Shown here: piece after piece, positions 1-64,000 of the stretch | Layout of the letters: every line of letters begins with the position of its first letter | How positions within the stretch are numbered: the stretch's first letter is position 1 | Virus record (IMG/VR): IMGVR_UViG_3300042268_000564 | DNA length: 64,000 nt | Source of the DNA: a virus | Lineage: Duplodnaviria; Caudoviricetes | Reading direction: 5' to 3' (one strand) | The notes under the pieces: generated by a model | Told to the model about the DNA's origin: nothing | Seen by the model: the letters and a program-made list of their open reading frames with translations, nothing else | Databases searched by the model: none | Position numbers and translations under genes: made by a program

Positions 1-156
1 TGTGAGGGTGTTGGTGTAGCTGTCAAAGACGTTGAACAGGCTTTTCGGTTATTAAGTGACCATGTTAAGGGGAATGTTTTTACCTTTGACTCTTATCCTT
101 CTGTTCAAAAGGCTGAAATTCCTGCGCCTGACAAACGTGCGATTGAGATGATGTAA
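1..156 (+). CDS. 3' end of a hypothetical protein (partial, ends ...AIEMM*)
   Basis: Frame 1 is open from position 1 to TAA at 154-156; the next ATG is at 158. Confidence 0.6.
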   Translation, partial: CEGVGVAVKDVEQAFRLLSDHVKGNVFTFDSYPSVQKAEIPAPDKRAIEMM

Positions 157-157
157 G

Positions 158-382
158 ATGCCAATATCGCCATCAAGCGACCGAGCCACATTGTCCGAGA
201 TTCGAGTTAAGATATTAGCCGATTTATTCCAAAATGGATGTATTTCAAAACATTCATTGTTGGATTTTATGGGTTTTGAGGGTTTTAAAGGGATGAAAGC
301 AAACTGTTGTTTTATTGATGATTGCTTTGAGTTCGGCAATAATAGACGTTCTTTGGAAGAGCAAGTTTGGGATATGTTGTGA
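158..382 (+). CDS. hypothetical protein ending ...QVWDML*
   Basis: ORF in an overlapping-gene operon; stop overlaps the next GTG. Confidence 0.6.
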   Translation: MPISPSSDRATLSEIRVKILADLFQNGCISKHSLLDFMGFEGFKGMKANCCFIDDCFEFGNNRRSLEEQVWDML

Positions 383-678
383 CCAAAAATTTTGACATTG
401 ATATTGTTGGTGAATTGGATTCCTCTGCCAGAGCCGAAATGCAGAAAGATGCAGAGGATATTATTGCTGCAAGAAAAGAAGCAAAGCTCAGACAAGAATT
501 TCCAGACGAGTATGCGACTACTGGTTATGTTGATGTAGCAGCGCAAGGTTTAACATTTATATCATCTAGTGCAGTGCCTGCATTGCCGCAAGCGGGAATG
601 GCGTATTATGATAATAATACAGGCAATATCCATATTTTTGATGGGAAAGATTGGCAGACATTAGCCTCTACGCCATGA
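379..678 (+). CDS. hypothetical protein with N-terminal FDIDI motif and a tail-fibre-like C-terminal motif
   Basis: GTG start overlaps the upstream TGA; PALPQAGMAYYDNNTGNIHIFDGKDW resembles the G-x-x-YY-D...DG-x-x-W motif of phage fibre proteins. Confidence 0.6.
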   Translation: MTKNFDIDIVGELDSSARAEMQKDAEDIIAARKEAKLRQEFPDEYATTGYVDVAAQGLTFISSSAVPALPQAGMAYYDNNTGNIHIFDGKDWQTLASTP

Positions 679-893
679 AAAACTTTGATATCGAGTTGGC
701 AAAAGAGTGTAATGCTGCTGCCGACAAATTACTGAGAGAGCTTGCAGCAGACATAATTTTGAAAAAAAGTTTATTCCCAAGCTTGACAGAGATAAATCTT
801 GAAAGCGGTATTCCAGCTCCAGTGAATAATAAGTGGAAATTTGTAGATTGGGCAAGTCCTATAATTATCCATAGAGGGAATGTCGATGTTTGA
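675..893 (+). CDS. hypothetical protein (MKNFDIEL...)
   Basis: ATGA overlap with the upstream gene; N-terminus resembles its neighbours. Confidence 0.55.
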   Translation: MKNFDIELAKECNAAADKLLRELAADIILKKSLFPSLTEINLESGIPAPVNNKWKFVDWASPIIIHRGNVDV

Positions 894-1257
894 CATTGAT
901 TTCGTTAGAGAGAATGATAAAGAGTTGCGTGATGCAATAAGGGATGAAATGTCCAAGATTTCCAAGCCAAGTGAACCTGAATTTGAGGAAGTGAATTTTA
1001 AGGGGCATCACCCTATTGTATTTCTTAATGGCGTGATGCAGATAGAGGGAACTGATTATGAACCTGTAATGTCGCCGGATGGGACTTTTACGGGGATTAC
1101 TTTAACTACTTTCCCTGATGCTAATGATGAGCTTATAGTTAAATGGATTGATACAGACGACAAGGCTACCCCGCCCGTCGAGACGATGTTCTTTGCTTGT
1201 GTTCGAGGACGAGATATGAAAATTAATAGAATTCTATTTAAGGATTATAAAATATGA
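880..1257 (+). CDS. small beta-sandwich (virion/fibre-type) domain protein
   Basis: VFLNGVMQIEGTDY...ITLTTFPDANDELIV matches a common V-x-NG-x-x-Q-x-x-G-x-DY phage structural module. Confidence 0.55.
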   Translation: MSMFDIDFVRENDKELRDAIRDEMSKISKPSEPEFEEVNFKGHHPIVFLNGVMQIEGTDYEPVMSPDGTFTGITLTTFPDANDELIVKWIDTDDKATPPVETMFFACVRGRDMKINRILFKDYKI

Positions 1258-1610
1258 ACGTGCCAATAAAAATTAAACAAGATATCAAAGTTTTATATTT
1301 GCCAAAAGACAGGCTGCTGAACGGAGAATATGAAATAGAATTTTATCAAAATGGTCTATTGTTAAGTCTTGGCGAGGAATATAAATTAGTGCTGAGAGAC
1401 ACTAAACTTTACGCTGAATTTCTTTATCCTAATGATGGCGATGTGTTCAAAATGAGAATCCAGAGTCGTGTTATTGATAGTTCTAATTTTGGAGCTTATA
1501 TCTGTTGCTCGATGTTTTGTAAAAGATTTCATAACAAATCTAACTTGTTTTTTTCAGGGATTGTGTTAATAGATGATGAAATAGCTAATATTGAAATGGA
1601 CTTACTCTAA
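1254..1610 (+). CDS. probable paralog of 880-1257, ending EMDLL*
   Basis: FYQNGLLLSLGEEY...YPNDGDVFKM aligns by eye with the neighbour's motif. Confidence 0.5.
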   Translation: MNVPIKIKQDIKVLYLPKDRLLNGEYEIEFYQNGLLLSLGEEYKLVLRDTKLYAEFLYPNDGDVFKMRIQSRVIDSSNFGAYICCSMFCKRFHNKSNLFFSGIVLIDDEIANIEMDLL

Positions 1611-2797
1611 TCCATTAAGCAAAAATCCAGCTCATTATCATAGAATTTTTTAATTCTATTCTCTGCAATCTTTACATATTCAGGGCTAAGTTCTATTCCG
1701 ATAAAGTTTTTATTTTGCTCCATTGCTACGATACCAGTAGTCCCAGAGCCAAAGAATGGGTCGAGCACGGTTCCACCTTCAGGACAGCCAGCAAGAATAC
1801 ATGGCGTTATTAATTCACGAGGATAAGAAGCGTAGTGTTTTTCATTATTGCCTTTAACAGCAATTGTCCAAACGTCTCTGCGATTGCGCATCTCATCTAC
1901 GTGCCTTTTCCCTAATTCCTTTAGACCATCTTTGTTGTGTCCGCCACATTCTGACCAAGTGAAATGATTTTGTCCGCCGGGCAGGTCACCAGCTCTTACT
2001 GATGGCTCTTTGATTGCATCATTGTTGAAATAATATTTTGGCTTTTTGCTGAAAAGGAAAATGTATTCGTGAGCACGGCTACAACGGTCTTGAACTGATT
2101 CAGGCATTGGGTTCCCGCTCCAGCCATGTTTGCAGGCATCGCCAGAAACACCTTTTGCCCAAATGATGTCTTGACGTAAAATCCAGCCATCATCTTGTAG
2201 TGCAAATGCCACCCTCCAAGGAATTCCCAACAAATTCTTTGCAGGCAATTCTTTGGTCGTTTTTGTTAAGGTACCAGTTGTAGAACCTTTATTTGTTTTT
2301 TGCATCTCAGAGCCGACTATTGAACCGTCGCTCATCATTCCCTTACCACTGCCAGCATAAGAATCACCTAAATTGAGCCATAAAGTGCCTGATGGTTTTA
2401 ATACCCTACGTATCTCTCTGAATACCACAGTGAGCTTTTCAAGGTATTCTTTCATTGTAAATTCAAGACCAATTTGTTTGTCGATTCTTTTTGCGCCACA
2501 TTTCTCACAGATATCTTTGTAATAGTAGCCATCTATTTTTGTTTCTTCTCGACTCGGACGATTTTGATTAAACTCAGGATTGCCAAATTTCTTTGTTCTT
2601 GTTGGGTCAGCTACGTGGTCGCAATCAAGCGAACCACCCTCCCACGTAGACGTTCCATAATCACGAAGCCCAAGGTAGGGAGGCGAGGTTACACAGCAAT
2701 CAACAGAGTTGTCTGGTAGTTGTTTTAAGACCTCTATGCAGTCACCGTTGATGATGGAGTTGGGTTCAATCGTGGGTGTTGTAGTGACGTTTATCAT
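1607..2797 (-). CDS. DNA methyltransferase, beta class (N4-C/N6-A)
   Basis: Catalytic CVTSPPY near the N-terminus; SAM-binding DPFFGSGTTG near the C-terminus. Confidence 0.93.
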   Translation of the reverse strand: MINVTTTPTIEPNSIINGDCIEVLKQLPDNSVDCCVTSPPYLGLRDYGTSTWEGGSLDCDHVADPTRTKKFGNPEFNQNRPSREETKIDGYYYKDICEKCGAKRIDKQIGLEFTMKEYLEKLTVVFREIRRVLKPSGTLWLNLGDSYAGSGKGMMSDGSIVGSEMQKTNKGSTTGTLTKTTKELPAKNLLGIPWRVAFALQDDGWILRQDIIWAKGVSGDACKHGWSGNPMPESVQDRCSRAHEYIFLFSKKPKYYFNNDAIKEPSVRAGDLPGGQNHFTWSECGGHNKDGLKELGKRHVDEMRNRRDVWTIAVKGNNEKHYASYPRELITPCILAGCPEGGTVLDPFFGSGTTGIVAMEQNKNFIGIELSPEYVKIAENRIKKFYDNELDFCLMD

Positions 2798-2838
2798 TTA
2801 AACATATCCAATTCTTCAAATTTGTATACTTTTGCCAT
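2794..2838 (-). CDS. 14-aa micro-ORF MAKVYKFEELDMFK (tag-only peptide or gene remnant)
   Basis: ATG at 2838 with GAGGT upstream; TGA overlaps the ATG of the 1607-2797 MTase. Confidence 0.35.
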   Translation of the reverse strand: MAKVYKFEELDMFK

Positions 2839-2878
2839 ACAATCGTTTACCTCTGCTATACAATCTTGTTCATTTTTT

Positions 2879-2924
2879 AATTTTGTTCACAAAAAATGAA
2901 CAAGCATTTTTTGTGAACAAAATT
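2879..2924. repeat. perfect 20-bp inverted repeat with 6-nt loop
   Basis: AATTTTGTTCACAAAAAATG-aacaag-CATTTTTTGTGAACAAAATT. Confidence 0.85.
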
Positions 2925-4348
2925 TAATCGAACATGTCTATTTCTTGCATTTGAATAGCAGGGAATTGACTATTGCTGGACAGGGGAACTTTTTCTTTTT
3001 TATGAACATTAGCCGTAGCGCAGGTTTCATTGGCTACAATCTCAAGTCTGGCTTTTGCAGTGCCGAATGATTCCTTTTCTTTCTCAATACCAATAAAATA
3101 TCTACCTTCCATCAAGCAGCCAATGCCTGTAGAGCCACTTCCCATAAATGGGTCTAATACAATGCCCCCAGTTGGCGTTTTTGTTAATTTAGCAAGGTAA
3201 GACATGAGGTTGCGATTTTTTACAGCAGGATGTTTGTTTTCTACTTGTCCATCGCACGTCCTATCTCGTTTTGAGGCTTTCGCACAATAATAGAATCTTG
3301 CAATGGAGCCTGAATCGCCATGTTGGTTTTGCGGGTTGCTTTTACCTCGCAAGAGGGTGGTGTTGCTGTCGCCATCATAAGCATTTACATCTTTCTTTGT
3401 TGCACCTGATTTGGTTTTGCCATATTTATTAAATTCTTGCATTACATCATCAGAGCCGTCGTGAATCACGTTACTGGGGAAACGACCATTCTCGCTATTT
3501 TTTATGATTTGTTCAGGAGGGAGTATGGGACTGACATTGAAATCAATATTTGCACTTTTGTTTGTTTTCACACTTTTAAAGCTGTGCCTTTTTTGTTCAT
3601 ATTTTTCTCTGTCAGATAGACCTATTGGCACTCTGCACTCCTCAATGTTTAAGCCAGCCACACCCCATTTAAGAGCATTATCAACATAACTGCCCTCATT
3701 AGGCTTCGTCATTACCAAAATTGGCTCAAAGGCAGGTTTAAGTGCGTGACTATGCCAACCATTCCATAGTTCGGCTTCAGGACTTGCTGGTTTTGTAATT
3801 TGGATAACATTGCCATGTTCATTGTAGTTATTAGGTCTATGTCCTTGTACCACATTTGCTTTGTTGACATTTGCCATTCCGCCAGACTTTGTAATGGTCT
3901 CAGATATAACCTCTCGTTCAAGCCCTTTTGTCTTGTCTATTTTTTTTGAAATGTTAAGCGATTTGGGAAATCCTTCTGAGTGAAGAAAGAATATACAATC
4001 CTTGAATGTAAAGCCTGCGAGCTGCATAGAGATTGCCATCAAGTCGAAGGTTCTAGTCCCAGCAAATACCAGCGCAGTACCTCCCGGCTTTAAAACACGA
4101 CAAACTTCTTTCCAGATAGCAGGAGGTGGAACGCTGCTGTCCCATTCTTTACTCATAAAACCTTTAGCCCCCACTTTGTCGGCAGAATGTTGTCCCAAAT
4201 CAAGCCATTCCTGTAACAAGCCAGCGAGGTCTTTTATCTCGCCTAGCCCGTATGGTGGGTCGGAAATTACAGTGTCGACAGAGTTGTCGTCCATTTTTTT
4301 AAGCTCGTCGTAACAATCGCCGTGGATGAGTTGGTATTTTTCCTGCAT
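2924..4348 (-). CDS. DNA methyltransferase, beta class, large insert; ends QEIDMFD*
   Basis: ISDPPY, HPAVK and DPFMGSGSTG motifs. Confidence 0.93.
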   Translation of the reverse strand: MQEKYQLIHGDCYDELKKMDDNSVDTVISDPPYGLGEIKDLAGLLQEWLDLGQHSADKVGAKGFMSKEWDSSVPPPAIWKEVCRVLKPGGTALVFAGTRTFDLMAISMQLAGFTFKDCIFFLHSEGFPKSLNISKKIDKTKGLEREVISETITKSGGMANVNKANVVQGHRPNNYNEHGNVIQITKPASPEAELWNGWHSHALKPAFEPILVMTKPNEGSYVDNALKWGVAGLNIEECRVPIGLSDREKYEQKRHSFKSVKTNKSANIDFNVSPILPPEQIIKNSENGRFPSNVIHDGSDDVMQEFNKYGKTKSGATKKDVNAYDGDSNTTLLRGKSNPQNQHGDSGSIARFYYCAKASKRDRTCDGQVENKHPAVKNRNLMSYLAKLTKTPTGGIVLDPFMGSGSTGIGCLMEGRYFIGIEKEKESFGTAKARLEIVANETCATANVHKKEKVPLSSNSQFPAIQMQEIDMFD

Positions 4349-4358
4349 AATTTTCCCA

Positions 4359-4386
4359 TTGACAATATTGATTCGCTATTTATAAT
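4359..4386 (+). promoter_or_regulatory. sigma70-type promoter, 16-bp spacer
   Basis: TTGACA 4359-4364, TATAAT 4381-4386. Confidence 0.75.
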
Positions 4387-4405
4387 ACCTTTGACGGGAG
4401 AAAAT

Positions 4406-4753
4406 ATGACAGAGATATTCTTAAAAGACATGCGCCGCAAGCTTGAATCTGTTGGCGTATTGACAAGAAAAGAGCAGATGCAATTATTGGACATTGCAGA
4501 ACAACAAAGGTTGACAAATAAAGAGTTGAAGTTACTAGAGTATTTCCTTGATGATTACGGGAATGATTTAAGTAACAGGGGGTGTAATGACGTGCCTGAG
4601 AACGTTTGGAAGGATTGGTCAATAGATGAGCGCAAAAACTTTGTAAAGGCTTATCATGATTACAATGGTGGCACCGAAGAATTTGATGAAAACTTTTTAC
4701 ATTTGCCTGATTATTGTATTGTCAGTTTTTTAAGACATAAATTAAAAGGTTGA
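4406..4753 (+). CDS. hypothetical protein
   Basis: GGGAG SD before ATG 4406; directly downstream of a promoter. Confidence 0.65.
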   Translation: MTEIFLKDMRRKLESVGVLTRKEQMQLLDIAEQQRLTNKELKLLEYFLDDYGNDLSNRGCNDVPENVWKDWSIDERKNFVKAYHDYNGGTEEFDENFLHLPDYCIVSFLRHKLKG

Positions 4754-4756
4754 AAA

Positions 4757-5386
4757 ATGATTTCAGTGATTACTAACTTCGGGTGTGATGAGGGATGTTC
4801 TTATTGCATAATGCGAGGACATCCTTTTGAACATGTAAAAACAACTGTTCAATCCACTGATTGGGAAGAATTAAAACGGGTTTTGCAAGGGCAGATAAGA
4901 ATTTCTGTTTCTGGTGGTGGCGACCCTTTATATCAACTTGAGCAAAATATGGACTGGTGGGAACATTTCTTTGACGTTGCACAAGGTCTTGAAATTGACT
5001 TACACACAGCAAAACTATCGCCAGTCAGCTTTGCAAGGAATTTCGCAAAGTATGTTTGGCATGTTAAAGACATAACAAAACCAATAGCGTTAGAATATAA
5101 ACAACTGGTTGACTATGGAATACCTGTAAGAATGGTAGCTGTGGGAGAAGAAAGATACACTGAGGATGATTATCTGCGTTTCGCAAGGCAAGTTGTGATG
5201 ATGGGGTTTCAATGTTCTTTCCGTGAATTGGTTGTTGATGGTGAAGCAAAGAATATCGCTTTGACAAGTTTTTTGGAGACAGAGCGTTGGTGGAAATTTG
5301 TTCGGCAAGCTGATTATAATACGTATTTCATGCCCGATAATAATCTTTATGATAAGTTCTTGATAGGAGAAACCTCTCATGCTTAA
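4757..5386 (+). CDS. radical SAM protein (small, stand-alone)
   Basis: CDEGCSYC (CX3CX2C) and SVSGGGDPL motifs. Confidence 0.85.
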   Translation: MISVITNFGCDEGCSYCIMRGHPFEHVKTTVQSTDWEELKRVLQGQIRISVSGGGDPLYQLEQNMDWWEHFFDVAQGLEIDLHTAKLSPVSFARNFAKYVWHVKDITKPIALEYKQLVDYGIPVRMVAVGEERYTEDDYLRFARQVVMMGFQCSFRELVVDGEAKNIALTSFLETERWWKFVRQADYNTYFMPDNNLYDKFLIGETSHA

Positions 5387-7433
5387 ATTTAAAAATGCAT
5401 TTTATTTGCCTTCTGGACGAATTTTTCTGCTCGAAACAGGTGACGGTTATCCCATTGAATGTACTGAAATGAGAGACGTGATGGTTGATAGCAAGCAACA
5501 TGATGCAGTAAGAACCAGTATCGACCCGAAAGTTATTTGGCAGCATTTGCGCCCGTATGACAAGAAATGGCTTCTCACTGTGAGCACTCAGAAAGGTTGT
5601 CCGCATAATTGTCAATTTTGTTTGGTACCCGGTTCGCCAATATTGATGCAAAACTTTAATTCAATACCGATAGAAGAAGTGAAATTAAATGATATTGTTT
5701 GGGTTCCAACCCCGTCTAATGAGTTCTGCAAATATCCTGCACAATATGCAACAAAAAAATATGTTAGCCTGAGCAAGGTAACTGGTTTAATTAAACGGGT
5801 TTATAGTGGAGAAGTCTTTTCTATCAAAACTAAGTCGGGTTTATGTATAGAATGGATAACACAAGAACACCCTGTTTATGTGTTACGAAAAGGGCGTTTT
5901 AAAGCAACTCCAGCAAATGAGCTTAGTGTTGGTGACACAGTTCTTTCTTTTAAGTCTGCAAGTCTTTCCCCTACGAATATTAATTGGGAAAGGGGATGGC
6001 TTGCTGGCATGGCGGATGGTGATATGTATAGAGGTTTTTATACAAATACTATGATGCCAAGAATGTCATTAATGCAAAATAATATTGAAGTTGTGGCTTT
6101 TGCAAAAAGCATTCTAGACAAATATGGGATTAATACGAGTGCAATAAACCCGGTAAAAAACAAGGGAAACGGGGGCTATATAGTTACATGGGGTGGCAAA
6201 GCTGTTGTTGAATTTGATAATTTTATTAATGATGGCGAACAAGATGAGGATTATATGAGAGGGTATATCGCAGGTTTTTGGGACGCTGAAGGGGCTAACT
6301 TGTCTAATGGCGATTGTGTTAGAGCTTATAATAAAAATATAGCTTTTTTAAACAAAGCAGAAAGCTATTGTCATCGACTTGGATATATTTCTGCACATGT
6401 AGTGCATTCTTCTGGCTGTAGCTACATACAAACAGGAATTCGAAAATTTGATTTTATTACTAAATTTAGACCACAGCATCCAAAATCTTTTTTTTGGCGC
6501 AATCAAAACAAGACAAGATGGGCGGCTGACACTTATGGAGTGGATACGATTATAGAAATTCAAAAAAAGCAGTATTGTGGAGTCGTTCACAATATAGAAA
6601 CTGAAATGCATTCATACTTTACTGGCGGGGTTGCAAACCATAATTGTGACGTCGCGCCGCTCCCATTCGAGGGGAATTTAACGAGGAACGAAATTCTTGC
6701 TCAGGTGCAATTTTTGATAAGAACGACACCGTATGCAGTTGGCAGCCAAAAGGTTAAGATTGGTTTCGCTCGAATGGGCGAGCCTGCCCACAACCTGCAA
6801 AACGTATTGGATGCCATACGAGAACTTTTGCCGCCATATGAAAAAGGGAAAACAGTGGAAATTGTTGGCGGGACAATGCCATTCTGTAATTTTAAGTGGC
6901 TCCCATGCTTTAATTCTATTCTGCCACGAAAAACTATAGAGGGATTAAGCGGTGAAGATGTTCTGAAGCGTGTTATTGAGTTTAAAGAGACTGTCTGTCA
7001 TGGTTTTTTGCATTTACAGATAAGTTGTAATTCCACAGATGAGACCAAGCGCAAAGAATTGTTTGGTGGGGCGGATGTTCTTTCCTTGCCAGAAATAGTT
7101 GAAATAGTCAACAAAACTGAAATAACCGACAGAACTATTACTTTGAATTTTATTGTGATGAAGGGGGTAGAGGTCGATGTTCAGAAGCTTGTAAAAATGG
7201 GCTTGAATCCCAACAAGTTCGCAGTGAAACTTATTCCGTTGAATCAGACTAACAATAGCAGTGAGAATGGTCTTGAAACATTTGCCAATTACGACAACTA
7301 TGATGATTTGAAAAAGTTGGCAGATGAATTTAAAAGCCATAATATCCCTGTAGTTTTTGATGCAATTGCCAAGTGCGAAGAAGCTGGACTCTGCTGTGGG
7401 CAGTTGGCACATATTTTTATAAAAAATGCTTGA
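5379..7433 (+). CDS. RlmN/Cfr-like radical SAM methyltransferase containing an intein
   Basis: Extein motifs VSTQKGCPHNCQF|C, RMGEPAHN, KLIPLN, CCGQL match the RlmN/Cfr pattern. Confidence 0.85.
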   Translation: MLKFKNAFYLPSGRIFLLETGDGYPIECTEMRDVMVDSKQHDAVRTSIDPKVIWQHLRPYDKKWLLTVSTQKGCPHNCQFCLVPGSPILMQNFNSIPIEEVKLNDIVWVPTPSNEFCKYPAQYATKKYVSLSKVTGLIKRVYSGEVFSIKTKSGLCIEWITQEHPVYVLRKGRFKATPANELSVGDTVLSFKSASLSPTNINWERGWLAGMADGDMYRGFYTNTMMPRMSLMQNNIEVVAFAKSILDKYGINTSAINPVKNKGNGGYIVTWGGKAVVEFDNFINDGEQDEDYMRGYIAGFWDAEGANLSNGDCVRAYNKNIAFLNKAESYCHRLGYISAHVVHSSGCSYIQTGIRKFDFITKFRPQHPKSFFWRNQNKTRWAADTYGVDTIIEIQKKQYCGVVHNIETEMHSYFTGGVANHNCDVAPLPFEGNLTRNEILAQVQFLIRTTPYAVGSQKVKIGFARMGEPAHNLQNVLDAIRELLPPYEKGKTVEIVGGTMPFCNFKWLPCFNSILPRKTIEGLSGEDVLKRVIEFKETVCHGFLHLQISCNSTDETKRKELFGGADVLSLPEIVEIVNKTEITDRTITLNFIVMKGVEVDVQKLVKMGLNPNKFAVKLIPLNQTNNSSENGLETFANYDNYDDLKKLADEFKSHNIPVVFDAIAKCEEAGLCCGQLAHIFIKNA
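5619..6644 (+). mobile_element. intein with LAGLIDADG homing endonuclease (342 aa)
   Basis: Starts CLVPGSPILM; block B ITQEHP; WLAGMADGD and YIAGFWDAEG; ends VHNIETEMHSYFTGGVANHN followed by Cys+1. Confidence 0.93.
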
Positions 7434-7457
7434 CAATAGTCCAACTCTTTTTATAAT
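7430..7457 (+). promoter_or_regulatory. sigma70-type promoter, 16-bp spacer
   Basis: TTGACA-N16-TATAAT. Confidence 0.8.
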
Positions 7458-7485
7458 AAAAGAAACTACATTTGAGGTGTGATTT

Positions 7486-7695
7486 ATGCCAGACAGCCGA
7501 AAAGAAAAACTGTTGCAAGCCCTGATTGATGAAAGGGCACGTCTTTTGAACAGTCGAGGAGCTTCTACTGAGCATGATGCTGCAATAGAATACTTGCAGA
7601 CAGGCAAAACAGATGTAAGCCCTGACGATGATGAAATGCTCTATGCGGTGATGGAAGATTTTGACTGCATATGCAGCGACTACGGGATTGAATAA
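7486..7695 (+). CDS. hypothetical protein
   Basis: GAGGTG SD; follows a promoter. Confidence 0.65.
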   Translation: MPDSRKEKLLQALIDERARLLNSRGASTEHDAAIEYLQTGKTDVSPDDDEMLYAVMEDFDCICSDYGIE

Positions 7696-7707
7696 TGGAG
7701 GGATAAT

Positions 7708-8127
7708 ATGATTCCAAAAACATTATCTGACCTGCGAAACGGGAAGTGGGGCACCATGTGTGGTGTTGGTGGGAACGAGTGCTTTACCCCAAAAGTTATT
7801 GATACTCTGGAACTCTTTTTCGAGCAAGAAATTGAGTATGAATTTGAAGAGGCAGAGAACAGGGCTTGTATTGTAGACGACCAGTGCGATATTTCAGCTA
7901 TTGGTTCTGTTTATCTACAGGCAAAAGACGGTGTTGAACTAACCGATGAAATGATGCAGGAATACGACATCCTTCATCAGAAATATCACGGCGAACCTGA
8001 CGACATTCTGTCCGAACGGGAACCATTGGAAATCGTTGCCAGATACATTTCCTTGTTGATAGACGATGGTGATGGTTCTTGGCGACCAGATGTTTGTGGA
8101 AACAGGGTTTATTTTGAAACAGAATAG
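7708..8127 (+). CDS. acidic hypothetical protein
   Basis: GGAGG SD; operon position. Confidence 0.65.
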   Translation: MIPKTLSDLRNGKWGTMCGVGGNECFTPKVIDTLELFFEQEIEYEFEEAENRACIVDDQCDISAIGSVYLQAKDGVELTDEMMQEYDILHQKYHGEPDDILSEREPLEIVARYISLLIDDGDGSWRPDVCGNRVYFETE

Positions 8128-8136
8128 AGGACAAAA

Positions 8137-8601
8137 ATGACTATTCCAGATTGGGTATTCGACATTGAATATAAAGCTATGACGCTCAATAATGATTGGG
8201 TTCATGGCTCTTATGTCAAACAGCTCAATGACAAAGGGGAAATATCTCATTGGATGATTCCTTTAAACGCAACTGCTGGCGTAGAGATTCGTCTTGAATC
8301 TCTCTGCCTTTATACTGGACGCAAAGACCGTAGAGGTAGACGAATCTATCAGAATGACTTGATAGGCAAAGATGATGGTAGCGCAGCCCTTGTTGTGTAT
8401 ATGCCAACTACAGGCTTTTTTCTGCGTTGGGGTGAAGGGCGAGGGAGAGCTACATTTTCTCATGTTGGGCGTGATAGCGGATTTTTCGTGATAGGCAATA
8501 TTTGTGAAAATCCTAAACTTGTTGGGCAAATTAGTCGTTGGGGGAAAAGCTATTATAAACAAAAAGTAGCAGCAGACGATGAAATTCCCGTAATTGCATA
8601 A
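8137..8601 (+). CDS. YopX family protein
   Basis: WVHGSY...LCLYTGRKDRRGRRIYQNDLI...VIGNICENPKL is the YopX pattern. Confidence 0.8.
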   Translation: MTIPDWVFDIEYKAMTLNNDWVHGSYVKQLNDKGEISHWMIPLNATAGVEIRLESLCLYTGRKDRRGRRIYQNDLIGKDDGSAALVVYMPTTGFFLRWGEGRGRATFSHVGRDSGFFVIGNICENPKLVGQISRWGKSYYKQKVAADDEIPVIA

Positions 8602-8799
8602 GAAGCAGTATGAACCCGAATCAGGACATTATAAAGCAAGAGGGTATCGTTCGCCAGTTGTGCAGGCGAGATTAAGAGCAAAACAAAGAATGCTAACAAG
8701 GTTGTTTTATGGGTTCAGTAGCAAGAGGCTGGAAAGGAAACATTTTGAAAATTTGGAACGCTTGGAGCAAGAGCGGACTCAGCGTCGGGAGGCTATGAA

Positions 8800-8997
8800 A
8801 TGGCAGTCACCGCAGTAACAATAGGTAAGCTCATTGAAGGGCATCTCGAAAAAGATGAAAAGAAATTTCTGGCTTATGCAAATTTTATTGCCGATGAATA
8901 TGAAAAAACAGGTGATGAGAGAGCTGCACGTATTATAAGAGAACGGCTTGATGGAAGTTATAAAGCCAAGCCAAAACTTGTGGTGCTGGACGAGTAA
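8800..8997 (+). CDS. hypothetical helical protein
   Basis: GGAGG SD; operon position. Confidence 0.55.
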   Translation: MAVTAVTIGKLIEGHLEKDEKKFLAYANFIADEYEKTGDERAARIIRERLDGSYKAKPKLVVLDE

Positions 8998-9436
8998 AAC
9001 AATGACTCAGAATTGGTGTCTTAATGTGACAAATGGTTTCAAAGAGTTTAAAGGTAAAGAATTTGACATGGTTCCTGTAAAGATTTTTTCTAATAATGGC
9101 AAAGAATTGGTCGCCGCTGGCGAAGCCGCACGCAGCGTTATTAATAACCCGCAAGCTTTTTTGCAGGATTTTTGCAAAGAGGTGCCAGAGGCTTCTAAGC
9201 TTGTTATAATGAATGTTTATTGTGAAACGCCATACACGCCTGATGATTTAGTGGTATTCTATCGGGACGATGATGGGCAATGGTGTTTGACGTGAGCAAA
9301 AAGAGATTTACAACTGTTATTCCACAGTATATCAATGATTATTTTGATTTACCTTACACGGACAGGCATTTAAAAGACGGTGAAGCAGTAGATACTACTG
9401 ATGGTTTAAAGATTATCAAGAAAGAGCAACAAGACG

Positions 9437-10216
9437 ATGACAGCGCAGATAAATGAAGGCATTTTAAGAATGACAATTCGCAAGGCTAATAAAGAGTATG
9501 CCTTGATTGATTATAAATGTGTTTTTATGTCCCACACGATTAATTCCGCTGATGGCGAATATGTCCCCTCTTATGAGGAAATTGTTGACGAGCGGATTGA
9601 TGAGGATATTTTCAAGCCTCTTTTAAGGGAAATAAAGACACGTAAGCATCATGTTTTGTTTGAAGTTGTGGGTGATGTGAGATTTGAGAATGGTAAATGT
9701 ATTTTTTCTTTGATATCCAAAAAAGAAATTGCTCAATGTGATAATCTTTATCATGATGCCAAGCATCTAGTCCGGGGCAAAAAAAATATTCAACATCGTA
9801 AATATCTCGAAGAGCTTGGTCAAGAGTTCTCAAACTTTGAAGAGAATTGGAACCCTCTTGATGTAAGAAATGGCAGGTGGGCTAAAGACCGTGCCTTATA
9901 TGGCTTTGATGAGAGAGAAACATGGGATTTGGGGCGCACGGTGAAGCGTAGGCTTTATGAGCGGCTTGTAATGTTTAAAGAAGTGGCCGGGAAAGTTATT
10001 AAACTTGATAGCAAAGAGGATTATGCATTGATTGAAGTTGGCGGCAAGAAGCTTACTTTAAAACAATGTCTGGATAGAATGATTCAGGGCTTAAAGCTTG
10101 ACATGACATTGGACGAGGATTTTGATAGCGTGAAGCGTTCTGACCCAAAAATAAAGAAAAAAATAGATGATGTATTCGTGATATTCAAAGAATGCTGTAA
10201 CGCTTTGTGGTGGTAG
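9437..10216 (+). CDS. hypothetical phage protein
   Basis: 259-aa ORF on the coding strand; GFDERETWDL motif. Confidence 0.65.
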   Translation: MTAQINEGILRMTIRKANKEYALIDYKCVFMSHTINSADGEYVPSYEEIVDERIDEDIFKPLLREIKTRKHHVLFEVVGDVRFENGKCIFSLISKKEIAQCDNLYHDAKHLVRGKKNIQHRKYLEELGQEFSNFEENWNPLDVRNGRWAKDRALYGFDERETWDLGRTVKRRLYERLVMFKEVAGKVIKLDSKEDYALIEVGGKKLTLKQCLDRMIQGLKLDMTLDEDFDSVKRSDPKIKKKIDDVFVIFKECCNALWW

Positions 10217-10226
10217 GAAGTCAATT

Positions 10227-10883
10227 ATGTTTTGGGATACAAAAAAAGATGTAAAATGCACTCACCCAAAATGGGAAGTGGTAAAAGAGATTGAATTGCC
10301 TTCGGTAGTAGAGCAGATGGGGCTTGATTCTTTGTCGCAAGAGGACAAGATGAAAATGCTGCAACAATTGCAGCCTCAAGATTTTAACAAGAAAAGTCTG
10401 ACAATAATGACCTGCCAATTTTGTGGGGAAACCAGAGAGGCCAGTGTCGAACAAAATTATTCAAAACGGGCGTGCCAGCACCAGTGGGAAATTAATGATG
10501 TGCATATTCCATCTAATTTTGAGATGCAGTGTGGTATTGACGCTACATTTGAACAAAGGCAGCGAGTTGCGTCAAAAATGGTCGCAGAGGACTTTGCGAA
10601 TGCCATAATAAGACGAACAACCTGCAAGCTTTGTGGTGAATATGATGAATCAAAGATTACAGTTATAAAAGATGGAAGTAGCGAGCGATGTGCTCACCAA
10701 TGGAAGGTTCTAATCGGTGATATGGTTGAGGCTGATACGGATAAGTTTACCGCTTATGGGAAGCAATATAAATTCATGGAAATCCGGCAACAAGTTATGT
10801 TAACATGTGAAATTTGCGGGATGATATCTCGGCAGGACATGTATTCTACACTTTCTTTGTATAAGGAAGTGCCTGTAAGATAA
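10227..10883 (+). CDS. protein with three C-x-H-x-W...C-x-x-CG zinc-ribbon repeats
   Basis: CTHPKW..CQFCG; CQHQW..CKLCG; CAHQW..CEICG. Confidence 0.7.
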   Translation: MFWDTKKDVKCTHPKWEVVKEIELPSVVEQMGLDSLSQEDKMKMLQQLQPQDFNKKSLTIMTCQFCGETREASVEQNYSKRACQHQWEINDVHIPSNFEMQCGIDATFEQRQRVASKMVAEDFANAIIRRTTCKLCGEYDESKITVIKDGSSERCAHQWKVLIGDMVEADTDKFTAYGKQYKFMEIRQQVMLTCEICGMISRQDMYSTLSLYKEVPVR

Positions 10884-10892
10884 TATAATGGC

Positions 10893-12062
10893 ATGGAATT
10901 CAAAACAAAACATGCTTATGTCTTATTTGGCAATGCTTTACAACGATTAAAAGAGATTCCTGACGAATCCGTACATTGCTGTGTCACAAGCCCCCCTTAT
11001 TATGGCTTGCGTTCATATTTGCCTGACGAACATCCTGACAAGGTGGATGAAATTGGGCTTGAACAATCACCAAAAGATTATATCAATAATTTGGTAATGA
11101 TTTTCAGGGAAATTAGACGTATTTTGCGACCCGACGGCTCGGTCTGGGTGAACATAGGTGACTGTTATGTAGCTGGGAAAGGGACAGCAAGCCCTACAAC
11201 TACAGATAGCAAAGCTTTGTTAAAAGAAATGAATGTAAAGCCGAAAGATTTGCTTGGAATCCCTTGGATGTTGGCTTTTGCCTTAAGAGATGATGGGTGG
11301 TATTTGCGTCAAGAAGTCATTTGGTCAAAGGTTTCTGCAATGCCTGAATCAGTGACTGATAGATTTACAAAAGCGCATGAACAAGTGTTTCTTTTGACAA
11401 AAAATGCGAAATATTTTTTTGATAATGAAGCGGTAAAAGAGAAGGCTGTATCGAATAAAAAAGGTTCCAGAGTATTTGGCTCAAAAGAACAAGTTGGAAC
11501 TTTAAGAAATGATATAGGCAGAGAATTTGTTGATAATGGCAAGAGGAATAAACGGTCAGTCTGGCATATTGCACCTGAATCGTATAGTGGGGCACATTTT
11601 GCTGTTATGCCAAAGAAATTAGTAGAGCCATGTATTCTTGCAGGCACGTCCGAAAAGGGATGTTGTTCTGTTTGCGGGAATCCTATTGTTAGACTTACAG
11701 AAAGACAAGTTGCAACATCAAAGTCTTGTCCTAAAACAGAAGAGGCACACAAGGCTAGAGGCGGTCAAGGTGAGCCTTCTGGTACCGTGGGGAAGTCGGG
11801 CAGTGGAAGGGTTGACGGTTATACTATAACGGTTGGATGGGAGCCAACATGTAGTTGTGGCAAAGGAATTTCGCCATGCAAAGTAATAGACCCATTCGCT
11901 GGCTCTGGAACTGTTGGCGAGGTTGCCTTGAAGTTTGGACGTGATTTTGTCGGCATTGAGCTTAATGGTGAGTATTATTCTTTAATAGAGAAGAGATTGC
12001 AAGAGGCAGAGCTTGTGGCAAGCATGAAAACAGTGAGCTACGAAGAATTGGAAATGGAATGA
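10893..12062 (+). CDS. DNA methyltransferase, beta class; ends YEELEME*
   Basis: CVTSPPY, HFAVMP and DPFAGSGT motifs; paralog of 1607-2797. Confidence 0.93.
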   Translation: MEFKTKHAYVLFGNALQRLKEIPDESVHCCVTSPPYYGLRSYLPDEHPDKVDEIGLEQSPKDYINNLVMIFREIRRILRPDGSVWVNIGDCYVAGKGTASPTTTDSKALLKEMNVKPKDLLGIPWMLAFALRDDGWYLRQEVIWSKVSAMPESVTDRFTKAHEQVFLLTKNAKYFFDNEAVKEKAVSNKKGSRVFGSKEQVGTLRNDIGREFVDNGKRNKRSVWHIAPESYSGAHFAVMPKKLVEPCILAGTSEKGCCSVCGNPIVRLTERQVATSKSCPKTEEAHKARGGQGEPSGTVGKSGSGRVDGYTITVGWEPTCSCGKGISPCKVIDPFAGSGTVGEVALKFGRDFVGIELNGEYYSLIEKRLQEAELVASMKTVSYEELEME

Positions 12063-12397
12063 AATTCTCAGTTAAAAAATCAGTCAAAAAACGTACGGGT
12101 GTTTATCAAATAAAGAATCTTAAAACAAATGAGATTTATATTGGTAGCACTGGCAATAGTTTTTATCAGCGATATCATCAGCACATGTGCGATTATCGAA
12201 CCAGACGCAGAAAGACAAAAAAGCTTTTTGATGCTTTTGATGAGTATGGGATAGAGAATTTTGAATTTAAAGTTATTTGTTTGTGTAAAAAAGAATATTG
12301 TGTAACGGCAGAACAATTTTTTCTTGATAGAGGCACAGATTACAATATTATGCCTCAAGCGGGAAATTTTGCTGATTTTTATGGCAGTTCGAAATAG
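12059..12397 (+). CDS. GIY-YIG endonuclease (catalytic domain only)
   Basis: GVYQIKNLKTNEIYIGST...RYHQH...EQFF...YN; lacks a C-terminal DNA-binding region. Confidence 0.85.
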   Translation: MKFSVKKSVKKRTGVYQIKNLKTNEIYIGSTGNSFYQRYHQHMCDYRTRRRKTKKLFDAFDEYGIENFEFKVICLCKKEYCVTAEQFFLDRGTDYNIMPQAGNFADFYGSSK

Positions 12398-12462
12398 ACG
12401 TGCTCTCCCGTTGAGAAAGTATTAAATAGCAGCTTTTAAATCCCACAAGGAGGTCTATCTAT

Positions 12463-14133
12463 ATGGCTGGTCCTGTAAGAATTACTTTTTTTGATTATAC
12501 TGATTCTCAAAATCCCGAACAATGTTTTGAGATTTCAGGCCCCAATGGTTATTTCGTTCCCGACGCTAATGGAAAGCAAGCGATTCTTTATCTTTCTATC
12601 TACAAAGCATTGCCAAGCAATCTTGCCAATTTGCAAGTTGAGCAGTCTGGTATTATGGATGACATTGTAAATGTGCAGGGTGGGAATGACCAGACAGTCG
12701 GCGATTATTATTACGACAGTTATGCTTATACTGAAGGTTATGGAGCATCAAATACTGTTTCATTTCCGCAGGCATTACTTGTTTTAAAGACAGGTAGAAG
12801 CCCATTAGATGAACCTGTATTGGCAGATGCAATTCCTCATATAAACAATATTATTTCGTCAGATGGCTTTATATATATGGCTCCGCTGTATTTTGAGACT
12901 GTGGCAGTTGAGGAACCCACAGAAATCAGAGTTCTGATGAGCGGAGACAGTATTTTGGGTGATGATTTTGGATTCCTAGCGTCTTATACACCTGAAGCAG
13001 TGTCAGAAGAGCCGGGTGATTTTACTGTTGAAGAGGTAGCATATTTTGACGATGGCCCAACTTGTTTAGAACCTGAAAATGCTAATGTTCTTGTAGGGCT
13101 GTACACGCCTGAAATGGTTAACGGCGAAGTTGATGTTAATGGGGTCATGGTATATGACGGTGCAAATATTTCTCAACTTGGTACTGGTTTGGTAGAGGAC
13201 GGGTCTGGAAATTGTGCCGTGTGGGGAATTAATTATAATACAACAACTAATAAAACCCTTATCGTTGGCGACTTCGGTGGCGCAAGTGGTGTTGCAAGTG
13301 AAGACGTTATTGTGTGGAATGGAAATACTTCTCAATATGAAGCAGTAACTATTAATGGACTTCCCGGTATTCCTTATGCGTTCCAATATGTATCTATAGA
13401 GCATGGGGTTCTTGCCTGTGAGTTTGGTACTAATGGCGAGGCTGTTTTGGAATGGGACGGTAACAATACTCTATCAATGGTAGGGGATGCTGTTTATGGA
13501 TTAAATATCAATTGTGTGGCAAAAGATTTGGCGACAAATGATTACTACATACTGTTGAATCAAAATACCATTATGAAATGGGATGCCGCTAGAGGCTGGG
13601 AAACTATCTTTAATACGGGAGACGGTGATTTTTATGGCATGACAATTTATAATAGGGTGCTGTATGCCTGTGGTGACGGGCTTGTTGAGACAGGCTACAA
13701 CTCTATTAATGATGAGGACGTGCTTGGATTAGCTGGACTTTTGCGAATAGACTTAGCTAGTGGCGACATGGCGTCTTTTGGCGAGATGTTTGCCGATTTT
13801 GGATATGGAAACGAAGCATATGGAAACCGTATGCGAGTGACTGAAGATGGCGTTCTTTATCTGGCAGGTAGTTTCTCTGAAATATCTCACAATGGAATTA
13901 CTGTAGTGAGTGGCTCTTTGCAAAAGTATGACATAGCGAATGATACATGGTCAGAAGTTGTGGGTGCTGGCATGTCAAATGATTATGATTACTGTCCTGA
14001 CGTTATTGACGTGGCGTTTGTGGGAAATGATGTGTATTTCTCTGTGTGGGATGTTGGTTATATTGATGGCGTGGCTACGGAATATGGTGCAGACTACGCT
14101 TCTCTGCTTATCAGACTAGCAAACGCATTATAA
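12463..14133 (+). CDS. acidic beta-propeller-like protein, probable virion accessory/receptor-binding
   Basis: Repeated LIVGDF / LYACGD / LYLAGSF strands and VWNG / EWDG / KWDA turns; AGGAGG SD. Confidence 0.6.
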   Translation: MAGPVRITFFDYTDSQNPEQCFEISGPNGYFVPDANGKQAILYLSIYKALPSNLANLQVEQSGIMDDIVNVQGGNDQTVGDYYYDSYAYTEGYGASNTVSFPQALLVLKTGRSPLDEPVLADAIPHINNIISSDGFIYMAPLYFETVAVEEPTEIRVLMSGDSILGDDFGFLASYTPEAVSEEPGDFTVEEVAYFDDGPTCLEPENANVLVGLYTPEMVNGEVDVNGVMVYDGANISQLGTGLVEDGSGNCAVWGINYNTTTNKTLIVGDFGGASGVASEDVIVWNGNTSQYEAVTINGLPGIPYAFQYVSIEHGVLACEFGTNGEAVLEWDGNNTLSMVGDAVYGLNINCVAKDLATNDYYILLNQNTIMKWDAARGWETIFNTGDGDFYGMTIYNRVLYACGDGLVETGYNSINDEDVLGLAGLLRIDLASGDMASFGEMFADFGYGNEAYGNRMRVTEDGVLYLAGSFSEISHNGITVVSGSLQKYDIANDTWSEVVGAGMSNDYDYCPDVIDVAFVGNDVYFSVWDVGYIDGVATEYGADYASLLIRLANAL

Positions 14134-14143
14134 GGAGGTAGAT

Positions 14144-14413
14144 ATGAATATTCAAGAAATAAGAACTGTAATGTTCGACAAAGTTAATGCACTTTTGGTT
14201 GACGACTCGATAAAAGCAAAAATGCATCTAACAGTTACAGGGGTGTGTGAAAAAATGGCTGGACTTGATTTTGAAGCAACGTCTGTATCTTATAACGGGA
14301 AAAGTGCGATAAAAATTACTTTCTCTACCAGTTTCGTGAAAGTAATTCAAGTTCTCGCAAAAAAGATTAAGCTTATTTCAGCTCTCGAAGGAAATAATCT
14401 TTACATTTTTTAA
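14144..14413 (+). CDS. hypothetical protein
   Basis: AAGGAGGT SD; followed by a terminator. Confidence 0.6.
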   Translation: MNIQEIRTVMFDKVNALLVDDSIKAKMHLTVTGVCEKMAGLDFEATSVSYNGKSAIKITFSTSFVKVIQVLAKKIKLISALEGNNLYIF

Positions 14414-14434
14414 GCTTAAAAATGTGCCTTTTTG

Positions 14435-14474
14435 ACAAAGCCCTGACGGGCACCCGTCAGGGCTTTGTTTTTTT
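14435..14474 (+). terminator. rho-independent terminator
   Basis: ACAAAGCCCTGACGGG-ca-CCCGTCAGGGCTTTGT followed by a T run. Confidence 0.85.
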
Positions 14475-14618
14475 AAAGTATTTAATAAGCCGTCAAGAAA
14501 TTTATGTTTTTCTTAATGAGATATCTTGCGACGACCTGAAATTTTGGATTGGCTTAAAAATGTTTCGTTAAGGCAATATATTATTGCCTTAAAATTTAAA
14601 AAAACAGGAGAAAATGAA

Positions 14619-14885
14619 ATGGCAAGCAGTGATGTTCTAAGTTTCAAAAACGCAATGCTGGCGAAAGCCAGTAGCTTGTACTCCGGCGCAAGACTGGCAA
14701 GCAAAACAAAAATAATTGATGATGCTTGTTCTTATCTTGGCGAAAAAGACGCAGACAATGCCGTTACTTTTGGTAGCGGGATAATTGATTTCGACAATAG
14801 ACCCAGTATGAGTTTGTTTGTTCGAGGTCTTGGCGACATTCTTAACGTGAGTAGCGTACAGTTAAGAGTATCTATCAAGGAGTAA
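14619..14885 (+). CDS. hypothetical protein
   Basis: AGGAG SD before ATG 14619. Confidence 0.55.
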   Translation: MASSDVLSFKNAMLAKASSLYSGARLASKTKIIDDACSYLGEKDADNAVTFGSGIIDFDNRPSMSLFVRGLGDILNVSSVQLRVSIKE

Positions 14886-14891
14886 AACAAA

Positions 14892-16118
14892 ATGGCTGAA
14901 ATTTATGTAGACGAAAACGGGTATATTGTTAATGTTGGTGGCGGATTAGTGGAGAGTGCCGCAGCAGCACCCAGCCAGCCAGTTGGCGAAGGTGTGGCGG
15001 TTGGTTTTTCTATGCTGGATAATTCCGAAGATGATGCAATTGCTCACATCCTTAAAACTACTCTTGACGGAACTAAGATGATTACTTGTGTTGAAAGCTC
15101 AGACGCTTCTCAAGCATTGGGCTTCTGGAATCCTGATACTGATACCTTCACGTCTATGGCGGGTGGACATGCTGACCCTTGGGTTTGGGTATGGGATGTT
15201 GCTGAAGACGCAGATAAAATATATCTTTTTGGCTATGTGTGGAGCTTGATACCTCTTGGTGGCGGCACGCCGATAGAGTGCGATGGTATCGCCGTTTACG
15301 ACAAAGCGACAAACGATTGGGATGCAGTTCAGCCAATGGGTGTTAATGCAAACTTATATCATGGGCAATATATTTTTGTGAACGAAAACGGAATCAAAAG
15401 AGTGTATTTTCCAGAAGTCAACCCTGATAATCAACAGCCTGACTATTTGGCTTATTGGGACTTTAACACTGGCACAAGAGGTTACGCTACTGGCACTAGC
15501 ACAGTATTCGGTGATTCAATTGTTAAGTCTGGTGATTATATCTATGGTTATTACTCAAATGTCAGCATAGGCAATACTTTTACAGGCAACGTGTATAAGT
15601 ATGACATAATCAATGATACAATATCGCTTGATGGAAATGTGCCGCCGCTCGTGTCGCCATATACGACTGAGACAGGCTGGAAACGTCCACCAAATGGCGG
15701 CAGAATCAATTTTGCCCACAATGGACAAATTTGTTTTGCGAACATAGTAAATATGAGCGACCCGTCTGGCAACTACGTGACAAATCCTTGGACGTGGGAT
15801 TCAGAGAATCATATATATGGTGGATTTCTTGGCGTCGACTCTACTCATCCATACGGATGGCTTCTTGACGGGGGGAGCGGCCTAAGTGATATCTTGACAT
15901 TTTCCGTCGATAGCCAACCACTTATATCAAGTAATAATAATCTTAATGTGTATAAACTGGTAGAAGGTGAATGGACGAAAGCCCTCAATGACGATTTTGA
16001 CCCTGACTGGTTCTGGGGCATTTACGGAGCAACAAAATTTGGGCAAGACTATTATTTTGCTGGCTATATCTATCGTTATAAAGGACAGGTAGCTAATGTT
16101 GTAAAAGTGAAAATATAA
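14892..16118 (+). CDS. beta-propeller-like protein, probable virion accessory
   Basis: Aromatic/Gly/Asp-rich beta repeats (IYLFGY, IAVYD...W, YKYD, YYFAG). Confidence 0.55.
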   Translation: MAEIYVDENGYIVNVGGGLVESAAAAPSQPVGEGVAVGFSMLDNSEDDAIAHILKTTLDGTKMITCVESSDASQALGFWNPDTDTFTSMAGGHADPWVWVWDVAEDADKIYLFGYVWSLIPLGGGTPIECDGIAVYDKATNDWDAVQPMGVNANLYHGQYIFVNENGIKRVYFPEVNPDNQQPDYLAYWDFNTGTRGYATGTSTVFGDSIVKSGDYIYGYYSNVSIGNTFTGNVYKYDIINDTISLDGNVPPLVSPYTTETGWKRPPNGGRINFAHNGQICFANIVNMSDPSGNYVTNPWTWDSENHIYGGFLGVDSTHPYGWLLDGGSGLSDILTFSVDSQPLISSNNNLNVYKLVEGEWTKALNDDFDPDWFWGIYGATKFGQDYYFAGYIYRYKGQVANVVKVKI

Positions 16119-16142
16119 AAATATTATTTACAGTGAATCAAT

Positions 16143-16172
16143 GAGAGAGGGGAATACCTCCCCTCTCTTTTT
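16143..16172 (+). terminator. rho-independent terminator
   Basis: GAGAGAGGGGA-atacc-TCCCCTCTCTTTTT. Confidence 0.75.
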
Positions 16173-16174
16173 AT

Positions 16175-16202
16175 TTGACAATTTCCTTTTGCTCTATACA
16201 AT
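16175..16202 (+). promoter_or_regulatory. sigma70-type promoter, 16-bp spacer
   Basis: TTGACA-N16-TACAAT upstream of kptA. Confidence 0.7.
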
Positions 16203-16220
16203 ATATGCAAAGGAAAAAAT

Positions 16221-16760
16221 ATGCAAAGCGATAAAAATTTAAGTAAATATCTGAGTCTTATACTTCGACACGCACCTGAGCAAATCGGGTTAAACCTTGA
16301 TTCAGAGGGTTGGGGCAACGTTGATTTTATTGTGGGGAAAGTTGTTGGGCTTACCAGAGAGCGGTTGGAAAAGATAGTGGCAGAGGATAATAAGCAACGT
16401 TATTCTTTTAATAAAGACCGTACAATGATTCGAGCCAATCAAGGGCATAGTGTTGCTGTTGACTTGAAGCTGGAACCAGTTGAACCGCCAGTGTGGCTTT
16501 TTCATGGCACTGCCGCAAGAAATGTTAAGAACATCGTTACGCATGGACTCAAGAAAATGAGTCGCCAACATGTTCATTTAAGTGCGGACGAAGAAACAGC
16601 CTACAAAGTGGGTGCAAGACATGGAAATCCTGTTGTATTTCACATTCCTGCAAAAGTGATGCACATGCAGGGACATAAATTTTATTTGTCGAAAAATGGC
16701 GTCTGGCTGGCAGAATCAATCCCGTCAGAATATTTGCAGAAAATAGTTTATTCGATTTAG
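16221..16760 (+). CDS. kptA: RNA 2'-phosphotransferase (KptA/Tpt1)
   Basis: LSKYLSLILRH, KQRY, RANQGHS, LFHGT, SRQHVHLS, NGVWL. Confidence 0.95.
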   Translation: MQSDKNLSKYLSLILRHAPEQIGLNLDSEGWGNVDFIVGKVVGLTRERLEKIVAEDNKQRYSFNKDRTMIRANQGHSVAVDLKLEPVEPPVWLFHGTAARNVKNIVTHGLKKMSRQHVHLSADEETAYKVGARHGNPVVFHIPAKVMHMQGHKFYLSKNGVWLAESIPSEYLQKIVYSI

Positions 16761-16766
16761 GAGGGT

Positions 16767-17138
16767 TTGATGGCAGATTCTGATTTTGTTAGAGAATTTA
16801 ATTATCGTCTTGTCAAAGCTTGTGATTGTCAATTTACGCCAGAGTACATAGACGAATATGGCACTTGTATGACAGGTAACGATGGTGTGCTATATTGCAT
16901 AAAGTGTGATAAGGCTTGGAAGAAAGAGTCTATCCCTGATGTTAAAGCGAATATAGATGATTTTATTGCTGGCAAACAGTATGATAAAGTTAAAGATAGG
17001 TTTATTGACGCTTTGCAGGATAATTTTCTGGTGGATATAAAAATGCGGCCTCTCAGGGAAGTAAATAATCTTGTAGAAACAAATATTGATGCTTTCGCCA
17101 AAAGGATAATAAAAGATTATTGTGAGGCAAATAAATGA
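16767..17138 (+). CDS. hypothetical Cys-containing protein
   Basis: Operon position; AGGAGG SD. Confidence 0.55.
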   Translation: MMADSDFVREFNYRLVKACDCQFTPEYIDEYGTCMTGNDGVLYCIKCDKAWKKESIPDVKANIDDFIAGKQYDKVKDRFIDALQDNFLVDIKMRPLREVNNLVETNIDAFAKRIIKDYCEANK

Positions 17139-17680
17139 GCGAAACAAAGCGACCTGTTATTTTAATCCATGAATCTTTTTTTGGGGCTGACCGCTCACAT
17201 CCTTACACAATTTCATCTTTTATTCGAGAACTGCAATCTGTTGCTTCCTTATTCATCATTATTGTTGGTGAGGGATTTGGGAAGAGCGAGGTAGAATCTG
17301 CTTTTCATCGAGATTCTAAATGTTTATACAGAATAAGTCACGTCAAAGAATCAAGTTTTGATTTGAGACCAGAATTTGTCGAGTATTTTTCAAAGGCTTC
17401 TAATATTAATTTTTCCCGTTACATGACAGTTACAACCAAAAGAACTGCTGGAACAAAGAATAATATCGTATTGCCGATTAAAGCTACGGATGCGCAGGTT
17501 ACAAAATTCATAAAAAGAATTTTGAAATTTTACAACATTCTATTCAAGACGAAAGATTGTTCTGAGTGCTTAGGTACTGGCAAGCAAATTGAATATGACG
17601 CTTGTGGCTGCGAAGATACTAAATACACCTGCAATAGTTGCGGCGGACAAGGAAAGGTGGCTTACTATGAGCTTGCTTGA
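17135..17680 (+). CDS. protein with C-terminal DnaJ-type zinc finger
   Basis: CSECLGTG...CNSCGGQG. Confidence 0.65.
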   Translation: MSETKRPVILIHESFFGADRSHPYTISSFIRELQSVASLFIIIVGEGFGKSEVESAFHRDSKCLYRISHVKESSFDLRPEFVEYFSKASNINFSRYMTVTTKRTAGTKNNIVLPIKATDAQVTKFIKRILKFYNILFKTKDCSECLGTGKQIEYDACGCEDTKYTCNSCGGQGKVAYYELA

Positions 17681-18062
17681 TAAAGCCAAATATTACAGCT
17701 TAATAGAAACAATTAAAGCTGGCGATGCAGCAAGAAAAGAATTTGAAGAGCTTGTAGTGGAAAAGGCTGACCAAGCCTATCTTGTAAATGGTTGTTCTGA
17801 TTCTTTCAGTTTGCACGAATTTAACTTTTCCCAACAAGATGATGTTTGGCGAGTTCAGTTCACTTATTCAATAAGTGGTGGGGACTATGATTCGATTTCA
17901 TTTACTGTCGATGAATTTTTTGATACAGATTTTTCCGAAAAAGCTGAAAAACGTTTACAGGAAATAAATAGACGAGACGAAAAGCTAAGACTCCTTCGAG
18001 AAGCAGCGGAACGAGCACAACTTGCAAAGTTAAAGGCGAAATATGAGCAGAAAGCCGACTGA
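17667..18062 (+). CDS. hypothetical protein
   Basis: Overlapping ORF on the coding strand. Confidence 0.6.
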   Translation: MSLLDKAKYYSLIETIKAGDAARKEFEELVVEKADQAYLVNGCSDSFSLHEFNFSQQDDVWRVQFTYSISGGDYDSISFTVDEFFDTDFSEKAEKRLQEINRRDEKLRLLREAAERAQLAKLKAKYEQKAD

Positions 18063-18321
18063 GTTTTTTCAGGATAAATTTTATGCCCCAATGCTGTTTG
18101 CTAGTGTCAGAGAAGTTAAACGGGCAAAAAGCAAGCGTAAGCGGCAATGTTTTAAATGTGGCGACTATATCCAGAAGGATGAGGTCTATGTGATTCATCA
18201 ATACCGATATGATAAAACCATTTTAGCTGCATATTTTCATGATGATTGTTACCATGAGGTTGTTGTAGCCAGCCCCGTAGAAGACAATAAGCAGATTGAA
18301 CAAATTGTCTTGACAATGTGA
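18043..18321 (+). CDS. small zinc-finger protein
   Basis: CFKCG...HDDC; similar to 43451-43639. Confidence 0.55.
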   Translation: MSRKPTEFFQDKFYAPMLFASVREVKRAKSKRKRQCFKCGDYIQKDEVYVIHQYRYDKTILAAYFHDDCYHEVVVASPVEDNKQIEQIVLTM

Positions 18322-18337
18322 AGCCTCTATTTATAAT
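18310..18337 (+). promoter_or_regulatory. sigma70-type promoter, 16-bp spacer
   Basis: TTGACA-N16-TATAAT. Confidence 0.8.
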
Positions 18338-18348
18338 AAAGATACGAG

Positions 18349-18690
18349 GTGAAATACATGGAATTTCTATCGGCAATGTCGAATGCAGAGAATGTTGTAA
18401 AGAATAAGAATCAAATTCTTAAGGCAATGATGCTGTTTGACCGACACGTTCAGGACGACTTGAAAGCGTCAGCAAAAATAAATGGTGTTGTTGCCTTTTT
18501 AAACTGCCGTGACAATGTTTTAACGCTTGGTGTTGAGGCTACAACCCTTGTGGGGCTTAACGAGTTTCTAGTGATTGACGTAAACATTGTAGCCACGGAG
18601 AGCGAAGCCAAGAACAACGAAATGGCAGATGGAACTCCTGTAAGGAAATACATTAATGCTGGTGGAGGAGCTTGGTGGAAAAGACGATGA
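18349..18690 (+). CDS. hypothetical protein
   Basis: Follows a promoter; start codon uncertain. Confidence 0.55.
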   Translation: MKYMEFLSAMSNAENVVKNKNQILKAMMLFDRHVQDDLKASAKINGVVAFLNCRDNVLTLGVEATTLVGLNEFLVIDVNIVATESEAKNNEMADGTPVRKYINAGGGAWWKRR

Positions 18691-18998
18691 AGCCCACGCC
18701 AGAAGAAAATTACTTGCTTGAGGCAATATTTGCTGCGAGGCAGGTACAAGACTTTCTTTGGGGCAAACATAATAAAGCTTGGACACTCGAAGAATGGAAA
18801 AGGATGTTTCGCAAACGATGGGTAAAGATAGATGACATTGATGAGTCTAACCCTCATTGCTTGATAGAACTTAAAAAACGTGTCTTGCAAAATGCAGCCT
18901 TGAGCATAGCCTTACTCTCAGCGATTGAGAATGGTCTACCCCAAGATTGTGACGTGCCAACAAATTTGGCTGAATATTCGGAAAGGACGGATGAATAA
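18687..18998 (+). CDS. helical protein, possibly MazG-like
   Basis: WG...W...ELKKRVLQNAALSIALL resembles all-alpha NTP-pyrophosphatase-like phage proteins; weak. Confidence 0.4.
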   Translation: MKPTPEENYLLEAIFAARQVQDFLWGKHNKAWTLEEWKRMFRKRWVKIDDIDESNPHCLIELKKRVLQNAALSIALLSAIENGLPQDCDVPTNLAEYSERTDE

Positions 18999-19885
18999 TA
19001 TGATTTACTGGTTTATGGTTTTCGGATTAATGTTTGCGGCGTATGAAACCGCAATGATAATTGCGACCTTGAAATATGCCCCCTATAAGATTAGAGGGGC
19101 AGAAGTCAGAATCATCGAAGAAATAACGATGGCAGATAACGAGACACAAAAATCAATTTATTACATTGAAGCTCAACATCCTTTATTCAAGCTAGTCTGG
19201 ATACCTTGTAGCGCAGCCAGCATTGTTCTGTCCGATAAAAAATACTATGATAGTATTGAAGAAGCGCAAAGAGTGGTGGACTCTTGGAAGTCCGCACGGG
19301 AAGCTCTTAATAATATTAAGACGGTTAAAAAGGTGGTAAAGAGTGAGCCTTGATACACCAAGACCAATAATTGCAGAGATTTACTATGCAGCCAATTGCC
19401 CTACCTGTCAAGGTTATGACTACAATCGTTTGATATGGTTCAATAATCTCAGGGCAGTATGTGAGCACATTGTGCGTGGTTGTGAAAATAACGAAAAGAT
19501 TGGCAACCTTTGGAATCCTGAGACTCATGAATCAATCTCTGACATTAAAATAAAATATACATTTGCTCGGCACTGTGTTGGGGAAGTTCTCATCGAAGCC
19601 GACGATGTAAAGATTCGGGTTATTCGAGACCCATATAAAGAGCACAAATACAAGATGGTGATAGAAAATGCTTTTTAAAAATAGAAAATTGACACCTGCT
19701 GATTTCTTGATGGAAAAATGCATAATGGAACATCGTAACGCTGGGCTTGAGGAATACAAAGAGCTTTGCGAAAAGATGTGGGAAACGATTAATAGAACTC
19801 ATACCGTGGTGAATGTTTTCCGCAATCATAAAGAACCTGCCCTGCAAGAAATGGGCAAAGCCATGTGGAAGGACATATTCGGCGA

Positions 19886-20173
19886 ATGATTTGTTTAAGG
19901 TGCGGTCACTGTTGTAAGCACTATGCTGTTGTTGTCGTCAAAGACTCGGAGAAAGGGATTTCAGAAGATAACCTCATAGCTAGACCCGGCGATGGAACGC
20001 CTTGCCCTCATTTGCGAGGTGATAAGCCCGGTGATTATTCCTGTGCTATTCACGAGAAGGAGTGGTATAAAGAAACGCCATGTTTTGCTCATGGTCAAAT
20101 AGAGTCGAGAAGCACTAATTGTCGGCTTGGAGAGTTTATTCTTAAGAAGCGAAAAGATGAAAATGGACATTAA
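19886..20173 (+). CDS. YkgJ-like cysteine-cluster protein
   Basis: CLRCGHCC...CPHL...CAIHE...C. Confidence 0.7.
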   Translation: MICLRCGHCCKHYAVVVVKDSEKGISEDNLIARPGDGTPCPHLRGDKPGDYSCAIHEKEWYKETPCFAHGQIESRSTNCRLGEFILKKRKDENGH

Positions 20174-20711
20174 TATTACAAGATTAAGGCTGATGCACAA
20201 TGTTTTTCTTTTGGAGAAATACGACAGAAGCATCCGGGATTTTGTTGAGGATGGCATTGATTTTTATGTATTTTATAGCCAGTCTTATCAGCGCATTATT
20301 GAGAAGCTGAAGCCAATCGTGATGGCAAAAGACTTAGACAGTTTAAAGCCCAATGTAATTATTGCGCTTGACGAGCTGGCAAAAAATCCTGTTTTTGATA
20401 CCAACTATAATGAGCCTTTTATGTTTTATAAATCGCTCATTCAGCATTTCGAGGACATTCTGACAGATGAATGCCTACATGAGTTATCAGGTGATGGTGG
20501 TTTTGCCAGTTGTAAAAAAAGTTGCGGAAAATATGACTTTGGCTGGCATTGCAAAGATAGCCCCGACAAACAGTGCCATTACTATGCTTTTGATTATGAC
20601 GACAAGACAGGCATTTTGCTTGCGAATGGGCAGGTTCATGAACTGAAACCACGGAAATGTGAATCATCGGATTCTTGTTATTTCTGTTGTGAACCAAGTG
20701 AGAAAAAATAG
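20157..20711 (+). CDS. hypothetical protein with Cys-rich C-terminus
   Basis: CKKSCG...WHCKDSPDKQCHY...CYFCCEP. Confidence 0.6.
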   Translation: MKMDINITRLRLMHNVFLLEKYDRSIRDFVEDGIDFYVFYSQSYQRIIEKLKPIVMAKDLDSLKPNVIIALDELAKNPVFDTNYNEPFMFYKSLIQHFEDILTDECLHELSGDGGFASCKKSCGKYDFGWHCKDSPDKQCHYYAFDYDDKTGILLANGQVHELKPRKCESSDSCYFCCEPSEKK

Positions 20712-20733
20712 GTGTCTTTAAAGACACCTATTT
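20707..20733. terminator. palindromic bidirectional terminator between convergent genes
   Basis: ATAGGTGTCTTT AAAGACACCTAT. Confidence 0.7.
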
Positions 20734-20749
20734 AAAATAATTGAAACGT

Positions 20750-21223
20750 TTATTGCTCTACAACTGTTCCAGAGAACGTAACATTAGAAATGCTGCAACT
20801 TATGGCTGCGCCAGCCAGTGGATTAGTTTTATAAGAGCCGGAGATGTTACAGTTTTCAATAGTGACATCTTGGAAAGTTGCTTTTGATGCATGACCAAAC
20901 AGGCCGTTAAATGCCAAGCCTTTCCTGTCAAAAAACAGAGCCTGAATTTTTTTCCCATTCCCAAGCAATTCACCTGTAAACGGGCTATCTGACGACCCAA
21001 TCGGTATCCATCCCGTCGCAATTACTTCGGCTGAGTAAGCCTCACTGACGCCAGGAGCCGCCGGAGGGGCGTTTTCGAAAATTTGGTTCTCTGCAAATTG
21101 AGAAAGGTTTATGTCTTGCATCAAAATATATGACGCAGACAAATTATTACGGATGTAGTTAAACTGGTCAGCGTTAAAGACCTGATAAGGATTGTTTTTA
21201 GAGCCATCGCCGTAAGTAAACAT
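20750..21223 (-). CDS. GLUG-type beta-helix protein (short)
   Basis: GDGSKNNPYQV, YILMQDINL, GWIPIG, FTGELLGNG, GLFG. Confidence 0.75.
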   Translation of the reverse strand: MFTYGDGSKNNPYQVFNADQFNYIRNNLSASYILMQDINLSQFAENQIFENAPPAAPGVSEAYSAEVIATGWIPIGSSDSPFTGELLGNGKKIQALFFDRKGLAFNGLFGHASKATFQDVTIENCNISGSYKTNPLAGAAISCSISNVTFSGTVVEQ

Positions 21224-21243
21224 ATTTATACCACCTCTTTATT

Positions 21244-22242
21244 TTATCTCAATAAAGGATAAGTAACGTTTTCTTGAATTTGCCAAACGTCTACAAAATC
21301 CCAGCCAGAGTATGTGCTTTGTTGTTTCATTTCAGAAGTTGTTTTTGCAATGCCGAGCAATGAGCTTGTTACTCCAGTTGCTTGGCTGTCCCAGAAATTG
21401 TTGCTGCCTGTGCCACCGGGCGCATAAGAACAAATGCCACTTGGTTGGCTGTTGTCAAGTTTTGTGCTTGTGACTACTGCAATACTGTAACAATTATTTA
21501 TAGAGCCATAACTGTCGGTTATTGCTGAGATGCCAGCACAGTAAGAGTTATATCCATTACTGACAGTTCCCCCTGACCAGCAGTTAGAGACAGATGTGCG
21601 TCCGACCCCAACGATTCCGCCAGTGAACCATCCGCCAGTAATGTTTGCTGTAGAATAGCACATTGTAATAGCACAGCCGTTGCTGGCGATTATATCGCCA
21701 GATGTACCAGCGATACCACCCGTATACCATCCGCCAGCAATATTGCCAGTAACATAGCAATTATGAACTATACAGTTAACTGTTGAGTTGCTGCCAAGTA
21801 TGCCGCCTGTTGCATTGGCGCCAGTCACATTAATGTCAGTCAGTGCAAGATTAGAAATGTTAGAATTGCCAGCATTCCCGAAAAAGCCGACATTGGCTGT
21901 TGTTCTGTTAATGAATAAATTTTTTACTGTATGGTGTTGCCCATTAAAGGTGCCTTGGAACGAGTTTGCTGCATCACCTATAGGAAGCCAGCCTTCACCT
22001 GCCGTCCAAAGAGTTTTGTTTGTAAGGTTCACATAGTCAGCGTCATTGTTAAAATCCAAGTCATTCATCAAGTAATAATTGCCAGTTAAGTTGTTTCTAA
22101 TATTGTAGAGGTCGTCTAATGTATATATTAAGATTGCGTCTGGGGGCAAAGGCTCGGCTTCGTTAGGCTTACCGACTAGAAAGCCATCGGGTGTAGCGAA
22201 GATATTGCCAAGCCCATCAGACCATACGGTTATGTCTGTCAT
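21244..22242 (-). CDS. GLUG-motif beta-helix protein, probable virion accessory
   Basis: YYLMNDLDF, GWLPIG, FQGTFNGQ, repeated TGGI(A/L/V)G, WDFVDVW...YPLLR. Confidence 0.8.
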   Translation of the reverse strand: MTDITVWSDGLGNIFATPDGFLVGKPNEAEPLPPDAILIYTLDDLYNIRNNLTGNYYLMNDLDFNNDADYVNLTNKTLWTAGEGWLPIGDAANSFQGTFNGQHHTVKNLFINRTTANVGFFGNAGNSNISNLALTDINVTGANATGGILGSNSTVNCIVHNCYVTGNIAGGWYTGGIAGTSGDIIASNGCAITMCYSTANITGGWFTGGIVGVGRTSVSNCWSGGTVSNGYNSYCAGISAITDSYGSINNCYSIAVVTSTKLDNSQPSGICSYAPGGTGSNNFWDSQATGVTSSLLGIAKTTSEMKQQSTYSGWDFVDVWQIQENVTYPLLR

Positions 22243-22323
22243 AAAAATCTCCTTTATTTTTTACAATTTAGAAAGAGGGCATACTCGCAGGGTAAAAATA
22301 TTATCCCTCTCTTTAAGACTTTA

Positions 22324-22351
22324 TTGACAAGAATAAACGAGTTTATATAAT
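22324..22351 (+). promoter_or_regulatory. promoter, 16-bp spacer, leaderless start
   Basis: TTGACA-N16-TATAAT-N6-ATG(22358). Confidence 0.8.
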
Positions 22352-22357
22352 AGATAT

Positions 22358-22615
22358 ATGAAACCAAGACCATTAACAAAAAAAGAACTTAAAGCAAGAG
22401 CTAATGGTTCGGCTGTTTTTGTAGTCTGTTTGGACAAAACTGCTTTCGCTGCCGACCCGATACAGGGATGGGGATTGTTGAGGACTTCTTTGGTAAGGTT
22501 GTGGTATCACATGGACTTAATGGTTTTTGATTATCATTTCGAGGATTACGGCAAGTTGTGGGTGGCGTATGATAGTTGTGTGGATGAATCTTTGTTGGGA
22601 GATTGGCGCAAGTGA
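22358..22615 (+). CDS. hypothetical phage protein
   Basis: PLTxxEL...DYGKLWVAY pattern seen in phage proteins. Confidence 0.6.
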   Translation: MKPRPLTKKELKARANGSAVFVVCLDKTAFAADPIQGWGLLRTSLVRLWYHMDLMVFDYHFEDYGKLWVAYDSCVDESLLGDWRK

Positions 22616-23068
22616 GAGTAACTACTGGAGATGAAAAGCTCGTGCAAGCCTTTGAGTTGGCTTTTAATGCCTTCATACAAAGAGAATTTAATGGGAAAAT
22701 CCTCAACGAAAAAACCTTAGAAGAGCTGAAAATTGCTACGAATATGTTTGCAACCAATTTTGAAAAAAGTATCGGCATGAAGATGCCGCAAATCATTATA
22801 AAACAAAATGGGCAAACAATAGAATTTACTATTGTAGAACCAAGAAGGAAGTTATGACAGAAAGAATTTTTTGGGATTGCGACGGCAATGAGCTTAATGC
22901 TGGCGATGAAGTAATTTATGTGGACTCTGTTGGTAATGATATCAGCTTAAGACGTGGCACATTACTTCGTATTACGGATTCAGGAAACTTGCAAATAGAA
23001 TATCAAGACAAAAATTGCACTATCACAGCCACGAGACCTGTAAAAATGGTGATGAAAGCCAGAATTTA

Positions 23069-23224
23069 ATGGATTTTGATATTGAACTTGCTCAAGATTC
23101 GCTTAACAATAAACGAACAAAGACCAATCTCACTCCTGTAAAGCGTGAAGCTATTGCTTTTATGGCGTGCCGTGATGAATTTTATTTGTTGCAGCTTGAG
23201 TTGCATCGGTATAATAGGAATTAG
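23069..23224 (+). CDS. small protein MDFDIELAQ... (possibly truncated by the adjacent TnpB element)
   Basis: TAATG overlap; shares the FDIEL N-terminus with 675-893. Confidence 0.45.
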   Translation: MDFDIELAQDSLNNKRTKTNLTPVKREAIAFMACRDEFYLLQLELHRYNRN

Positions 23225-23233
23225 AGAATACTG

Positions 23234-24292
23234 ATGATTCGACGAGTACAACTTAATATCAATTATGCAAATAACGTGAAATTAACAACGTTAGACAGCT
23301 TTTTTGTTGAAGCTGCAAATGTTATTAATTTGTACATTGATAAATTATGGGTTAATCAAGATTTTAGTAGTAAATTTGTAACCGAGAAAGTGGAGACTTG
23401 GCTATCAGCTAGGATGCAACAATGTCTTGGCAAGCAAGCTCTTGAAATCGTAAAATCTCAACGGAAAAAGAAGAAAAGAAGCAAGCCTGTTTTTCAACGA
23501 AAAACATTTAACTTAGACAGTAGATTCGTAAAAATAACACAAGATGTAAATAGTTTTGATATCTGGATTACACTAACATCTATTGGCAACAAAATAAAAT
23601 TAATATTGCCAAGTAAAAAACATCAACATTTTCATAAGTTTGATAAGTGGGAATTACAGAAATCAATCCGAGTTAGAAAAAATAATGATGGAAAATATTT
23701 CGTCGACGTTTACTTTAAAAAAGAAGAAAAAGTAAAAGAGACAGAAGGCGATGTAATCGGTTTAGATATTGGCTATAAAAAATTAATAACATGTTCTGAT
23801 GGAAAATTTTATGGCGAAAATGTGGATGAAATTTATAATAAAATATCCCGAAAGAAACAAGGCAGCAAGGCTTTTAAACGAGCCTTGACCGAACGAGACA
23901 ATAAAACAAATAAGATTGTAAATCAAATACAAATAGAGACTAGAAATATAAAAGAAATTGTAGTCGAAGATTTAAAGAATTTGAAACGTGGAACTAAGGG
24001 GCATCTTCGGAAGTCCTTTGTAAATAAGTTGCAGCGGTGGTCTTACGTAAATGTTTTGCGTAAATTATCGTGCATGGCAGAAGAGTTAGGTTTTGTTTTA
24101 ACTAAGATAAATCCTGCTTATACTAGCCAAAAATGCAGCAAATGTGGAGTGATTTGTAAAACAAACCGACAAGGTGAAAGTTACAAATGTGCTTGCGGTT
24201 TAGAGATGGATGCAGACTTAAATGCAGCTATTAATATTCTGCACTTGGGAATTTATAGTTCTCAAGCTTTATGTATGAAATTGCACAAATAA
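23234..24292 (+). mobile_element. tnpB: TnpB RNA-guided nuclease (IS200/IS605 family), no tnpA
   Basis: GLDIG, VVEDL, NPAYTSQKCSKCG...CACG..MDADLNAAINI. Confidence 0.92.
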
Positions 24293-24355
24293 TAAATATT
24301 TGGCAAATTTTATGCAACTATGATAATCATAACGGAATTTTCAGGAGGATTTAAA

Positions 24356-24670
24356 ATGGACGTGATAGACGTAAAAGATTTTCAGAACGATGTTCTTAAC
24401 CATAAAGGCTTGGTATTAGTAGATTTTTGGGCTACTTGGTGCGCACCTTGTCGACAAATGCACTCTGTCATGGAATTGCTGGCAGTAAAACATTCTGACG
24501 TTAAAATTGCCAAAGTAAATATCGAAGACCACCCAGAGCTTCCCAACACATACGGAGTAGCCTCTGTTCCAACTTTTCTTTTGTTTAAAGACGGTGACGT
24601 AAAGGCGAGTCTTGTTGGTGTTAATCCTGCGGCAGTTTTTGAAAAGTTATTTGAAGATTGGAGAGAGTAA
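24356..24670 (+). CDS. trxA: thioredoxin
   Basis: LVDFWATWCAPC, SVPT; AGGAGG SD before ATG 24356. Confidence 0.93.
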   Translation: MDVIDVKDFQNDVLNHKGLVLVDFWATWCAPCRQMHSVMELLAVKHSDVKIAKVNIEDHPELPNTYGVASVPTFLLFKDGDVKASLVGVNPAAVFEKLFEDWRE

Positions 24671-24914
24671 TGCAGGATGGTAGATATTATTTCAGGCTTG
24701 ACCGTGAAAAGATGGTTATGGAGCCTATAAAGTTTGAGAATTTTGGCGATATTTGTAAAGATGATATCGTAATGTATGTCGATGTTGATGACTCTGTCAC
24801 AGATAATCCTATGTTAAGTAGCACGCCATTATTCAAAGTGAATGATGTGGGCACTAATGAACAAGGTGAAAAATATCTGCAATCAGACAGAGTTACACAA
24901 TTCTTTGTTGATTT

Positions 24915-25673
24915 GTGATGATTGACCTATTGCATGGCGATTGTCTTGATGAAATGCATAAGATTCAAGACAAGTCTGTAGATTTCATTTGTTGCGACTT
25001 GCCTTACGGCGCAATCGCGCAGGAATGGGACAAGCAGATAGATATTGTCATGTTATGGGAACATTACAATAGAATCCTTAAAAAAGATGGTACAATCGCA
25101 TTATTCGGCTCACAGCCATTTACCACACAATTAATCGCAAGTAACTTAAAGGATTTCAAATATTGCTGGTATTGGATTAAGAATCAGGGAACCAATTTCT
25201 TTCATGCCAATAAAATGCCAATAAGAAAAGTCGAAGAAATATGCATATTCAAAAATGGTAAATATTTCCCTCAAAAAACAAAAGGGCACGAACCTACCAG
25301 AGCCGCAATAGGTTGCAGTAACGGGAACGCCTACCATGGTGATAATAAGCGGAATTATGAGGGTGGCGATACAACAAGGATGCCGACGAATGTGTTGAGT
25401 TTCAAGTGTGTGGATAATTACAATCGGTTTCATGTGTCAGAAAAGCCTGTTGATTTGTTGAGATATTTGGTGAAAACATACACAAATGAAAATGATGTGG
25501 TGCTTGATAATTGCATGGGCAGTGGCTCTATGGGGGTTGCTTGTATTGAAACAGGACGGCGGTTTGTTGGGATAGAACTGGAACAGGAATATTTCGCTAT
25601 AGCATCTGATAGAATTAATAATGCTTACAGAGATAATTCTGTCGATTTTGAAGAGGTGGACATGTTCGAATGA
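24915..25673 (+). CDS. DNA methyltransferase, beta class; ends EEVDMFE*
   Basis: CCDLPY, HVSEKP and DNCMGSGS motifs. Confidence 0.92.
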   Translation: MMIDLLHGDCLDEMHKIQDKSVDFICCDLPYGAIAQEWDKQIDIVMLWEHYNRILKKDGTIALFGSQPFTTQLIASNLKDFKYCWYWIKNQGTNFFHANKMPIRKVEEICIFKNGKYFPQKTKGHEPTRAAIGCSNGNAYHGDNKRNYEGGDTTRMPTNVLSFKCVDNYNRFHVSEKPVDLLRYLVKTYTNENDVVLDNCMGSGSMGVACIETGRRFVGIELEQEYFAIASDRINNAYRDNSVDFEEVDMFE

Positions 25674-25898
25674 GATATGAATTAAAGCCGCCGATTTACT
25701 TTGTAGGGCAAACAGTATTTTTTGTAGATAAAGCCACTAGAAAAAGAATTGAGCAACATGGCACAATAAGACAGGTTAAGACTAATTATTTCTTGCAAGA
25801 TAGAGGGAAGGTTGTAAAAGGCGGACATGTTTATCTTATTAAGGCAGATGGGAAAGAAATTTGGGTCAGTGAAAATAACATTTTACGAGTAATATTAT

Positions 25899-26384
25899 AT
25901 GGGTGGTGAACTAATGGATAAATGTCAACGATTCTTTGACTTGTATGTTGATGCAGATTTTGTAGCATGGCAAAAAGCATGTATGAAATACAAGAAAGCC
26001 CTGAATCGGTTCAACATTGCTGATTACACGTCTTACAATTCTTTCAAAGATTGGTCTGACGATTTGTCTGAACTTGTGAATGAGATTATAAGAGCTAGGA
26101 AGCTTTATAAAAGATACCTCGGCAAGATTGTTTATGGCAAGAATTTAAACGAGATAACAACCTGTTACATCATTGTAGGGATGAATTCAGTTGGAAACTT
26201 TGTATTGAGTGAGATTAACCGTCCTCATATTGTTAAGTGTGCTGATTACCTGTTGGCTTATTATGAGTTTTTTGATGCTGCTGGTTATCTTGCTGAATGG
26301 CGAAAAACATCTTTAGAAGAGTGTAAGCAGAGTATTGCCTATTTCAAAGATGCAGATGAAAAGTTCGAAGTGGAATTGGATTAA
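25899..26384 (+). CDS. hypothetical protein
   Basis: Coding-strand ORF. Confidence 0.55.
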   Translation: MGGELMDKCQRFFDLYVDADFVAWQKACMKYKKALNRFNIADYTSYNSFKDWSDDLSELVNEIIRARKLYKRYLGKIVYGKNLNEITTCYIIVGMNSVGNFVLSEINRPHIVKCADYLLAYYEFFDAAGYLAEWRKTSLEECKQSIAYFKDADEKFEVELD

Positions 26385-26659
26385 ATTTTAGGATTGTGCT
26401 CACCTGAGCATGATATGCACATTCCGCTGATTGTGTTGCCTTTGTAAGTTCTTGTTCCACATTTGGAACAGTTTATAAAGTCTCCCTGACTGTTGACACC
26501 ATAACACTTGTCAACGATTTCTTTAATATCCGGCCACATTAGTCCTGAGCCTTGTTTTGTAACTGATACTACCGCAACTATCATATCAAACATGGTTTCA
26601 GGCTTCTGGTCGTTCATAAAGGTTTTGATTGCGTTGGTTAGTTGTTCTTGTTTGGTCAT
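26381..26659 (-). CDS. small zinc-ribbon protein
   Basis: CSKCG...CISC. Confidence 0.55.
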   Translation of the reverse strand: MTKQEQLTNAIKTFMNDQKPETMFDMIVAVVSVTKQGSGLMWPDIKEIVDKCYGVNSQGDFINCSKCGTRTYKGNTISGMCISCSGEHNPKI

Positions 26660-26715
26660 AGTAGTTCCTTATTTACGCACAAGCAGGTAAACCGTTCAAG
26701 CAAAGTTATAAAAAC

Positions 26716-27918
26716 TTAAACTTGTCTTTGTTCATGGGGGACGGTACGCACCCCACTCAAGAAACGATTGCGGATATTCAGGCTCCCATTATAGTCAGCA
26801 TCTAAAGATACATGACATTGTTCGCAATCATATCTTTCACCATTTCTTGATTCCTTGCAGATTGCTCCGCAATTAGAACATATTTGACTCGTATACTCAG
26901 GCGCAACAAATGCAAGAAAAACACGGTTTTCCGCACATTTATTGGCTAATCGCCCGAATAAAAGTCTACTATTCCAGCTCCCCAAAGTTTTTCGATGTTC
27001 CTTGGAGGATTTGCCTCTTTTGCTCATGTGACGAACCTTGAGGTCTTCCAAAACAATAGCACAAACATCTTTCAAATCCAGCTTGTTTACTTGTTGTCCA
27101 ATATAGTCTTTAATCTCGGCAATAGTCTGTTTTGAGTTTTTACTGCCACGTTTCCTGCGTTTTAACTTTTGGATTTTGGCTTCTATGTCTCTACCCAAAA
27201 ATTCACCTTCAGACGTTGACATCAGTTTCTTGATTCCAACGTCAATACCAACAACCTTGCCAGTTGCTTTAATTTCAAGAGTTTCTTTTTCCAGAAACAA
27301 ATTAACGTACAGTTTATTGTCTATTCTGCGTAGTTGTACAGAAGACTTAACTGCATATCCGCTGTTAATATGTCTGTTAAACAGAGCATGTTTCTTAGTT
27401 GGCAATAATAAAGAAATTCGATTGCCGAAGATAGAGCCTAGTCTTACAGCGAGGTCAAATATTTTCATTTTATTGGGAGACAAATATATCGTAACAAGGT
27501 CACTATTCAGGTCTATCGAGTTCCCGTTAAAAACAGGAACTTTGACTCTATCTCGGAACTTTCTGTCTTTTGCCCATACAGACCATTTTTGAGCCGTAAG
27601 TGCTTGAAATTTATTTTTGCCTTTGGCATAAGCATATACTCGTTTGTAAGCCTGATAAATTCGTTTCTGGTTCTTGGCTTGGGTTGCCTTTATCATTTGA
27701 ACGGCTTGACGATAGGCGCATTTTACGGCTTTGCCACACAACCAAGTCGTAACACGTCTCCACTGTGTTGCATTGGCTTTTGAAACAAGCTTCTTTTCGT
27801 TCCAATATAGAGTGATAAATTCATTGACAACACGTTGATATTCAACAAACAGCGAATCTAAAAGTTCTCGTTTTTTCGCTGTTATGAACTTTAAACTGTG
27901 TTGTGTACGTTTTATCAT
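26716..27918 (-). CDS. tnpB: TnpB RNA-guided nuclease
   Basis: GIDVG, VLEDL, PEYTSQICSNCG...CEQC..DADYNGSLNI. Confidence 0.92.
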   Translation of the reverse strand: MIKRTQHSLKFITAKKRELLDSLFVEYQRVVNEFITLYWNEKKLVSKANATQWRRVTTWLCGKAVKCAYRQAVQMIKATQAKNQKRIYQAYKRVYAYAKGKNKFQALTAQKWSVWAKDRKFRDRVKVPVFNGNSIDLNSDLVTIYLSPNKMKIFDLAVRLGSIFGNRISLLLPTKKHALFNRHINSGYAVKSSVQLRRIDNKLYVNLFLEKETLEIKATGKVVGIDVGIKKLMSTSEGEFLGRDIEAKIQKLKRRKRGSKNSKQTIAEIKDYIGQQVNKLDLKDVCAIVLEDLKVRHMSKRGKSSKEHRKTLGSWNSRLLFGRLANKCAENRVFLAFVAPEYTSQICSNCGAICKESRNGERYDCEQCHVSLDADYNGSLNIRNRFLSGVRTVPHEQRQV

Positions 27919-28064
27919 TTTTCGGGGGTTTGCTTCTTTTGTTTTGCTAGATATTCTTCGCAGGCTCGACGAATAACATCAGAAGTTGCAAGCCCTTTGG
28001 CTTGGGCGTGCTTCTTCAAGTCTTCCATTAGTGGTTCGGACAAATATATTTGAAATCTTTTCAT
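27915..28064 (-). CDS. ribbon-helix-helix (CopG-like) protein, 49 aa
   Basis: MKRFQIYLSEPLMEDLKKHAQAKGLATSDVIRRACEEYL; ATGA overlap with tnpB; not in the ORF track. Confidence 0.85.
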   Translation of the reverse strand: MKRFQIYLSEPLMEDLKKHAQAKGLATSDVIRRACEEYLAKQKKQTPEK

Positions 28065-28313
28065 GTCTTTATTATACACCTATTCGGCGTATTTGTCAAA
28101 AACATACAAATATAATTTTACATAAAAATATTTAGCCATGTTTTAAGACCTTCTACGAATTTCACTACATCTTTCATTGTTGCTTCCATGTTCTCGGCTC
28201 CTTTTTGTTTTTATCTTTATACCTTAATTATAATAAAACACAAAAAAATGTCAAGTAAGTTAGAAAAGTTTTTTCAAAGATATAATAGTAAAAAAGCGTG
28301 ATGGAGATGCTAC

Positions 28314-29675
28314 ATGATTGAATGTAAAGATAGTTTAGAATTTTTGAAAGAACGCCAAGACTATGAGAATGATATAATTTTCGCAGACCCACCATATGCA
28401 CTTGGCTCTGAGATAATGATAAGACCTGACGGTAAAGTAGATTACAAAAAAGCCGCTGATTTTATGGGCAAGTGGGATATGCCCACAGGTGATTGGTGGG
28501 AACAGTGGTTTAAAGAAGCTTTCAGAAGCTTAAAGCACGGTGGTTATTGTATCTTATATGGTGTAGACCGCCAGTTACTTCTTTTTAAGTATTATGCTGC
28601 TTTAGCAGGTTTCATAGAACAGCAGAGCCTTTATTGGGCGTTTCTTAGTAATTTCCCAAAATCGGTTGACTTGAGCAAGATGCTTGATAAACATTATGGC
28701 TGCGAGCGAGAGGTTATAGGCAAATGTTTTGATGGCAAAGGTTCTGATAGTGGCAGTGGAATCTATGCCATGAATAATGGTGAATCGAACCTCGGAAAAG
28801 AATATGATATCACTGCCCCCTCTCATGAATTAGCAAAAAAATATGATGGTTATAAATACAGCATATCACCTCTAAAACAAACCAACGAAACTGTAATGGT
28901 CTTTCAAAAGCCATATAAATCAGGCTCTTGCTTGCACGATACGTTGGCTTATGAAAACGGCGACAATACTTGTTGTTGTGGTGCGTTAAATATTGATGGA
29001 AATAGAGTTGCTACTGATGAAGAGCTTGGCAGGCAACAGGATAAAAGTCCTTTACCGCCAGAAAAAGGGTTTAATAATAATAGTATTGGTGGTAAGTTTC
29101 AGGCAGGAAATCCAGCAGGACGTTTCCCTGCACAAACCCTTGTTGACTCGAAAATGGCTAAAGCATTAGACAATCAAACTGATTCGGCTGATGGTGCTTC
29201 AAAATTGTTGCATATTTGTGACTTTGAATCAGATGAGCTTGAGCTTTACTATTATGAACCAAAGGTAAGCAAGAATGAACGTGACGCAGGTCTGGAAGAA
29301 CTCGACCCAACAAATGCTAATAGGAACAAAGCTGCTTTAACCGCAGTGGAGAACAGAGAAGCGTCAAGTAAAAATCCACATCCAACATTGAAACCATTGT
29401 CTTTGAACTTCCGTATTTTGAGCCTGTTTAAAACGCCTAACCCGCAGCGAATTTGCTTCCCTTTTGCTGGCAGCGGCTCAGAGGTTATCGGGGGCATTAA
29501 GGCAGGCTTTACAGATTGGACGGCGTGTGAGCTTTCGCAGGAATATGTAGATATTGCGATGAAGCGTATTGAATATTATTCAAAAGGTGCGCCGGAACGC
29601 AAGGTAATAAAAGCTGTTGATGCCGATGGTAATGAAAAGAAAGTTATCGTTGAGCAATTGGATATGTTTGAATGA
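28314..29675 (+). CDS. DNA methyltransferase, beta class, large insert; ends EQLDMFE*
   Basis: FADPPY, HPTLKP and PFAGSGS motifs; paralog of 2924-4348. Confidence 0.9.
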   Translation: MIECKDSLEFLKERQDYENDIIFADPPYALGSEIMIRPDGKVDYKKAADFMGKWDMPTGDWWEQWFKEAFRSLKHGGYCILYGVDRQLLLFKYYAALAGFIEQQSLYWAFLSNFPKSVDLSKMLDKHYGCEREVIGKCFDGKGSDSGSGIYAMNNGESNLGKEYDITAPSHELAKKYDGYKYSISPLKQTNETVMVFQKPYKSGSCLHDTLAYENGDNTCCCGALNIDGNRVATDEELGRQQDKSPLPPEKGFNNNSIGGKFQAGNPAGRFPAQTLVDSKMAKALDNQTDSADGASKLLHICDFESDELELYYYEPKVSKNERDAGLEELDPTNANRNKAALTAVENREASSKNPHPTLKPLSLNFRILSLFKTPNPQRICFPFAGSGSEVIGGIKAGFTDWTACELSQEYVDIAMKRIEYYSKGAPERKVIKAVDADGNEKKVIVEQLDMFE

Positions 29676-30433
29676 ATGCAATTTATCATGCTGATTGTTT
29701 TGAGATTTTCCCAAAAATTGAATCTCAATCAGTGCAATTAATCTTGTGCGATTTACCGTATAACACAACTCAATGTTCATGGGATTGCATATTGCCTCTC
29801 GACAAACTCTGGCAAGAATATGAGCGGATTATAAAGCCTAATGGCGCAATTGTGTTAACGGCGGCTCAACCATTCACCAGCGAGCTTGTAATGAGCAATA
29901 AAAAGCTTTTTAAATATGAATGGATTTGGCGCAAAACAAAAGCACAGCATTTTGCTCAGGCACCATATCGTCCCATGACGAACCATGAAAGTGTCTTGGT
30001 ATTTTCCTTTGGCGGCACAGCTAAAAATGCTAATAATCGCATGAAATATAATCCGCAGGGAATTGTAAAATGCAATATTACTTGCAAAGGGAAAAAGGCT
30101 ACGCATTCAGAACACCGCAGTAGGTTAACAGACCAAGATGATTATGTTCAGGAATACACTAATTATCCGAAAACGGTGATTGATTTCGCAAATGAGGGGA
30201 AGACTATTCATCCGACACAGAAACCTCTTTCTTTATTCGAGTATATCATAGAAACATATACTGACGCAGATGACTTGGTTCTTGATAATTGTGCAGGCTC
30301 GTTTACTACTGCTGTCGCCTGCATCAACACTGATAGACGATATATTTGCATAGAGAAAGAGCAAAGATATTTTGAACTTGGCAAAGAGCGGATTGATTCG
30401 CATGTTCGAGAATATGATATGTTTAGTGATTAA
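29672..30433 (+). CDS. DNA methyltransferase, beta class; ends EYDMFSD*
   Basis: LCDLPY, HPTQKP and DNCAGS motifs. Confidence 0.92.
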   Translation: MNAIYHADCFEIFPKIESQSVQLILCDLPYNTTQCSWDCILPLDKLWQEYERIIKPNGAIVLTAAQPFTSELVMSNKKLFKYEWIWRKTKAQHFAQAPYRPMTNHESVLVFSFGGTAKNANNRMKYNPQGIVKCNITCKGKKATHSEHRSRLTDQDDYVQEYTNYPKTVIDFANEGKTIHPTQKPLSLFEYIIETYTDADDLVLDNCAGSFTTAVACINTDRRYICIEKEQRYFELGKERIDSHVREYDMFSD

Positions 30434-31237
30434 ATGACAAAATTCCAATGGACACCAGAGCTGGAAGTAAAAGTCCTTGCCTTGAAAAAGCGAGGTTTAA
30501 CTTTTGCTCAAATAGCGGCTGAAATAGGAACCACAGAGCGTAGTGCAAAACATAAGGTTAGACGCTTAAGACAAGCAATGAATCAAGATAGGTATAAACA
30601 TACTGACGAGAAATTGAAGCAAATACAAATTGCAGGATTAACACCTTGCCGCCGGATTTTGGAAACTCACGCAGGGTTCGGTGGTTTAACAAGACATTAT
30701 GCGCAGGTGGCAGCCACTGTGACAAGCATTGAAATAAAGCAGGAACGAATTGATGAGATAAAAGCTTTGAGCTTGCCTAATGTGGAGCTGATTAAAGGTG
30801 ATTCTGAAGTTGAGATTTATCGTCTGTTGCACGAACGTAGGGTTTTTGATGTGATAGATGTTGACCCTTATGGTTTGCCAAGTCGATATTTCCCTCATAT
30901 TTTTGGGTTGATTGATGACGGTATATTGTTCTTAACATTCCCTGTAATGGGTGTTGCGCAGATTAATAAGATGACGATAGCTCATTATCGTGTTTTCTGG
31001 GGGATAGAATTATCTGACAAAGATGTTTATCTGGATAAAATAAAGGCAAGGCTTGCAGAATATGCGTTTATGCACAAACGGCAAATAGAAATTCTTGATG
31101 AGAAGCGAATCAATAGAATCTACAGGCTGGCTATTCAGGTAAAGAAAACATCATTGCTCGACATGCTTGGGCTTAAGGTGAATCGGAATAAAAAGATTGT
31201 TACAAAACAATATGAAGAAATGGACATGTTTGACTAA
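30434..31237 (+). CDS. HTH-fused class I SAM-dependent methyltransferase with Trm1-like motif; ends EEMDMFD*
   Basis: WT.E...GLTFAQIAAEIGTT (HTH); LETHAGFG; FDVIDVDPYG. Confidence 0.8.
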   Translation: MTKFQWTPELEVKVLALKKRGLTFAQIAAEIGTTERSAKHKVRRLRQAMNQDRYKHTDEKLKQIQIAGLTPCRRILETHAGFGGLTRHYAQVAATVTSIEIKQERIDEIKALSLPNVELIKGDSEVEIYRLLHERRVFDVIDVDPYGLPSRYFPHIFGLIDDGILFLTFPVMGVAQINKMTIAHYRVFWGIELSDKDVYLDKIKARLAEYAFMHKRQIEILDEKRINRIYRLAIQVKKTSLLDMLGLKVNRNKKIVTKQYEEMDMFD

Positions 31238-31743
31238 TGGGAATAGGTAAAAACAACGACTTTACGAGTAAAAAAGTGGAATACAGCACGCCTCTAAGCT
31301 TGTTCGTCCCTTTGAAAGATGAATTTGATATTACGGTAGACGTGTGCGCTGATGAAACTAATTTTAAGTGTGAGACATATTTTAGTGTCGATGACGATGC
31401 TTTAAGGCAGGATTGGACAGGGAACTGCTGGATGAACCCCCCGTTTACAAAAGATTTGAATAAATGGGTACGTAAAGCAAGAAACGATGCGAATGAATTT
31501 GGCGGGACAAAGGTTTGTCTTGTTCCAGTCAGGTCGAACACAAAGTGGTGGGGTGAGGTAATTGAAGACGCGGAAGTTAGATTTATTATTGGCGAGGTAA
31601 ATTTTAATGATGAGCCTAGAGGACTGTGGTTGCCAATGTGTATATTGATTTTCGGCGAAAAGGCAAAAGCGGGAAAGTTTTCTACCATTTATTATAAAAA
31701 AAACACGCAAGTTAAAAATAATGAAATGGACATGTTTGATTAA
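31237..31743 (+). CDS. phage Dam-type N6-adenine DNA methyltransferase; ends NEMDMFD*
   Basis: YSTP..F, VDVCA, DAL.QDW, CWMNPPF, LVP.R..TKWW. Confidence 0.88.
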   Translation: MGIGKNNDFTSKKVEYSTPLSLFVPLKDEFDITVDVCADETNFKCETYFSVDDDALRQDWTGNCWMNPPFTKDLNKWVRKARNDANEFGGTKVCLVPVRSNTKWWGEVIEDAEVRFIIGEVNFNDEPRGLWLPMCILIFGEKAKAGKFSTIYYKKNTQVKNNEMDMFD

Positions 31744-32720
31744 TGGCAGGGATAGAAGACCGTATAACAAACTATGATGGTCAGCATTGCTGGCAATATG
31801 ACATTCGATTGCGGAACCGTGACGAAGACATTGCCGAGTCTGGCTTGTCGCTTGACGAGATAGCAGCTTTAAGGTGTTCAGATTTTACTTTGCAACAAGA
31901 ACCAAAAGAACAGAGCCATCACGAGATAAAACGATTCATTGAACGACACGAATGGCTTGGCACGATGCCACTTTATGCAACCCACTATTTTACGGCAAGA
32001 TACAAAAACATCCTTGCAGGCGTGGTAATTATGGGTTTGCCCGGTAATTTTTCTAAGTTGCTTGGCAAGAAGTCTGAAGACCTTGAGCGTTTAATTAGTC
32101 GAGGTGCTTGTGTTTCGTGGTCGCCAAAGAACCTTGCGAGTAATTTGATTTCGTTTGCGATGAATTGGATGGTTCAGAATACAGAGTTTCGATTATTCAC
32201 TGCATATAGCGATACTGAAGCAAAAGAACTGGGAACAATCTACCAAGCATGTAATTTTTATTACTTGGGCAAGATTGCTGGTGCTACTTGGCAATATAAG
32301 TTGCCTGATGGAAAGCTAGTCTCTGACAGGCACTTTCGTAGTAGAAGTGTTTACAAAAGGCTCGCAAAAGCTGCTGGAATCTTTTGGGAAGCAAGTTGGC
32401 AGACCAGAGATACGGTACATCTGGATAGGATGCCTGACGAGGTTGCTTTTATTCTAAGGCAGATGTCGAAAGATTATCAAAATTCCTGCGAACGTAGGAA
32501 AATATCGGCAAAACATAAATATGCCTATGTTTTGGGTAGAGACAAGCGAGAAACAAAAGCTTTACGGCGTGAATTTGAATCAAGAAACAAAACATTTCCT
32601 TATCCAAAAGATAGATTGTCGCATGTTGAGGAACAAGTAGAATTTGAGGCACCTCTTGAGAATAAACTGGACGATGTTTTATTAAAGCCTGCCTATACAG
32701 AAGTTGACATGTTTGAATAA
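31743..32720 (+). CDS. Mom-like (GNAT) DNA modification protein; ends TEVDMFE*
   Basis: IERHEWLG, LISRG, PKNLAS.LIS, AYSD...GTIYQACNFYYLG, KHKYAY. Confidence 0.75.
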   Translation: MAGIEDRITNYDGQHCWQYDIRLRNRDEDIAESGLSLDEIAALRCSDFTLQQEPKEQSHHEIKRFIERHEWLGTMPLYATHYFTARYKNILAGVVIMGLPGNFSKLLGKKSEDLERLISRGACVSWSPKNLASNLISFAMNWMVQNTEFRLFTAYSDTEAKELGTIYQACNFYYLGKIAGATWQYKLPDGKLVSDRHFRSRSVYKRLAKAAGIFWEASWQTRDTVHLDRMPDEVAFILRQMSKDYQNSCERRKISAKHKYAYVLGRDKRETKALRREFESRNKTFPYPKDRLSHVEEQVEFEAPLENKLDDVLLKPAYTEVDMFE

Positions 32721-32843
32721 AAAAATAAAAAAAGTGTTGACATGGAATAAGGTTAATGGTAATATTAATTTGTTGCCACTCACACATGCGAGTGGATGGT
32801 AATTAAGCTGATTAAGCACACGTAGGAATACGAGTTCTTTGAC

Positions 32844-33648
32844 AAATGAATAGGTTAAAATCGAAAAAGCTCTGAAGCTGTAGATGAGTAAAATCATTGA
32901 CCCAACGCAATACGGGGAACGGAGAAAACACTCCGAATAGGCTTTCAAGGTGATTAGCGTCACCCCGACACCTATTACAGTTTTCAAGAGAAAAGAAAGC
33001 ATGACGCTGGCATGTGTTAGATTACGTGCGAATCGTAACTTCTCCTTGCCTCTGATTAAAAATCAGGAAGCACTCTTGCAATCGCCTTGCCTTTTTTCGG
33101 AAAGAAAAACGCAAAGCACTGGCTTGCCAGTGTGGAGTAGATTGATATTTGCTCAACTTTTTATAGGCAAAGTTGCCTTTCCTATGAAAATGAGATTCAA
33201 AGATAATGTGATATGCAGATATTTGCGGGTGAAGATGTAAGATGTGGTAGTGTTAAAAACATCCTTAAGCAAGATGCCATAACACTTTCATGTGAGTATT
33301 GGGGTTTCACAGACATTAGGACGCTCTGCGACCCGATGGATTTTGCTCTCGAAAGAGAGATTGCTGGCAATAGCAATAAACTATCACTGGTTTCTAAACG
33401 CATAAATCTTATTTACTAACATTAATGAGATTGTGATTCTGTGGACATGCTGCGACGAACAGCCCTACAAAGGAAGTAGGTTAAAAAGAGAACGAAGCGG
33501 ACTTGCAAGTTAATCCTGCTTGCAAAACAAGCTCTTTATGTGATTGTGATACTATCATAATAGAGTCAAAGTCTGAGCCTCATTCGTAAAATTTCGATTT
33601 GCATTAAATTGCAAAATGCAAGTATACCCGACTGCTACCTATTCATTT
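32844..33648 (+). ncRNA. large (~805 nt) ornate structured ncRNA, GOLLD/ROOL-like class, identity unverified
   Basis: 12-bp closing helix AAATGAATAGGT/ACCTATTCATTT; many hairpins with GAAA, GCAA and CUUG loops; boxA-like GTTCTTTGACAA at 32834; terminator after; no credible ORF. Confidence 0.8.
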
Positions 33649-33657
33649 CAGCCTATT

Positions 33658-33697
33658 AAAAGCCTGAAGCTCACACCTTCAGGCTTTTATTTTTTTT
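33658..33697 (+). terminator. rho-independent terminator closing the ncRNA
   Basis: AAAAGCCTGAAG-ctcacac-CTTCAGGCTTTT followed by a T run. Confidence 0.85.
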
Positions 33698-33788
33698 AGC
33701 TTTTTTGTGTCTATCTCGTATTGCGATATGCGATATCGCAGTTGTAGGGCTGATATACGCAATTTGCGAATAGCGAATAAAATTTTAT

Positions 33789-33816
33789 TTGACAATGTTA
33801 TGGCTCTGTTTATAAT
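33789..33816 (+). promoter_or_regulatory. sigma70-type promoter, 16-bp spacer
   Basis: TTGACA-N16-TATAAT. Confidence 0.8.
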
Positions 33817-33847
33817 AAAAACAAGATAGGATAAAAGGAGCCAAGCG

Positions 33848-34144
33848 ATGAAAGTTTTGCTGGTTAAACCGAATAAAGAGCCTGAAGTGGTAGAGATTGA
33901 GAACAGCCTTGAAGCCATGCAGCAGGTAGTAGGTGGCTTTATTGAAGTTACTTATCCTGATGGCAATGCAGGGGTTCTTATTTGCAACGAGGAAGGTAAG
34001 CTTAGAGGGTTGCCATTCAATCGAGATATAGGGCATGACATTATTGTTGGGGACTTCTTTATTTGCTCAAGTGATATGCAGGGGAATTTCATTTCTTTGC
34101 CTGATAAGTGGATTGAATACTACAAAAAGATGTTTGCATTGTAA
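33848..34144 (+). CDS. DUF3846-like protein
   Basis: LEAMQQVVGGFIE...ICNEEGKLRGLPFNR...IVGDFFI. Confidence 0.8.
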   Translation: MKVLLVKPNKEPEVVEIENSLEAMQQVVGGFIEVTYPDGNAGVLICNEEGKLRGLPFNRDIGHDIIVGDFFICSSDMQGNFISLPDKWIEYYKKMFAL

Positions 34145-34163
34145 GGAAGGATTAATAGAGAGT

Positions 34164-34583
34164 ATGAATAAAAAAATGGCTATGGGGTTGGCTGTAATAG
34201 GGGTTGTGGCTGTATTTTTGCCGTGGATAACAGCGATGGGAAAAACTCTTAGTGGGCTTGACTGCGATTATGGTTGGGTAACAGTAATTTTGTTTGGATT
34301 GATATTTTACACATGTCTCGAAAAAGACGGTGATTCTGCTACAAAATTGTTATTTGGTGTGGGCTTCCCCGCAGGTGGGATTGCATTATATTGCCTATGG
34401 ACGTTTTTTTCTATAAGACAAGAGTTGGCTTCGGTTGCCAACGAGAATCTTTTAATAAAAATGGTGTCAGCAACTGTCTCGATAGACTATGGTTTATATT
34501 TAACTATTGGTGCAAGTTTGGCAATCATCATAATCTTTATTTTGAAAGGCTCATTTAAAGATGCCGAAAGCAAGAAACTTTAA
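34164..34583 (+). CDS. four-TM membrane protein
   Basis: FLPW...G and YGLYL motifs; hydrophobic segments. Confidence 0.7.
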   Translation: MNKKMAMGLAVIGVVAVFLPWITAMGKTLSGLDCDYGWVTVILFGLIFYTCLEKDGDSATKLLFGVGFPAGGIALYCLWTFFSIRQELASVANENLLIKMVSATVSIDYGLYLTIGASLAIIIIFILKGSFKDAESKKL

Positions 34584-34605
34584 AAGACCTACAGGACGTC
34601 TTAAG

Positions 34606-34971
34606 ATGCACGTCTTTCTTTTCACCTTGACCATGCCGAAGGTTGGCTCTTGGAATGGAAAATGGACTGGCGCAGAGAAGAATTACACTGAAATACGGCG
34701 TGTCCGTAATGATGATAAAGATTTTGCAAAATGCAAGCAGCTTGTCGCTCAAAAGAACCATCAATACGACTTTGGCGACGGATGGGTAATGAATATTGAG
34801 GTCAAAGAAATTTACTTTAATCAGCTCAAAAAAGCTCTGAGAGAATCAGATGGATTTTGCGGCTATAGTTGGGCAGTAGACAGCCTTATTAAGCGTGGCT
34901 ATATAATAAGTGATAGAGACCTTGAAATTCAAAAAGAAAATGAAATTGCTGCCGTAATGACAACAATGTAA
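34606..34971 (+). CDS. hypothetical phage protein
   Basis: MP.VGSWNGKWTG...FGDGW...GFCGYSW. Confidence 0.65.
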   Translation: MHVFLFTLTMPKVGSWNGKWTGAEKNYTEIRRVRNDDKDFAKCKQLVAQKNHQYDFGDGWVMNIEVKEIYFNQLKKALRESDGFCGYSWAVDSLIKRGYIISDRDLEIQKENEIAAVMTTM

Positions 34972-35136
34972 GGAATGCGATATGTGGATTAAAGTGAAAG
35001 ATAAGAATCTTTATAATCAATGGATTGATTTTCTTTGCAAGAAATACGGATGTAAAGAGAACGCCACAATAAGGACAGAAGCCTTTTTTAAAACTCAAAA
35101 GCTCGAAAAACCGATAGTTTTTATCTGAGGTAAAAC

Positions 35137-35724
35137 ATGGGGATTATCCAGAAAATTGATTGCTACTTTGGCTGGCATAAGCCTGTCGTTATAAAAACAG
35201 TTTCCTACTTGGAATACATGTATCTGGCTATTGGCGACCATATTAAAGACATGACAACGATTGACCTTGTTACCTTGATGGACGGTTTGTTTTACAGGCT
35301 TAGAGAGGTATATGGAAATGAGGTTATGGAAACTAGATTTATAGCCTTGCATGATGGCTCAATGGAGACTCTGTTTGACGAGAATGAAGCTATGCAAAAG
35401 CATATAGAGTTCTTTCGTAACATCGCAGAAGAGCACTCTGTTAAGCAAAAAAGATTACTGGAAATAAGAAAAATTTCCGGCTATATTCCTTTGGAGACTC
35501 AAAGAGAACGAGATGAGCTTGATGAAAGAGTAGAAGAGATACGGTTATTTCTTTATTGTCCAAAGCTCGGCTTTAAAGTTCGATTTTGTCCTGACTGTAA
35601 AAAAACATTCGATGTTCGAGACGACCTTGGGAAAATACTGCCAGAATTAGTCAGTTCATTGAAACGGATTCAGATGAATGAAAAAACTGGCGTATTTTTG
35701 TTGCCGAATAAAGGAGTGGAGTAA
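35137..35724 (+). CDS. hypothetical protein
   Basis: GAGGT SD; C-x-FGWH N-terminus and CPDC. Confidence 0.6.
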   Translation: MGIIQKIDCYFGWHKPVVIKTVSYLEYMYLAIGDHIKDMTTIDLVTLMDGLFYRLREVYGNEVMETRFIALHDGSMETLFDENEAMQKHIEFFRNIAEEHSVKQKRLLEIRKISGYIPLETQRERDELDERVEEIRLFLYCPKLGFKVRFCPDCKKTFDVRDDLGKILPELVSSLKRIQMNEKTGVFLLPNKGVE

Positions 35725-36350
35725 TGGCTAAGGAAGGCTGGAAATGGATAATTAACTCGACAAGGGAACATTACTTTGTTGAAGGACGTTCTCTTTGTAA
35801 AAGATGGCTCTCGCTGAGTGGCGGTGGTTTCGATACAACCATAGGCAATAAACCATGTAAAACATGTGAAAAAGCTCTGGCAAAAAGAACAGAAAAAGCC
35901 CTATTAAAAAAAGCTGATTTTGAGATTCAGCTTGTGAAAGGAAAACTATGATTGAGGGCATTCACAAGTTAAAGAATGGACGGCAGTACAAGGTGCTGAA
36001 ATGCGACACTGAATATGCCACAAATCCCGAAGGCGACTATGCCACAGGTGGTTATCATATAACATCATGGGAACCGTCATTCGACAATGATAAGGGTGGC
36101 AAAGGCTTGTGGGTTTATATAAGTAATGCGCCAGATAAAGCCAGTGTAGAGGCTTTTTTAAAAGCGGCTGAAAGGCTTGCGCCTCTCAATCGTTAAACAT
36201 CTGTTGCATCTTTTGCAAAACTCGGTTGGATTATAAAAATAGTATCGCCGTCACCTTTGTTATTTTCCATAATGATAATGCGTGGTTTCATTTCACCTCG
36301 TCGTCCAGCCTCATAAAATTCATCACAAAGTCGCTGAATATCTTTTTTAT

Positions 36351-36716
36351 TCATATCGTGTCAAGAGCTTTTACGATAAAGCTTTTAAGTCTGTCGATAT
36401 CGGCTATGGTAATCGGCTGGAATGGATGTGCCTTAATGTGACCGCAACCTGCACGTTTGAATAATTCACAAGTATCTTTATTGGTTAAACCAAGTGCCTT
36501 GCTTGCTGCGTGCAAATTGGCATGGATAATTTTTTTTGTTGTAACAGGTTGACTCGTTACATTTGACATGGCTACTCTTACTGCTTCTATAGCCTTGTCT
36601 GGCACGCAGGAGAAGTGATGTGCCTTTGTTGGATATCCCATGTCGGTAAGTTTATTTGCCATTTCTCGAAGTGTCATGTCGTATTTTCTGGCAATCTCAT
36701 GCAAGCGTTGTCCCAT
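36351..36716 (-). CDS. stand-alone protein with two IF2 N-terminal-domain-like repeats
   Basis: QRLHEIARKYDMTLREMANKLTDMG...AHHFSCV and NLHAASKALGLTNKDTCELFKRAG...AHPFQPI resemble the IF2_N pattern RVyELAkelg.s.kell..L..lG...k.h.s.l. Confidence 0.6.
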   Translation of the reverse strand: MGQRLHEIARKYDMTLREMANKLTDMGYPTKAHHFSCVPDKAIEAVRVAMSNVTSQPVTTKKIIHANLHAASKALGLTNKDTCELFKRAGCGHIKAHPFQPITIADIDRLKSFIVKALDTI

Positions 36717-36747
36717 TGTGATACTCCTAAAGTTTAGATACCACTAA

Positions 36748-37251
36748 TTATAACGCTTGCGAGCGAAAGGTCAAATATTTTTGTGGGTTCATGAATTTTT
36801 CTTTTAACAAAATTTCAAAATGTAGATGATTGCCCGTTGACCGCCCTGTGCTTCCCACTAATGCTATTGTATCGCCTTGTTTGACTATGGCGTTCTTTTT
36901 CACGAGGATTTTGGAACAATGTGCATATCTGCTGGTATATTTCTCATGCTGGACAACTACAAGTTTGCCGTAGCCGCCAGCATAGCCTGCAAAAGTTACT
37001 TTGCCTGCCTTAGTTGCCGTGATTGGTGAGCCTTTAATCGCAGCGATGTCTATGCCGGTATGAAACCCTTTGTTGCGTCGTCCGAAAAGTGATGTGAGCC
37101 GTCCATGTGCTGGTTCTATAAAAGAGGTTATCTGCTTCGTTATAAGGACAGGCTTAACTCCCACCTTGAAACTCGGCAAGGCGTTTGGCTTGATTCTGGT
37201 TGGCAGGACAAGGAAAAGTGCTGTTAGACATATTTGTTTCCACATATTCAA
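36748..37251 (-). CDS. M23 family peptidase
   Basis: HTGIDI, GYG..V...H, YAH, GSTGRSTGNHLHFE. Confidence 0.93.
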   Translation of the reverse strand: MNMWKQICLTALFLVLPTRIKPNALPSFKVGVKPVLITKQITSFIEPAHGRLTSLFGRRNKGFHTGIDIAAIKGSPITATKAGKVTFAGYAGGYGKLVVVQHEKYTSRYAHCSKILVKKNAIVKQGDTIALVGSTGRSTGNHLHFEILLKEKFMNPQKYLTFRSQAL

Positions 37252-37268
37252 TATTTTACCCAGACAAG

Positions 37269-37294
37269 GAAGGGCACGATTTCTCGTGCCCTTC
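37269..37294 (-). terminator. hairpin/terminator after hsp20
   Basis: GAAGGGCACGA-tttc-TCGTGCCCTTC. Confidence 0.65.
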
Positions 37295-37299
37295 TGTGA

Positions 37300-37647
37300 T
37301 TAGCTGATACTGATAGGAATTTGTTTCAGGTTGCTTTTATGTTTTTTCGGAAGCGTGACTGTTAGCATTCCATTTTTATAATTTGCATCAATATTATCAG
37401 TATCGACATCTGTTGTCACTTTGAATTGTTCTTTAATTTTGCCATGTAATTGCTTGTTAAGCGTGCTGCTGCGTTCGGCATTAATAGTCAGGATATTTTT
37501 ATCGAATTGCAGGTTAAGAGACTCTGTATCGAGACCGGGCAATGGCAATTCAAGAGTGATATTGTCATCATCTGATGTGGTGTATGAATCTGATACCTGC
37601 CAGAAATTAGAGTTAAAACCATTTTTGAGTAAATCCAGTGCGAACAT
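37300..37647 (-). CDS. Hsp20/alpha-crystallin small heat-shock protein
   Basis: LPG...LTI.AER...IDANYKNGMLTVTLPK. Confidence 0.9.
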   Translation of the reverse strand: MFALDLLKNGFNSNFWQVSDSYTTSDDDNITLELPLPGLDTESLNLQFDKNILTINAERSSTLNKQLHGKIKEQFKVTTDVDTDNIDANYKNGMLTVTLPKKHKSNLKQIPISIS

Positions 37648-37688
37648 TTTAAGTTCCTCCTTGTTAAATGTATGATGTGATAAGATAT

Positions 37689-37704
37689 TGCAAGGTTTGT
37701 GCCA
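37689..37704 (-). promoter_or_regulatory. sigma54 (-24/-12) promoter for hsp20
   Basis: Minus strand TGGCAC-AAACC-TTGCA, a perfect RpoN consensus about 40 nt upstream of the ATG. Confidence 0.75.
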
Positions 37705-37755
37705 ACTTAAAAACGCGCATAAATACAGGAAGATGAAAAAAATGCGACGTAGTAT

Positions 37756-37783
37756 TTGACAAGCGCGACGTAGCTTTTATAAT
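37756..37783 (+). promoter_or_regulatory. promoter, 16-bp spacer, with GCGACGTAG direct repeat around -35
   Basis: TTGACA-N16-TATAAT; GCGACGTAG occurs just before the -35 and again in the spacer. Confidence 0.75.
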
Positions 37784-37833
37784 AAAACTATGCCAGTGGC
37801 AAAGCAGAGAAAAGTTTTATAGGAGGACAAGTA

Positions 37834-38148
37834 ATGATAGTGAATGAATATGTGGACTTTGACGGGCTGTGGAATGAACTGGTTAAACAGAATAAAGAAG
37901 TAATTGAAACTCTTGCGAATGACGACGATAAAACAGATGAAAAGACTATTCATGTGAACATCCAAAGATTCCTTAAAGACCCGCTGCCTTTAATTAAAAC
38001 GGACTGTGACCTTACCGACAAAGAAGTAATCTTTACATTTGGTGAATCATGGGGGCAAAACGAAAGTGACTCTGTCGGTGATTTCGTGAATGTTACTATT
38101 GTTTACTCTCGACAGTATGGCTCTTTCGTGGGCTATGATAATGCATGA
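37834..38148 (+). CDS. hypothetical protein
   Basis: AGGAGG SD. Confidence 0.6.
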   Translation: MIVNEYVDFDGLWNELVKQNKEVIETLANDDDKTDEKTIHVNIQRFLKDPLPLIKTDCDLTDKEVIFTFGESWGQNESDSVGDFVNVTIVYSRQYGSFVGYDNA

Positions 38149-38455
38149 TATAAATCCTAACACGCTCAAGGGACGACTGCTTATGTTTATGGCTGAAAGC
38201 TCGCCTCTTTCAAAAAACGCTTGTTTAACATTTTGTAAAGATGCATTATGGAGCCAACATAGTCTTTCGTATGGCAGCAAATTTCTTATGCCGTTAATGT
38301 TGGGCTGCTTAGAGGCTCGCAAGCTGATAAGAATTACAGAGGGATTCATTTTTATCACCGACGCTGGAGTAGATTTGGTTAAAGAATGGCATCTGGAAAA
38401 ATACAAAATCAACGAAGCTGAAGCTACAAAAATAGAAGAGAGCGGACTTTTGTAA
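38141..38455 (+). CDS. winged-helix-like protein ending ESGLL*
   Basis: L..RKLI......ITDAG wing motif. Confidence 0.5.
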   Translation: MHDINPNTLKGRLLMFMAESSPLSKNACLTFCKDALWSQHSLSYGSKFLMPLMLGCLEARKLIRITEGFIFITDAGVDLVKEWHLEKYKINEAEATKIEESGLL

Positions 38456-38489
38456 TTGACATTTTGCTATCGCTCTTTATAATAACTGT

Positions 38490-39257
38490 ATGATACAAAG
38501 AAATAGAGTTAAATTCGGATTAAAGCTTGAAGTTGATACTCGTGATGCAAAGGAACGTTTGTATGACGGACTAGAGGCTTTGATTCATTTACCTCTGTCA
38601 AAGCTGTATCAAGCATTGATTATATTGCATGTAGTCAGAGAAAATCTTCCAGAAGATGGATTGAGTGGTGCGCATGTAGTGAACCTTTGTGAGAGAGGAT
38701 TTGTTGATTTAAGAGAAAGAATTTTATTTTACGAAAAGCCTATATCCGTATTCAGCAAAGTTCTGCAAAAACATCTGTCCAGCCTGTCGGAGGATAATGA
38801 GAAATTTTACGGGCATCGCACAGCACGGAAACAAAACGCTTTCAAAGCACTATTTACATTTTTATTTTTGGAAACAAGATTCAGTTATTGGCTAGAAAAA
38901 TTTGTGGCCGTTAACATGGGAAATTCAGAAGAGGTAAAGGGCACTAAATTTGCCTGTGAACAATGGCTTCACACGCTTAATATTTCAGGACTGAATACTG
39001 TTGCTAGTATTCAACATAACAAAATGAGCATTGGGCAATACATCAAAAAGGCGCAAAAAAAGATGTTAAAGACAGGTGGAAGTGTCTATAAAATTATAGA
39101 AAAAGACAGACTTCAGATTATTCAAAGCTTGCCGCTCTGCCTTTCAAGAGGGGACACTAAAGCTGCATTCATTGTAGCGTGGGCTTGTGGTTGGGCTATT
39201 TGGCAGACCAAGAGATTTGTTAGAAAGCCAAAGATTAGAAAAACCTGTATGTTATGA
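38490..39257 (+). CDS. hypothetical protein (leaderless)
   Basis: TTGACA(38456)-N16-TATAAT-N6-ATG. Confidence 0.65.
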   Translation: MIQRNRVKFGLKLEVDTRDAKERLYDGLEALIHLPLSKLYQALIILHVVRENLPEDGLSGAHVVNLCERGFVDLRERILFYEKPISVFSKVLQKHLSSLSEDNEKFYGHRTARKQNAFKALFTFLFLETRFSYWLEKFVAVNMGNSEEVKGTKFACEQWLHTLNISGLNTVASIQHNKMSIGQYIKKAQKKMLKTGGSVYKIIEKDRLQIIQSLPLCLSRGDTKAAFIVAWACGWAIWQTKRFVRKPKIRKTCML

Positions 39258-39508
39258 GTATCAATTTGGGGACAGAATTGCTTATTTTTATTGCGAGACA
39301 AGGTGTGACGACGACCAAAGCTTGTAAAGCCTGTTTTGCAGGTAAAAATTCATACATGGAAGCACGTTCAGTATACAATAAGATTAATGATTTGGCTTTG
39401 TTCCGATATGTGACAGTTAAGCGTGGAATAATTGAAATTACTGAGCTTGGATTAAAAATTGCACAAGAGAAAGGCTTTGAACCAGTAAAGCCGCCGGAGA
39501 TATTATGA
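39254..39508 (+). CDS. winged-helix-like protein ending PPEIL*
   Basis: INDLA...YV......ITELGLKI. Confidence 0.55.
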   Translation: MSINLGTELLIFIARQGVTTTKACKACFAGKNSYMEARSVYNKINDLALFRYVTVKRGIIEITELGLKIAQEKGFEPVKPPEIL

Positions 39509-39812
39509 AAATAGAATTTAAAGAAAATCAAAAATGTCACAGTTGCCATAAGGACTCAGCAAAGGCGTTTGAATTGTTGCGGCATGTATTTTGTCGTGAT
39601 TGTTTGTTGAAACTCGGCAATTTGATTGGGATTACTGTTATGAATTTTGACAGAGAAAATCCACAGTCTGTATTTGGCGCAGAGCTACTGGAGCGAGTGC
39701 TTGAGAAGGCAAGAAACATGTCTGATGATGAATACATGGAATTACATAAAAAAGCTCAGGAAATGAGTAAGAATTTTGAAGAAAATTTAATTCCTGATGA
39801 TATTATAGAATA

Positions 39813-39999
39813 GATGGTGAAGCCTGCACAAAGCTGACAGTTACGGTGCTTACTGCTTCCAAGCGAGGTGAACGTCCGAAAAGCAATTGGGGATAAACAT
39901 TCTTTTGCAAACGTTCGATGACTTAGGGTGGTTGAGAGAAATCGCCAAGCCGCACCTGTAGGTGAATCCATCGCCGCCATTGCTGGTGGCTTATTTTTT
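39813..39999 (+). ncRNA. candidate ~160-nt structured RNA plus terminator
   Basis: GATGG..GCCTGCA pairs with TGTAGGT..CCATC; inner GGTGC/GCACC and GAACGT/ACGTTC; terminator GCCGCCA-ttgc-TGGTGGC plus T run. Confidence 0.5.
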
Positions 40000-40405
40000 G
40001 ACTGGAATTTGAAAATGTCAATATTGTATTGTATTGCAATTTTTTATGTCATTTGTCTGGTGATAATCTTTTTATGCGCTACAGCATGGGGGGAGATTCC
40101 TTATATGCCAGACGAACTAGACGAACCAAATAATGGAGATGAGCCATGAAAACATTTGTATCTCAAACTACTGGCGGAGTTGCCGTTATCGCCTCTAAGA
40201 ATGAAAAGACTGCGGCAAAAGCTTTGGATATCCCTGAGCATCAGTTTTTTTGGACAGAAACAACTGACCCGACATTGATTAATCTTGCAAAAAAGGATGA
40301 GGTTACTGTGGTTACTGCTGAGGCAGACGCTAAAGCGTCGAAGCAGGAGAAAAAGAAAACATCGGCAGCTTGACATTGAATAAGCTTGCAATATAATGCT
40401 TAATC

Positions 40406-41086
40406 ATGAGCATAGAAAAATTAAAATTTCTTCTTGAAAGTAATCCAAACATTCCTTCTCATACATCAGATATAACATCGAATTATGAGACATTAATCTG
40501 GTATGATTGCCCGATTCTTTTTATGGGCACTAATGCCTATGATGATTGGATGGTAGGTTTGTCTATTGACGAAGACGATAAGGCACAGCAAGAGTATTAT
40601 TTGCATACTTTTGTGACAAGTGAGCAATTGAAACAATTCTTGTCAGGCAAAATATCTTGTTTGACATTAATGCAAATATCTCGTGTGTATCTAATACAAA
40701 AAGATTACAAAAAGTTGGCACCGACTCAAGCCTGTTTGCTTGGTTTCAATGACATTCCTGAAGCTTATAGACCATTGCCTGATTCGATTTTGGATGGGGA
40801 TTATAGGCAACATGGGAAGCGATTAATTAACAAGATAGAAAAGCTGGAAGCTACATATGAGCATCAGGAAAAGTTAAAGCAAGCAAATCAAATTGGTAAC
40901 ATTCTTATTGCTAAAGGTTTCTCCTCTGACAAGATTAATCCTCTTTATATTTATTGGCTCAATGAAAAGCGGTTCGATATTAGATTGCATTTTAATCTTG
41001 ACACGATTAAATATGACGAAGAAACAATAAATAAAACAGTAGAGCTTTGGAGACGATGTAATGAGCTATGCAAATCCCATCATTAG
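40406..41086 (+). CDS. hypothetical protein (DUF6575-like N-terminus)
   Basis: LIWYDCPILF...IPEAYRPLPDS; promoter at 40370-40397. Confidence 0.55.
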   Translation: MSIEKLKFLLESNPNIPSHTSDITSNYETLIWYDCPILFMGTNAYDDWMVGLSIDEDDKAQQEYYLHTFVTSEQLKQFLSGKISCLTLMQISRVYLIQKDYKKLAPTQACLLGFNDIPEAYRPLPDSILDGDYRQHGKRLINKIEKLEATYEHQEKLKQANQIGNILIAKGFSSDKINPLYIYWLNEKRFDIRLHFNLDTIKYDEETINKTVELWRRCNELCKSHH

Positions 41087-41625
41087 AGACAACTTAATGA
41101 CTCTACAGGGCTACTCGCCTTATTGCGGGAACTGGCAGTGCAAGAGGGTTCCAAAAACGCTTTTTGATGGAGAGCAGTTTTATTGTCCATGTTGCAAGTG
41201 GCGCAGCTCTTTCCCTGCCGATTTTATTAAGGAATATAAAGAGAAGTGGGGAATCAAGTGATGCAAAGATATGAAAAGACTCGGTTCATAAATAATCCAA
41301 TTACCGTGCGTTGCGCAGGCTGCAATGACGAGCTTGAATTTGTTCTGGATGTGTCGAGGCACCAGTATTATGCTCTTCCTTGCCGATGTATCGAAGCGTG
41401 TATGGAAACGGAAGAATATAAAAAACATGGCTGGGGTAGCAACGTTAAAGACTATAAAGAATATGCAGAAAGAACGCAAAAAGAAGACGCTCAGAGAGAA
41501 GTGGAAACACTGGAAGCTATCACTAACAAAATTACTGAGAAAGTAACAAAGGCTCATAAAAAATACCTCACAGACGAAATAAATAAACCTGTTGACAATG
41601 GGTAGCTGTCGCTTATAATAAAACT

Positions 41626-42306
41626 ATGCCTAAAACTTACAAAATTATTTATGACGAACAAGAATTGCAAAAGTTTGTAGAATGGCTTCCTGAGCTTAAG
41701 AAGCATGAGACGTATTATGTTTCTTTGCTTGCTCGTAGGAAATATTGCAAAGCTCTTTCTGAGGACAAAATAATTGTTAAGCGATTCACGTCTGAAAAGA
41801 CAAGGTTGATTGACAAGATTCGTCACCTTGAAGCGGTGTATGGATGCTATCTTGATGGGAAGCGCAATCCTATCCCACAAGAGGCACTTGCACTGTATAT
41901 TTCTGTAAATCCAAGAAACTTGGAAGCTGCTGCACTGGAGTCTGCAAAATTACTCTTAGACAAGGTGACAAAACCCTATACAAATTACATCCCACACAAG
42001 ATTGTATTGTCCACAATTCAAAAGACAAGAGGGACAAGGTATTTTGTGGATATTGACTTCGATGATGGCGAGATTGAAACAGAAAAGCTTATAAAACTTA
42101 TATCTGATTACCTTGACCAGTCCACTTTTAATATTTTGAAAACTCGTGGTGGATATCATATTCTTGTTAGAGTTAAAGAAGCTGCAAAAAAAAATAAAAT
42201 GTGGTTCAAAGAGTTGCAAAAAGAGGTGGACTTTGACATGAAAGGTGATAACCTCATTCCTGTGCCCGGATGTTGTCAGGGCAGTTTTTCGCCGATTCTT
42301 TATTAA
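41626..42306 (+). CDS. AEP/primase-polymerase-like small protein (leaderless)
   Basis: FVDIDFDD (DxD) and KTRGGYHILV (GxH) motifs; promoter 41592-41619. Confidence 0.5.
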   Translation: MPKTYKIIYDEQELQKFVEWLPELKKHETYYVSLLARRKYCKALSEDKIIVKRFTSEKTRLIDKIRHLEAVYGCYLDGKRNPIPQEALALYISVNPRNLEAAALESAKLLLDKVTKPYTNYIPHKIVLSTIQKTRGTRYFVDIDFDDGEIETEKLIKLISDYLDQSTFNILKTRGGYHILVRVKEAAKKNKMWFKELQKEVDFDMKGDNLIPVPGCCQGSFSPILY

Positions 42307-42317
42307 AGGAAATAGTA

Positions 42318-42914
42318 ATGGAAATTGAGAATAAACAGGGTAGACGATTCTTTGATGCGTCAACCGATGCAGAAATAGAATTTTCTCAGATAAAGCCAGA
42401 GACTCGGATTTATTACAGAGAGCCAAGCCATTGTGGATTTTGTGCACCTGATGTTGATTGCCCCGGAATCATGACCTCGCCAACTTATAATGTATCGCAG
42501 GTTGGTCAAGATAAGGTTGAGGTAAAAGCTACCAGTGACGAGCCTTATTGGAATTGTTCTCTTGTGGATGATGAGCCAGACATTAAAGATGCTGTAAAGC
42601 CAATAAAAAAGGTTCCTGTAGAATGGGTAAGTGAGCCTTTAAGTGAGTTCACCAGCAAGTTCAGAGCAGCGATTGTGATGATTAATGATGCAGACAAGCT
42701 CGTGGAGTGTCGTATCAACATAAATGACAGCGAACTACTTGGCTGGATTCCATTTGAGGCTTTTGAAAAAAGCAAGGTGCCAATTAAGGGAGGACAACAG
42801 TTCTATCTTTATGGACAACTAAGTGAGACCAAGCTGGTTTCTTGGATGGAGGCTTATATGCCACCAATGACTCCAAAGAAACAAAAACTTTTGGATGAGA
42901 TAAATAAGTTATGA
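42318..42914 (+). CDS. hypothetical protein
   Basis: AAGGA SD. Confidence 0.55.
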   Translation: MEIENKQGRRFFDASTDAEIEFSQIKPETRIYYREPSHCGFCAPDVDCPGIMTSPTYNVSQVGQDKVEVKATSDEPYWNCSLVDDEPDIKDAVKPIKKVPVEWVSEPLSEFTSKFRAAIVMINDADKLVECRININDSELLGWIPFEAFEKSKVPIKGGQQFYLYGQLSETKLVSWMEAYMPPMTPKKQKLLDEINKL

Positions 42915-43092
42915 AAAAATTCTGGACAACTTTAAGCACATTGCTTGTCGTGGCACTTATTGTGTCAATGAGTGTTTATTCGTGGAATAATCCAACTTTA
43001 ACTCATATGCAAGTATTTCAAACCTTTTTCCTGCCGTGGCTTGGCATATTAAGCCTTGCGACAGTAGTTGGTTATTTTTATAGGGATGATAA

Positions 43093-43449
43093 ATGACGAC
43101 TTATCGCTTGCGCACAAAAGATAATGATTTGCAAGATGCTATTAAAGCTCTTAAAGCCTCTTTCACTGCAACAGTCAAACAAGCCATGAGAGCGAAAGGC
43201 ATTAGAGCCTCTAAGCTTGCTGACGATATGGGGATTACAAGAGCTTATGTTTCTAAAATTCTTAAAGGCGAAACGAATATAACATTGGAAACAATGGATA
43301 GGTTTGCCAAAGCATTAGGTTTCAAGTGGACGTTAAAGCTTTCAAACAAAAAAGAAATAAATCCATATTCCGATTCATTTGTTAATAAATCGCTTAAGAA
43401 CGTAACTCTTACGGACATATCTGACAGTGATATTGTTGTGTGTGGATAA
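43093..43449 (+). CDS. XRE-family HTH regulator
   Basis: AMRAKGIRASKLADDMGITRAYVSKILKGETNITLETMDRFAKALG. Confidence 0.88.
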   Translation: MTTYRLRTKDNDLQDAIKALKASFTATVKQAMRAKGIRASKLADDMGITRAYVSKILKGETNITLETMDRFAKALGFKWTLKLSNKKEINPYSDSFVNKSLKNVTLTDISDSDIVVCG

Positions 43450-43622
43450 AATGGGAAGAAATGTAATACTAAAACAAAAATGTTTTATCTACAGGATTAG
43501 CGAATGTTGGCGATGTGGCAGATGGATGGAGTCAGGCGAACGTCATTATGCCGCAGACATAAAGTATGATTTAAGAAAAATTGAAATTGCAATTTGCAAC
43601 GATTGTGCGGGAGTATTAAAGG

Positions 43623-44156
43623 GTGAAGTTCCAAGTTAAAGAAAAAGAATCTTACAAATTAATGCGGGACTATTTTTTTCCAGTTGATTTTTTTAATTTC
43701 CTGAAAAAGCTTGCCAAAAATTATGGCGCAAATGTTCGGTTTGCTGAGTTTGACAATAATTACAGCGGCTCTTATAATTGGCGACATAAACTGATTAAGA
43801 TTTATCGATATGATAAAGAGTCGAATTTTATGCCAACTGAATATGTTTTCAGGATTTTCTTTCACGAGCTGGCACATCATATTCAAAGACGAAAACGTTT
43901 AAAATTTCGTTCTGTAGAAGAATATCTATTGTTTGAACAAGAAGCTTGCGACATAGGCTTTGAATTGGCTAAGAAACATGCCCCAACTATTCCTGTAAAA
44001 AAAGAAGTTTATATTGACGGCTTTTCGTCTATCAAAGACTTGGAAATGTTCGCACAACACTATAAACTCGAACACAAACGCAGTACGCTGGACGCCTACA
44101 AGCGTTTTGAGCAGGGAACATTACACCCCAAGATTTATGGCAAGGAATCTTGTTGA
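43623..44156 (+). CDS. HExxH metallopeptidase-like protein (ImmA/IrrE-like)
   Basis: FFHELAHH...EQEA. Confidence 0.65.
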   Translation: MKFQVKEKESYKLMRDYFFPVDFFNFLKKLAKNYGANVRFAEFDNNYSGSYNWRHKLIKIYRYDKESNFMPTEYVFRIFFHELAHHIQRRKRLKFRSVEEYLLFEQEACDIGFELAKKHAPTIPVKKEVYIDGFSSIKDLEMFAQHYKLEHKRSTLDAYKRFEQGTLHPKIYGKESC

Positions 44157-44240
44157 CAGTTACCTTGCTCTGTTTATAATGTAAAAATGAGTAAAACAAG
44201 TTTAACCTCTTAAAATGTAATTGCAGTATTAGATGCTGTA

Positions 44241-44465
44241 ATGAAAAATTATATAAAGACAAAGGGTGATTTTGGCGAATACGAGTATTGTGTGTTTTGT
44301 GGTGCCCATTTGGAACTTGTGACGGTTTCAGAGGTTGGAAAAGAGAATACATTTGAAGCAATTTTAAGCCATGAACCCCACTGTGTTGTGCCGATTGTAA
44401 GAGTTATGTGCGAAGAAATTAAAGTCAATAAAGAAATGGATGAATTAGAAAAGATATTTTGTTGA
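44241..44465 (+). CDS. C2HC zinc-finger family member
   Basis: CVFCG...HEPHCVV. Confidence 0.6.
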   Translation: MKNYIKTKGDFGEYEYCVFCGAHLELVTVSEVGKENTFEAILSHEPHCVVPIVRVMCEEIKVNKEMDELEKIFC

Positions 44466-44495
44466 CAATGCTCGCCAAACTTTTATAATAAAAAC

Positions 44496-45026
44496 ATGAA
44501 AGTGAAAGAAATCAAAATTCAAGACTATACTGGCGAGGCAATAATGCCTGTTGAAAAAAAGAATCTTGGCGCAAAGCAACGAGCTATTATTCTGCATTTG
44601 GAAAACTGTGAAGCCTGCCCTTATGTAAAGACAGAAAGAACAAAAGGAGCTGGTTATGCCATTGATTACTTTTGCACAAGAATGGACGGAAAGCCAGTTA
44701 GTGTGTATATGGAAATTCCTAGTGATATGAAGCCAGTTCCTGACTGGTGCCCGATAGCTCTTAACACCACTGAAGATACAATGTTAGCCCTTAATGCGAA
44801 AGAAGCGCAGCAATTGGCTGAAGCCGTGCTTAAAATGGATTGCCATAACGAACATCTATATACAGGTGAACGTAGCTGTAAGCTATGTGGTGCAAAAGAA
44901 GATGAAAAGCGAGAGATAAAACATTTGCCTACTTGTGCCATTATGACAGCCCACAAAATGGTTCATGATGTCTCTTTGCGCTGCGACAAGACCAAGCTTG
45001 ATGATAAAGTGATTGATATGTTATGA
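44496..45026 (+). CDS. double zinc-finger protein ending VIDML* (leaderless)
   Basis: CEACPY..C..PDWCP plus CKLCG..HLPTC. Confidence 0.7.
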   Translation: MKVKEIKIQDYTGEAIMPVEKKNLGAKQRAIILHLENCEACPYVKTERTKGAGYAIDYFCTRMDGKPVSVYMEIPSDMKPVPDWCPIALNTTEDTMLALNAKEAQQLAEAVLKMDCHNEHLYTGERSCKLCGAKEDEKREIKHLPTCAIMTAHKMVHDVSLRCDKTKLDDKVIDML

Positions 45027-45556
45027 GAACGAAAACAATTGTCATGCTGTCGGTTATTGATAAATGCGTGGAGTGCCCTTATTCATATTGTCCGCAGCAA
45101 CTTTTTGGTGATGATGCCAAGCAAGAAGGCTTTCCTCTATATTGTCGATGTACAAAAAATCTGCTTGATGGGCAAAATGCACGATTGGTAGGGGCTTATA
45201 CCCCGCAACATCCCGTAGAACAAATAAAAGTCCCTGAATGGTGTGATGCAAGTCTTGATATTGACGTTCTTAACAAATTCGCAGAACCGATTGATAAAAT
45301 TGCGATTGAAATGTCCGAATCCTTACTGCGACGAGAAAACGAGTTGTTAGAACAAGCTGTAGCAAGAACGAAAACAAGCGAGAAGCTTTATGGCTTTAAG
45401 TGCCTGATTTGTGGTAAATTTGAGCCTGAAGATGGTTTTGACATATTTAAACATAAGGATACATGTCCTATTGTTGCTGCCAGAGCACTTTTAAAAAGAC
45501 GGGATAGCCAGCAAAGAATTGTTGACGCTTTCCAGATGCATATAGATTTATTGTAG
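45023..45556 (+). CDS. double zinc-finger paralog ending HIDLL*
   Basis: CVECPY..C..PEWC plus CLICG..HKDTCPI. Confidence 0.7.
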   Translation: MRTKTIVMLSVIDKCVECPYSYCPQQLFGDDAKQEGFPLYCRCTKNLLDGQNARLVGAYTPQHPVEQIKVPEWCDASLDIDVLNKFAEPIDKIAIEMSESLLRRENELLEQAVARTKTSEKLYGFKCLICGKFEPEDGFDIFKHKDTCPIVAARALLKRRDSQQRIVDAFQMHIDLL

Positions 45557-45800
45557 GAGTAATGATGAAAAAGCTTTTTAACAAAAAGGATATTCTTAAA
45601 TTCCAGAAACGTGAACGAACTGCAATTGTGGAAATCGACCTCGAACATGATATGCTGCAATTTTTTGAAGAAAAAGCTGCCGAGATGGCTGAGATGGCAG
45701 AGGTAGACCCTGCTACTATTTCTGCTGGTGACGCAGTGGCTTATATGCTTACCCAAATGTATGAGCAAGGTATGTTTAAGGAATTGGAAGAAAGAATCAA

Positions 45801-46328
45801 ATGAACAGCTTTCACAGGGTAATGGTGCCTAAGATTATGTCTACATTGGCACAATATCAGCCGATGTCTTTCAATGATTTATCAAATAAGATAAGCTCTG
45901 ATTTGTCAGTGCCAAAAAGATATGAATTGCTCAGTCTTGTAAATAGAATGGTCGAGTCCGATTTATTGCTAATGAAGGGTGGCATGTTATCATTGCCAAT
46001 GGATGTAGCCGAATCATTGCCGCAGAAACAGCCTGTAAAAACAAACCTTGAAAACAAAACAAAACAAGAATTACTTGAACTGGTGTCAACTTTAGCGCAA
46101 ATTATTCTCGACAATCGTGGCGAACCTTGTGAAATCCAAAACGATGAAGGCAACTATGTTCCAGCCGAGAAATGTTTATTTTGTAAGCGAGTGATAGTGA
46201 CGGCTTTAAATAAGGGTGAGAAAGCGAGTTGTCATGCGCCGAATTGTCCTGTGACTTTTGCAAGGACATTGATGGATACAAGTGGCGAGCTTTCAAAAGG
46301 GGAAAAGAAGGTGGTGGACATGTTATGA
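45801..46328 (+). CDS. winged-helix plus C2HC zinc-finger protein ending VVDML*
   Basis: N-terminal wHTH-like region; CLFC..HAPNCPV. Confidence 0.65.
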   Translation: MNSFHRVMVPKIMSTLAQYQPMSFNDLSNKISSDLSVPKRYELLSLVNRMVESDLLLMKGGMLSLPMDVAESLPQKQPVKTNLENKTKQELLELVSTLAQIILDNRGEPCEIQNDEGNYVPAEKCLFCKRVIVTALNKGEKASCHAPNCPVTFARTLMDTSGELSKGEKKVVDML

Positions 46329-46747
46329 GTAAAGATTCAGATTTTTGGCTATTTTGTTTGAAAGCTTTACTTTTTTTTGTTTTTTGTGGCGTTGTAGTCA
46401 GTGTTTTACGTATATTAGGGATTTTGCCACCTCTTCCAATGTTACAGTCCAGCACCGCCAGTAATCCGCAGCCAATGCAAACCGCACCTATACAGCCTTA
46501 TGAACATGTTTATGATATTGTAATCAAAGAAAAATTTATTGTATGCACTGACAAAATTAATTATGGCTTCAGGTATTGGAACAAAACAAACCAAGAGCAC
46601 TACATGTCATGGACAACAGAACTAGAGAATAGCTGTTTTCTTAAATTTGATGTGGGAGAGCCGCTTATTTTCTACGAAAAATTTGACGGCACAAATTACG
46701 ATAATAAAGTAGTAAAGGCTTCAGAATGGAAGGCAGAACAAAATTAA
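46325..46747 (+). CDS. membrane-anchored hypothetical protein
   Basis: N-terminal TM segment. Confidence 0.55.
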   Translation: MSKDSDFWLFCLKALLFFVFCGVVVSVLRILGILPPLPMLQSSTASNPQPMQTAPIQPYEHVYDIVIKEKFIVCTDKINYGFRYWNKTNQEHYMSWTTELENSCFLKFDVGEPLIFYEKFDGTNYDNKVVKASEWKAEQN

Positions 46748-46928
46748 TCAACAGACATCAGATGATAGTTCTCTACGAGAGCACCTTGTAAAATTTGCTC
46801 GGCTTGTGATTGGTTGACGGGAATAGCGTCAATTATCTTTTCAACAGTAGGTTTTGTTAAAAAGACTTTTTCAATGAGACCTTTATGATAGATAATCCAA
46901 ATTTTGTTCATATTCATATAATAACTTT

Positions 46929-47375
46929 ATGGCGAATCATTTAATTTTAAAAATAGAAACTTGTCTCGATTGCCCAAGGGCTGTAGGTGCCCCTGATGGT
47001 GCTTGGACATGCACTGACGTTAACAAGCTCATCGGCAGAACGCACGAGCTTAAAGGGCAAAAAACTTTGCCTGCATTTTGCCCTCTCACTGTTCGTTTTA
47101 TAGGCACAAAGGAAACAATAGATGCCATCCGAACAACAGCTCTACTTAAAAATAAATTAGAACGTTTAAGCACCTTTGTCAAAGCTTTTGATTGTTTTGT
47201 AAGAATTACAGGAGGCAAGGTAGTTTGTGATGTGTGCAAAGCCTCAGCCAAAACTGCAAGTGCAATAAAACATGCAGAAATTTGTCCAATATCAATTGCG
47301 AATGGCGTTCTTGCCGACAAAGAAGCTGCCACATTGGAAGACGCTCTGATAGAAAAGATAGTGGAGATGTTGTAA
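46929..47375 (+). CDS. double zinc-finger paralog ending IVEML*
   Basis: CLDCP..C..PAFCPL plus CDVC..HAEICPI. Confidence 0.7.
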   Translation: MANHLILKIETCLDCPRAVGAPDGAWTCTDVNKLIGRTHELKGQKTLPAFCPLTVRFIGTKETIDAIRTTALLKNKLERLSTFVKAFDCFVRITGGKVVCDVCKASAKTASAIKHAEICPISIANGVLADKEAATLEDALIEKIVEML

Positions 47376-50300
47376 ATCAGAGGCTTCAAAATAGCCTGAT
47401 TAAAGGATTGTTTCTTTTTAAGAAAAATCCTGATTTGAGAGTTTTCTAAAAAAAACTCTGATGCAATCTTATAAACCTTAAAAAAAGCGGGACTAAATAT
47501 TTCAAGTTGACAATGTTTGCTATTTGTCTATAATAACCTTAGAAAGAGGTAAAATTATGGACATCATGTGGTTGATGGTTACTTTATCGTCAATGGTTCA
47601 GGTAGTATGCTTCTCTATGGCAATATACTACGCCGTAAAACTGTATGAAACAGCGAAAAGCGTATGGAAGGCACTGTAAATGAATAAAGCTAGTGTAGCA
47701 CACCTGATAAAAGAGCTTGATGGACTGTCGATTAATGGAAAAATATTTTTCTTTGCTTTGGGCTGGTCGATATATTCTAATCCTAAATTTATTATATTGC
47801 CACCCAGCATGGAGACAAACGCAAGCGAAATAATAAATCATATCAGCCATGACATGGTTAGATTGCTTTCTGTTAAGCTGAAGTGGCTTTACAGGCAATA
47901 TAAGAATGGTTTTAAACAATGGTGGGAAATCATGGAGGCTGAAAGCAAAATAAGCCCCAGAGAATACTGGCGACGCAGATACTTCAACTGGCTCCTTTTG
48001 TCTGACCAGATGATGGACGCACGTCCCTTCAGAGAAGGGTTCATGCTTAGAGCTTTTTTGGAACGACGGGATTGTAATGCAAGTTGCGAGATAAGCGTTC
48101 ATGATTCTACATTTGAAGAAATTAATACGGCAGATGTTCGTATAGCGATTACACCACTTACGATTGTTATGAGAGAATTGATTTATGATTTAAGTTTCCC
48201 TTTGGAAAAAGAAAATTTCCCAGGAGTAGATTTGCTATGAAAACTATCAATTTATGCGGTGAAGCAAATTGGAAGTGCTACGTGGCAGCTTGCCATGCAG
48301 CTTATGCAATGGTGCCTAGAGAGTTGCGATTAAAGCTCAAAAACGATGGCGAAGCAGGTGGCACAACTGGCAATCTGTATGACAAGGCATTTAGAGCAAT
48401 GAAGCCTGATGATATCCTTCATTACCTTGCCATAATAAATAAACAAGAAAAAGAATGGTGCAGATTATGGGGACTGACTCTACCGTTTTCAGAGCCATAC
48501 TGGTTCAAAAATGCCTTTATAAACTGGTCGTTTATGGCACCGGACGTAGTAAACATATTTGCTTCAATTAAAACCATCCAAGAAGCTTATATTTTCTTGA
48601 AAAATCACACCTACGAAGAGTTAACAACAGCTCTCGATGGATATGCTAATGGCGAACCACAAACAAAGCACAAACTACTCATGATGCTTATGGATTGCCT
48701 CTTATGTTCGCCTGAGCACAAGACAAGGGCATTACAAGGAAATATGTCGCCGAATTTTTTTGAGTTGGAAAGAGTTCATCTTTTGATTTGACATTGTCCA
48801 TGTAACTTTTACAATAAACTTATGGATATAGAGTTAATAAAAAATCATCCAGAGAAATATCGTTTAATTGCGATGGCTTATGCTATTGTCGATAGATTCT
48901 TGCTGGAATTAGATGAGCTTTTTGATGGACTGGCAAGGTATGCTTTGCCAAAAAAAGTTTTGTCTTATCTCATGTCAAAAGATGGGCAGCAAGCTGTAAA
49001 TGATAGATATAACTTTGTTGTCACTGAACGTTCAAAAATGCTACAGATTACAAGCGAAGATGATTATTTGATTTGGATATTAGCTGGCAAGCCTCAATAT
49101 GGCGAGGAAATTGACATTACCCTATTGCATACGAGCTTTGTGGCTTACACTGTGCAAGCTTTATTGATTCACGAAAGACGAGAAGAATATCATGGATACA
49201 TCTAATCCTTGCTCAGAGGTGTTTCTTGATACGGAGCCGACATTTTCAACAGCTTTTCATGTTTCGGTTGCGAATGTTTCCGATGCAGTTATGTTCATAT
49301 TCGACAATGATTTGCTCGACATCGCCACAGCAGTAGCCTTATTTTATGCCGCTGAAGATGTAATTAATTGGGATAAAAGACGAGATATTGACAAGATTCT
49401 CTCTATCATGGACGAAACAAACAAAGACTTCCAAGAATGGCGCAATGACGGCATGACAGCCTTAGAGGCAACATATTATGCCGTATTTAAGGAATATCGA
49501 ATTGTAAGCATGTTGCCACTTGATTACATCAAAGCTATACTGGATTTGAACCATCGTCATGCAGCATTTGGACTAGAATCAGCCTTCCCGAAATATGTTT
49601 TCCTGCTCAATATGCGTGTGCAAGGCAGGGTTGAAAACCCCGACACAATGGACTATGTAGACATAGAATTAAACGAACAGCTTGAACCTGACTTCCTGAT
49701 TACACTCAAGAAATACTGCCTGTCCTTCAACCAGAGGTTTAATGATATCCTATGACAGCAATAAAATATTATGGAACGCCTATCGTTACGGATACGTGGC
49801 ATGAATTGCAGAAAATGATGGCTGCAAAATATAGTTTTCCCGGTGGCAGTCGCTTGTATTTATCTGGCGACACGTTTAACGGACATAGGAGCGTATCTAT
49901 GCGTTATGCGAGCTATATTCATGACCCTCAGCATTACAAAGAAGAGAATAACCGTGTTCTTTGGCGTAATGGCGATATAATTGTCATGGAAGATAAAAAA
50001 ACAGCCATCCCGCCGGAGCTTTTCATTATTATTGTGGCTATGGCACGCAGGATAGAGCAAGACAATCGTTTCCTTAATACAAATAATTACCAAGACCTCT
50101 TATTGCTCGATACATTGCAACCCACAAAAGAAGAGCTTGACGTTACTCTTGTGATGCAAAATATAATTGAAACTACATTCGAGAAACATAAAACCGCGAC
50201 ACTAGTCAACCCCGTAAGCATGGCTGCCTTGTTGCAACACAGGCTGAATTATGAGAAATGGAAAGCTGTGCAAAAAGAGCAAGGAGACTGGTTATGACAA

Positions 50301-53145
50301 TCCCTTGCATGGGGGGAAGCATTGAAAAAGTTAGCAATGCTCACTTATATCTAAAAATTATCACATCACCTGAAATTATAACTTTTGTCTCTTCAAAAGA
50401 ATGGAACGACATCATAGAATCAATTTGGGCTTGGAAGCTGCAACAAATCATTACCGCAGAATCATTAATGCTTGAACAGCACGGGCGATTCCTTGACCCG
50501 AACAAAATGTCTGATATCGAATTTGTGAAAAATACCCAAGCTTTCCATGATAATTTCAAGCATATAAATATAGGAATGCACGCTATCTACATTATTGATA
50601 AGCTCATTGTTCATTTTAAATATTTGTTGATGCATTGGAATAGATTTAAAAAAGCCTATGATGAGATTCAACGTCTACAAAAAGAAAGCCCTTATTTGAT
50701 ATGATTCATCCATCCGTCTTTGGACTCAAGCATGACATTGACTGCATTTTCAACATTAATGCGCAAAGTGGATGTCCATTGCAAGTCGTAGATAGCGTTA
50801 ATACTCTGAAACATTTAGCGGAGGTGGGGATTCTCCCTGTGGCATATGCTGTGTTTAGGTTTCTTGAGGCTTGTAGGCGGTTTCCAATGCAGGACGATTA
50901 TGATGGCATTAAACTTTTTCTTTCTAAGAATAGTGATATGTCGATTGTTCACGATGCTACCAGATTATTGTGCAGGGCATTCCCCGCAGATGCTACAGCT
51001 TTTGAGAAATATCTTGCATGCATTAATTTAAAAGCTCAGGTGCAATGCGATGCGAAATTGCAGGTAGAGTTGTCTTATTTCACAGAGATTTTTCATGCTG
51101 TAGGTAGAGATGATTATGACTTGCTTAAAGATACATTACAACTCGACTACGAAGCCACAGATACTGTGATTAAATTTATCATAGAGAACAATTGCTTGCC
51201 GCAGGTAATATTCCTGCTCAGGAAACATAAGATTGACAAAAATACCAGCGACAAACTTGCACAAATACAGACAGAGATAAACAAACTTAGAAAAATGACC
51301 ACAGCCTCAGCCTATATATTTACAGCATATATAGTGCTATTCAACAACAAATTCGCCATCAAAAAAGATAAGTTACAGCAAGAAATAGAAGCAACCTCTA
51401 ATCTCATGCACGATAAAATGCTCATAAACGTCCGTAACGCTGGTTTTATTAATCTCCTATACAAAAAGATTACCAATACCAATAGAACGCCAGCAGACCC
51501 CCAAAAAAGAGAAGTAACCGAACCAATCTCACCAACCAATATCATAAATCTTAAATCTTTTAACTTGACAACTTGCCACGAGCTTTTATAATAAAAGCAC
51601 AGGAGGGCAAGGAATATGTTAATCATGAAGGTGCAAGAGTTGATACCTTTGGCTTACCAGATAGAGAAGGAAAAGATACTGCCAGTAATACACGCTTGCT
51701 GGAAGACTGGTAAGGGGCTGGGTAATATCAACAGAACTGAAGTGGTTGATACGCCAACGGAAGCGATTGAAATACTGGACTTTATTATGTTCGCCAGCAA
51801 AGATTCCAAATGGTATAGCCATCTTTCTGACAAAACTGAAACAGTAAGGGTATACCCCGATTCTATCTATAAATATCTCAGACATCGTAAGGTGCTTACC
51901 AAAAAACTTACCCTTACAAAAGCTTTCATTAAAGCTTGTAAAGAGTGCCAGCCAATTGATGAATATCATGGGATGCTGTAATGGAATATTTGGTCAGACC
52001 TTCTATACATGGCGTTAGAGCCGATATAAAAGCCCTTAAAGAGGGTCATGTCGATACTGCCGACATTATCTACATGAGACGACGAAGCGCAGCAGCACGG
52101 CTTGGATTAATCCCAACCATAAACCTTGTAGCCAATTTCATTATGTATCATGATTATTTTCCCGCCCTGCAAATGGTGCCGCACCTTTGTTCAGGGTTCT
52201 ACCAGAACAATGATAGAGCCCCTGTAGCCTCTTTAATTTATCATCTCCAATTTAAGGACGTGCCGCCAGAACCACAAGACAAAATCGTAATCTCATTCTC
52301 TTACTTAAAGCTTTTAAAAGCCGCACAAGAATTTTTTGAAAAGATTAAATGGAAATTTACCAATGAAACATGTTCTAATTTATTGGAAATAGCACTCGGC
52401 GAGAATGTGCCGTTCAGGCACGAGAAAGTAAAAATGCACTCTGCTCTTGAACATAGCGGGTTACTTGCACTTGCGCAAGCATTCGCAAGCTTTATCTACA
52501 AGTTTCAAAGGCTTCCTAACCATAACCACATAGCCGATGTTGAAGAGCTGGATATTACACCTCTAAAAAGCTACGAACAAGAATATGCCACTTTCCTTGT
52601 TACTGCCGCAGACAAAATAATCTATTACGCAAATGATGAGCTTGCCGGATATCTACAAAGTTTATACAACGAAATTACCCTCCTCAAAGAAATGAAGAGT
52701 AAACTAAGAAAACAAGAGGCAGGCTTGCTATGAGACGATATGCAATAAAAGCCTTAACGCCACTTACAAAACAAATCCTTGAACTGGACATTCTTACACC
52801 TATTTTATGTTGTTGCCAATTTAAGACGATGCCATTACAGATAACAAAATTAGACATGATAAAAACGCAGGAGGTAATAAGCCGTTTTTTTTACAGGCAA
52901 ACACCAGAAGCATTATTATTTGACATTGCAAGAGTTTTGTATATAAACGATGATTATCATGTTGAACTTGCGAGAGTAGATGAAGATATAGAATTGACTA
53001 AGGAATTTATTTATACTCATCGCAGAATTTTATTGCATGATTTGCTAATGTTTTGTAATGAACCACCAGCTAAACCCTTGCTCTTGCCAGAAGTAATCCA
53101 AGATTGCCTTGTTTTGACACGAACCGAAAGATACCACGAACTGTT

Positions 53146-53619
53146 ATGATATTAACCAGAGAAGAAATAATCCCCATCTTACAAGGCAAATCTGAATACG
53201 ACTATTCCTATAACATAAACATTATGAAACTCTACCAAACTGCCAGCAAAATCAATAGGACAAAATATCTTAAACAAGTATTCAAAGCTCAAGTAGAATC
53301 AATACTATGGAACAACAGATTCCTCGACGCAAATAACTATATCGACATAGAACTCATCAAAAAACAAAACGACAGCCCCATCCCAACACTCGACTTTCAA
53401 AAACGTTACGCTACCCTATTCTTCAGACATAACGTATATTCACGAACATTCAACCTAATACAGGCGTTACTTGCTTTGATTAATTTTGGCGTTGAAATAA
53501 CTGCTCATAAGGGTGAAATCTGCACTTATGTAATGCCTCAGATATCTTTGGATTTTTATAAGGAGCAAGTGAAGCTTTACAGGGCTTTTAAACCGATGAA
53601 GGTAATAGAGGTGCTATAG
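53146..53619 (+). CDS. paralog-array member
   Basis: NRFLDANNYIDIELI; close paralog of 53619-54119 (PQI.L.FY.EQ..LYRAFKP). Confidence 0.75.
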   Translation: MILTREEIIPILQGKSEYDYSYNINIMKLYQTASKINRTKYLKQVFKAQVESILWNNRFLDANNYIDIELIKKQNDSPIPTLDFQKRYATLFFRHNVYSRTFNLIQALLALINFGVEITAHKGEICTYVMPQISLDFYKEQVKLYRAFKPMKVIEVL

Positions 53620-54119
53620 TGCTGACAGAACTGACAGAAAAAGAAATAGTTGCCATATTGCGTGGATATGGTAAGGCAGATTATCTTGGTATTTTTGATG
53701 CAAATAAGTTGCGAGCTACCGCAACCAAACTCAATAATACCAAAATCCTGAAAAAAATTTTTAAAGCACAATTACAAGCAATCCTTGAATATAACAGGTT
53801 CCTTAATGCTAATAATTATACAGACATAGCCCTGATAGACGCTCAAGATGAAGCGCCCATAGAAAAAATAGCCAGCAGCAATAGAACTCATCGCATTGCT
53901 TTAAAAGGGTCAGCACAAAGCTATAATACCACTCAATTTCTACTCGGTCTTATCCATCGAGATTTAACAATAGTTCACGACCCGGCGTTTTCATTATATA
54001 GTGTACCCCCTGAAATTCAGGCAGTTGTGATTCCCCAAATTCCTCTTAGTTTCTATCACGAACAGCTAAGATTGTATAGGGCTTTTAAACCTCATGAACC
54101 AAAACATATCATTCTTTGA
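53619..54119 (+). CDS. paralog-array member
   Basis: NRFLNANNYTDIALI. Confidence 0.75.
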   Translation: MLTELTEKEIVAILRGYGKADYLGIFDANKLRATATKLNNTKILKKIFKAQLQAILEYNRFLNANNYTDIALIDAQDEAPIEKIASSNRTHRIALKGSAQSYNTTQFLLGLIHRDLTIVHDPAFSLYSVPPEIQAVVIPQIPLSFYHEQLRLYRAFKPHEPKHIIL

Positions 54120-55606
54120 CCCAAAACCCTACTTGATAGGACATAAAGACAATCTCATTAGTGAACTGCTCACGTCGCGTCCAGTTTATGGCGAAACAGT
54201 TTCAATAGTGAATAATATGACAGCAATTGTTCAACATAACTTGCAATCCATTGTTGCGGCAGTAGCCTATACCATCTACGCCAAACATAGACTTCCCGAC
54301 TACGACAATCTGCAAGGTGACCATAAAATTATTTTCAATGAAGCCGAAAAATTACTTGTAGACCTTACCAACCTTTATAATAGAGCTGAAACCTTTATGG
54401 AAGGTAATTCAGTACAATATGTGACCTTAAAACTAATCAGAGCCATCACACTCGACCACAACGAATTCAGACGAATCAAGGTGATGAGACAATACAATAG
54501 ACAACTACCCGAAACCGCAATAGACATCAACTACTTCATCAACCTTAAAGCCATCTTAACACAACAAGATTTTATTACGCCTGAGATTATGATTTGACAA
54601 TAGTCACCTCTGCTTTATAATGAGATTATGGGACAAAATGCAGATTACAAATCTTTTGCCAAAAAGCTAATGGATGACAAGCTTAAAGAAAAGAAAGAGC
54701 TTGTAAAGGTTGCTATTAAGATTCAAAATCTGCCACAAGAACAGCACTTCATTGCTTTGGCTTATGCTTACTTGGCAGTGAATACCATAAGCCCATACAA
54801 AATTAAACCAGAGCCATTAGAATTAGACATATTAAGCCAATTCACCCAAGAGAATGTTATAACAGCAGCAATACACTTACAAAGCATTGAAGGAAAATGG
54901 GTTGTTATCCTGCCTGCATGGCAAAGTGTAGAAAAAATGAAGGAATTCGTTCACAGCTCTTATATGAGCTGGTTATTCTTTTCGAGACGACCGCAATACT
55001 GGCAAATACTCAGAAAAGACCTCATCCTAAGCTCTCTAATGCTGGGTGAAGAACAACTTGTTGATTTTTATAGTAAGCCGTTCAAAGAAATCAATGGATA
55101 CCACCTGAGAGATTACGAACCATCAAATGTTGCTCTATTCCTCAAAAAGATTTACGACGAATATCCCAATTTCTATGACTGGAATAAACTACTTAAACCA
55201 AGAACCAAAGAAATCCAACTCATGGACAATCTGTTATGACTTTTAAATTTAATTTTGCCCCCTTTATCAGTTCAAAAACAGCCGAGGAGGCTATTAAACA
55301 CTTGCGACCTTATTCCAGAATTGTTGTGGCACTTGCACAAAAACTGCTCACAACTAGCAAAAAGGATTTGTTGACGCTTGACGATATGGAATTCATATAC
55401 AAGACCGACGACCTCCCTTTTCAAGAACTTATGGCTGATGTAGAGAATAACATTATTCATGGCATACCAATATCCTTATCCCATGACACTACCAAAGACC
55501 TTATAATCAGAATCTTTGGCAATTATCCCAAAAATATCAAACACGATTATTTTGTTAAACTACAACAAGCCTATGACAATTACCTGACAACAAAAGAGAT
55601 TATGCT

Positions 55607-56224
55607 GTGATTACTAGAGCCGAAATACTCAGACAACTAGCTGATTCCTGTGAAAAAGAAATAAAACTATGCAAAGAACAATACGAAGATATCATATTCC
55701 CCACACACATAAGCAGAGCAGACGCCTTGAGTAAATTTTCTGAACCATATTTCGGAAAAATCCAAGACTACCTTCCATATATCGGCAACCTCAACCCCGA
55801 AAAGCACATAAAAGAACTGGAACCATACAAAAAAGAAATTATTGCTACCGCTCATAAACTATACTGCACAGTAGATTTTCTTAATCCAAACAAAGCTAAA
55901 GACTTGGATTTAATAGCAAAATATCACGTACTCAGAACAAGCTTATTCGATAACACAGCAAAGCACCTCTCAATGGATTCAACCGACCCTCAAAACCCTT
56001 TCTATAATTACACTGCTTTCCAAAACACCGAAGCAAGAACTACTGTAGTAATGACAATCATCGCAGCAACAATAACCAATAAAAGAGCTTATAATAAGGT
56101 GCCCACAACAATCAAAAATGAAAACATATTCATTGAACTCAACTACTTCAAAAAATTACACAAAATATACAAACAATACGAAACACTTAAACAAGTAAAC
56201 CAACAACCACCAGAATTGATTTGA
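55607..56224 (+). CDS. paralog-array member ending QPPELI*
   Basis: IIATAHKL...FLNPNKAKDLDLI. Confidence 0.7.
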   Translation: MITRAEILRQLADSCEKEIKLCKEQYEDIIFPTHISRADALSKFSEPYFGKIQDYLPYIGNLNPEKHIKELEPYKKEIIATAHKLYCTVDFLNPNKAKDLDLIAKYHVLRTSLFDNTAKHLSMDSTDPQNPFYNYTAFQNTEARTTVVMTIIAATITNKRAYNKVPTTIKNENIFIELNYFKKLHKIYKQYETLKQVNQQPPELI

Positions 56225-56265
56225 CAATCTAACAACTCGATTTATAATAAGATTAAGGTGCTATT

Positions 56266-56784
56266 ATGAATGTTATAATTCCAAGCAATGATAAGGATGC
56301 AAGGCATTGGATTGAAGAGTTTTCACGGGGATACCCCATTTTGTTTGGAAGTTATGCGGCGTATGTCAAGATGAAAAAAGAGGTATATAGCAAGGCATTA
56401 AATAAATACGGGAATATCGTAAAACTCACCGCAATCAAGCTTGCCACAAATCAAAGATTCCTCGACCCGAAAAAGCCAGCCGACTTGGAATTATTGGCAA
56501 GCTTCACAGAAGAGAAACCAATCACGCCGCACATAGAAGATGTAATCCGTTGCGCAAATACTTATCGACAAGGACTATTGGAGAATATAAACAATAGAAT
56601 GCAAGGAATCATCATTAATATCATTGCTGCCTCAATCGCAGGACTTACAATAGATGAAAATAATCTGCCAGAGAAACTGGACAAGCCTATCATACCACTC
56701 AAATATTACACAGAACTTGACAAAGAATTGAATAAATACATCAACCTCAAAAATGAATTCCGTAAACCACCAGAATTAATATGA
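56266..56784 (+). CDS. paralog-array member ending KPPELI*
   Basis: TAIKL...RFLDPKKPADLELL. Confidence 0.7.
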   Translation: MNVIIPSNDKDARHWIEEFSRGYPILFGSYAAYVKMKKEVYSKALNKYGNIVKLTAIKLATNQRFLDPKKPADLELLASFTEEKPITPHIEDVIRCANTYRQGLLENINNRMQGIIINIIAASIAGLTIDENNLPEKLDKPIIPLKYYTELDKELNKYINLKNEFRKPPELI

Positions 56785-57265
56785 ATACAGAACAACATAT
56801 CTACTACTCATCAAACGGAAAGCATAGAGACATCAGAAGCCTGAGCGACACAAACAAAACAATAGACCTTGCATGTGAAACAAAACAATTGCTACAAGCT
56901 GCCGAAATATTACAGCCCTACGCCAAAGTAATCGTTGCCACTGCAATTAAAAATCAAAGTTATCCATAACTGGTTAGAACCAATGAAAGATATCGAACTT
57001 ATCCAAGACGCCAATAAAGAACTATTCGAAATCGCCGTCGCTGAAATCCACGAAACAAAAAGCCTAAACCACATAATACCAAGAGAAGATACAGACATAA
57101 ACAAACGCCATAATCAAAAGAATCATACTCAGAATAGCAATCACCATCAACACAAAAAAGAAAAATCCTTTCAGATTCTATATCGAACCAAAATACTTCG
57201 CCGAACTCCAAGCAATATTCAACAATAATTCCAATAACCTCAATGAACTCACAAATCTATTATGA
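56781..57265 (+). pseudogene. paralog-array member broken by two +1 frameshifts
   Basis: Frame A ...VIVATAIK; frame B HNWLEPMKDIELI; frame C IIKRII...FYIEPKYF...NELTNLL*. Confidence 0.7.
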
Positions 57266-57726
57266 AACTTGAAGCCCAAATCAACTACGGATACGAAACC
57301 AAAACAACAGCCATCAAAGCACTACTCGGTAATAACCATAACCACACTAAAGTCTTAACACCATTCAAAGACAGATTAAGCTTAACTCTTAAAGAACTAC
57401 GCCCTTGTGCTCGGATAATTGTTGCTATTGCACTTAAGCTTCAAAACTCTAATGATTGGCTCGACCCGATAAAAGATAAAGAACTCATCGACAACGCCGA
57501 TGAAAATATTTATACTCTAGTCGAAACCCAAATAAATAGATGCCCCTCTGAATTATTCCTCATCCCATGCGAAGGAAACACAACCACACATATCATCCAA
57601 AGAATCATAGCCGCAACAGGAAACAAAAAAACAAACGTCTTTTTCATAAGACCCGATTTCTTTAAATTAATGCTCATACAATACCTCACCATCAATAACA
57701 CAAAACTAATCGATAAATTAATTTGA
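57262..57726 (+). CDS. paralog-array member
   Basis: IIVAIALKL...WLDPIKDKELI. Confidence 0.7.
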   Translation: MKLEAQINYGYETKTTAIKALLGNNHNHTKVLTPFKDRLSLTLKELRPCARIIVAIALKLQNSNDWLDPIKDKELIDNADENIYTLVETQINRCPSELFLIPCEGNTTTHIIQRIIAATGNKKTNVFFIRPDFFKLMLIQYLTINNTKLIDKLI

Positions 57727-57756
57727 CAATCTCACCCCTTTGTTCATAATAAGGTT

Positions 57757-58293
57757 ATGAAAAAGACTCTTATTGATAGTTTTGTCAGATATTCTCAGGA
57801 GGGGAAAGAGATTGACCTGTTCAGGTTAGTTGACCCTACGAGAAAGACATTAAATGGGAAGCTTATACAAGCCAAAGATGTAACAATTTTGACAGGTAAG
57901 AACTTTTTGTTAGCACAGGCTCATAAACTTCAAGAATACGCAAATGTGATAGTTGCCACTGCAACAAAACTCAGATTCTTTGAAGAATGGCTCGAACCCG
58001 ACAGAGATAAAAATTACCTCGAAGCAGAGGATAATGTGCCAGCTTACCAGAGAATAATTACCGACATCGGAAATAGAGAAAATGTTATATTCCTTATAAA
58101 GGGAACAAGCATAACCTCTATTATTCACAGAATATTATTCCACACGGCATTGTCAGAAAAAGACTTTCTTACCAATACAGATGAAGAGAGAATATTAATA
58201 AACCCAATATTATTTGACTACATACAAAATAAAAAAATCATACACTACCAAAGCCAAGAAGCCCTCAGACTCGAAGAAAAGAACCTATTATGA
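57757..58293 (+). CDS. paralog-array member (leaderless)
   Basis: VIVATATKL...WLEPDRD; promoter TTGACA-N16-CATAAT-N6-ATG. Confidence 0.7.
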   Translation: MKKTLIDSFVRYSQEGKEIDLFRLVDPTRKTLNGKLIQAKDVTILTGKNFLLAQAHKLQEYANVIVATATKLRFFEEWLEPDRDKNYLEAEDNVPAYQRIITDIGNRENVIFLIKGTSITSIIHRILFHTALSEKDFLTNTDEERILINPILFDYIQNKKIIHYQSQEALRLEEKNLL

Positions 58294-58499
58294 GAACAGA
58301 GAACTACATAAGTTATTCTGAACAGGGAAAACGTTACGACCTTGCCGAATTGTCCGATAAAGCTACAATACTACCAAATACAATGCCACCCAAATACATA
58401 ACCAATGAACACATCAACGAACTAATATACTTCCAAACAATAACACTGAACCTCAGCCAATACCTTATAGCAAAAAACAAAACAATAACAATACCCCAC

Positions 58500-59200
58500 C
58501 AATACTACTATAACTACCATAACCAAACATAACCATAACCAAACATAATCCCCCCCCTACTTCCTACTTGACACTTCCTTGACTTTGAGTATATAAAAAC
58601 CGCTTATTATAACGAAATCCACGCTGTGTCAAGTATATTTTTTTATTCAGGGAACAAAGCTGATATATCAATGCATATCGCTCATATCTGCACCACGCAA
58701 GCCCCCTCAATACCTCATAAATGCAATATCTAAGGGTTCCGCCATATCAAGGTAGCGTAAACAATGATTATAACAAGTAATTATAGCATTCGAAAATAAG
58801 CGTTTTTTGAGGGTAACTGCGGTAATTTTACCACACCCTGTAATCCGCATCAGCAGCGGGTTTAGAGTGTATCGCATTTATAATACACCGCATGAATAGC
58901 GGGTTTGCGGGTTATCGTTATTCTGATAATAGGGCTAAAAGTGAGGTATTTTTACCACAGTTTTTAGGTTAAAATTTGTGGAATTTCGTCCGAGTTCAGG
59001 CGTTCGGTTGTAATTTATGATTAGATTTGATGGATTTTGAGGAGATTGTGAAAAGATTTGTTGGATATGGCGCAAAACAACACGTCGCTATTGATGGGGC
59101 TTTGCAATATATCTGTCGGGGGTTGAGATGAATGTGAGATGGGGTAGTTTTGGAATATTTCACAAAGTTTAGATATGAAATGATTTGACAATATGGGGGT
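58500..59200. other. non-coding hub at a strand-composition switch (candidate packaging start, genome end or replication origin/terminus)
   Basis: A/C-rich left side, G/T-rich right side; (CATAACCAAACATAA)x2, C run, inverted and direct repeats; flanking gene blocks converge. Confidence 0.5.
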
Positions 59201-59212
59201 ATTGGTTATAAT
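59185..59212 (+). promoter_or_regulatory. promoter, 16-bp spacer
   Basis: TTGACA-N16-TATAAT. Confidence 0.75.
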
Positions 59213-59392
59213 GTGTAATGATATAGAATGGACAATGTAATTATGCTGTTGAATCTTATGATTCTTGTATTAGCAGTATAGTTGCAGGCTGAAAGAAGTT
59301 ATGTCTTTACATTATTCTTTCTGACGCTATAGGTGGTTCAGGGAGGGTTTTCCGAAATTTACCTTCTTGATAGCTGTTAGTGGTGACATATT

Positions 59393-59427
59393 AAAAAGAG
59401 CCAGCAAGTTTCCTGTTGGCTCTTTTT
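59393..59427. terminator. bidirectional terminator
   Basis: AAAAAGAGCCAGCA...TGTTGGCTCTTTTT. Confidence 0.8.
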
Positions 59428-59597
59428 GTTTTTAGGGCTTTCCTGATGATTTGGTTGGATGAAAGGTGTTTTGATGTGACAGGGAAGATTCGGGTTGCGT
59501 GTCGAGGCTTTAATTAGGTATAATAAATATTGACATAGCGCTTTGAGTGTTTGTTGGACTCGAAGACGTTTAAAGAGACAGGTGGCTGTCTCTTTTT

Positions 59598-59855
59598 TTA
59601 TAGTTCAGTAAATTCACTTTCGAGCTTGGATACGGTATCTTTGATATGTTGTTCAAAGAGATTTGCCAGCTCTACAAGGAATTTGCTTGTATCGTCTTTA
59701 ACGATGTCATTGCATGGCAAGTGTTGGGCACACATGGCAATAAATTCCCTGAGTTGAGTACCAACTGCATTCGCTTCCATCTTTTCCTGTAAATCCTTGT
59801 ATCTAGCGATTGCTTGCTGGATTGCCTGAGCTTTATTAAATGTTTCTTGATTCAT
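59598..59855 (-). CDS. hypothetical coiled-coil protein
   Basis: AGGT SD; hairpin 59572-59599 follows the stop. Confidence 0.6.
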   Translation of the reverse strand: MNQETFNKAQAIQQAIARYKDLQEKMEANAVGTQLREFIAMCAQHLPCNDIVKDDTSKFLVELANLFEQHIKDTVSKLESEFTEL

Positions 59856-60135
59856 AATTTACCTACTTTGTGAAATTTTTAAGAGAAATGTTACAAAATA
59901 ACACTCCTTTATTGATGGGGGTTAGCGTTATATCTGTCGTCGGTGGAGATACGGTTATGTTTTATTAATTTTGGATTTTTCACAAAGTCTCTTGTGAGAG
60001 TATCCGAGTATAAAGCCGATTCCGTAGAATATGGTAAGTTTGAGTATTTCGTATAGGAGTTCTTTCATAGCTCTGCGTATTCCTGTTGAAGGTCTTGAAG
60101 TTTATTTTTGTTTATGTATTGGAGTTGTTCGTCAG

Positions 60136-60747
60136 TCATGTTCTTTCGTGGATTTTGCAGATTCTGATTATTTTGTCGATTCTTTCTTGGCAGTCGTGCC
60201 ATTGGCTGGGTAGAATCATGTCTACAGGTGATGCAAGCATTTCAGTTAGGATAGAGTCGGGTTCATCGAGGACTTTTTCTTCTTTATCTTCCAGCCATTC
60301 TTCGAAGTGCATTGCGAAAGCGTATGATTCCATATTTGGTGCGTCGCCAGCGAAAAGGATTGTATAGAAATCGAGGTTATATTTTGATGCGAATTGGAAT
60401 ATGTTGTTAAGGATTTGGTATTCAGCATCTTCAAGGGATTCAAATTGTTTGGTTTCTATGTCGTGTCCTGATTCTTTTTGTTTATGGTCGTAATAATCCA
60501 TTGCTACGTTTTGGAAGTAATTGTAGAGAAGCAGGAGGTCTTGAGCTTTTTGGGTATTAGTTCCTTGAGGTATATTATTGTCGAATATGGGTGTTTCTTT
60601 CCAGAGTTCTTTAACTTTGCCAGCCAATTCTTCTTTGATTGTTTCTACCAGATTCTCATCCAAGCTACGGAACAAAGCTTGAAGCTCGACTAAAGTATAT
60701 TCGTCTTTAGTCAAGGCGTTAATAATTTTTTGTTTAGAGATTTCCAT
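60136..60747 (-). CDS. acidic hypothetical protein
   Basis: 203-aa ORF in the minus-strand operon. Confidence 0.65.
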   Translation of the reverse strand: MEISKQKIINALTKDEYTLVELQALFRSLDENLVETIKEELAGKVKELWKETPIFDNNIPQGTNTQKAQDLLLLYNYFQNVAMDYYDHKQKESGHDIETKQFESLEDAEYQILNNIFQFASKYNLDFYTILFAGDAPNMESYAFAMHFEEWLEDKEEKVLDEPDSILTEMLASPVDMILPSQWHDCQERIDKIIRICKIHERT

Positions 60748-60912
60748 AGGATTCCTTTGTGATGTATCCGATGAGAGCTGTCCCTGCGTTGATGATTAGG
60801 TATACTCCTGTCTGACTGTCTAATGAGTTACCTAATAGTAGGTGGGCACCGAAGCAAATATTGCTGAAGCAGGCAAGTCCTATTGCGAGCATTGATGTTG
60901 TCTTGAGCATTT

Positions 60913-61251
60913 TCATTCAGGTTTCTCCGCAGTTGGGATTGTTTCGATGTGAGTTTTCAATGTGGTATTAGGGTTGTTTTCTATTACCACTTTCATGTAT
61001 GTGTCGACGTCGGTGGTATGATAGTCGTATTTATTTGTTGCCGGGTTGTAAGTAATAAGGAAGAATTCAAGAGTGTCGTATTGGTTTTTGAACATTTTTT
61101 TATCGACAATAATGTCGGGTGTTTTGTTGATTACTTGTGGTCGTGTTGATGTTCGGTCACCTTTAAGCATGGGAACGGTGAATCCAACGAGTATGGCCAT
61201 AATAATGGAGACAATGATAACTTCGAGCACTGTGGTTCCTTTTTTATTCAT
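60913..61251 (-). CDS. prepilin-type N-terminal cleavage/methylation protein
   Basis: MNKKG|TTVLEVIIVSIIMAILVGFTVP: basic leader, Gly-1, Glu+5, hydrophobic helix. Confidence 0.8.
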   Translation of the reverse strand: MNKKGTTVLEVIIVSIIMAILVGFTVPMLKGDRTSTRPQVINKTPDIIVDKKMFKNQYDTLEFFLITYNPATNKYDYHTTDVDTYMKVVIENNPNTTLKTHIETIPTAEKPE

Positions 61252-61616
61252 TTGTTTTCCTTTTCTGGTTTGGCGAGTTTAAGTCTTTTTTTGTTTGGTT
61301 GCCATTCAACAAAGACTTCTGTATTGAGTGGGGCATTAAAATAGGTATCTTCGTCTGCTGTTGCGAGATATTTTTTACCTTTATATTCTATTGCGACTAC
61401 TGGTGTTGGTTCGTTGTTGTAGTGGTAATTAGCAGTGATTTGTTTTTCGATTATTATAACCTTAACAAATTCTGTTTTATTTCGTTCCCTGTCGTGGTTA
61501 GCTGCGTCTGAGAGTATAAGAGTAAGTGCAGCGATGATTGCGAGGGCTAGGACAAAATACACGATGCAGCCGCAACAAGAATTATCATTATCATTTGTCA
61601 TTAGTATCCGGCTCAT
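61248..61616 (-). CDS. membrane-anchored protein
   Basis: TM segment followed by an OB-like beta region. Confidence 0.55.
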   Translation of the reverse strand: MSRILMTNDNDNSCCGCIVYFVLALAIIAALTLILSDAANHDRERNKTEFVKVIIIEKQITANYHYNNEPTPVVAIEYKGKKYLATADEDTYFNAPLNTEVFVEWQPNKKRLKLAKPEKENK

Positions 61617-61954
61617 TTCCCGTGGACTTTCTTTTCATAGACCTCTGATGGGAGAAAGATTATCCATAGCTGGTCTTTGGACATCAGTTCGAAGTGCAGG
61701 CAGCTAAGGAACATTTCATCTTTTTCGGATTCGGCAATCAATATTACTTCGTCGGAGTCAATGCTATTATCGTCAGGATTCTTAAAGTAAGTCAGTTCGA
61801 ATGAATTAGATTTGCCGCCGTGACAATTTGAGCCATAACAATCAGGGTAACGTTTTCGTTCTTTGGTATTGATGTAAAGGGAAAAGGATAGTTCAGCTTC
61901 CTTAAAGAAAGCCGAGGTTACAATGCCATGTGGGTTATTCACTATAAGCTTCAT
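61613..61954 (-). CDS. hypothetical protein
   Basis: ATGA-overlap operon. Confidence 0.55.
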   Translation of the reverse strand: MKLIVNNPHGIVTSAFFKEAELSFSLYINTKERKRYPDCYGSNCHGGKSNSFELTYFKNPDDNSIDSDEVILIAESEKDEMFLSCLHFELMSKDQLWIIFLPSEVYEKKVHGK

Positions 61955-62192
61955 GTATTTTTCTCTATGCTGAAAGAGTCTTCCATTACAGTCTCGCCGT
62001 CGTATGAATCTGATGGCACAGTGATTTTGATATTGATAGACTTTTCACCACACCAGCTAGTTTTGTCGTCTATTTGGAGTGAACATTGACTGAGTAGTAG
62101 ATACAGAAGCTCATTTCTGAAAGCTCCATCTTCTTTTATCGCTTGTAAGAGAGCAGTCTTCTCATTATCTGACATATTAATCTCCTTGCCTT

Positions 62193-62220
62193 ATTATAAA
62201 CAGCAAGTGGTGGTTGTCAA
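62193..62220 (-). promoter_or_regulatory. promoter, 16-bp spacer, for the minus-strand operon
   Basis: Reverse complement reads TTGACA-N16-TATAAT. Confidence 0.8.
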
Positions 62221-62381
62221 TTATATTTTTTGTAAAGTATTTCATGATTCAGGATTAGCAGACTTGGGGCAAAGGGGTTGCAGAATAGTTCAAAAAAACT
62301 TATAAAAAGTTGCTAAATCTTGTATAAAATTATATACTTGTATCTCTTGACAATTACACAATAATTGTGTAAACTAAAGAT

Positions 62382-62543
62382 ATGAAAAGATTTCAAATAA
62401 TGATGTCTGAGCCACTGATGGAAGACCTGAAGAAGCACGCCCAAGCTAAGGGGCTTGCGACTTCTGATGTTATTCGTCGTGCTTGCGAAGAATACTTGGC
62501 AACGGCGAAAGCCAAGGAGCAGAGTCCCCAAAAAATACCATGA
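62382..62543 (+). CDS. ribbon-helix-helix protein, near-identical to 27915-28064
   Basis: MKRFQIMMSEPLMEDLKKHAQAKGLATSDVIRRACEEYL; ATGA overlap with tnpB; not in the ORF track. Confidence 0.85.
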   Translation: MKRFQIMMSEPLMEDLKKHAQAKGLATSDVIRRACEEYLATAKAKEQSPQKIP

Positions 62544-64000
62544 GCAGTAGAACTTTCACATATCAGACAAGAATTACAATGACTTCTGGACAGTCGTTGT
62601 TGCTTGACCAATATGCTGAAATTTATAACACTGTCCAGCGGCACATGTTTGCCGAGATTGCCGCAGGCAAAACGCCAGATAAAGCAGCTTATCTTCGCAA
62701 GTTTGATATTACTGCAAGGCAATATAACGCTATTGCTGTAGCACTCAAGGGCAAAGTCGCTTCTATAAAGGCTCTACAAAAAACAAATATAGCTGACCTA
62801 GATTTTAAGGTCAAAAAACTCTTGGCTGTTATCAAGAAACTGGAAGCTAAAGCTTATCGAGCAACCACTGAAACCAGAAACAAGTTGCTATTCAAAATTC
62901 ACCAAAAGAAACGCAGACTGTCTTTATTAGAGGCAAAGCTGACAAAAGCTAGAGACAATGTCGCCTCTGGCAAAGTCAATCTTTGCTTCGGCTCGAAGAA
63001 AATATTTCGAGCACAGTTTTTTCTACAAGAAAATGGTTATGCAAATCACCAAGAATGGAAAAACAACTGGCAATCTTTGCGTAATTCAGAGTTTTTTATA
63101 CTTGGCTCTAAAGACGAGACCGCTGGTTGTCAAGGTTGTGTTGCTACAATTAACACTGACGGCTCATACAATTTGCGACTACGCTTGCCTAATGCTGTAG
63201 GCAGATACATTCATTTTGAGAATATAGTTTTTGCCTATGGGCAAGATAAAATCTTTGAATCATTGCAAGCGAAGCGAGCCTTATCCTATCGCTTTAAGCG
63301 AGATAAGAAAGGTTGGCGAATATTTGTCAGCACGGTAATGGAACGAGAAACTACGTCCAATATAGGCTGTGGCGCGATTGGCGTAGACTTAAATGCGAAC
63401 TGTGTTGCTGTGTCTGAAACAGATAGATACGGCAACTTAGTTTTTACCAAAGTAATTCCATGTGTTACCCGTGGCAAAAATTCCGAACAAACAAAAGCAA
63501 TTATTGGTGATGCTGTAAAACAAATATCCCTTATGGTTTCGAGTTCTGGGAAGCCTGTGGTCATTGAGAAGCTTGATTTTCAGCGCAAAAAGTTGGAATT
63601 ATCTTATGACAATGGCATGTTGTCTAACTTCGCATACTCAATGTTTGACTCAATGATTCATGCCAAGTGCTTTCGAGACTCAAACGAAGTAATTGAGGTT
63701 AATCCGGCTTATACTTCTGTGATTGGTTCCGTGAACTATGCACAGAAGCATGGTATAAGTGTCCATCAATCCGCTGCGTTAGCAATAGCACGGCGGGGAA
63801 TGAGACTTTCTGAGCGTCCGTCTGCACGAATGGCAGTGATGCCAGTTCGTAATGGAGGTCATGTCACCTTCTTGCTACCTGCAAGGAATCGCAAGAAGCA
63901 TGTGTGGTCTTTCTGGTCGGATGTTCGGAAATTGTCTCAAGTAGTGCGTACAGCACATTTTCGGTCGGGTGGTCATAAAAAGCCACCTGCACCTTTGTCG
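62540..64000 (+). mobile_element. tnpB: long TnpB-related protein (partial, runs off the window)
   Basis: MSSRTFTYQTRI...GSK...GAIGVDLNA...VVIEKLDF...VNPAYTSVIG...VHQSAALAIARRG; no stop seen in frame. Confidence 0.85.

Follow-up and report, generated by a model that had tools for sequence, protein, structure and literature searches.

The C-terminal peptides closest to those analysed here are docking and degradation signals. In bacteriophage T4, clamp-binding motifs form the ends of gp33 (LDFLL-COOH), gp55 (LDFLY-E) and ligase (LDFLF-D) (PMC7892883, Suppl. Table 2); these acidic-hydrophobic motifs are interchangeable and occupy the very C-terminus, preceded by linkers that differ in both sequence and length (PMC2988020). 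Partners of the bacterial clamp carry QL(S/D)LF at the C-terminus (PMC9690074). The C-terminal ssrA-type degrons of ClpXP (C-motif-1) end in small Ala-Ala, typically L-A-A (PMC12723719).

Here we describe small phage proteins that end in a portable C-terminal peptide tag, on which selection acts through the protein and not the nucleotide sequence. Its core is D or E (less often G or N), a hydrophobic residue (L or M) and L or I, directly followed by the stop codon. As in the T4 motif, a hydrophobic and acidic epitope occupies the extreme C-terminus behind a divergent, variable linker, and just as T4 has both a form that ends after the hydrophobics and a form followed by an acid, the tails occur here beside D-M-F-[DE] endings. 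Unlike LDFL[LYF], the phage core is one residue shorter and has no Phe at these positions; it is also found on dozens of proteins without assigned function, whereas in T4 the motif belongs to three or four proteins of replication and transcription. Positions 3–5 of the bacterial motif (S/D, L, F/L), which is often C-terminal, resemble tail positions −3 to −1, but the tails show no Gln at position 1, only weak hydrophobicity at position 2 and a final Leu or Ile instead of Phe. Like the ClpXP degrons (PMC12723719), the tails are very short, non-polar, placed at the extreme free C-terminus and portable between unrelated proteins, although, unlike ssrA, they end in bulky L, M or I with an acid before them. 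ClpXP degrons are read in the cytoplasm; the phage has a Clp protease gene, and degradation of its tagged proteins is a proposal. We put the probability that the tag is real and read by some common partner, presumably a single one, at about 0.8.

Distribution of the tails

The window, i.e. the whole stretch of DNA analysed, comprises 64,000 nucleotides and is part of an uncultured ∼394-kb wastewater phage. About 30 tails had been listed in a preliminary description of the window, and all 30 were confirmed in the sequence, each at the stop codon given for it. The carriers are the products of 30 small open reading frames, all on the plus strand and without assigned function, and end in an acid, Gly or Asn, then a hydrophobic residue, then Leu or Ile. 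In every case the stop codon follows directly, i.e. the tag is the exact end of the protein. Gene 3′ ends match the independent gene calls of the collection over positions 41981–60561, and in other assemblies the main block of tagged genes (44.4–58.4 kb) has the same sequence, at 100% identity.

Six listed tails lie outside this block. At the left edge of the window, the 3′ part of an 80-aa gene that starts upstream (1–156; complete in L006 8661–8903) ends in AIEMM with a TAA stop, and is followed by a 74-aa ORFan ending in VWDML (158–382; stop TGA, without ATGA overlap) and a 118-aa ORFan ending in EMDLL (1254–1610; stop TAA). The other three are an ORFan ending in ESGLL (38090–38455; start uncertain, 38090 or 38183), whose TAA stop is directly followed by a TTGACA promoter, a 255-aa ORFan with a leaderless start ending in KTCML (38490–39257) and an 84-aa ORFan ending in PPEIL (39254–39508). 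Four of the six fit the strict form, [DE]-hydrophobic-[LIM]-stop; ESGLL and KTCML have the loose tail (hydrophobic-[LI]-stop) only, and neither can on its own be told from chance.

Within the block, four genes at 44.5–47.4 kb encode CCHC zinc-knuckle proteins (family A): a 176-aa protein ending in VIDML (44496–45026), a 177-aa protein ending in HIDLL (45023–45556; stop TAG, without overlap), a 175-aa protein ending in VVDML (45801–46328) and a 148-aa protein ending in IVEML (46929–47375; stop TAA, followed by 300 gene-free nucleotides). Ten block genes and one pseudogene are tandem paralogues (family B). The intact members end in QGDWL (49752–50297, 181 aa), SPYLI (50294–50704, 136 aa), VIEVL (53146–53619, 157 aa, stop TAG), KHIIL (53619–54119, 166 aa), PEIMI (54094–54597, 167 aa, stop within a TTGACA −35 box), KEIML (55236–55610, 124 aa), PPELI twice (55607–56224, 205 aa; 56266–56784, 172 aa), IDKLI (57262–57726, 154 aa) and EKNLL (57757–58293, 178 aa, leaderless start). 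The pseudogene (56781–57265) is twice frameshifted and runs through three successive frames, the third of which ends in LTNLL and overlaps the next ATG; two other assemblies have the same gene calls. A 250-aa protein ending in EAGLL (51981–52733) is a borderline member of the family. The singletons end in GVDLL (47680–48240, 186 aa), VHLLI (48237–48791, 184 aa, stop within a TTGACA −35 box), YHGYI (48822–49205, 127 aa, stop TAA), FNDIL (49192–49755, 187 aa), CHELL (50701–51591, 296 aa, stop TAA), YHGML (51616–51981, 121 aa, stop TAA), YHELL (52730–53149, 139 aa) and MDNLL (54628–55239, 203 aa, leaderless start).

Measured against the rate of the same dipeptides inside proteins (5.2–5.3%), the loose tail is strongly enriched in the block, where 23 of 29 genes end in it (P about 1e-24). 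No enrichment of the loose form is seen outside, with 6/88 genes at 1–44.4 kb and 0/9 after 58.4 kb. The strict form, in contrast, is in excess there as well (8/138 genes versus 1.18 expected, P = 3e-5, the 138 genes being those of the window outside the block and of 33 kb upstream in the same phage). Among 247 control proteins of other, distant huge phages, where tails occur only at the background rate, the strict tag is found in none. In the block tails, L (16) and I (7) occupy position −1, and L (12) and M (6) predominate at −2, Ala appearing in neither tally; position −3 is mostly D (6), E (6), G (3) or N (2). About half of the strict tails have a hydrophobic residue at −4, and −5 is taken by V, Y, P, I, E or K, among other residues; Gln is not one of those listed.

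The preliminary description had held that ATGA or TTGACA overlaps can bias the last codon towards L or I without explaining the penultimate residue or the cases that end in TAA or TAG. The bias was not borne out because the probability of L or I is 0.158 for NNA codons and 0.168 for NNT codons, matching the rate over all codons (0.158). The second part stands: the excess does not vanish when overlap and codon composition are controlled for, and persists in every class. Tails were found in 11/12 block genes versus 2/25 in the rest of the window for ATGA overlaps (Fisher 1e-6), 5/6 versus 0/4 for TTGAC, 1/1 versus 0/8 for TAATG and 6/10 versus 4/60 for genes in none of these classes (Fisher 3e-4). 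Of the six tailed block genes in none of these classes, four have no overlapping start of any kind. The penultimate residue is hydrophobic in 27 of the 29 block genes. Eight different codons are used for the last residue and 11 for the penultimate one, and therefore the constraint acts on the amino acids.

Families, folds and relatives of the carriers

The tail had also been said to span several unrelated families. For 47.7–58.3 kb this needs revision, given that ten genes and the pseudogene there belong to family B, with family A at 44.5–47.4 kb as the second family. The claim is upheld in that, after removal of the tails, hhalign detects no similarity among at least 11 lineages; with paralogues collapsed, the tail remains in 11 of about 15 block lineages. 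All ten intact members of family B, at 15–28% sequence identity, have kept it; the linker in front of it is rich in Pro, Gly and Gln and differs in length from member to member. A family member at 44241–44465 has no tail, and neither has a doubtful family B fragment at 58290–58532. The tail is dispensable for the fold, since tail-less family members exist.

AlphaFold2 models are of low confidence for both families (pLDDT 58 for family B, 56 for family A). In the family B model (55607–56224) the tail is coil after the last helix (178–199), and the family A model is helical almost to its end. Foldseek against the PDB yielded no match at E ≤ 0.001.

Searches for relatives were largely negative. 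GenBank phages yielded no match at the DNA or protein level, and Pfam and PHROGs none to the block proteins. No relatives were found in IMG/VR with 51981–52733, 14892–16118 and the trigger factor as queries. Among 5.8 billion proteins the product of 51981–52733 matched only itself, and an exhaustive search of 1.84 billion representatives with the family B profile returned only the 11 query proteins. The family A profile retrieved only fragments of the same phage and two tail-less proteins with the same N-terminal zinc domain. As far as these comparisons go, the tagged proteins appear to be confined to the present phage, fast-evolving and accessory. No account of a C-terminal tag this widespread in a phage proteome emerged from literature searches.

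Candidate readers of the tag

None of the 30 carriers contains a membrane-like segment (a 19-residue window of at least 1.6 on the Kyte-Doolittle scale), compared with 10/96 other proteins, and a cytoplasmic reader therefore fits. Periplasmic tail-specific or PDZ proteases of the Prc or DegS type are unlikely readers, as segments resembling a signal or a membrane span are absent from all carriers.

As the mechanism we tentatively favour a C-terminal degradation tag, since a canonical ClpP gene of the phage lies about 28.5 kb upstream of the window (L034 5956–6651; PF00574, E = 2.5e-79; Ser, His and Asp are all in place). At that distance the gene is circumstantial evidence. In this scheme the free hydrophobic end would be recognised by an AAA+ unfoldase, encoded by the phage or its host, which would pass the tagged protein on to a Clp-type protease. 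Dozens of accessory proteins, probably made early, would in this way be given a common, limited lifetime. No gene for ClpX, ClpA or another unfoldase was found in the ∼97 kb formed by the window and the 33 kb upstream, and to our knowledge [DE]-hydrophobic-Leu is read by no known degron system.

Clamp docking is a close rival of degradation, although we regard it as rather unlikely. The tail would be a C-terminal peptide that tethers accessory proteins to the phage or host sliding clamp on DNA, in effect a further dialect beside the D-M-F-[DE] tail that the methylases of the phage carry. The C-terminal motifs of T4 gp33, gp55 and ligase and the bacterial QL(S/D)LF are comparable, and with D, E, G or N at −3, L or M at −2 and L at −1 the tails match positions 3–5 of clamp motifs at least as well as they match a degron. 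The same three positions resemble the E. coli sequences QADMF, QLGLF and QLNLF. A DnaX-type clamp loader is encoded by the phage (L010 12495–13919), and a gene at 39505–39813 ends in DDIIE, intermediate between the two tail classes. On the other hand, the Gln at −5 is missing, only about half of the strict tails are hydrophobic at −4, and many family B tails (KNLL, DKLI, PYLI, HIIL) have no acid in register. The two classes are also discrete: F never closes a tail of the present set, and L never takes the place of F in a D-M-F tail. Consistent with the earlier proposal that the tails form a second address, they are thus a class apart from the D-M-F-[DE] tails of the DNA-modification enzymes, and this discreteness suggests two readers. 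Dozens of clamp clients without assigned function would moreover be unprecedented, and no clamp gene was found in the phage sequence examined. A 213-aa gene beside the clamp loader was considered as a candidate clamp and dropped; it has no relatives and no PDB match, and its Atlas model is helical.

Head packaging is also possible but more doubtful. The tail would be an address that loads proteins into the prohead, to be injected with the DNA. In T-even phages, unrelated and fast-evolving internal proteins have an N-terminal capsid-targeting sequence as their only common feature, and the cargo-loading peptides of encapsulins are another parallel. Like the T-even sequence, the tail is a short terminal peptide common to unrelated small proteins encoded side by side; the block, with its tandem, fast-diverging paralogues and ORFans that have only the terminal peptide in common, is what packaging would lead one to expect, as are soluble carriers and a tag specific to the phage lineage. 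Unlike the tail, the T-even sequence is N-terminal, as are known phage head-targeting signals, and it is cut by the prohead protease and expressed with the head genes. The tagged genes, by contrast, stand behind consensus host-type TTGACA-N16-TATAAT promoters, among DNA-modification genes and not head genes.

Comparably doubtful is another cytoplasmic hub, of phage or host origin and PDZ-like, TPR-like or a chaperone, that would bind the free acidic-hydrophobic end. The evidence for a real peptide tag supports it equally, and no known reader's motif is fully matched; against it, no candidate has been identified.

It is just as improbable that there is no reader at all, and that the ending is the inherited helix C-cap (Gly, Asn or Asp) and hydrophobic staple of one expanded helical superfamily. 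Half of the block consists of two paralogue families, all genes are similar in size and arranged in tandem, Gly, Asn and Asp are common helix-capping residues, and the low-confidence family A model is helical almost to the end. Yet trimmed of their tails, families and singletons show no detectable similarity to one another, the preceding linker is of variable length and includes Pro-Pro, and family members without the tail exist. The strict tail is furthermore found on scattered small proteins 30–60 kb away, and in the control phages tails occur only at the background rate. Finally, although 18 of the 29 block genes stop inside an ATGA or TTGAC overlap, an artefact of such overlaps, codon composition or translational coupling is very unlikely in view of the unbiased NNA and NNT codons, the tail-less overlapped genes outside the block, the tailed block genes outside the overlap classes and the hydrophobic penultimate residue.

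Implications for phage accessory genes

The endings could, tentatively, be one of two discrete C-terminal codes by which the phage addresses proteins throughout its proteome, each with its own hub: hydrophobic-D-M-F-[DE] for DNA-modification enzymes and [DE]-hydrophobic-Leu for some 50 lineage-specific accessory proteins. A sliding clamp, for example, might serve as hub of the first code, and the prohead or a Clp protease directed by the phage as hub of the second. If so, new accessory genes would become functional by gaining three terminal codons.

An ending of three residues, present on roughly a tenth of the proteins of a giant phage, would offer a way into the dark matter of phage genomes. 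The tag would place dozens of fast-evolving proteins that lack annotation in one functional class, and it predicts a single reader that should be retrievable with a synthetic peptide. It would also give a simple rule by which new accessory genes are connected to scheduled degradation, tethering to DNA or loading into the virion.

Enrichment of the C-terminal tail in the gene block

A codon-usage caller identified 126 genes in the window, and the 3′ ends within 41981–60561 match the independent gene calls of the collection. All of the tails listed in the preliminary description were recovered in the sequence. In its loose form (a hydrophobic residue, Leu or Ile, stop) the tail terminates 23 of the 29 genes ending at 44.4–58.4 kb (the block), 6 of the 88 ending before it and none of the nine ending after it. 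The background, given by the internal rate of hydrophobic-[LI] dipeptides, is 5.2–5.3%, yielding P ∼1e-24 for the block; outside the block, both in the window and in 33 kb of the same phage lying upstream, the loose tail shows no excess over this rate. Therefore, the phenomenon is real but, in its loose form, strongly local. The strict form ([DE]-hydrophobic-[LIM]-stop) ends 12 of the 29 block genes and, with the upstream 33 kb counted, 8 of 138 genes outside the block, where 1.18 are expected (P = 3e-5); a further strict tail, EELM, was found at the last step of the upstream walk. Among 247 distinct proteins encoded in control loci of other huge phages, chosen around distant rIIB relatives (37–44% identity), the strict tail is absent and the loose tail is found in 14 (5.7%), which equals the background rate.

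The last residue of the 23 block carriers is Leu (16) or Ile (7), and the penultimate one is mostly Leu (12) or Met (6), followed by Ile, Tyr, Trp and Val. Position −3 is occupied mostly by Asp (6), Glu (6), Gly (3), Ile (3) or Asn (2), and position −4 by His in six proteins. Four proteins without detectable similarity to one another end in [YC]-H-[GE]-hydrophobic-[LI].

The probability of Leu or Ile is 0.158 for NNA and 0.168 for NNT codons, against 0.158 for all codons, so overlaps of the stop codon impose no bias on the last residue. The block exceeds the rest of the window in each stop context: ATGA (11/12 versus 2/25; Fisher P = 1e-6), TTGAC (5/6 versus 0/4; P = 0.048), TAATG (1/1 versus 0/8; P = 0.11) and neither overlap (6/10 versus 4/60; P = 3e-4). 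The earlier view that ATGA and TTGACA overlaps do not fully account for the tails is thus borne out, the excess in the block persisting after control for overlap and codons. Furthermore, eight different codons are used at the last residue and eleven at the penultimate one; the constraint is therefore on amino acids and not on a nucleotide word. An artefact of gene overlap is, for practical purposes, excluded.

Kinship and properties of the tail-bearing proteins

Relationships among the carriers were assessed by iterative profile searches with the last six residues removed and each member left out in turn. The larger of two paralogue families (family B) is a single tandem family of ten genes (49752–50297, 50294–50704, 53146–53619, 53619–54119, 54094–54597, 55236–55610, 55607–56224, 56266–56784, 57262–57726 and 57757–58293; E = 1e-13 to 7e-4 for the family) and a pseudogene, with a conserved central RFLDPN-like motif; 51981–52733 is a borderline member. 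The pseudogene (56781–57265), ending LTNLL, contains two frameshifts, so that frames 0, 1 and 2 are used in succession. Gene calls across it are identical in two other assemblies, and it is therefore either a real pseudogene or requires recoding. In family B the tail is preceded by a linker that differs in length between members and often contains Pro-Pro or Gly; the tail itself is predicted, in a low-confidence model, to be coil following the last helix. Family A (44241–47375), which contributes four tails at 44.5–47.4 kb, is characterized by a zinc knuckle (C-x2-C...H-x3-C) that is invariant and lies close to the C-terminus; a C-x2-CP motif is situated close to the N-terminus. Its short member (44241–44465) lacks the tail, as do two distant relatives elsewhere of the N-terminal domain alone.

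Profile-profile comparison of families A and B and nine further block proteins revealed no link (best probability <5%, except for family A with 44241–44465). The proposal that the tail spans several unrelated families is accordingly borne out only in part: A, B and the nine others show no detectable similarity, but the two paralogue families account for much of the block. Counted per lineage, the tail occurs in 11 of ∼15 block lineages (∼1e-11 at 5% background, by our own arithmetic). The block lineages may nevertheless constitute a single, extremely diverged superfamily. Outside this phage, searches with 51981–52733 and family B found no relatives and those with family A only the two tail-less proteins that share its N-terminal domain; carriers have no Pfam or PHROG matches.

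None of the carriers has a membrane-like segment, versus 10 of 96 other proteins, and the tail was not found on annotated enzymes. D-M-F-[DE] endings, preceded by a hydrophobic residue, occur on methylases and the Mom-like protein (2924–4348 on the minus strand, 24915–25673 and 28314–32720). The two classes are discrete, with no Phe end in the tail class and no Leu in the other. The product of 39505–39813 ends DDIIE and looks intermediate between them.

Genomic context and promoters

The window (G+C ∼39%) lacks tRNA genes and has no near match among GenBank phages. It encodes N6/N4 DNA methylases, a Mom-like protein, radical-SAM proteins and TnpB-like proteins. One radical-SAM-like protein (684 aa; 5379–7433) is split by an intein that contains a LAGLIDADG domain, and a second radical-SAM gene (4757–5386) lies just upstream. 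Two to three genes are TnpB/Cas12f-like (23234–24292, 26716–27918 on the minus strand, and 62483–64000, the last a weak match under the Pfam cut-off). The small ORFs flanking two of them, 27915–28064 (minus strand) and 62418–62543, share 85% identity across 39 residues, so these two loci may be copies of one IS-like element.

Window proteins also occur on a contig of 398,427 bp and on near-identical ones obtained in several wastewater runs, through which the walk upstream yielded the further 33 kb, encoding rIIA-like, rIIB-like and HIRAN proteins, trigger factor, a DnaX-type clamp loader, a DinG-like helicase and ClpP. Compared with two other assemblies, both ending at 60561, the window shows 28 differences (18 substitutions and 10 indels), all within a 150-bp patch (60346–60493), the other 18.4 kb being identical. 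The patch, inside the gene for a 203-aa protein of unknown function (60136–60747, minus strand), is hypervariable; no template-like repeat of it was found within the window.

TTGACA-N16-18-TATAAT sites matching 11–12 of 12 positions number 26 in the window versus 3.6 in shuffles, and ten of them lie on the plus strand in the block region. At seven sites of the TTGACA-N16/17-TATAAT consensus (22324–22358, 28064–28099 on the minus strand, 38456–38490, 41592–41626, 48788–48822, 54594–54628 and 57723–57757) the end of the −10 box is exactly 6 nt upstream of ATG, an arrangement that would imply leaderless mRNAs. The TGA of the upstream gene is embedded in the next TTGACA −35 box at stops 893, 7433, 40373, 44156, 44465, 48791, 54597, 56224 and 57726, which sets the spacing from the following start codon at ∼30 nt. 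As the same promoters also drive DNA-modification genes, the tail is not simply a mark of every gene with a host-type promoter.

Candidate readers of the tail

We consider it probable (roughly 0.8) that the tail acts as a portable short linear motif, recognized in all carriers by the same partner. Tentatively, this motif could be a C-degron: confined to the two or three terminal residues, it would direct degradation in the manner of the ssrA tag, a short and strictly terminal signal read by ClpX (PMC12723719). The carriers, judged from their sequences to be cytoplasmic accessory proteins, would suit this role. The phage encodes a canonical ClpP (5956–6651 of the upstream locus L034; PF00574, E = 2.5e-79), which has the Ser, His and Asp of the active site and is extended at its C-terminus by ∼40 residues rich in Lys. 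Against degradation, we know of no degron with the sequence of the tail, and no unfoldase gene was found in the window and the 33 kb upstream.

Docking of the carriers on the sliding clamp is a doubtful alternative. T4 gp33 ends LDFLL-COOH, whereas in gp55 and ligase an acid comes after LDFL[YF], and these epitopes sit on divergent linkers; bacterial clamp partners use QL(S/D)LF, and a clamp loader is encoded by the phage. However, the tails have no Gln, many of those in family B are shifted out of register, and the tail and D-M-F-[DE] classes are discrete. Two other proteins have acidic ends: a 139-aa product encoded beside the clamp loader (14233–14652 of locus L010) terminates in ADDDVF, which resembles the acidic tip of SSB proteins, and a 96-aa protein (2499–2789 of locus L012) in DDIDDDY. 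Both may be further C-terminal docking tips.

By analogy with the internal proteins of T-even phages, the tail might serve as a head-packaging address, which seems unlikely; we hold recognition by another hub, or an inherited structural end that has no reader, to be equally improbable. In the literature searched, no comparable tag spread across a phage proteome was found to be described. Of known systems, C-terminal degrons and clamp-binding peptides come nearest to the putative motif, but the tail corresponds fully to neither.

Follow-up and report, generated by a model that had tools for sequence, protein, structure and literature searches.

Most of the DNA-modification enzymes encoded in the window, i.e. 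the complete stretch of 64,000 nucleotides that was analysed, share a C-terminal tag, [EQ]-x-D-M-F, which is probably a variant of the beta-sliding-clamp-binding motif. On the basis of sequence comparison, the tailed enzymes would ride clamps to modify nascent DNA, and the most likely purpose of the tag would be the chemical protection of new phage DNA during copying. The phage genome, which originates from wastewater, is of jumbo size (398 kb); approximately 91 of these 398 kb were examined.

Distribution of the tag in the window

All nine C-termini reported in an earlier note on this DNA are present where it had placed them (Table 1). In the six-frame translation of the window, [DE]MF[DES] occurs seven times, with a stop codon directly after each occurrence. 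Within a set of 113 genes defined by codon usage, [EQ]-x-D-M-F is C-terminal in seven of the nine modification enzymes and in none of the 104 other genes (Fisher p=9e-10), with 0.002 tagged C-termini expected from composition; these figures are optimistic, as the motif was picked after being noticed. The GIY-YIG and TnpB proteins lack the tag, as the earlier note had claimed, and the phage DnaX is likewise untagged. A micro-ORF of 14 aa also carries the tag, as does a loop inserted into the phage DinG helicase. The micro-ORF, which had previously been overlooked, carries an eighth strict copy. It is preceded by a Shine-Dalgarno sequence (AGAGGT, 10 nt upstream), overlaps the adjacent methyltransferase gene through an ATGA at 2797, and is unchanged in five other assemblies.

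Table 1. Tag-bearing proteins and proteins with degenerate tails in the window
Protein	Coordinates	Strand	Features
Beta-class N4/N6 methyltransferase (SPPY)	1607..2797	-	Degenerate tail ELDFCLMD; N-terminal 12-aa Thr/Pro-rich extension
Micro-ORF, 14 aa	2794..2838	-	Strict tag, C-terminus FEELDMFK; putatively translated
Beta-class methyltransferase (DPPY)	2924..4348	-	Tag QEIDMFD (2947-2927) with a hairpin after it
Beta-class methyltransferase (SPPY)	10893..12062	+	Degenerate tail YEELEME
Beta-class methyltransferase	24918..25673	+	Tag FEEVDMFE
Beta-class methyltransferase	28314..29675	+	Tag EQLDMFE; sole fully canonical (Q1) copy
Beta-class methyltransferase	29672..30433	+	Tag EYDMFSD
HTH + Rossmann methyltransferase, substrate putative	30434..31237	+	Tag YEEMDMFD
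Phage N6-adenine methyltransferase (PF05869)	31237..31743	+	Tag NEMDMFD
Mom-like GNAT DNA-modification enzyme (PF25680)	31743..32720	+	Tag YTEVDMFE

[quoted passage not shown] Positions 4 and 5 are M and F in all eight and in DinG, and a Y/F is present two residues upstream of position 1 in four of the eight. The two degenerate tails do not combine L/M at position 4 with F/L at position 5; the one ending at 12062 fits the YEE-x-x-M-D form of one DinG subclade. The six strict tags on the plus strand show no differences in contigs from two further runs, and further assemblies show 100% identity. These runs and assemblies probably correspond to one strain, and perhaps to a single sampling campaign.

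The codons of the tag differ synonymously between copies (GAC/GAT, TTC/TTT, GAA/GAG), which indicates that conservation acts on the protein. For several of the carriers, translation is coupled to that of the following gene, which would fit a tag that arose as a side effect of Shine-Dalgarno sites and of overlapping stop and start codons. However, this origin has practically no chance of being correct, as it is contradicted by the codon variation, by the internal position of the DinG copy, and by the other coupled genes, which are all untagged. The argument already made against it, that two carriers precede non-coding DNA, holds as well.

The carriers had been described as unrelated. Since six of the nine belong to PF01555 (four above the Pfam cut-off, two from precomputed hits), they represent four families, not nine unrelated enzymes. 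These six share 24-37% identity, and two pairs can be aligned through to the tail. The HTH-methyltransferase shows weak matches only (Rossmann and RNA-methyltransferase), so its DNA substrate is putative. The Mom-like protein matches PF25680 and phrog_1384 and so belongs to the Mom family, with a putative catalytic activity; its single-sequence folding was uninformative (pLDDT 32). The tag is located outside the folded domains, in regions that may be disordered: past the ends of the homologs in the Mom-like protein, where the tail extends approximately 35 aa beyond the conserved end, and in Dam, and within an insertion in DinG.

Equivalents of the tag in DinG and DnaE

In the phage DinG, EEVDMF lies inside a Lys-rich insertion that is missing from bacterial DinG, and none of 104 non-clade DinGs has the motif. 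The loops of orthologous DinGs exhibit QIDMF, QMDMF, QIEMF, EIDMF, and ALDMF at this site, with Q and E exchanged at position 1. In nine DinG orthologs, YEE-x-x-[MI]-[DE] is retained but the final F has been lost. This F is normally required, and its loss counts against a clamp reading.

Components of a Pol III-type system were found, DnaX in this phage genome and DnaE in linked relatives; the contig of one relative joins DinG (QIEMF), DnaX, primase, SSB, and DnaE (QVSMF). The bacterial beta-clamp motif is Q-aliphatic-x-[LM]-[FL], and that of E. coli Pol III alpha is QADMF (PMC11139829). Nine of ten clade DnaEs exhibit GQ-x-x-MF at the HhH-OB linker and all ten keep the Q motif; Q-x-x-M-F aligns exactly with the internal clamp motif of the E. 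coli protein, whose location was taken from PMC3919608. E is found at position 1 of the clamp motif in none of 110 non-clade DnaEs, another point against a clamp reading. The motif is also present at the N-terminus of the gene preceding dnaE. No DnaE of the phage itself turned up in the ~91 of 398 kb covered, a gap that also counts against the clamp reading; this DnaE may be split or enlarged by an intein. Viral scans with the HTH-methyltransferase, a 556-aa protein, DnaX, and DinG as queries returned no clade members, and scans of GTDB and metagenomes returned only low-identity homologs, apparently bacterial. As far as comparison goes, the clade DnaE site, the Q/E exchange in DinG, and the DnaX of the genome lend good support to the clamp-binding address put forward in the earlier note.

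Acidic C-termini usually block recognition by ClpXP and Tsp. This makes it very unlikely that the tag, despite its terminal position on flexible tails, is a degradation signal by which a phage or host protease shortens the lifetime of toxic enzymes; moreover, the motif is internal in DinG and DnaE and N-terminal in the gene preceding dnaE. A signal for entry into a replication compartment or for virion packaging would be in line with the jumbo genome and with a tag common to functionally related proteins, but it is slightly less probable still, given that the tag agrees with the clamp site of DnaE both in its sequence and in where it lies, that no compartment gene is present among the parts examined (~91 of 398 kb), and that GIY-YIG, TnpB, and DnaX, which act on DNA, are untagged. 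The import alternative of the earlier note found no supporting evidence.

Tail dialects and clamp type

The earlier note held that the tail had been grafted onto the carriers, and proposed to check whether their closest non-phage homologs lack it. Some homologs indeed lack a tail, and others exhibit different clamp dialects: QLRLF and QMRFF in Mom homologs, and QHSLF, QKDLF, and QTRLF in HTH-methyltransferase homologs. Grafting is in agreement with the Mom-like and Dam proteins, but not fully with the HTH-methyltransferase. The closest homologs of that protein possess canonical QxxLF-like tails themselves, so its tail was rewritten, not newly added.

The C-terminal peptide of RB69 gp43 is LFDMF. 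Together with the T4 motif LDFLF (PMC6212786), this could suggest a T4/RB69-type gp45 clamp peptide, the analogy drawn previously. Nevertheless, this is the wrong clamp type and the analogy is extremely improbable: in place of a gp43/gp45/RFC-type replisome, a bacterial-type DnaX was found in the phage and DnaE in the clade (~91 of 398 kb covered), and gp45-encoding contigs use a different dialect, SLxxF, with gp43 ending in SLE[GS]LF and methyltransferases in SLQGFLA, TLEEIFE, and SLMDIME. Sequence comparison suggests that, in general, the tail of a phage methyltransferase is written in the dialect of whichever clamp is resident.

No clamp gene was found in the ~91 kb of this genome or in ~70 kb of two relatives. 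A weak DnaN-HMM match at the right end of the window corresponds to a TnpB. A complete 548-kb phage, whose DnaE ends in SVDMFEDLF and is adjacent to a protein ending in EIDMFD, encodes its own divergent beta clamp next to DnaX; there, the tag is limited to two carriers and is not widespread. This clamp was missed by the Pfam and TIGR DnaN models and detected with a custom HMM and Atlas, which means that a blank Pfam result does not exclude a clamp.

Position 1 and proposed function

As Gln is missing at position 1 in seven of the eight copies, the tag is classed as a variant and not as a canonical member. The E. coli clamp binds with greatly reduced affinity once Q is replaced by E (PMC11139829), which counts against the clamp reading. 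It is quite plausible that the E, often with the upstream Y/F, fits a divergent phage-encoded clamp. It is rather unlikely that it provides deliberately weak binding to a host clamp, so that the polymerase keeps priority. More tentatively, the phage could encode a divergent beta clamp of its own, in which the Gln pocket is remodelled, and could have switched all its modification enzymes, DinG, and the 14-aa micropeptide to a private E-type address, the enzymes marking only phage DNA and ignoring host forks. The micro-ORF may then be a free competitor or a frameshift-fused N-terminal tag for the tail-less methyltransferase.

There is also a small chance that the tag, while derived from a clamp motif, now docks on a different and phage-specific hub reading [YF]-E-E-hydrophobic-x-M-[DE]. 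The nine DinG orthologs without F, in a clade whose sampled DnaEs retain the Q motif, the form of the tail at 12062, and the Y/F ahead of half the strict copies would all be explained, but not the D-M-F kept in every strict tag, the fully canonical QLDMF, or the Q/E alternation at one DinG site, and no candidate hub was found.

If the tag binds a beta clamp, the M-F pair would dock in its hydrophobic pocket. With DnaX loading clamps onto phage DNA during replication, DinG, the Mom-like enzyme, and those methyltransferases that carry tails would ride these clamps. Nascent double-stranded phage DNA would be modified soon after synthesis and thereby escape restriction. This would explain how many modest, horizontally acquired enzymes protect the new DNA of a large, fast-replicating phage: a five-residue plug-in would let any acquired modification enzyme ride the clamp. 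Tail dialects could also predict the clamp used by a phage and reveal unannotated replisome clients.

Comparison with known systems

The tag shares positions 2-5 and acidic flanks with the bacterial beta-clamp motif, is likewise placed on flexible tails or loops, and has its counterpart at the same site in clade DnaE. It differs in the E1 of seven of the eight window copies, the frequent upstream Y/F, and its clients, which are DNA-modification enzymes; no such clients of the beta clamp were found in the literature searched, nor, within its incomplete coverage, any paper on beta-clamp tags of phage methyltransferases. Phage Mu Mom is likewise a Mom-family GNAT and acts post-replicatively on double-stranded DNA, with no clamp mentioned in either source (PMC13219725, PMC7261163), whereas the window protein, with its predicted Mom chemistry, has an additional 35-aa tagged tail. 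The LDFLF peptides of T4 gp43, gp33, and ligase (PMC6212786) are also short hydrophobic clamp peptides on several phage proteins, but with another clamp family and consensus and with replication or transcription proteins as clients. T4 alpha-glucosyltransferase, which co-purifies with gp45 (PMC13216743, citing Sommer 2004), is similarly a phage DNA-modifying enzyme tied to a replication clamp. As far as the available text of this source goes, it is a single enzyme on a PCNA-type clamp with no shared terminal tag reported, whereas one beta-type tag is common to four enzyme families here. The same text indicates that the level of T4 glucosylation is not set by gp45 binding, so docking may matter little in vivo. 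In DNMT1-PCNA (PMC8634572), a short clamp peptide also brings a methyltransferase to replication sites, although through a PIP box on one enzyme of eukaryotic maintenance methylation. Given the precedents of T4 alpha-glucosyltransferase-gp45 and DNMT1-PCNA, the principle proposed here would extend known biology and not overturn it.

A C-terminal tag shared by the modification enzymes

All nine C-termini reported in the earlier note are present at their positions in the window. The tag, defined as a C-terminal [EQ]-x-D-M-F, is found on 7 of the 9 modification enzymes and on none of the 104 other genes, in a set of 113 genes chosen by codon usage (0.002 expected; Fisher p=9e-10, which is optimistic as the pattern was defined post hoc). 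This enrichment far exceeds chance. When the window is translated in six frames, [DE]MF[DES] appears seven times, each immediately before a stop codon. The tag codons differ synonymously between copies, which points to selection acting on the peptide, and an artefact of translational coupling fits poorly. The tag sequence is reproduced in other assemblies and runs, which probably represent one strain.

The carriers had been described as unrelated enzymes. They do belong to four families, but they are not nine unrelated enzymes, as six are beta-class N6/N4 methyltransferases (PF01555). These share 24-37% identity with one another, and the alignment runs through the tail in two pairs. The remaining three are a Dam (PF05869), an HTH-Rossmann methyltransferase (substrate putative) and a Mom-like GNAT.

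Comparison with homologs indicates that the tail was grafted, as had been proposed, in some families, but rewritten in another. Among full-length viral homologs of Mom, 77 of 79 end at the conserved YPKxR or only a few residues from it, and the two with long tails terminate in QLRLF and QMRFF. Only one of 120 Dam homologs, the nearest (82% identical), has a DMF tail, and a clear QxxLF-like end is present in 2 of 12 cultured-phage homologs of the beta-class methyltransferases. In the HTH-methyltransferase family, canonical QxxLF-like tails are already present in many near homologs.

An eighth strict copy of the tag occupies a 14-codon ORF with its own Shine-Dalgarno sequence. Its stop codon overlaps, in the minus-one frame, the start of the methyltransferase at 1607-2797 (minus strand). 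The tail of this methyltransferase is degenerate; the enzyme begins with a Thr/Pro-rich extension, and its gene lacks a clear Shine-Dalgarno sequence. The micro-ORF may serve as a leader for translational coupling, as a competitor peptide acting on its own, or as an N-terminal tag that has become separate.

A second C-terminal class, hydrophobic-[LI]-stop (DML, DLL, ELL, ELI), comprises 25 of the 113 genes, including 20 of the 24 plus-strand genes in 44.4-58.4 kb, and mostly concerns non-paralogous unknown proteins. As ATGA overlaps are present in about half of these genes, coupling accounts for only part of this class.

Features of the window and of related or compared phages
Feature	Sequence	Coordinates	Strand	Remarks
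Micro-ORF	window	2838-2794	-	eighth tag copy
Hydrophobic-[LI]-stop class	window	38297-58293; also 382 and 1610		densest 44496-58293
Sigma-70 promoter	window	4359-4386	+	perfect; 16-base spacer
684-aa protein	window	5379-7433	+	contains LAGLIDADG intein
Skew change	window	50000-58300		GC skew reversal (to -0.2), AT skew up; genes still plus-strand
Third TnpB-like ORF	window	62483-64000	+	truncated by window end; preceded by small ORF similar to ORF 27915-28028
HIRAN protein, trigger factor, DnaX, DinG cluster	L110	10001-17677		syntenic in relative L117
Conserved gene upstream of dnaE	L232; L151	9442-10011; 5782-6387		clamp-like start
Divergent beta clamp	L240 = G001 (complete 548-kb phage)	15783-17093 = 295780-297096	-	custom HMM; structure TM 0.76/0.87
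Weak DnaN-like gene near Mom homolog	L051 (197-kb phage)	17288-18607; 9950-10915		
101-aa unknown viral protein family	L085; L096; L101	4413-4718; 3043-3348; 7339-7644		ends KELDMFD

The tag and the clamp motif of the clade

The source contig comprises 398,427 bases. Contigs identical to the window reach 27 kb further upstream, where genes for DnaX, trigger factor and DinG are located. This DinG exhibits EEVDMF within a lysine-rich insertion that is absent from bacterial DinGs. Among 16 DinGs of the phage clade, the same site is occupied by QIDMF, QMDMF, QIEMF, EIDMF (two sequences), EVDMF or ALDMF, whereas the remaining nine of the 16 exhibit YEE-x-x-[MI]-[DE] or something close to it.

Along a 59-kb contig of a relative, followed by walking, DinG and DnaX are linked to a primase, SbcCD, SSB and a DnaE of 1206 aa. 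Ten clade DnaEs exhibit, between the HhH and OB domains, GQ-[VLIM]-[SDN]-M-F-[EAD] (nine sequences) or GQTDFF (one). In alignment, this site coincides with QADMF, the known internal clamp motif of Pol III alpha in E. coli (PMC11139829; PMC3919608). The gene immediately upstream of dnaE, for which the Atlas gave no family, has QVGMF or QIFMF at its N-terminus in two relatives. Based on the DnaE and DinG comparisons, the tag corresponds to the clamp motif that the polymerase of this very clade carries, with E in place of Q. The interpretation in the earlier note is partly supported: its clamp address agrees with the match to DnaE, but not at position 1. Searches of about 91 kb of this genome and about 70 kb of relatives revealed no gene for a clamp, nor was a DnaE of the phage itself recovered from the ~91 of 398 kb covered.

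In three contigs encoding gp45, gp43 ends in SLE[GS]LF and related methyltransferases end in SLQGFLA, TLEEIFE or SLMDIME; for the tag itself, a gp45-type clamp peptide fits poorly. Beta-class methyltransferases of T4-like contigs (L018, L037, L053, L055, L056, L059) have gp43-like terminal peptides.

A DNA pattern search led to the complete 548-kb phage, in which DnaE ends in SVDMFEDLF and an adjoining small protein in EIDMFD. This phage encodes DnaX, adjoined by a divergent beta clamp that is invisible to Pfam and TIGR models but was detected with a custom HMM and corroborated structurally, and that does not have the C-terminal P-x-R present in most bacterial clamps aligned. Here, in a single instance, a non-Q motif accompanies a phage-encoded clamp; as the phage is distant, it offers no more than an analogy. 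In the 197-kb phage, the N-terminus of the Mom homolog is QLRLPSLF, if the uncertain start codon is correct.

Proposed mechanism

The tag is probably a variant beta-clamp motif that tethers the modification enzymes to clamps on new phage DNA. The M-F pair would most likely dock in the clamp pocket, and docking would tether each enzyme to clamps remaining on newly made phage DNA. The post-replicative action of Mu Mom on double-stranded DNA (PMC13219725) fits such a tether. The weak point is the E at position 1, which is observed in none of 110 non-clade DnaEs; with the E. coli clamp, replacing Q by E in the motif greatly reduces binding (PMC11139829). Two explanations are possible: an altered clamp encoded by the phage itself, or tags tuned to weak binding, which would keep nine enzymes from displacing the polymerase. 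Binding to a partner other than the clamp could explain the YEE form without F in nine DinGs and in the tail at 12062; we consider it unlikely. A degron and an import address, the latter also raised in the earlier note, fit poorly.

Comparison with known systems

In a literature search of incomplete coverage, no paper was found on beta-clamp tags common to phage methyltransferases and Mom. Clamp-tethered DNA modification has a precedent in T4 alpha-glucosyltransferase with gp45, although the level of glucosylation was not set by this binding (PMC13216743). A second precedent is DNMT1 with PCNA (PMC8634572). [quoted passage not shown]

Follow-up and report, generated by a model that had tools for sequence, protein, structure and literature searches.

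Ribosomal RNA operons of bacteria carry leaders in which boxB precedes boxA, and the logic of these leaders is that an untranslated transcript is shielded from Rho while its ends are paired, with more than 17 bp needed in the helix formed by the 16S leader and trailer (PMC10250234). In the gamma-proteobacteria, the boxA consensus reads GYTCTTTAANA (bioRxiv 10.1101/091223). The nut sites of phage lambda carry the two elements as boxA-boxB and depend on N. Among large RNAs, GOLLD and ROOL are phage-associated, and the functions of these two and of OLE are unknown (PMC12286853, PMC5737381).

Here we describe a locus from an uncultured phage of ~398 kb (longest contig, 398,427 bp) that can be compared with each of these systems. 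Our analysis covered a 64,000-nt stretch of phage DNA, referred to below as the window, and centred on a gap of 1,127 nt (32721-33847) between a Mom-like gene and a DUF3846 gene (Table 1). In our preferred reading, to which we assign a probability of roughly 0.55, the gap specifies a stable untranslated phage RNA whose synthesis relies on Nus-factor antitermination and whose ends pair to close it, a description that would cover a single large RNA as well as a set of RNAs from a shared transcript.

Transcription signals and genomic setting

The DNA-modification operon upstream of the gap consists of four methyltransferase-like genes and the Mom-like gene (PF25680), and no terminator was seen in the sequence between the Mom-like gene and the RNA unit. 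The DNA methyltransferase load of the window is unusually high for 64 kb (1607-4348 on the minus strand, 10893-12062 and 28314-31743 on the plus strand), comprising three phrog_67-type, two N6_N4, one Dam-like and one HTH-fused methyltransferase-like gene, and a TnpB/Cas12f-like gene (PF07282; 26716-27918, minus strand) lies just upstream of the modification operon. Elsewhere in the window, GC skew and AT skew both flip in a gene-poor stretch at 58533-60135, and a candidate sRNA of ~170 nt has a perfect TTGACA-16-TATAAT promoter at 59185-59212 followed by a 15-bp terminator at 59392-59428.

Table 1. Features of the gap and of its immediate flanks, in window coordinates.
Feature	Position	Strand	Details
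Mom-like gene	31743-32720	+	Pfam PF25680, E = 2.3e-12; final gene of the DNA-modification operon
Sigma-70-type promoter	32737-32765	+	TTGACA 32737-32742, 17-nt spacer, TAATAT 32760-32765, TG upstream
5' leader hairpin CCACTC/GAGTGG	32772-32803	+	Pair probabilities 0.60-0.85
Outer leader strand GCTGA	32807-32811	+	Predicted by cofolding to pair with 33648-33652 over 5 bp; probability 0.86
BoxB-like hairpin CGTA-GGAA-TACG	32821-32832	+	Probability 0.90; one base 5' of boxA
rrn-type boxA GTTCTTTGACAA	32834-32845	+	Single exact copy in 64 kb
Leader strand	32844-32866	+	12 bp, 2-nt bulge, 9 bp
Non-coding helix-rich cargo	32867-33591	+	~725 nt
Self-contained cargo domains	32914-33045, 33074-33242, 33307-33444, 33499-33574	+	From the predicted helix list
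Trailer strand	33592-33652	+	33592-33600, 33637-33648 and 33648-33652; 36-nt insert with small hairpins
Intrinsic terminator	33657-33697	+	13-bp stem with 7-nt loop (33657-33689), then T-run
DUF3846 operon promoter	33789-33816	+	Perfect TTGACA, 16 nt, TATAAT; separate from the promoter of the RNA unit
DUF3846 gene	33848-34144		Downstream neighbour of the gap

Seventeen nucleotides past the Mom stop codon, the TTGACA that a preliminary description of this DNA had picked out at 32737 is joined by a 17-nt spacer, a TAATAT and an upstream TG, which together give a sigma-70 promoter with an extended -10 that agrees at 10 of 12 positions. Transcription from this promoter is predicted to start near 32772, with a leader of ~60 nt. 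The same description had proposed a CCACTC/GAGTGG leader hairpin and a terminator, both of which we recovered, the first inside 32772-32803 and the second as a strong hairpin followed by a T-run, and promoter and terminator bracket the gap exactly. Since the DUF3846 operon possesses a perfect promoter of its own, the RNA unit is self-contained and is not the leader of that operon. With promoter, leader hairpins, boxA, closing stem and terminator all found, the idea of a stand-alone non-coding unit holds.

What had been described as a sequence similar to the antitermination boxA is an exact rrn-type GTTCTTTGACAA that is unique in the 64 kb, agrees with the gamma-proteobacterial consensus given above at 10 of 11 positions and survives comparison with a real 23S spacer. 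It is placed after the promoter and before the leader strand that is complementary to the trailer beyond the cargo.

Pairing of the leader with the trailer is predicted to involve three helices. The 12-bp helix between 32844-32855 and 33637-33648, which the preliminary description had regarded as the closing stem, is indeed present and is perfect; nested within it is a 9-bp helix (32858-32866 with 33592-33600), and outside it lies a 5-bp helix (32807-32811 with 33648-33652). Of 2000 shuffles, 3 produced a perfect complement of at least 12 bp between the two terminal stretches of 130 nt, and cofolding of leader and trailer yielded -34.4 kcal/mol as compared to -20.3 +/- 2.9 kcal/mol with shuffled trailers (z = -4.9). 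The classic substrate of RNase III is a continuous duplex of ~20 bp. Because a 36-nt insert splits P1 from P2, the locus lacks a duplex of this kind, and this counts against our preferred reading.

Coding potential, fold and relatives of the cargo

The cargo region is non-coding. Each of the six frames (260 codons) contains at least nine stops, the period-3 signal of the gap is 0.63 versus 4.5-12.6 in the adjacent genes, and recoding TGA, TAG or TAA as sense opened no long frame. No convincing Shine-Dalgarno site was found before any start codon or ORF in the gap, and its longest ORFs, of 96 and 68 aa, have no Pfam match. The 68-aa ORF was called as a gene by JGI; when searched against two protein collections, one of 5.8 billion clusters and one of 1.8 billion representatives, it retrieved just itself and low-complexity noise, and it is spurious.

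Compared to dinucleotide shuffles, the cargo sequence folds with z = -5.7 on the plus strand and z = -7.0 on the minus strand. Set against the other segments of the same genome, its fold is ~1 to 1.7 SD better, and its minimum free energy (MFE) residual after GC correction (-1.06 SD) ranks 10th among 92 same-size segments, 91 of them from elsewhere in the genome; the segment starting at 58801 leads all 92 in GC-corrected folding energy. Folding energy by itself would not single out the cargo, and the word "ornate", which had been applied to this RNA, is overstated for a fold that rises just modestly above the genome's own background. The base-pairing ensemble differs between the strands, with 181 pairs of probability greater than 0.8 on the plus strand and 118 on the minus strand, and the plus-strand count is the highest of 31 same-size segments (30 controls, 110 +/- 41; maximum, 179). 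Tetraloop hairpins occur at twice the density of the genome background, and enrichment of GNRA loops is not significant (P = 0.23). A predicted long-range helix between 32908-32913 and 33296-33301 (probability 0.55) would tie domains together, and no internal duplication, repeated unit or repeated closing stem was found in the cargo. Judging from these predicted ensembles, it is plausible that the cargo RNA is well folded on the plus strand; the MFE rank, the GNRA result and the minus-strand z-score nonetheless count against our preferred reading.

At the level of individual helices, most of the local hairpins named in the preliminary description (CGGAG/CTCCG, GGTGA/TCACC, CACTGG-CTTG-CCAGTG, CTCTC-GAAA-GAGAG, ATTGCTG-GCAA-TAGCAAT and CCTAC/GTAGG) belong to the high-probability set, at 0.93-0.99. 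The GCTTG/CAAGC hairpin is out-competed by pairing of 33504-33510 with 33518-33524. Three proposed long-range pairings, namely TGAAGCTGTAG/TTACAGTTTTCA, 33244/33631 and 33226/33626, the last two of which cross one another, find no support in the ensemble, where local helices of higher probability or the closing stem are their competitors.

None of the catalogued families includes the cargo. Across the whole window, Rfam 15 returned nothing at gathering score and only terminator look-alikes at E <= 10 with permissive filters. GOLLD, ROOL, OLE, raiA, HEARO, introns, RNase P, tmRNA, 6S, rRNA and tRNA are excluded at the sensitivity of their Rfam models. Membership of GOLLD (RF01998) or ROOL (RF03087), which had been raised as a possibility, found no support in this check, as neither covariance model reached its gathering score and both families were absent even at E <= 10. 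ARAGORN detected no tRNA at its default, 90% or 80% thresholds, and none is present in the 64-kb window.

Searches for relatives of the cargo were similarly unproductive. The gap gave no blastn match to PLSDB plasmids or INPHARED phages, and nhmmer, run against 80 Mom-bearing IMG/VR loci together with boxA-bearing, metagenome and genome loci, recovered the identical copy only. BLAST across 54 whole phage records gave chance matches only, and exact or gapped patterns drawn from motifs in the body of the cargo picked up no viral, metagenome or genome contig. A covariance model, R1, which had one sequence of the domain at 33307-33444 as its sole input, scored 173.9 bits on itself and found nothing in 54 records or 73 loci. 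Four other metagenome contigs carry the locus, all of them 100% identical, and this constancy speaks for our preferred reading. The cargo is nevertheless known from one phage, with no diverged homolog in any of the collections searched, which speaks against it. Mom homologs at the shortest distance (64-74% identity) have genes directly downstream and no such gap. In more distant Mom-bearing jumbo phages the Mom gene is followed by tRNA arrays, and where relatives have a long gap after this gene it proved to hold tRNA arrays (L014, L010 and L001) or an AT-rich spacer (L015). Another protein encoded in the window has no IMG/VR relative.

The boxA frame in other genomes

The succession of promoter, boxB-like hairpin and boxA in the window is that of a bacterial rrn operon, as is the immediate passage from boxA into a strand complementary to a distant trailer. 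The 23S spacer of contigs L172 and L173 is near-identical to the window's GTTCTTTGACAA-n-TGAATAG, and L172 has, upstream of its 23S gene, a boxA identical to the window's own. In both contigs ~165 nt separate boxA plus GTGAATAG from the 23S gene that follows, and directly after boxA come bases that pair with sequence just past the 23S 3' end. Over boxA and the bases that follow it, 19 of 21 positions are the same in the window and in the 23S spacer of a Pirellulales MAG. The rrn operon also differs from the window in several respects: the window cargo is not rRNA and has no SSU or LSU match, its helix is shorter and interrupted (12 + 9 + 5 bp), and the unit is phage-borne and monocistronic.

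Among genomes of 185,579 species, just four contigs, all from Planctomycetota MAGs, contain the exact 21-mer of the window, which spans boxA and the start of the leader strand, and at the 23S rRNA locus of two of those four genomes GTTCTTTGACAAGTGAATAGCGG stands ~165 nt before the 23S 5' end. As matches of sequence, these may offer a weak hint as to the host range of the phage. In L167-L170, which are Planctomycetota MAG contigs, the exact 21-mer sits in the ~250-nt 5' UTR of a prepilin-like gene (e.g. L170 4769-5020), within a region that is near-identical across MAGs assigned to different orders, and the 23S spacers of these genomes have GTTCTTTGACAAGTGAATAG.

A second point of comparison comes from a phage tRNA operon that is built like an rrn operon (L107; IMGVR_UViG_3300001598_001135, minus strand, positions 126-3025). 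Here a TTGACA-17-TATAAT promoter and a leader of ~70 nt are followed by boxA GTTCTTTGACAA, a 19-bp leader strand, 14-15 tRNAs and a complementary trailer 2.75 kb away. The window shares its consensus promoter, its GTTCTTTGACAA, a leader strand that starts from the end of boxA and a trailer after the cargo, and differs in that 0.72 kb of uncatalogued RNA without any tRNA takes the place of 14-15 tRNAs over 2.75 kb. The presence of the same boxA and leader-trailer geometry at a 23S gene and at a phage tRNA operon supports the preliminary claim that the RNA is transcribed like an rRNA.

The resemblance to GOLLD, ROOL and OLE (RF01071) lies in a size class of 600-800 nt, many hairpins and a closing helix. 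Unlike these RNAs, which rest on hundreds of covarying homologs, the window cargo is a single sequence with no covariance-model match, and whereas GOLLD and ROOL often adjoin tRNA genes in phage genomes, the cargo has no adjacent tRNAs. The likeness to lambda nut sites would be that the boxA RNA of a phage loads host Nus factors, but the window has the rrn-like order of boxB then boxA, implies no N-like protein, and would direct antitermination to a non-coding RNA rather than to downstream genes.

The frame is also found in a wider range of phages. The extended motif GTTCTTTGAMAA-n-TRAAYAGG was found in 45 IMG/VR contigs. BoxA-bearing sequence stands beside tRNA arrays in L106, L120, L127 and L016, and in other phages it forms perfect inverted repeats of 23-29 bp around single small protein genes (67-247 aa), a setting that counts against our preferred reading of the window. 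Since the frame of boxA and paired leader and trailer also surrounds tRNA arrays and small protein genes, it tells how an RNA is made and does not in itself denote one giant RNA. On these sequence comparisons the frame appears to be a general expression and processing module, and what is unusual in the window is a cargo of ~725 nt that neither codes for protein nor consists of tRNA.

Two further observations concern the motif in these phages. In other large phages, boxA-like motifs lie before or inside tRNA arrays at 7569 and 8212 in L016, at 10792 in L106 and at 8319 in L120. In IMG/VR contigs L118, L126, L135/L146, L123, L139, L122, L142, L144 and L157, whose GC content runs from 24% to 64%, small genes (67-247 aa) that stand singly a short way downstream of a promoter are enclosed by inverted repeats, which measure 14-29 bp and are perfect in many cases; the boxA motif falls within the repeat in most, and in L122, L144 and L157 the repeat begins just after boxA. 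The inverted repeats around small protein genes may be either RNA processing stems or DNA-level terminal repeats.

Interpretation of the locus

In our preferred reading, transcription, Nus binding, processing and folding of the cargo would proceed as follows. Host RNA polymerase would initiate near 32772, and the nascent leader would display the boxB-like hairpin and the rrn-type boxA. By analogy with known antitermination, boxA would recruit NusB-S10 and, with NusA and NusG, polymerase would become resistant to Rho, which without such protection would be expected to stop a 0.9-kb transcript uncovered by ribosomes. Once the trailer had been made, the leader strand 32844-32866 would pair with the trailer at 33592-33648 and close a multi-domain RNA of ~725 nt into a loop before the terminator is reached, and the closed ends may protect the RNA, mark its ends for trimming, or both, as in rRNA and tRNA operons. 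As for what the cargo does, our guess, drawn from the analogy with GOLLD and ROOL, is that it works during infection as a stable RNA of a structural or decoy/scaffold type. More specifically, the cargo could be a single ~0.8-kb RNA of a new class that is made, folded and end-closed by the host rRNA machinery and serves as a scaffold, an RNA-only assembly or a decoy, a proposal that we advance tentatively.

The next most likely explanations are an operon of small RNAs and a decayed cargo. The former, which we regard as possible though doubtful, holds that one transcript is cleaved into a number of small RNAs (sRNA, tRNA-like or Y-like modules) and that there is no single 0.8-kb RNA. The division of the cargo into self-closed domains of 75-170 nt would suit such an operon, as would the 14-15 tRNAs held by the L107 frame and the tRNA arrays that occupy the post-Mom gap in relatives. 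However, even the 80% ARAGORN threshold yielded no tRNA, no small-RNA family appeared at E <= 10, neither the closing stem nor the unit is repeated, and the 32908-32913/33296-33301 helix links the domains, albeit with a probability of only 0.55.

More doubtful still is the view that a functional frame surrounds what is left of a decayed gene or tRNA array, without a function of its own. That boxA-bearing helices surround small protein genes (67-247 aa) in other phages, that the cargo is an orphan and that its folding energy is unexceptional for the genome are all consistent with decay. Yet no frame keeps a coding signal (at least nine stops in each, with no period-3 signal), the longest ORFs lack a Pfam match, no tRNA remnants were found, and none of the other segments among the 31 has a base-pairing ensemble so well defined, in a type of genome that is under strong pressure to delete junk.

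The complementary arms could also act as DNA rather than as an RNA helix, for instance by bounding a small non-autonomous mobile element as its terminal inverted repeats or by marking a replication or packaging site. Both long-range helices are perfect and free of G-U pairs, the fold z-score is strong on both strands, and perfect 23-29-bp inverted repeats with the boxA motif around single genes in other phages would be in keeping with this view. We nevertheless consider it quite unlikely, given that the flanks show no target-site duplication, the 12-mer arm has no second copy in the window, the left arm falls in a conserved extension of boxA found ahead of 23S rRNA as well, the repeats are framed by a promoter and a terminator, GC skew has no inflection at the locus, and high-confidence pairs are more numerous on the plus strand (181) than on the minus strand (118). 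Least likely of all is a highly diverged GOLLD, ROOL or other RNA from one of the large families already catalogued, which would account for the similar size, phage setting, closing stem and many hairpins but is contradicted by the lack of any Rfam 15 match in the window at gathering score, the absence of these families even at E <= 10 with permissive filters and the lack of nearby tRNA genes.

Returning to the reading of a stable, end-closed and antiterminated phage RNA, its expression would mean that the phage borrows the complete toolkit of an rRNA operon, boxA antitermination together with leader-trailer closure, for an RNA that is neither rRNA nor tRNA, and orphan large phage RNAs would gain a concrete and testable route of biogenesis. 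If the cargo were in addition a single RNA of a new class, it would join GOLLD and ROOL as the third kind of giant phage RNA, and its route of biogenesis would be defined; were it a decoy, its targets would be host RNA-handling or defence factors. Dozens of unrelated phage contigs contain the 21-nt boxA motif, before tRNA arrays and around single small genes, and a search that combines boxA with end pairing could therefore find stable-RNA cassettes in viral metagenomes.
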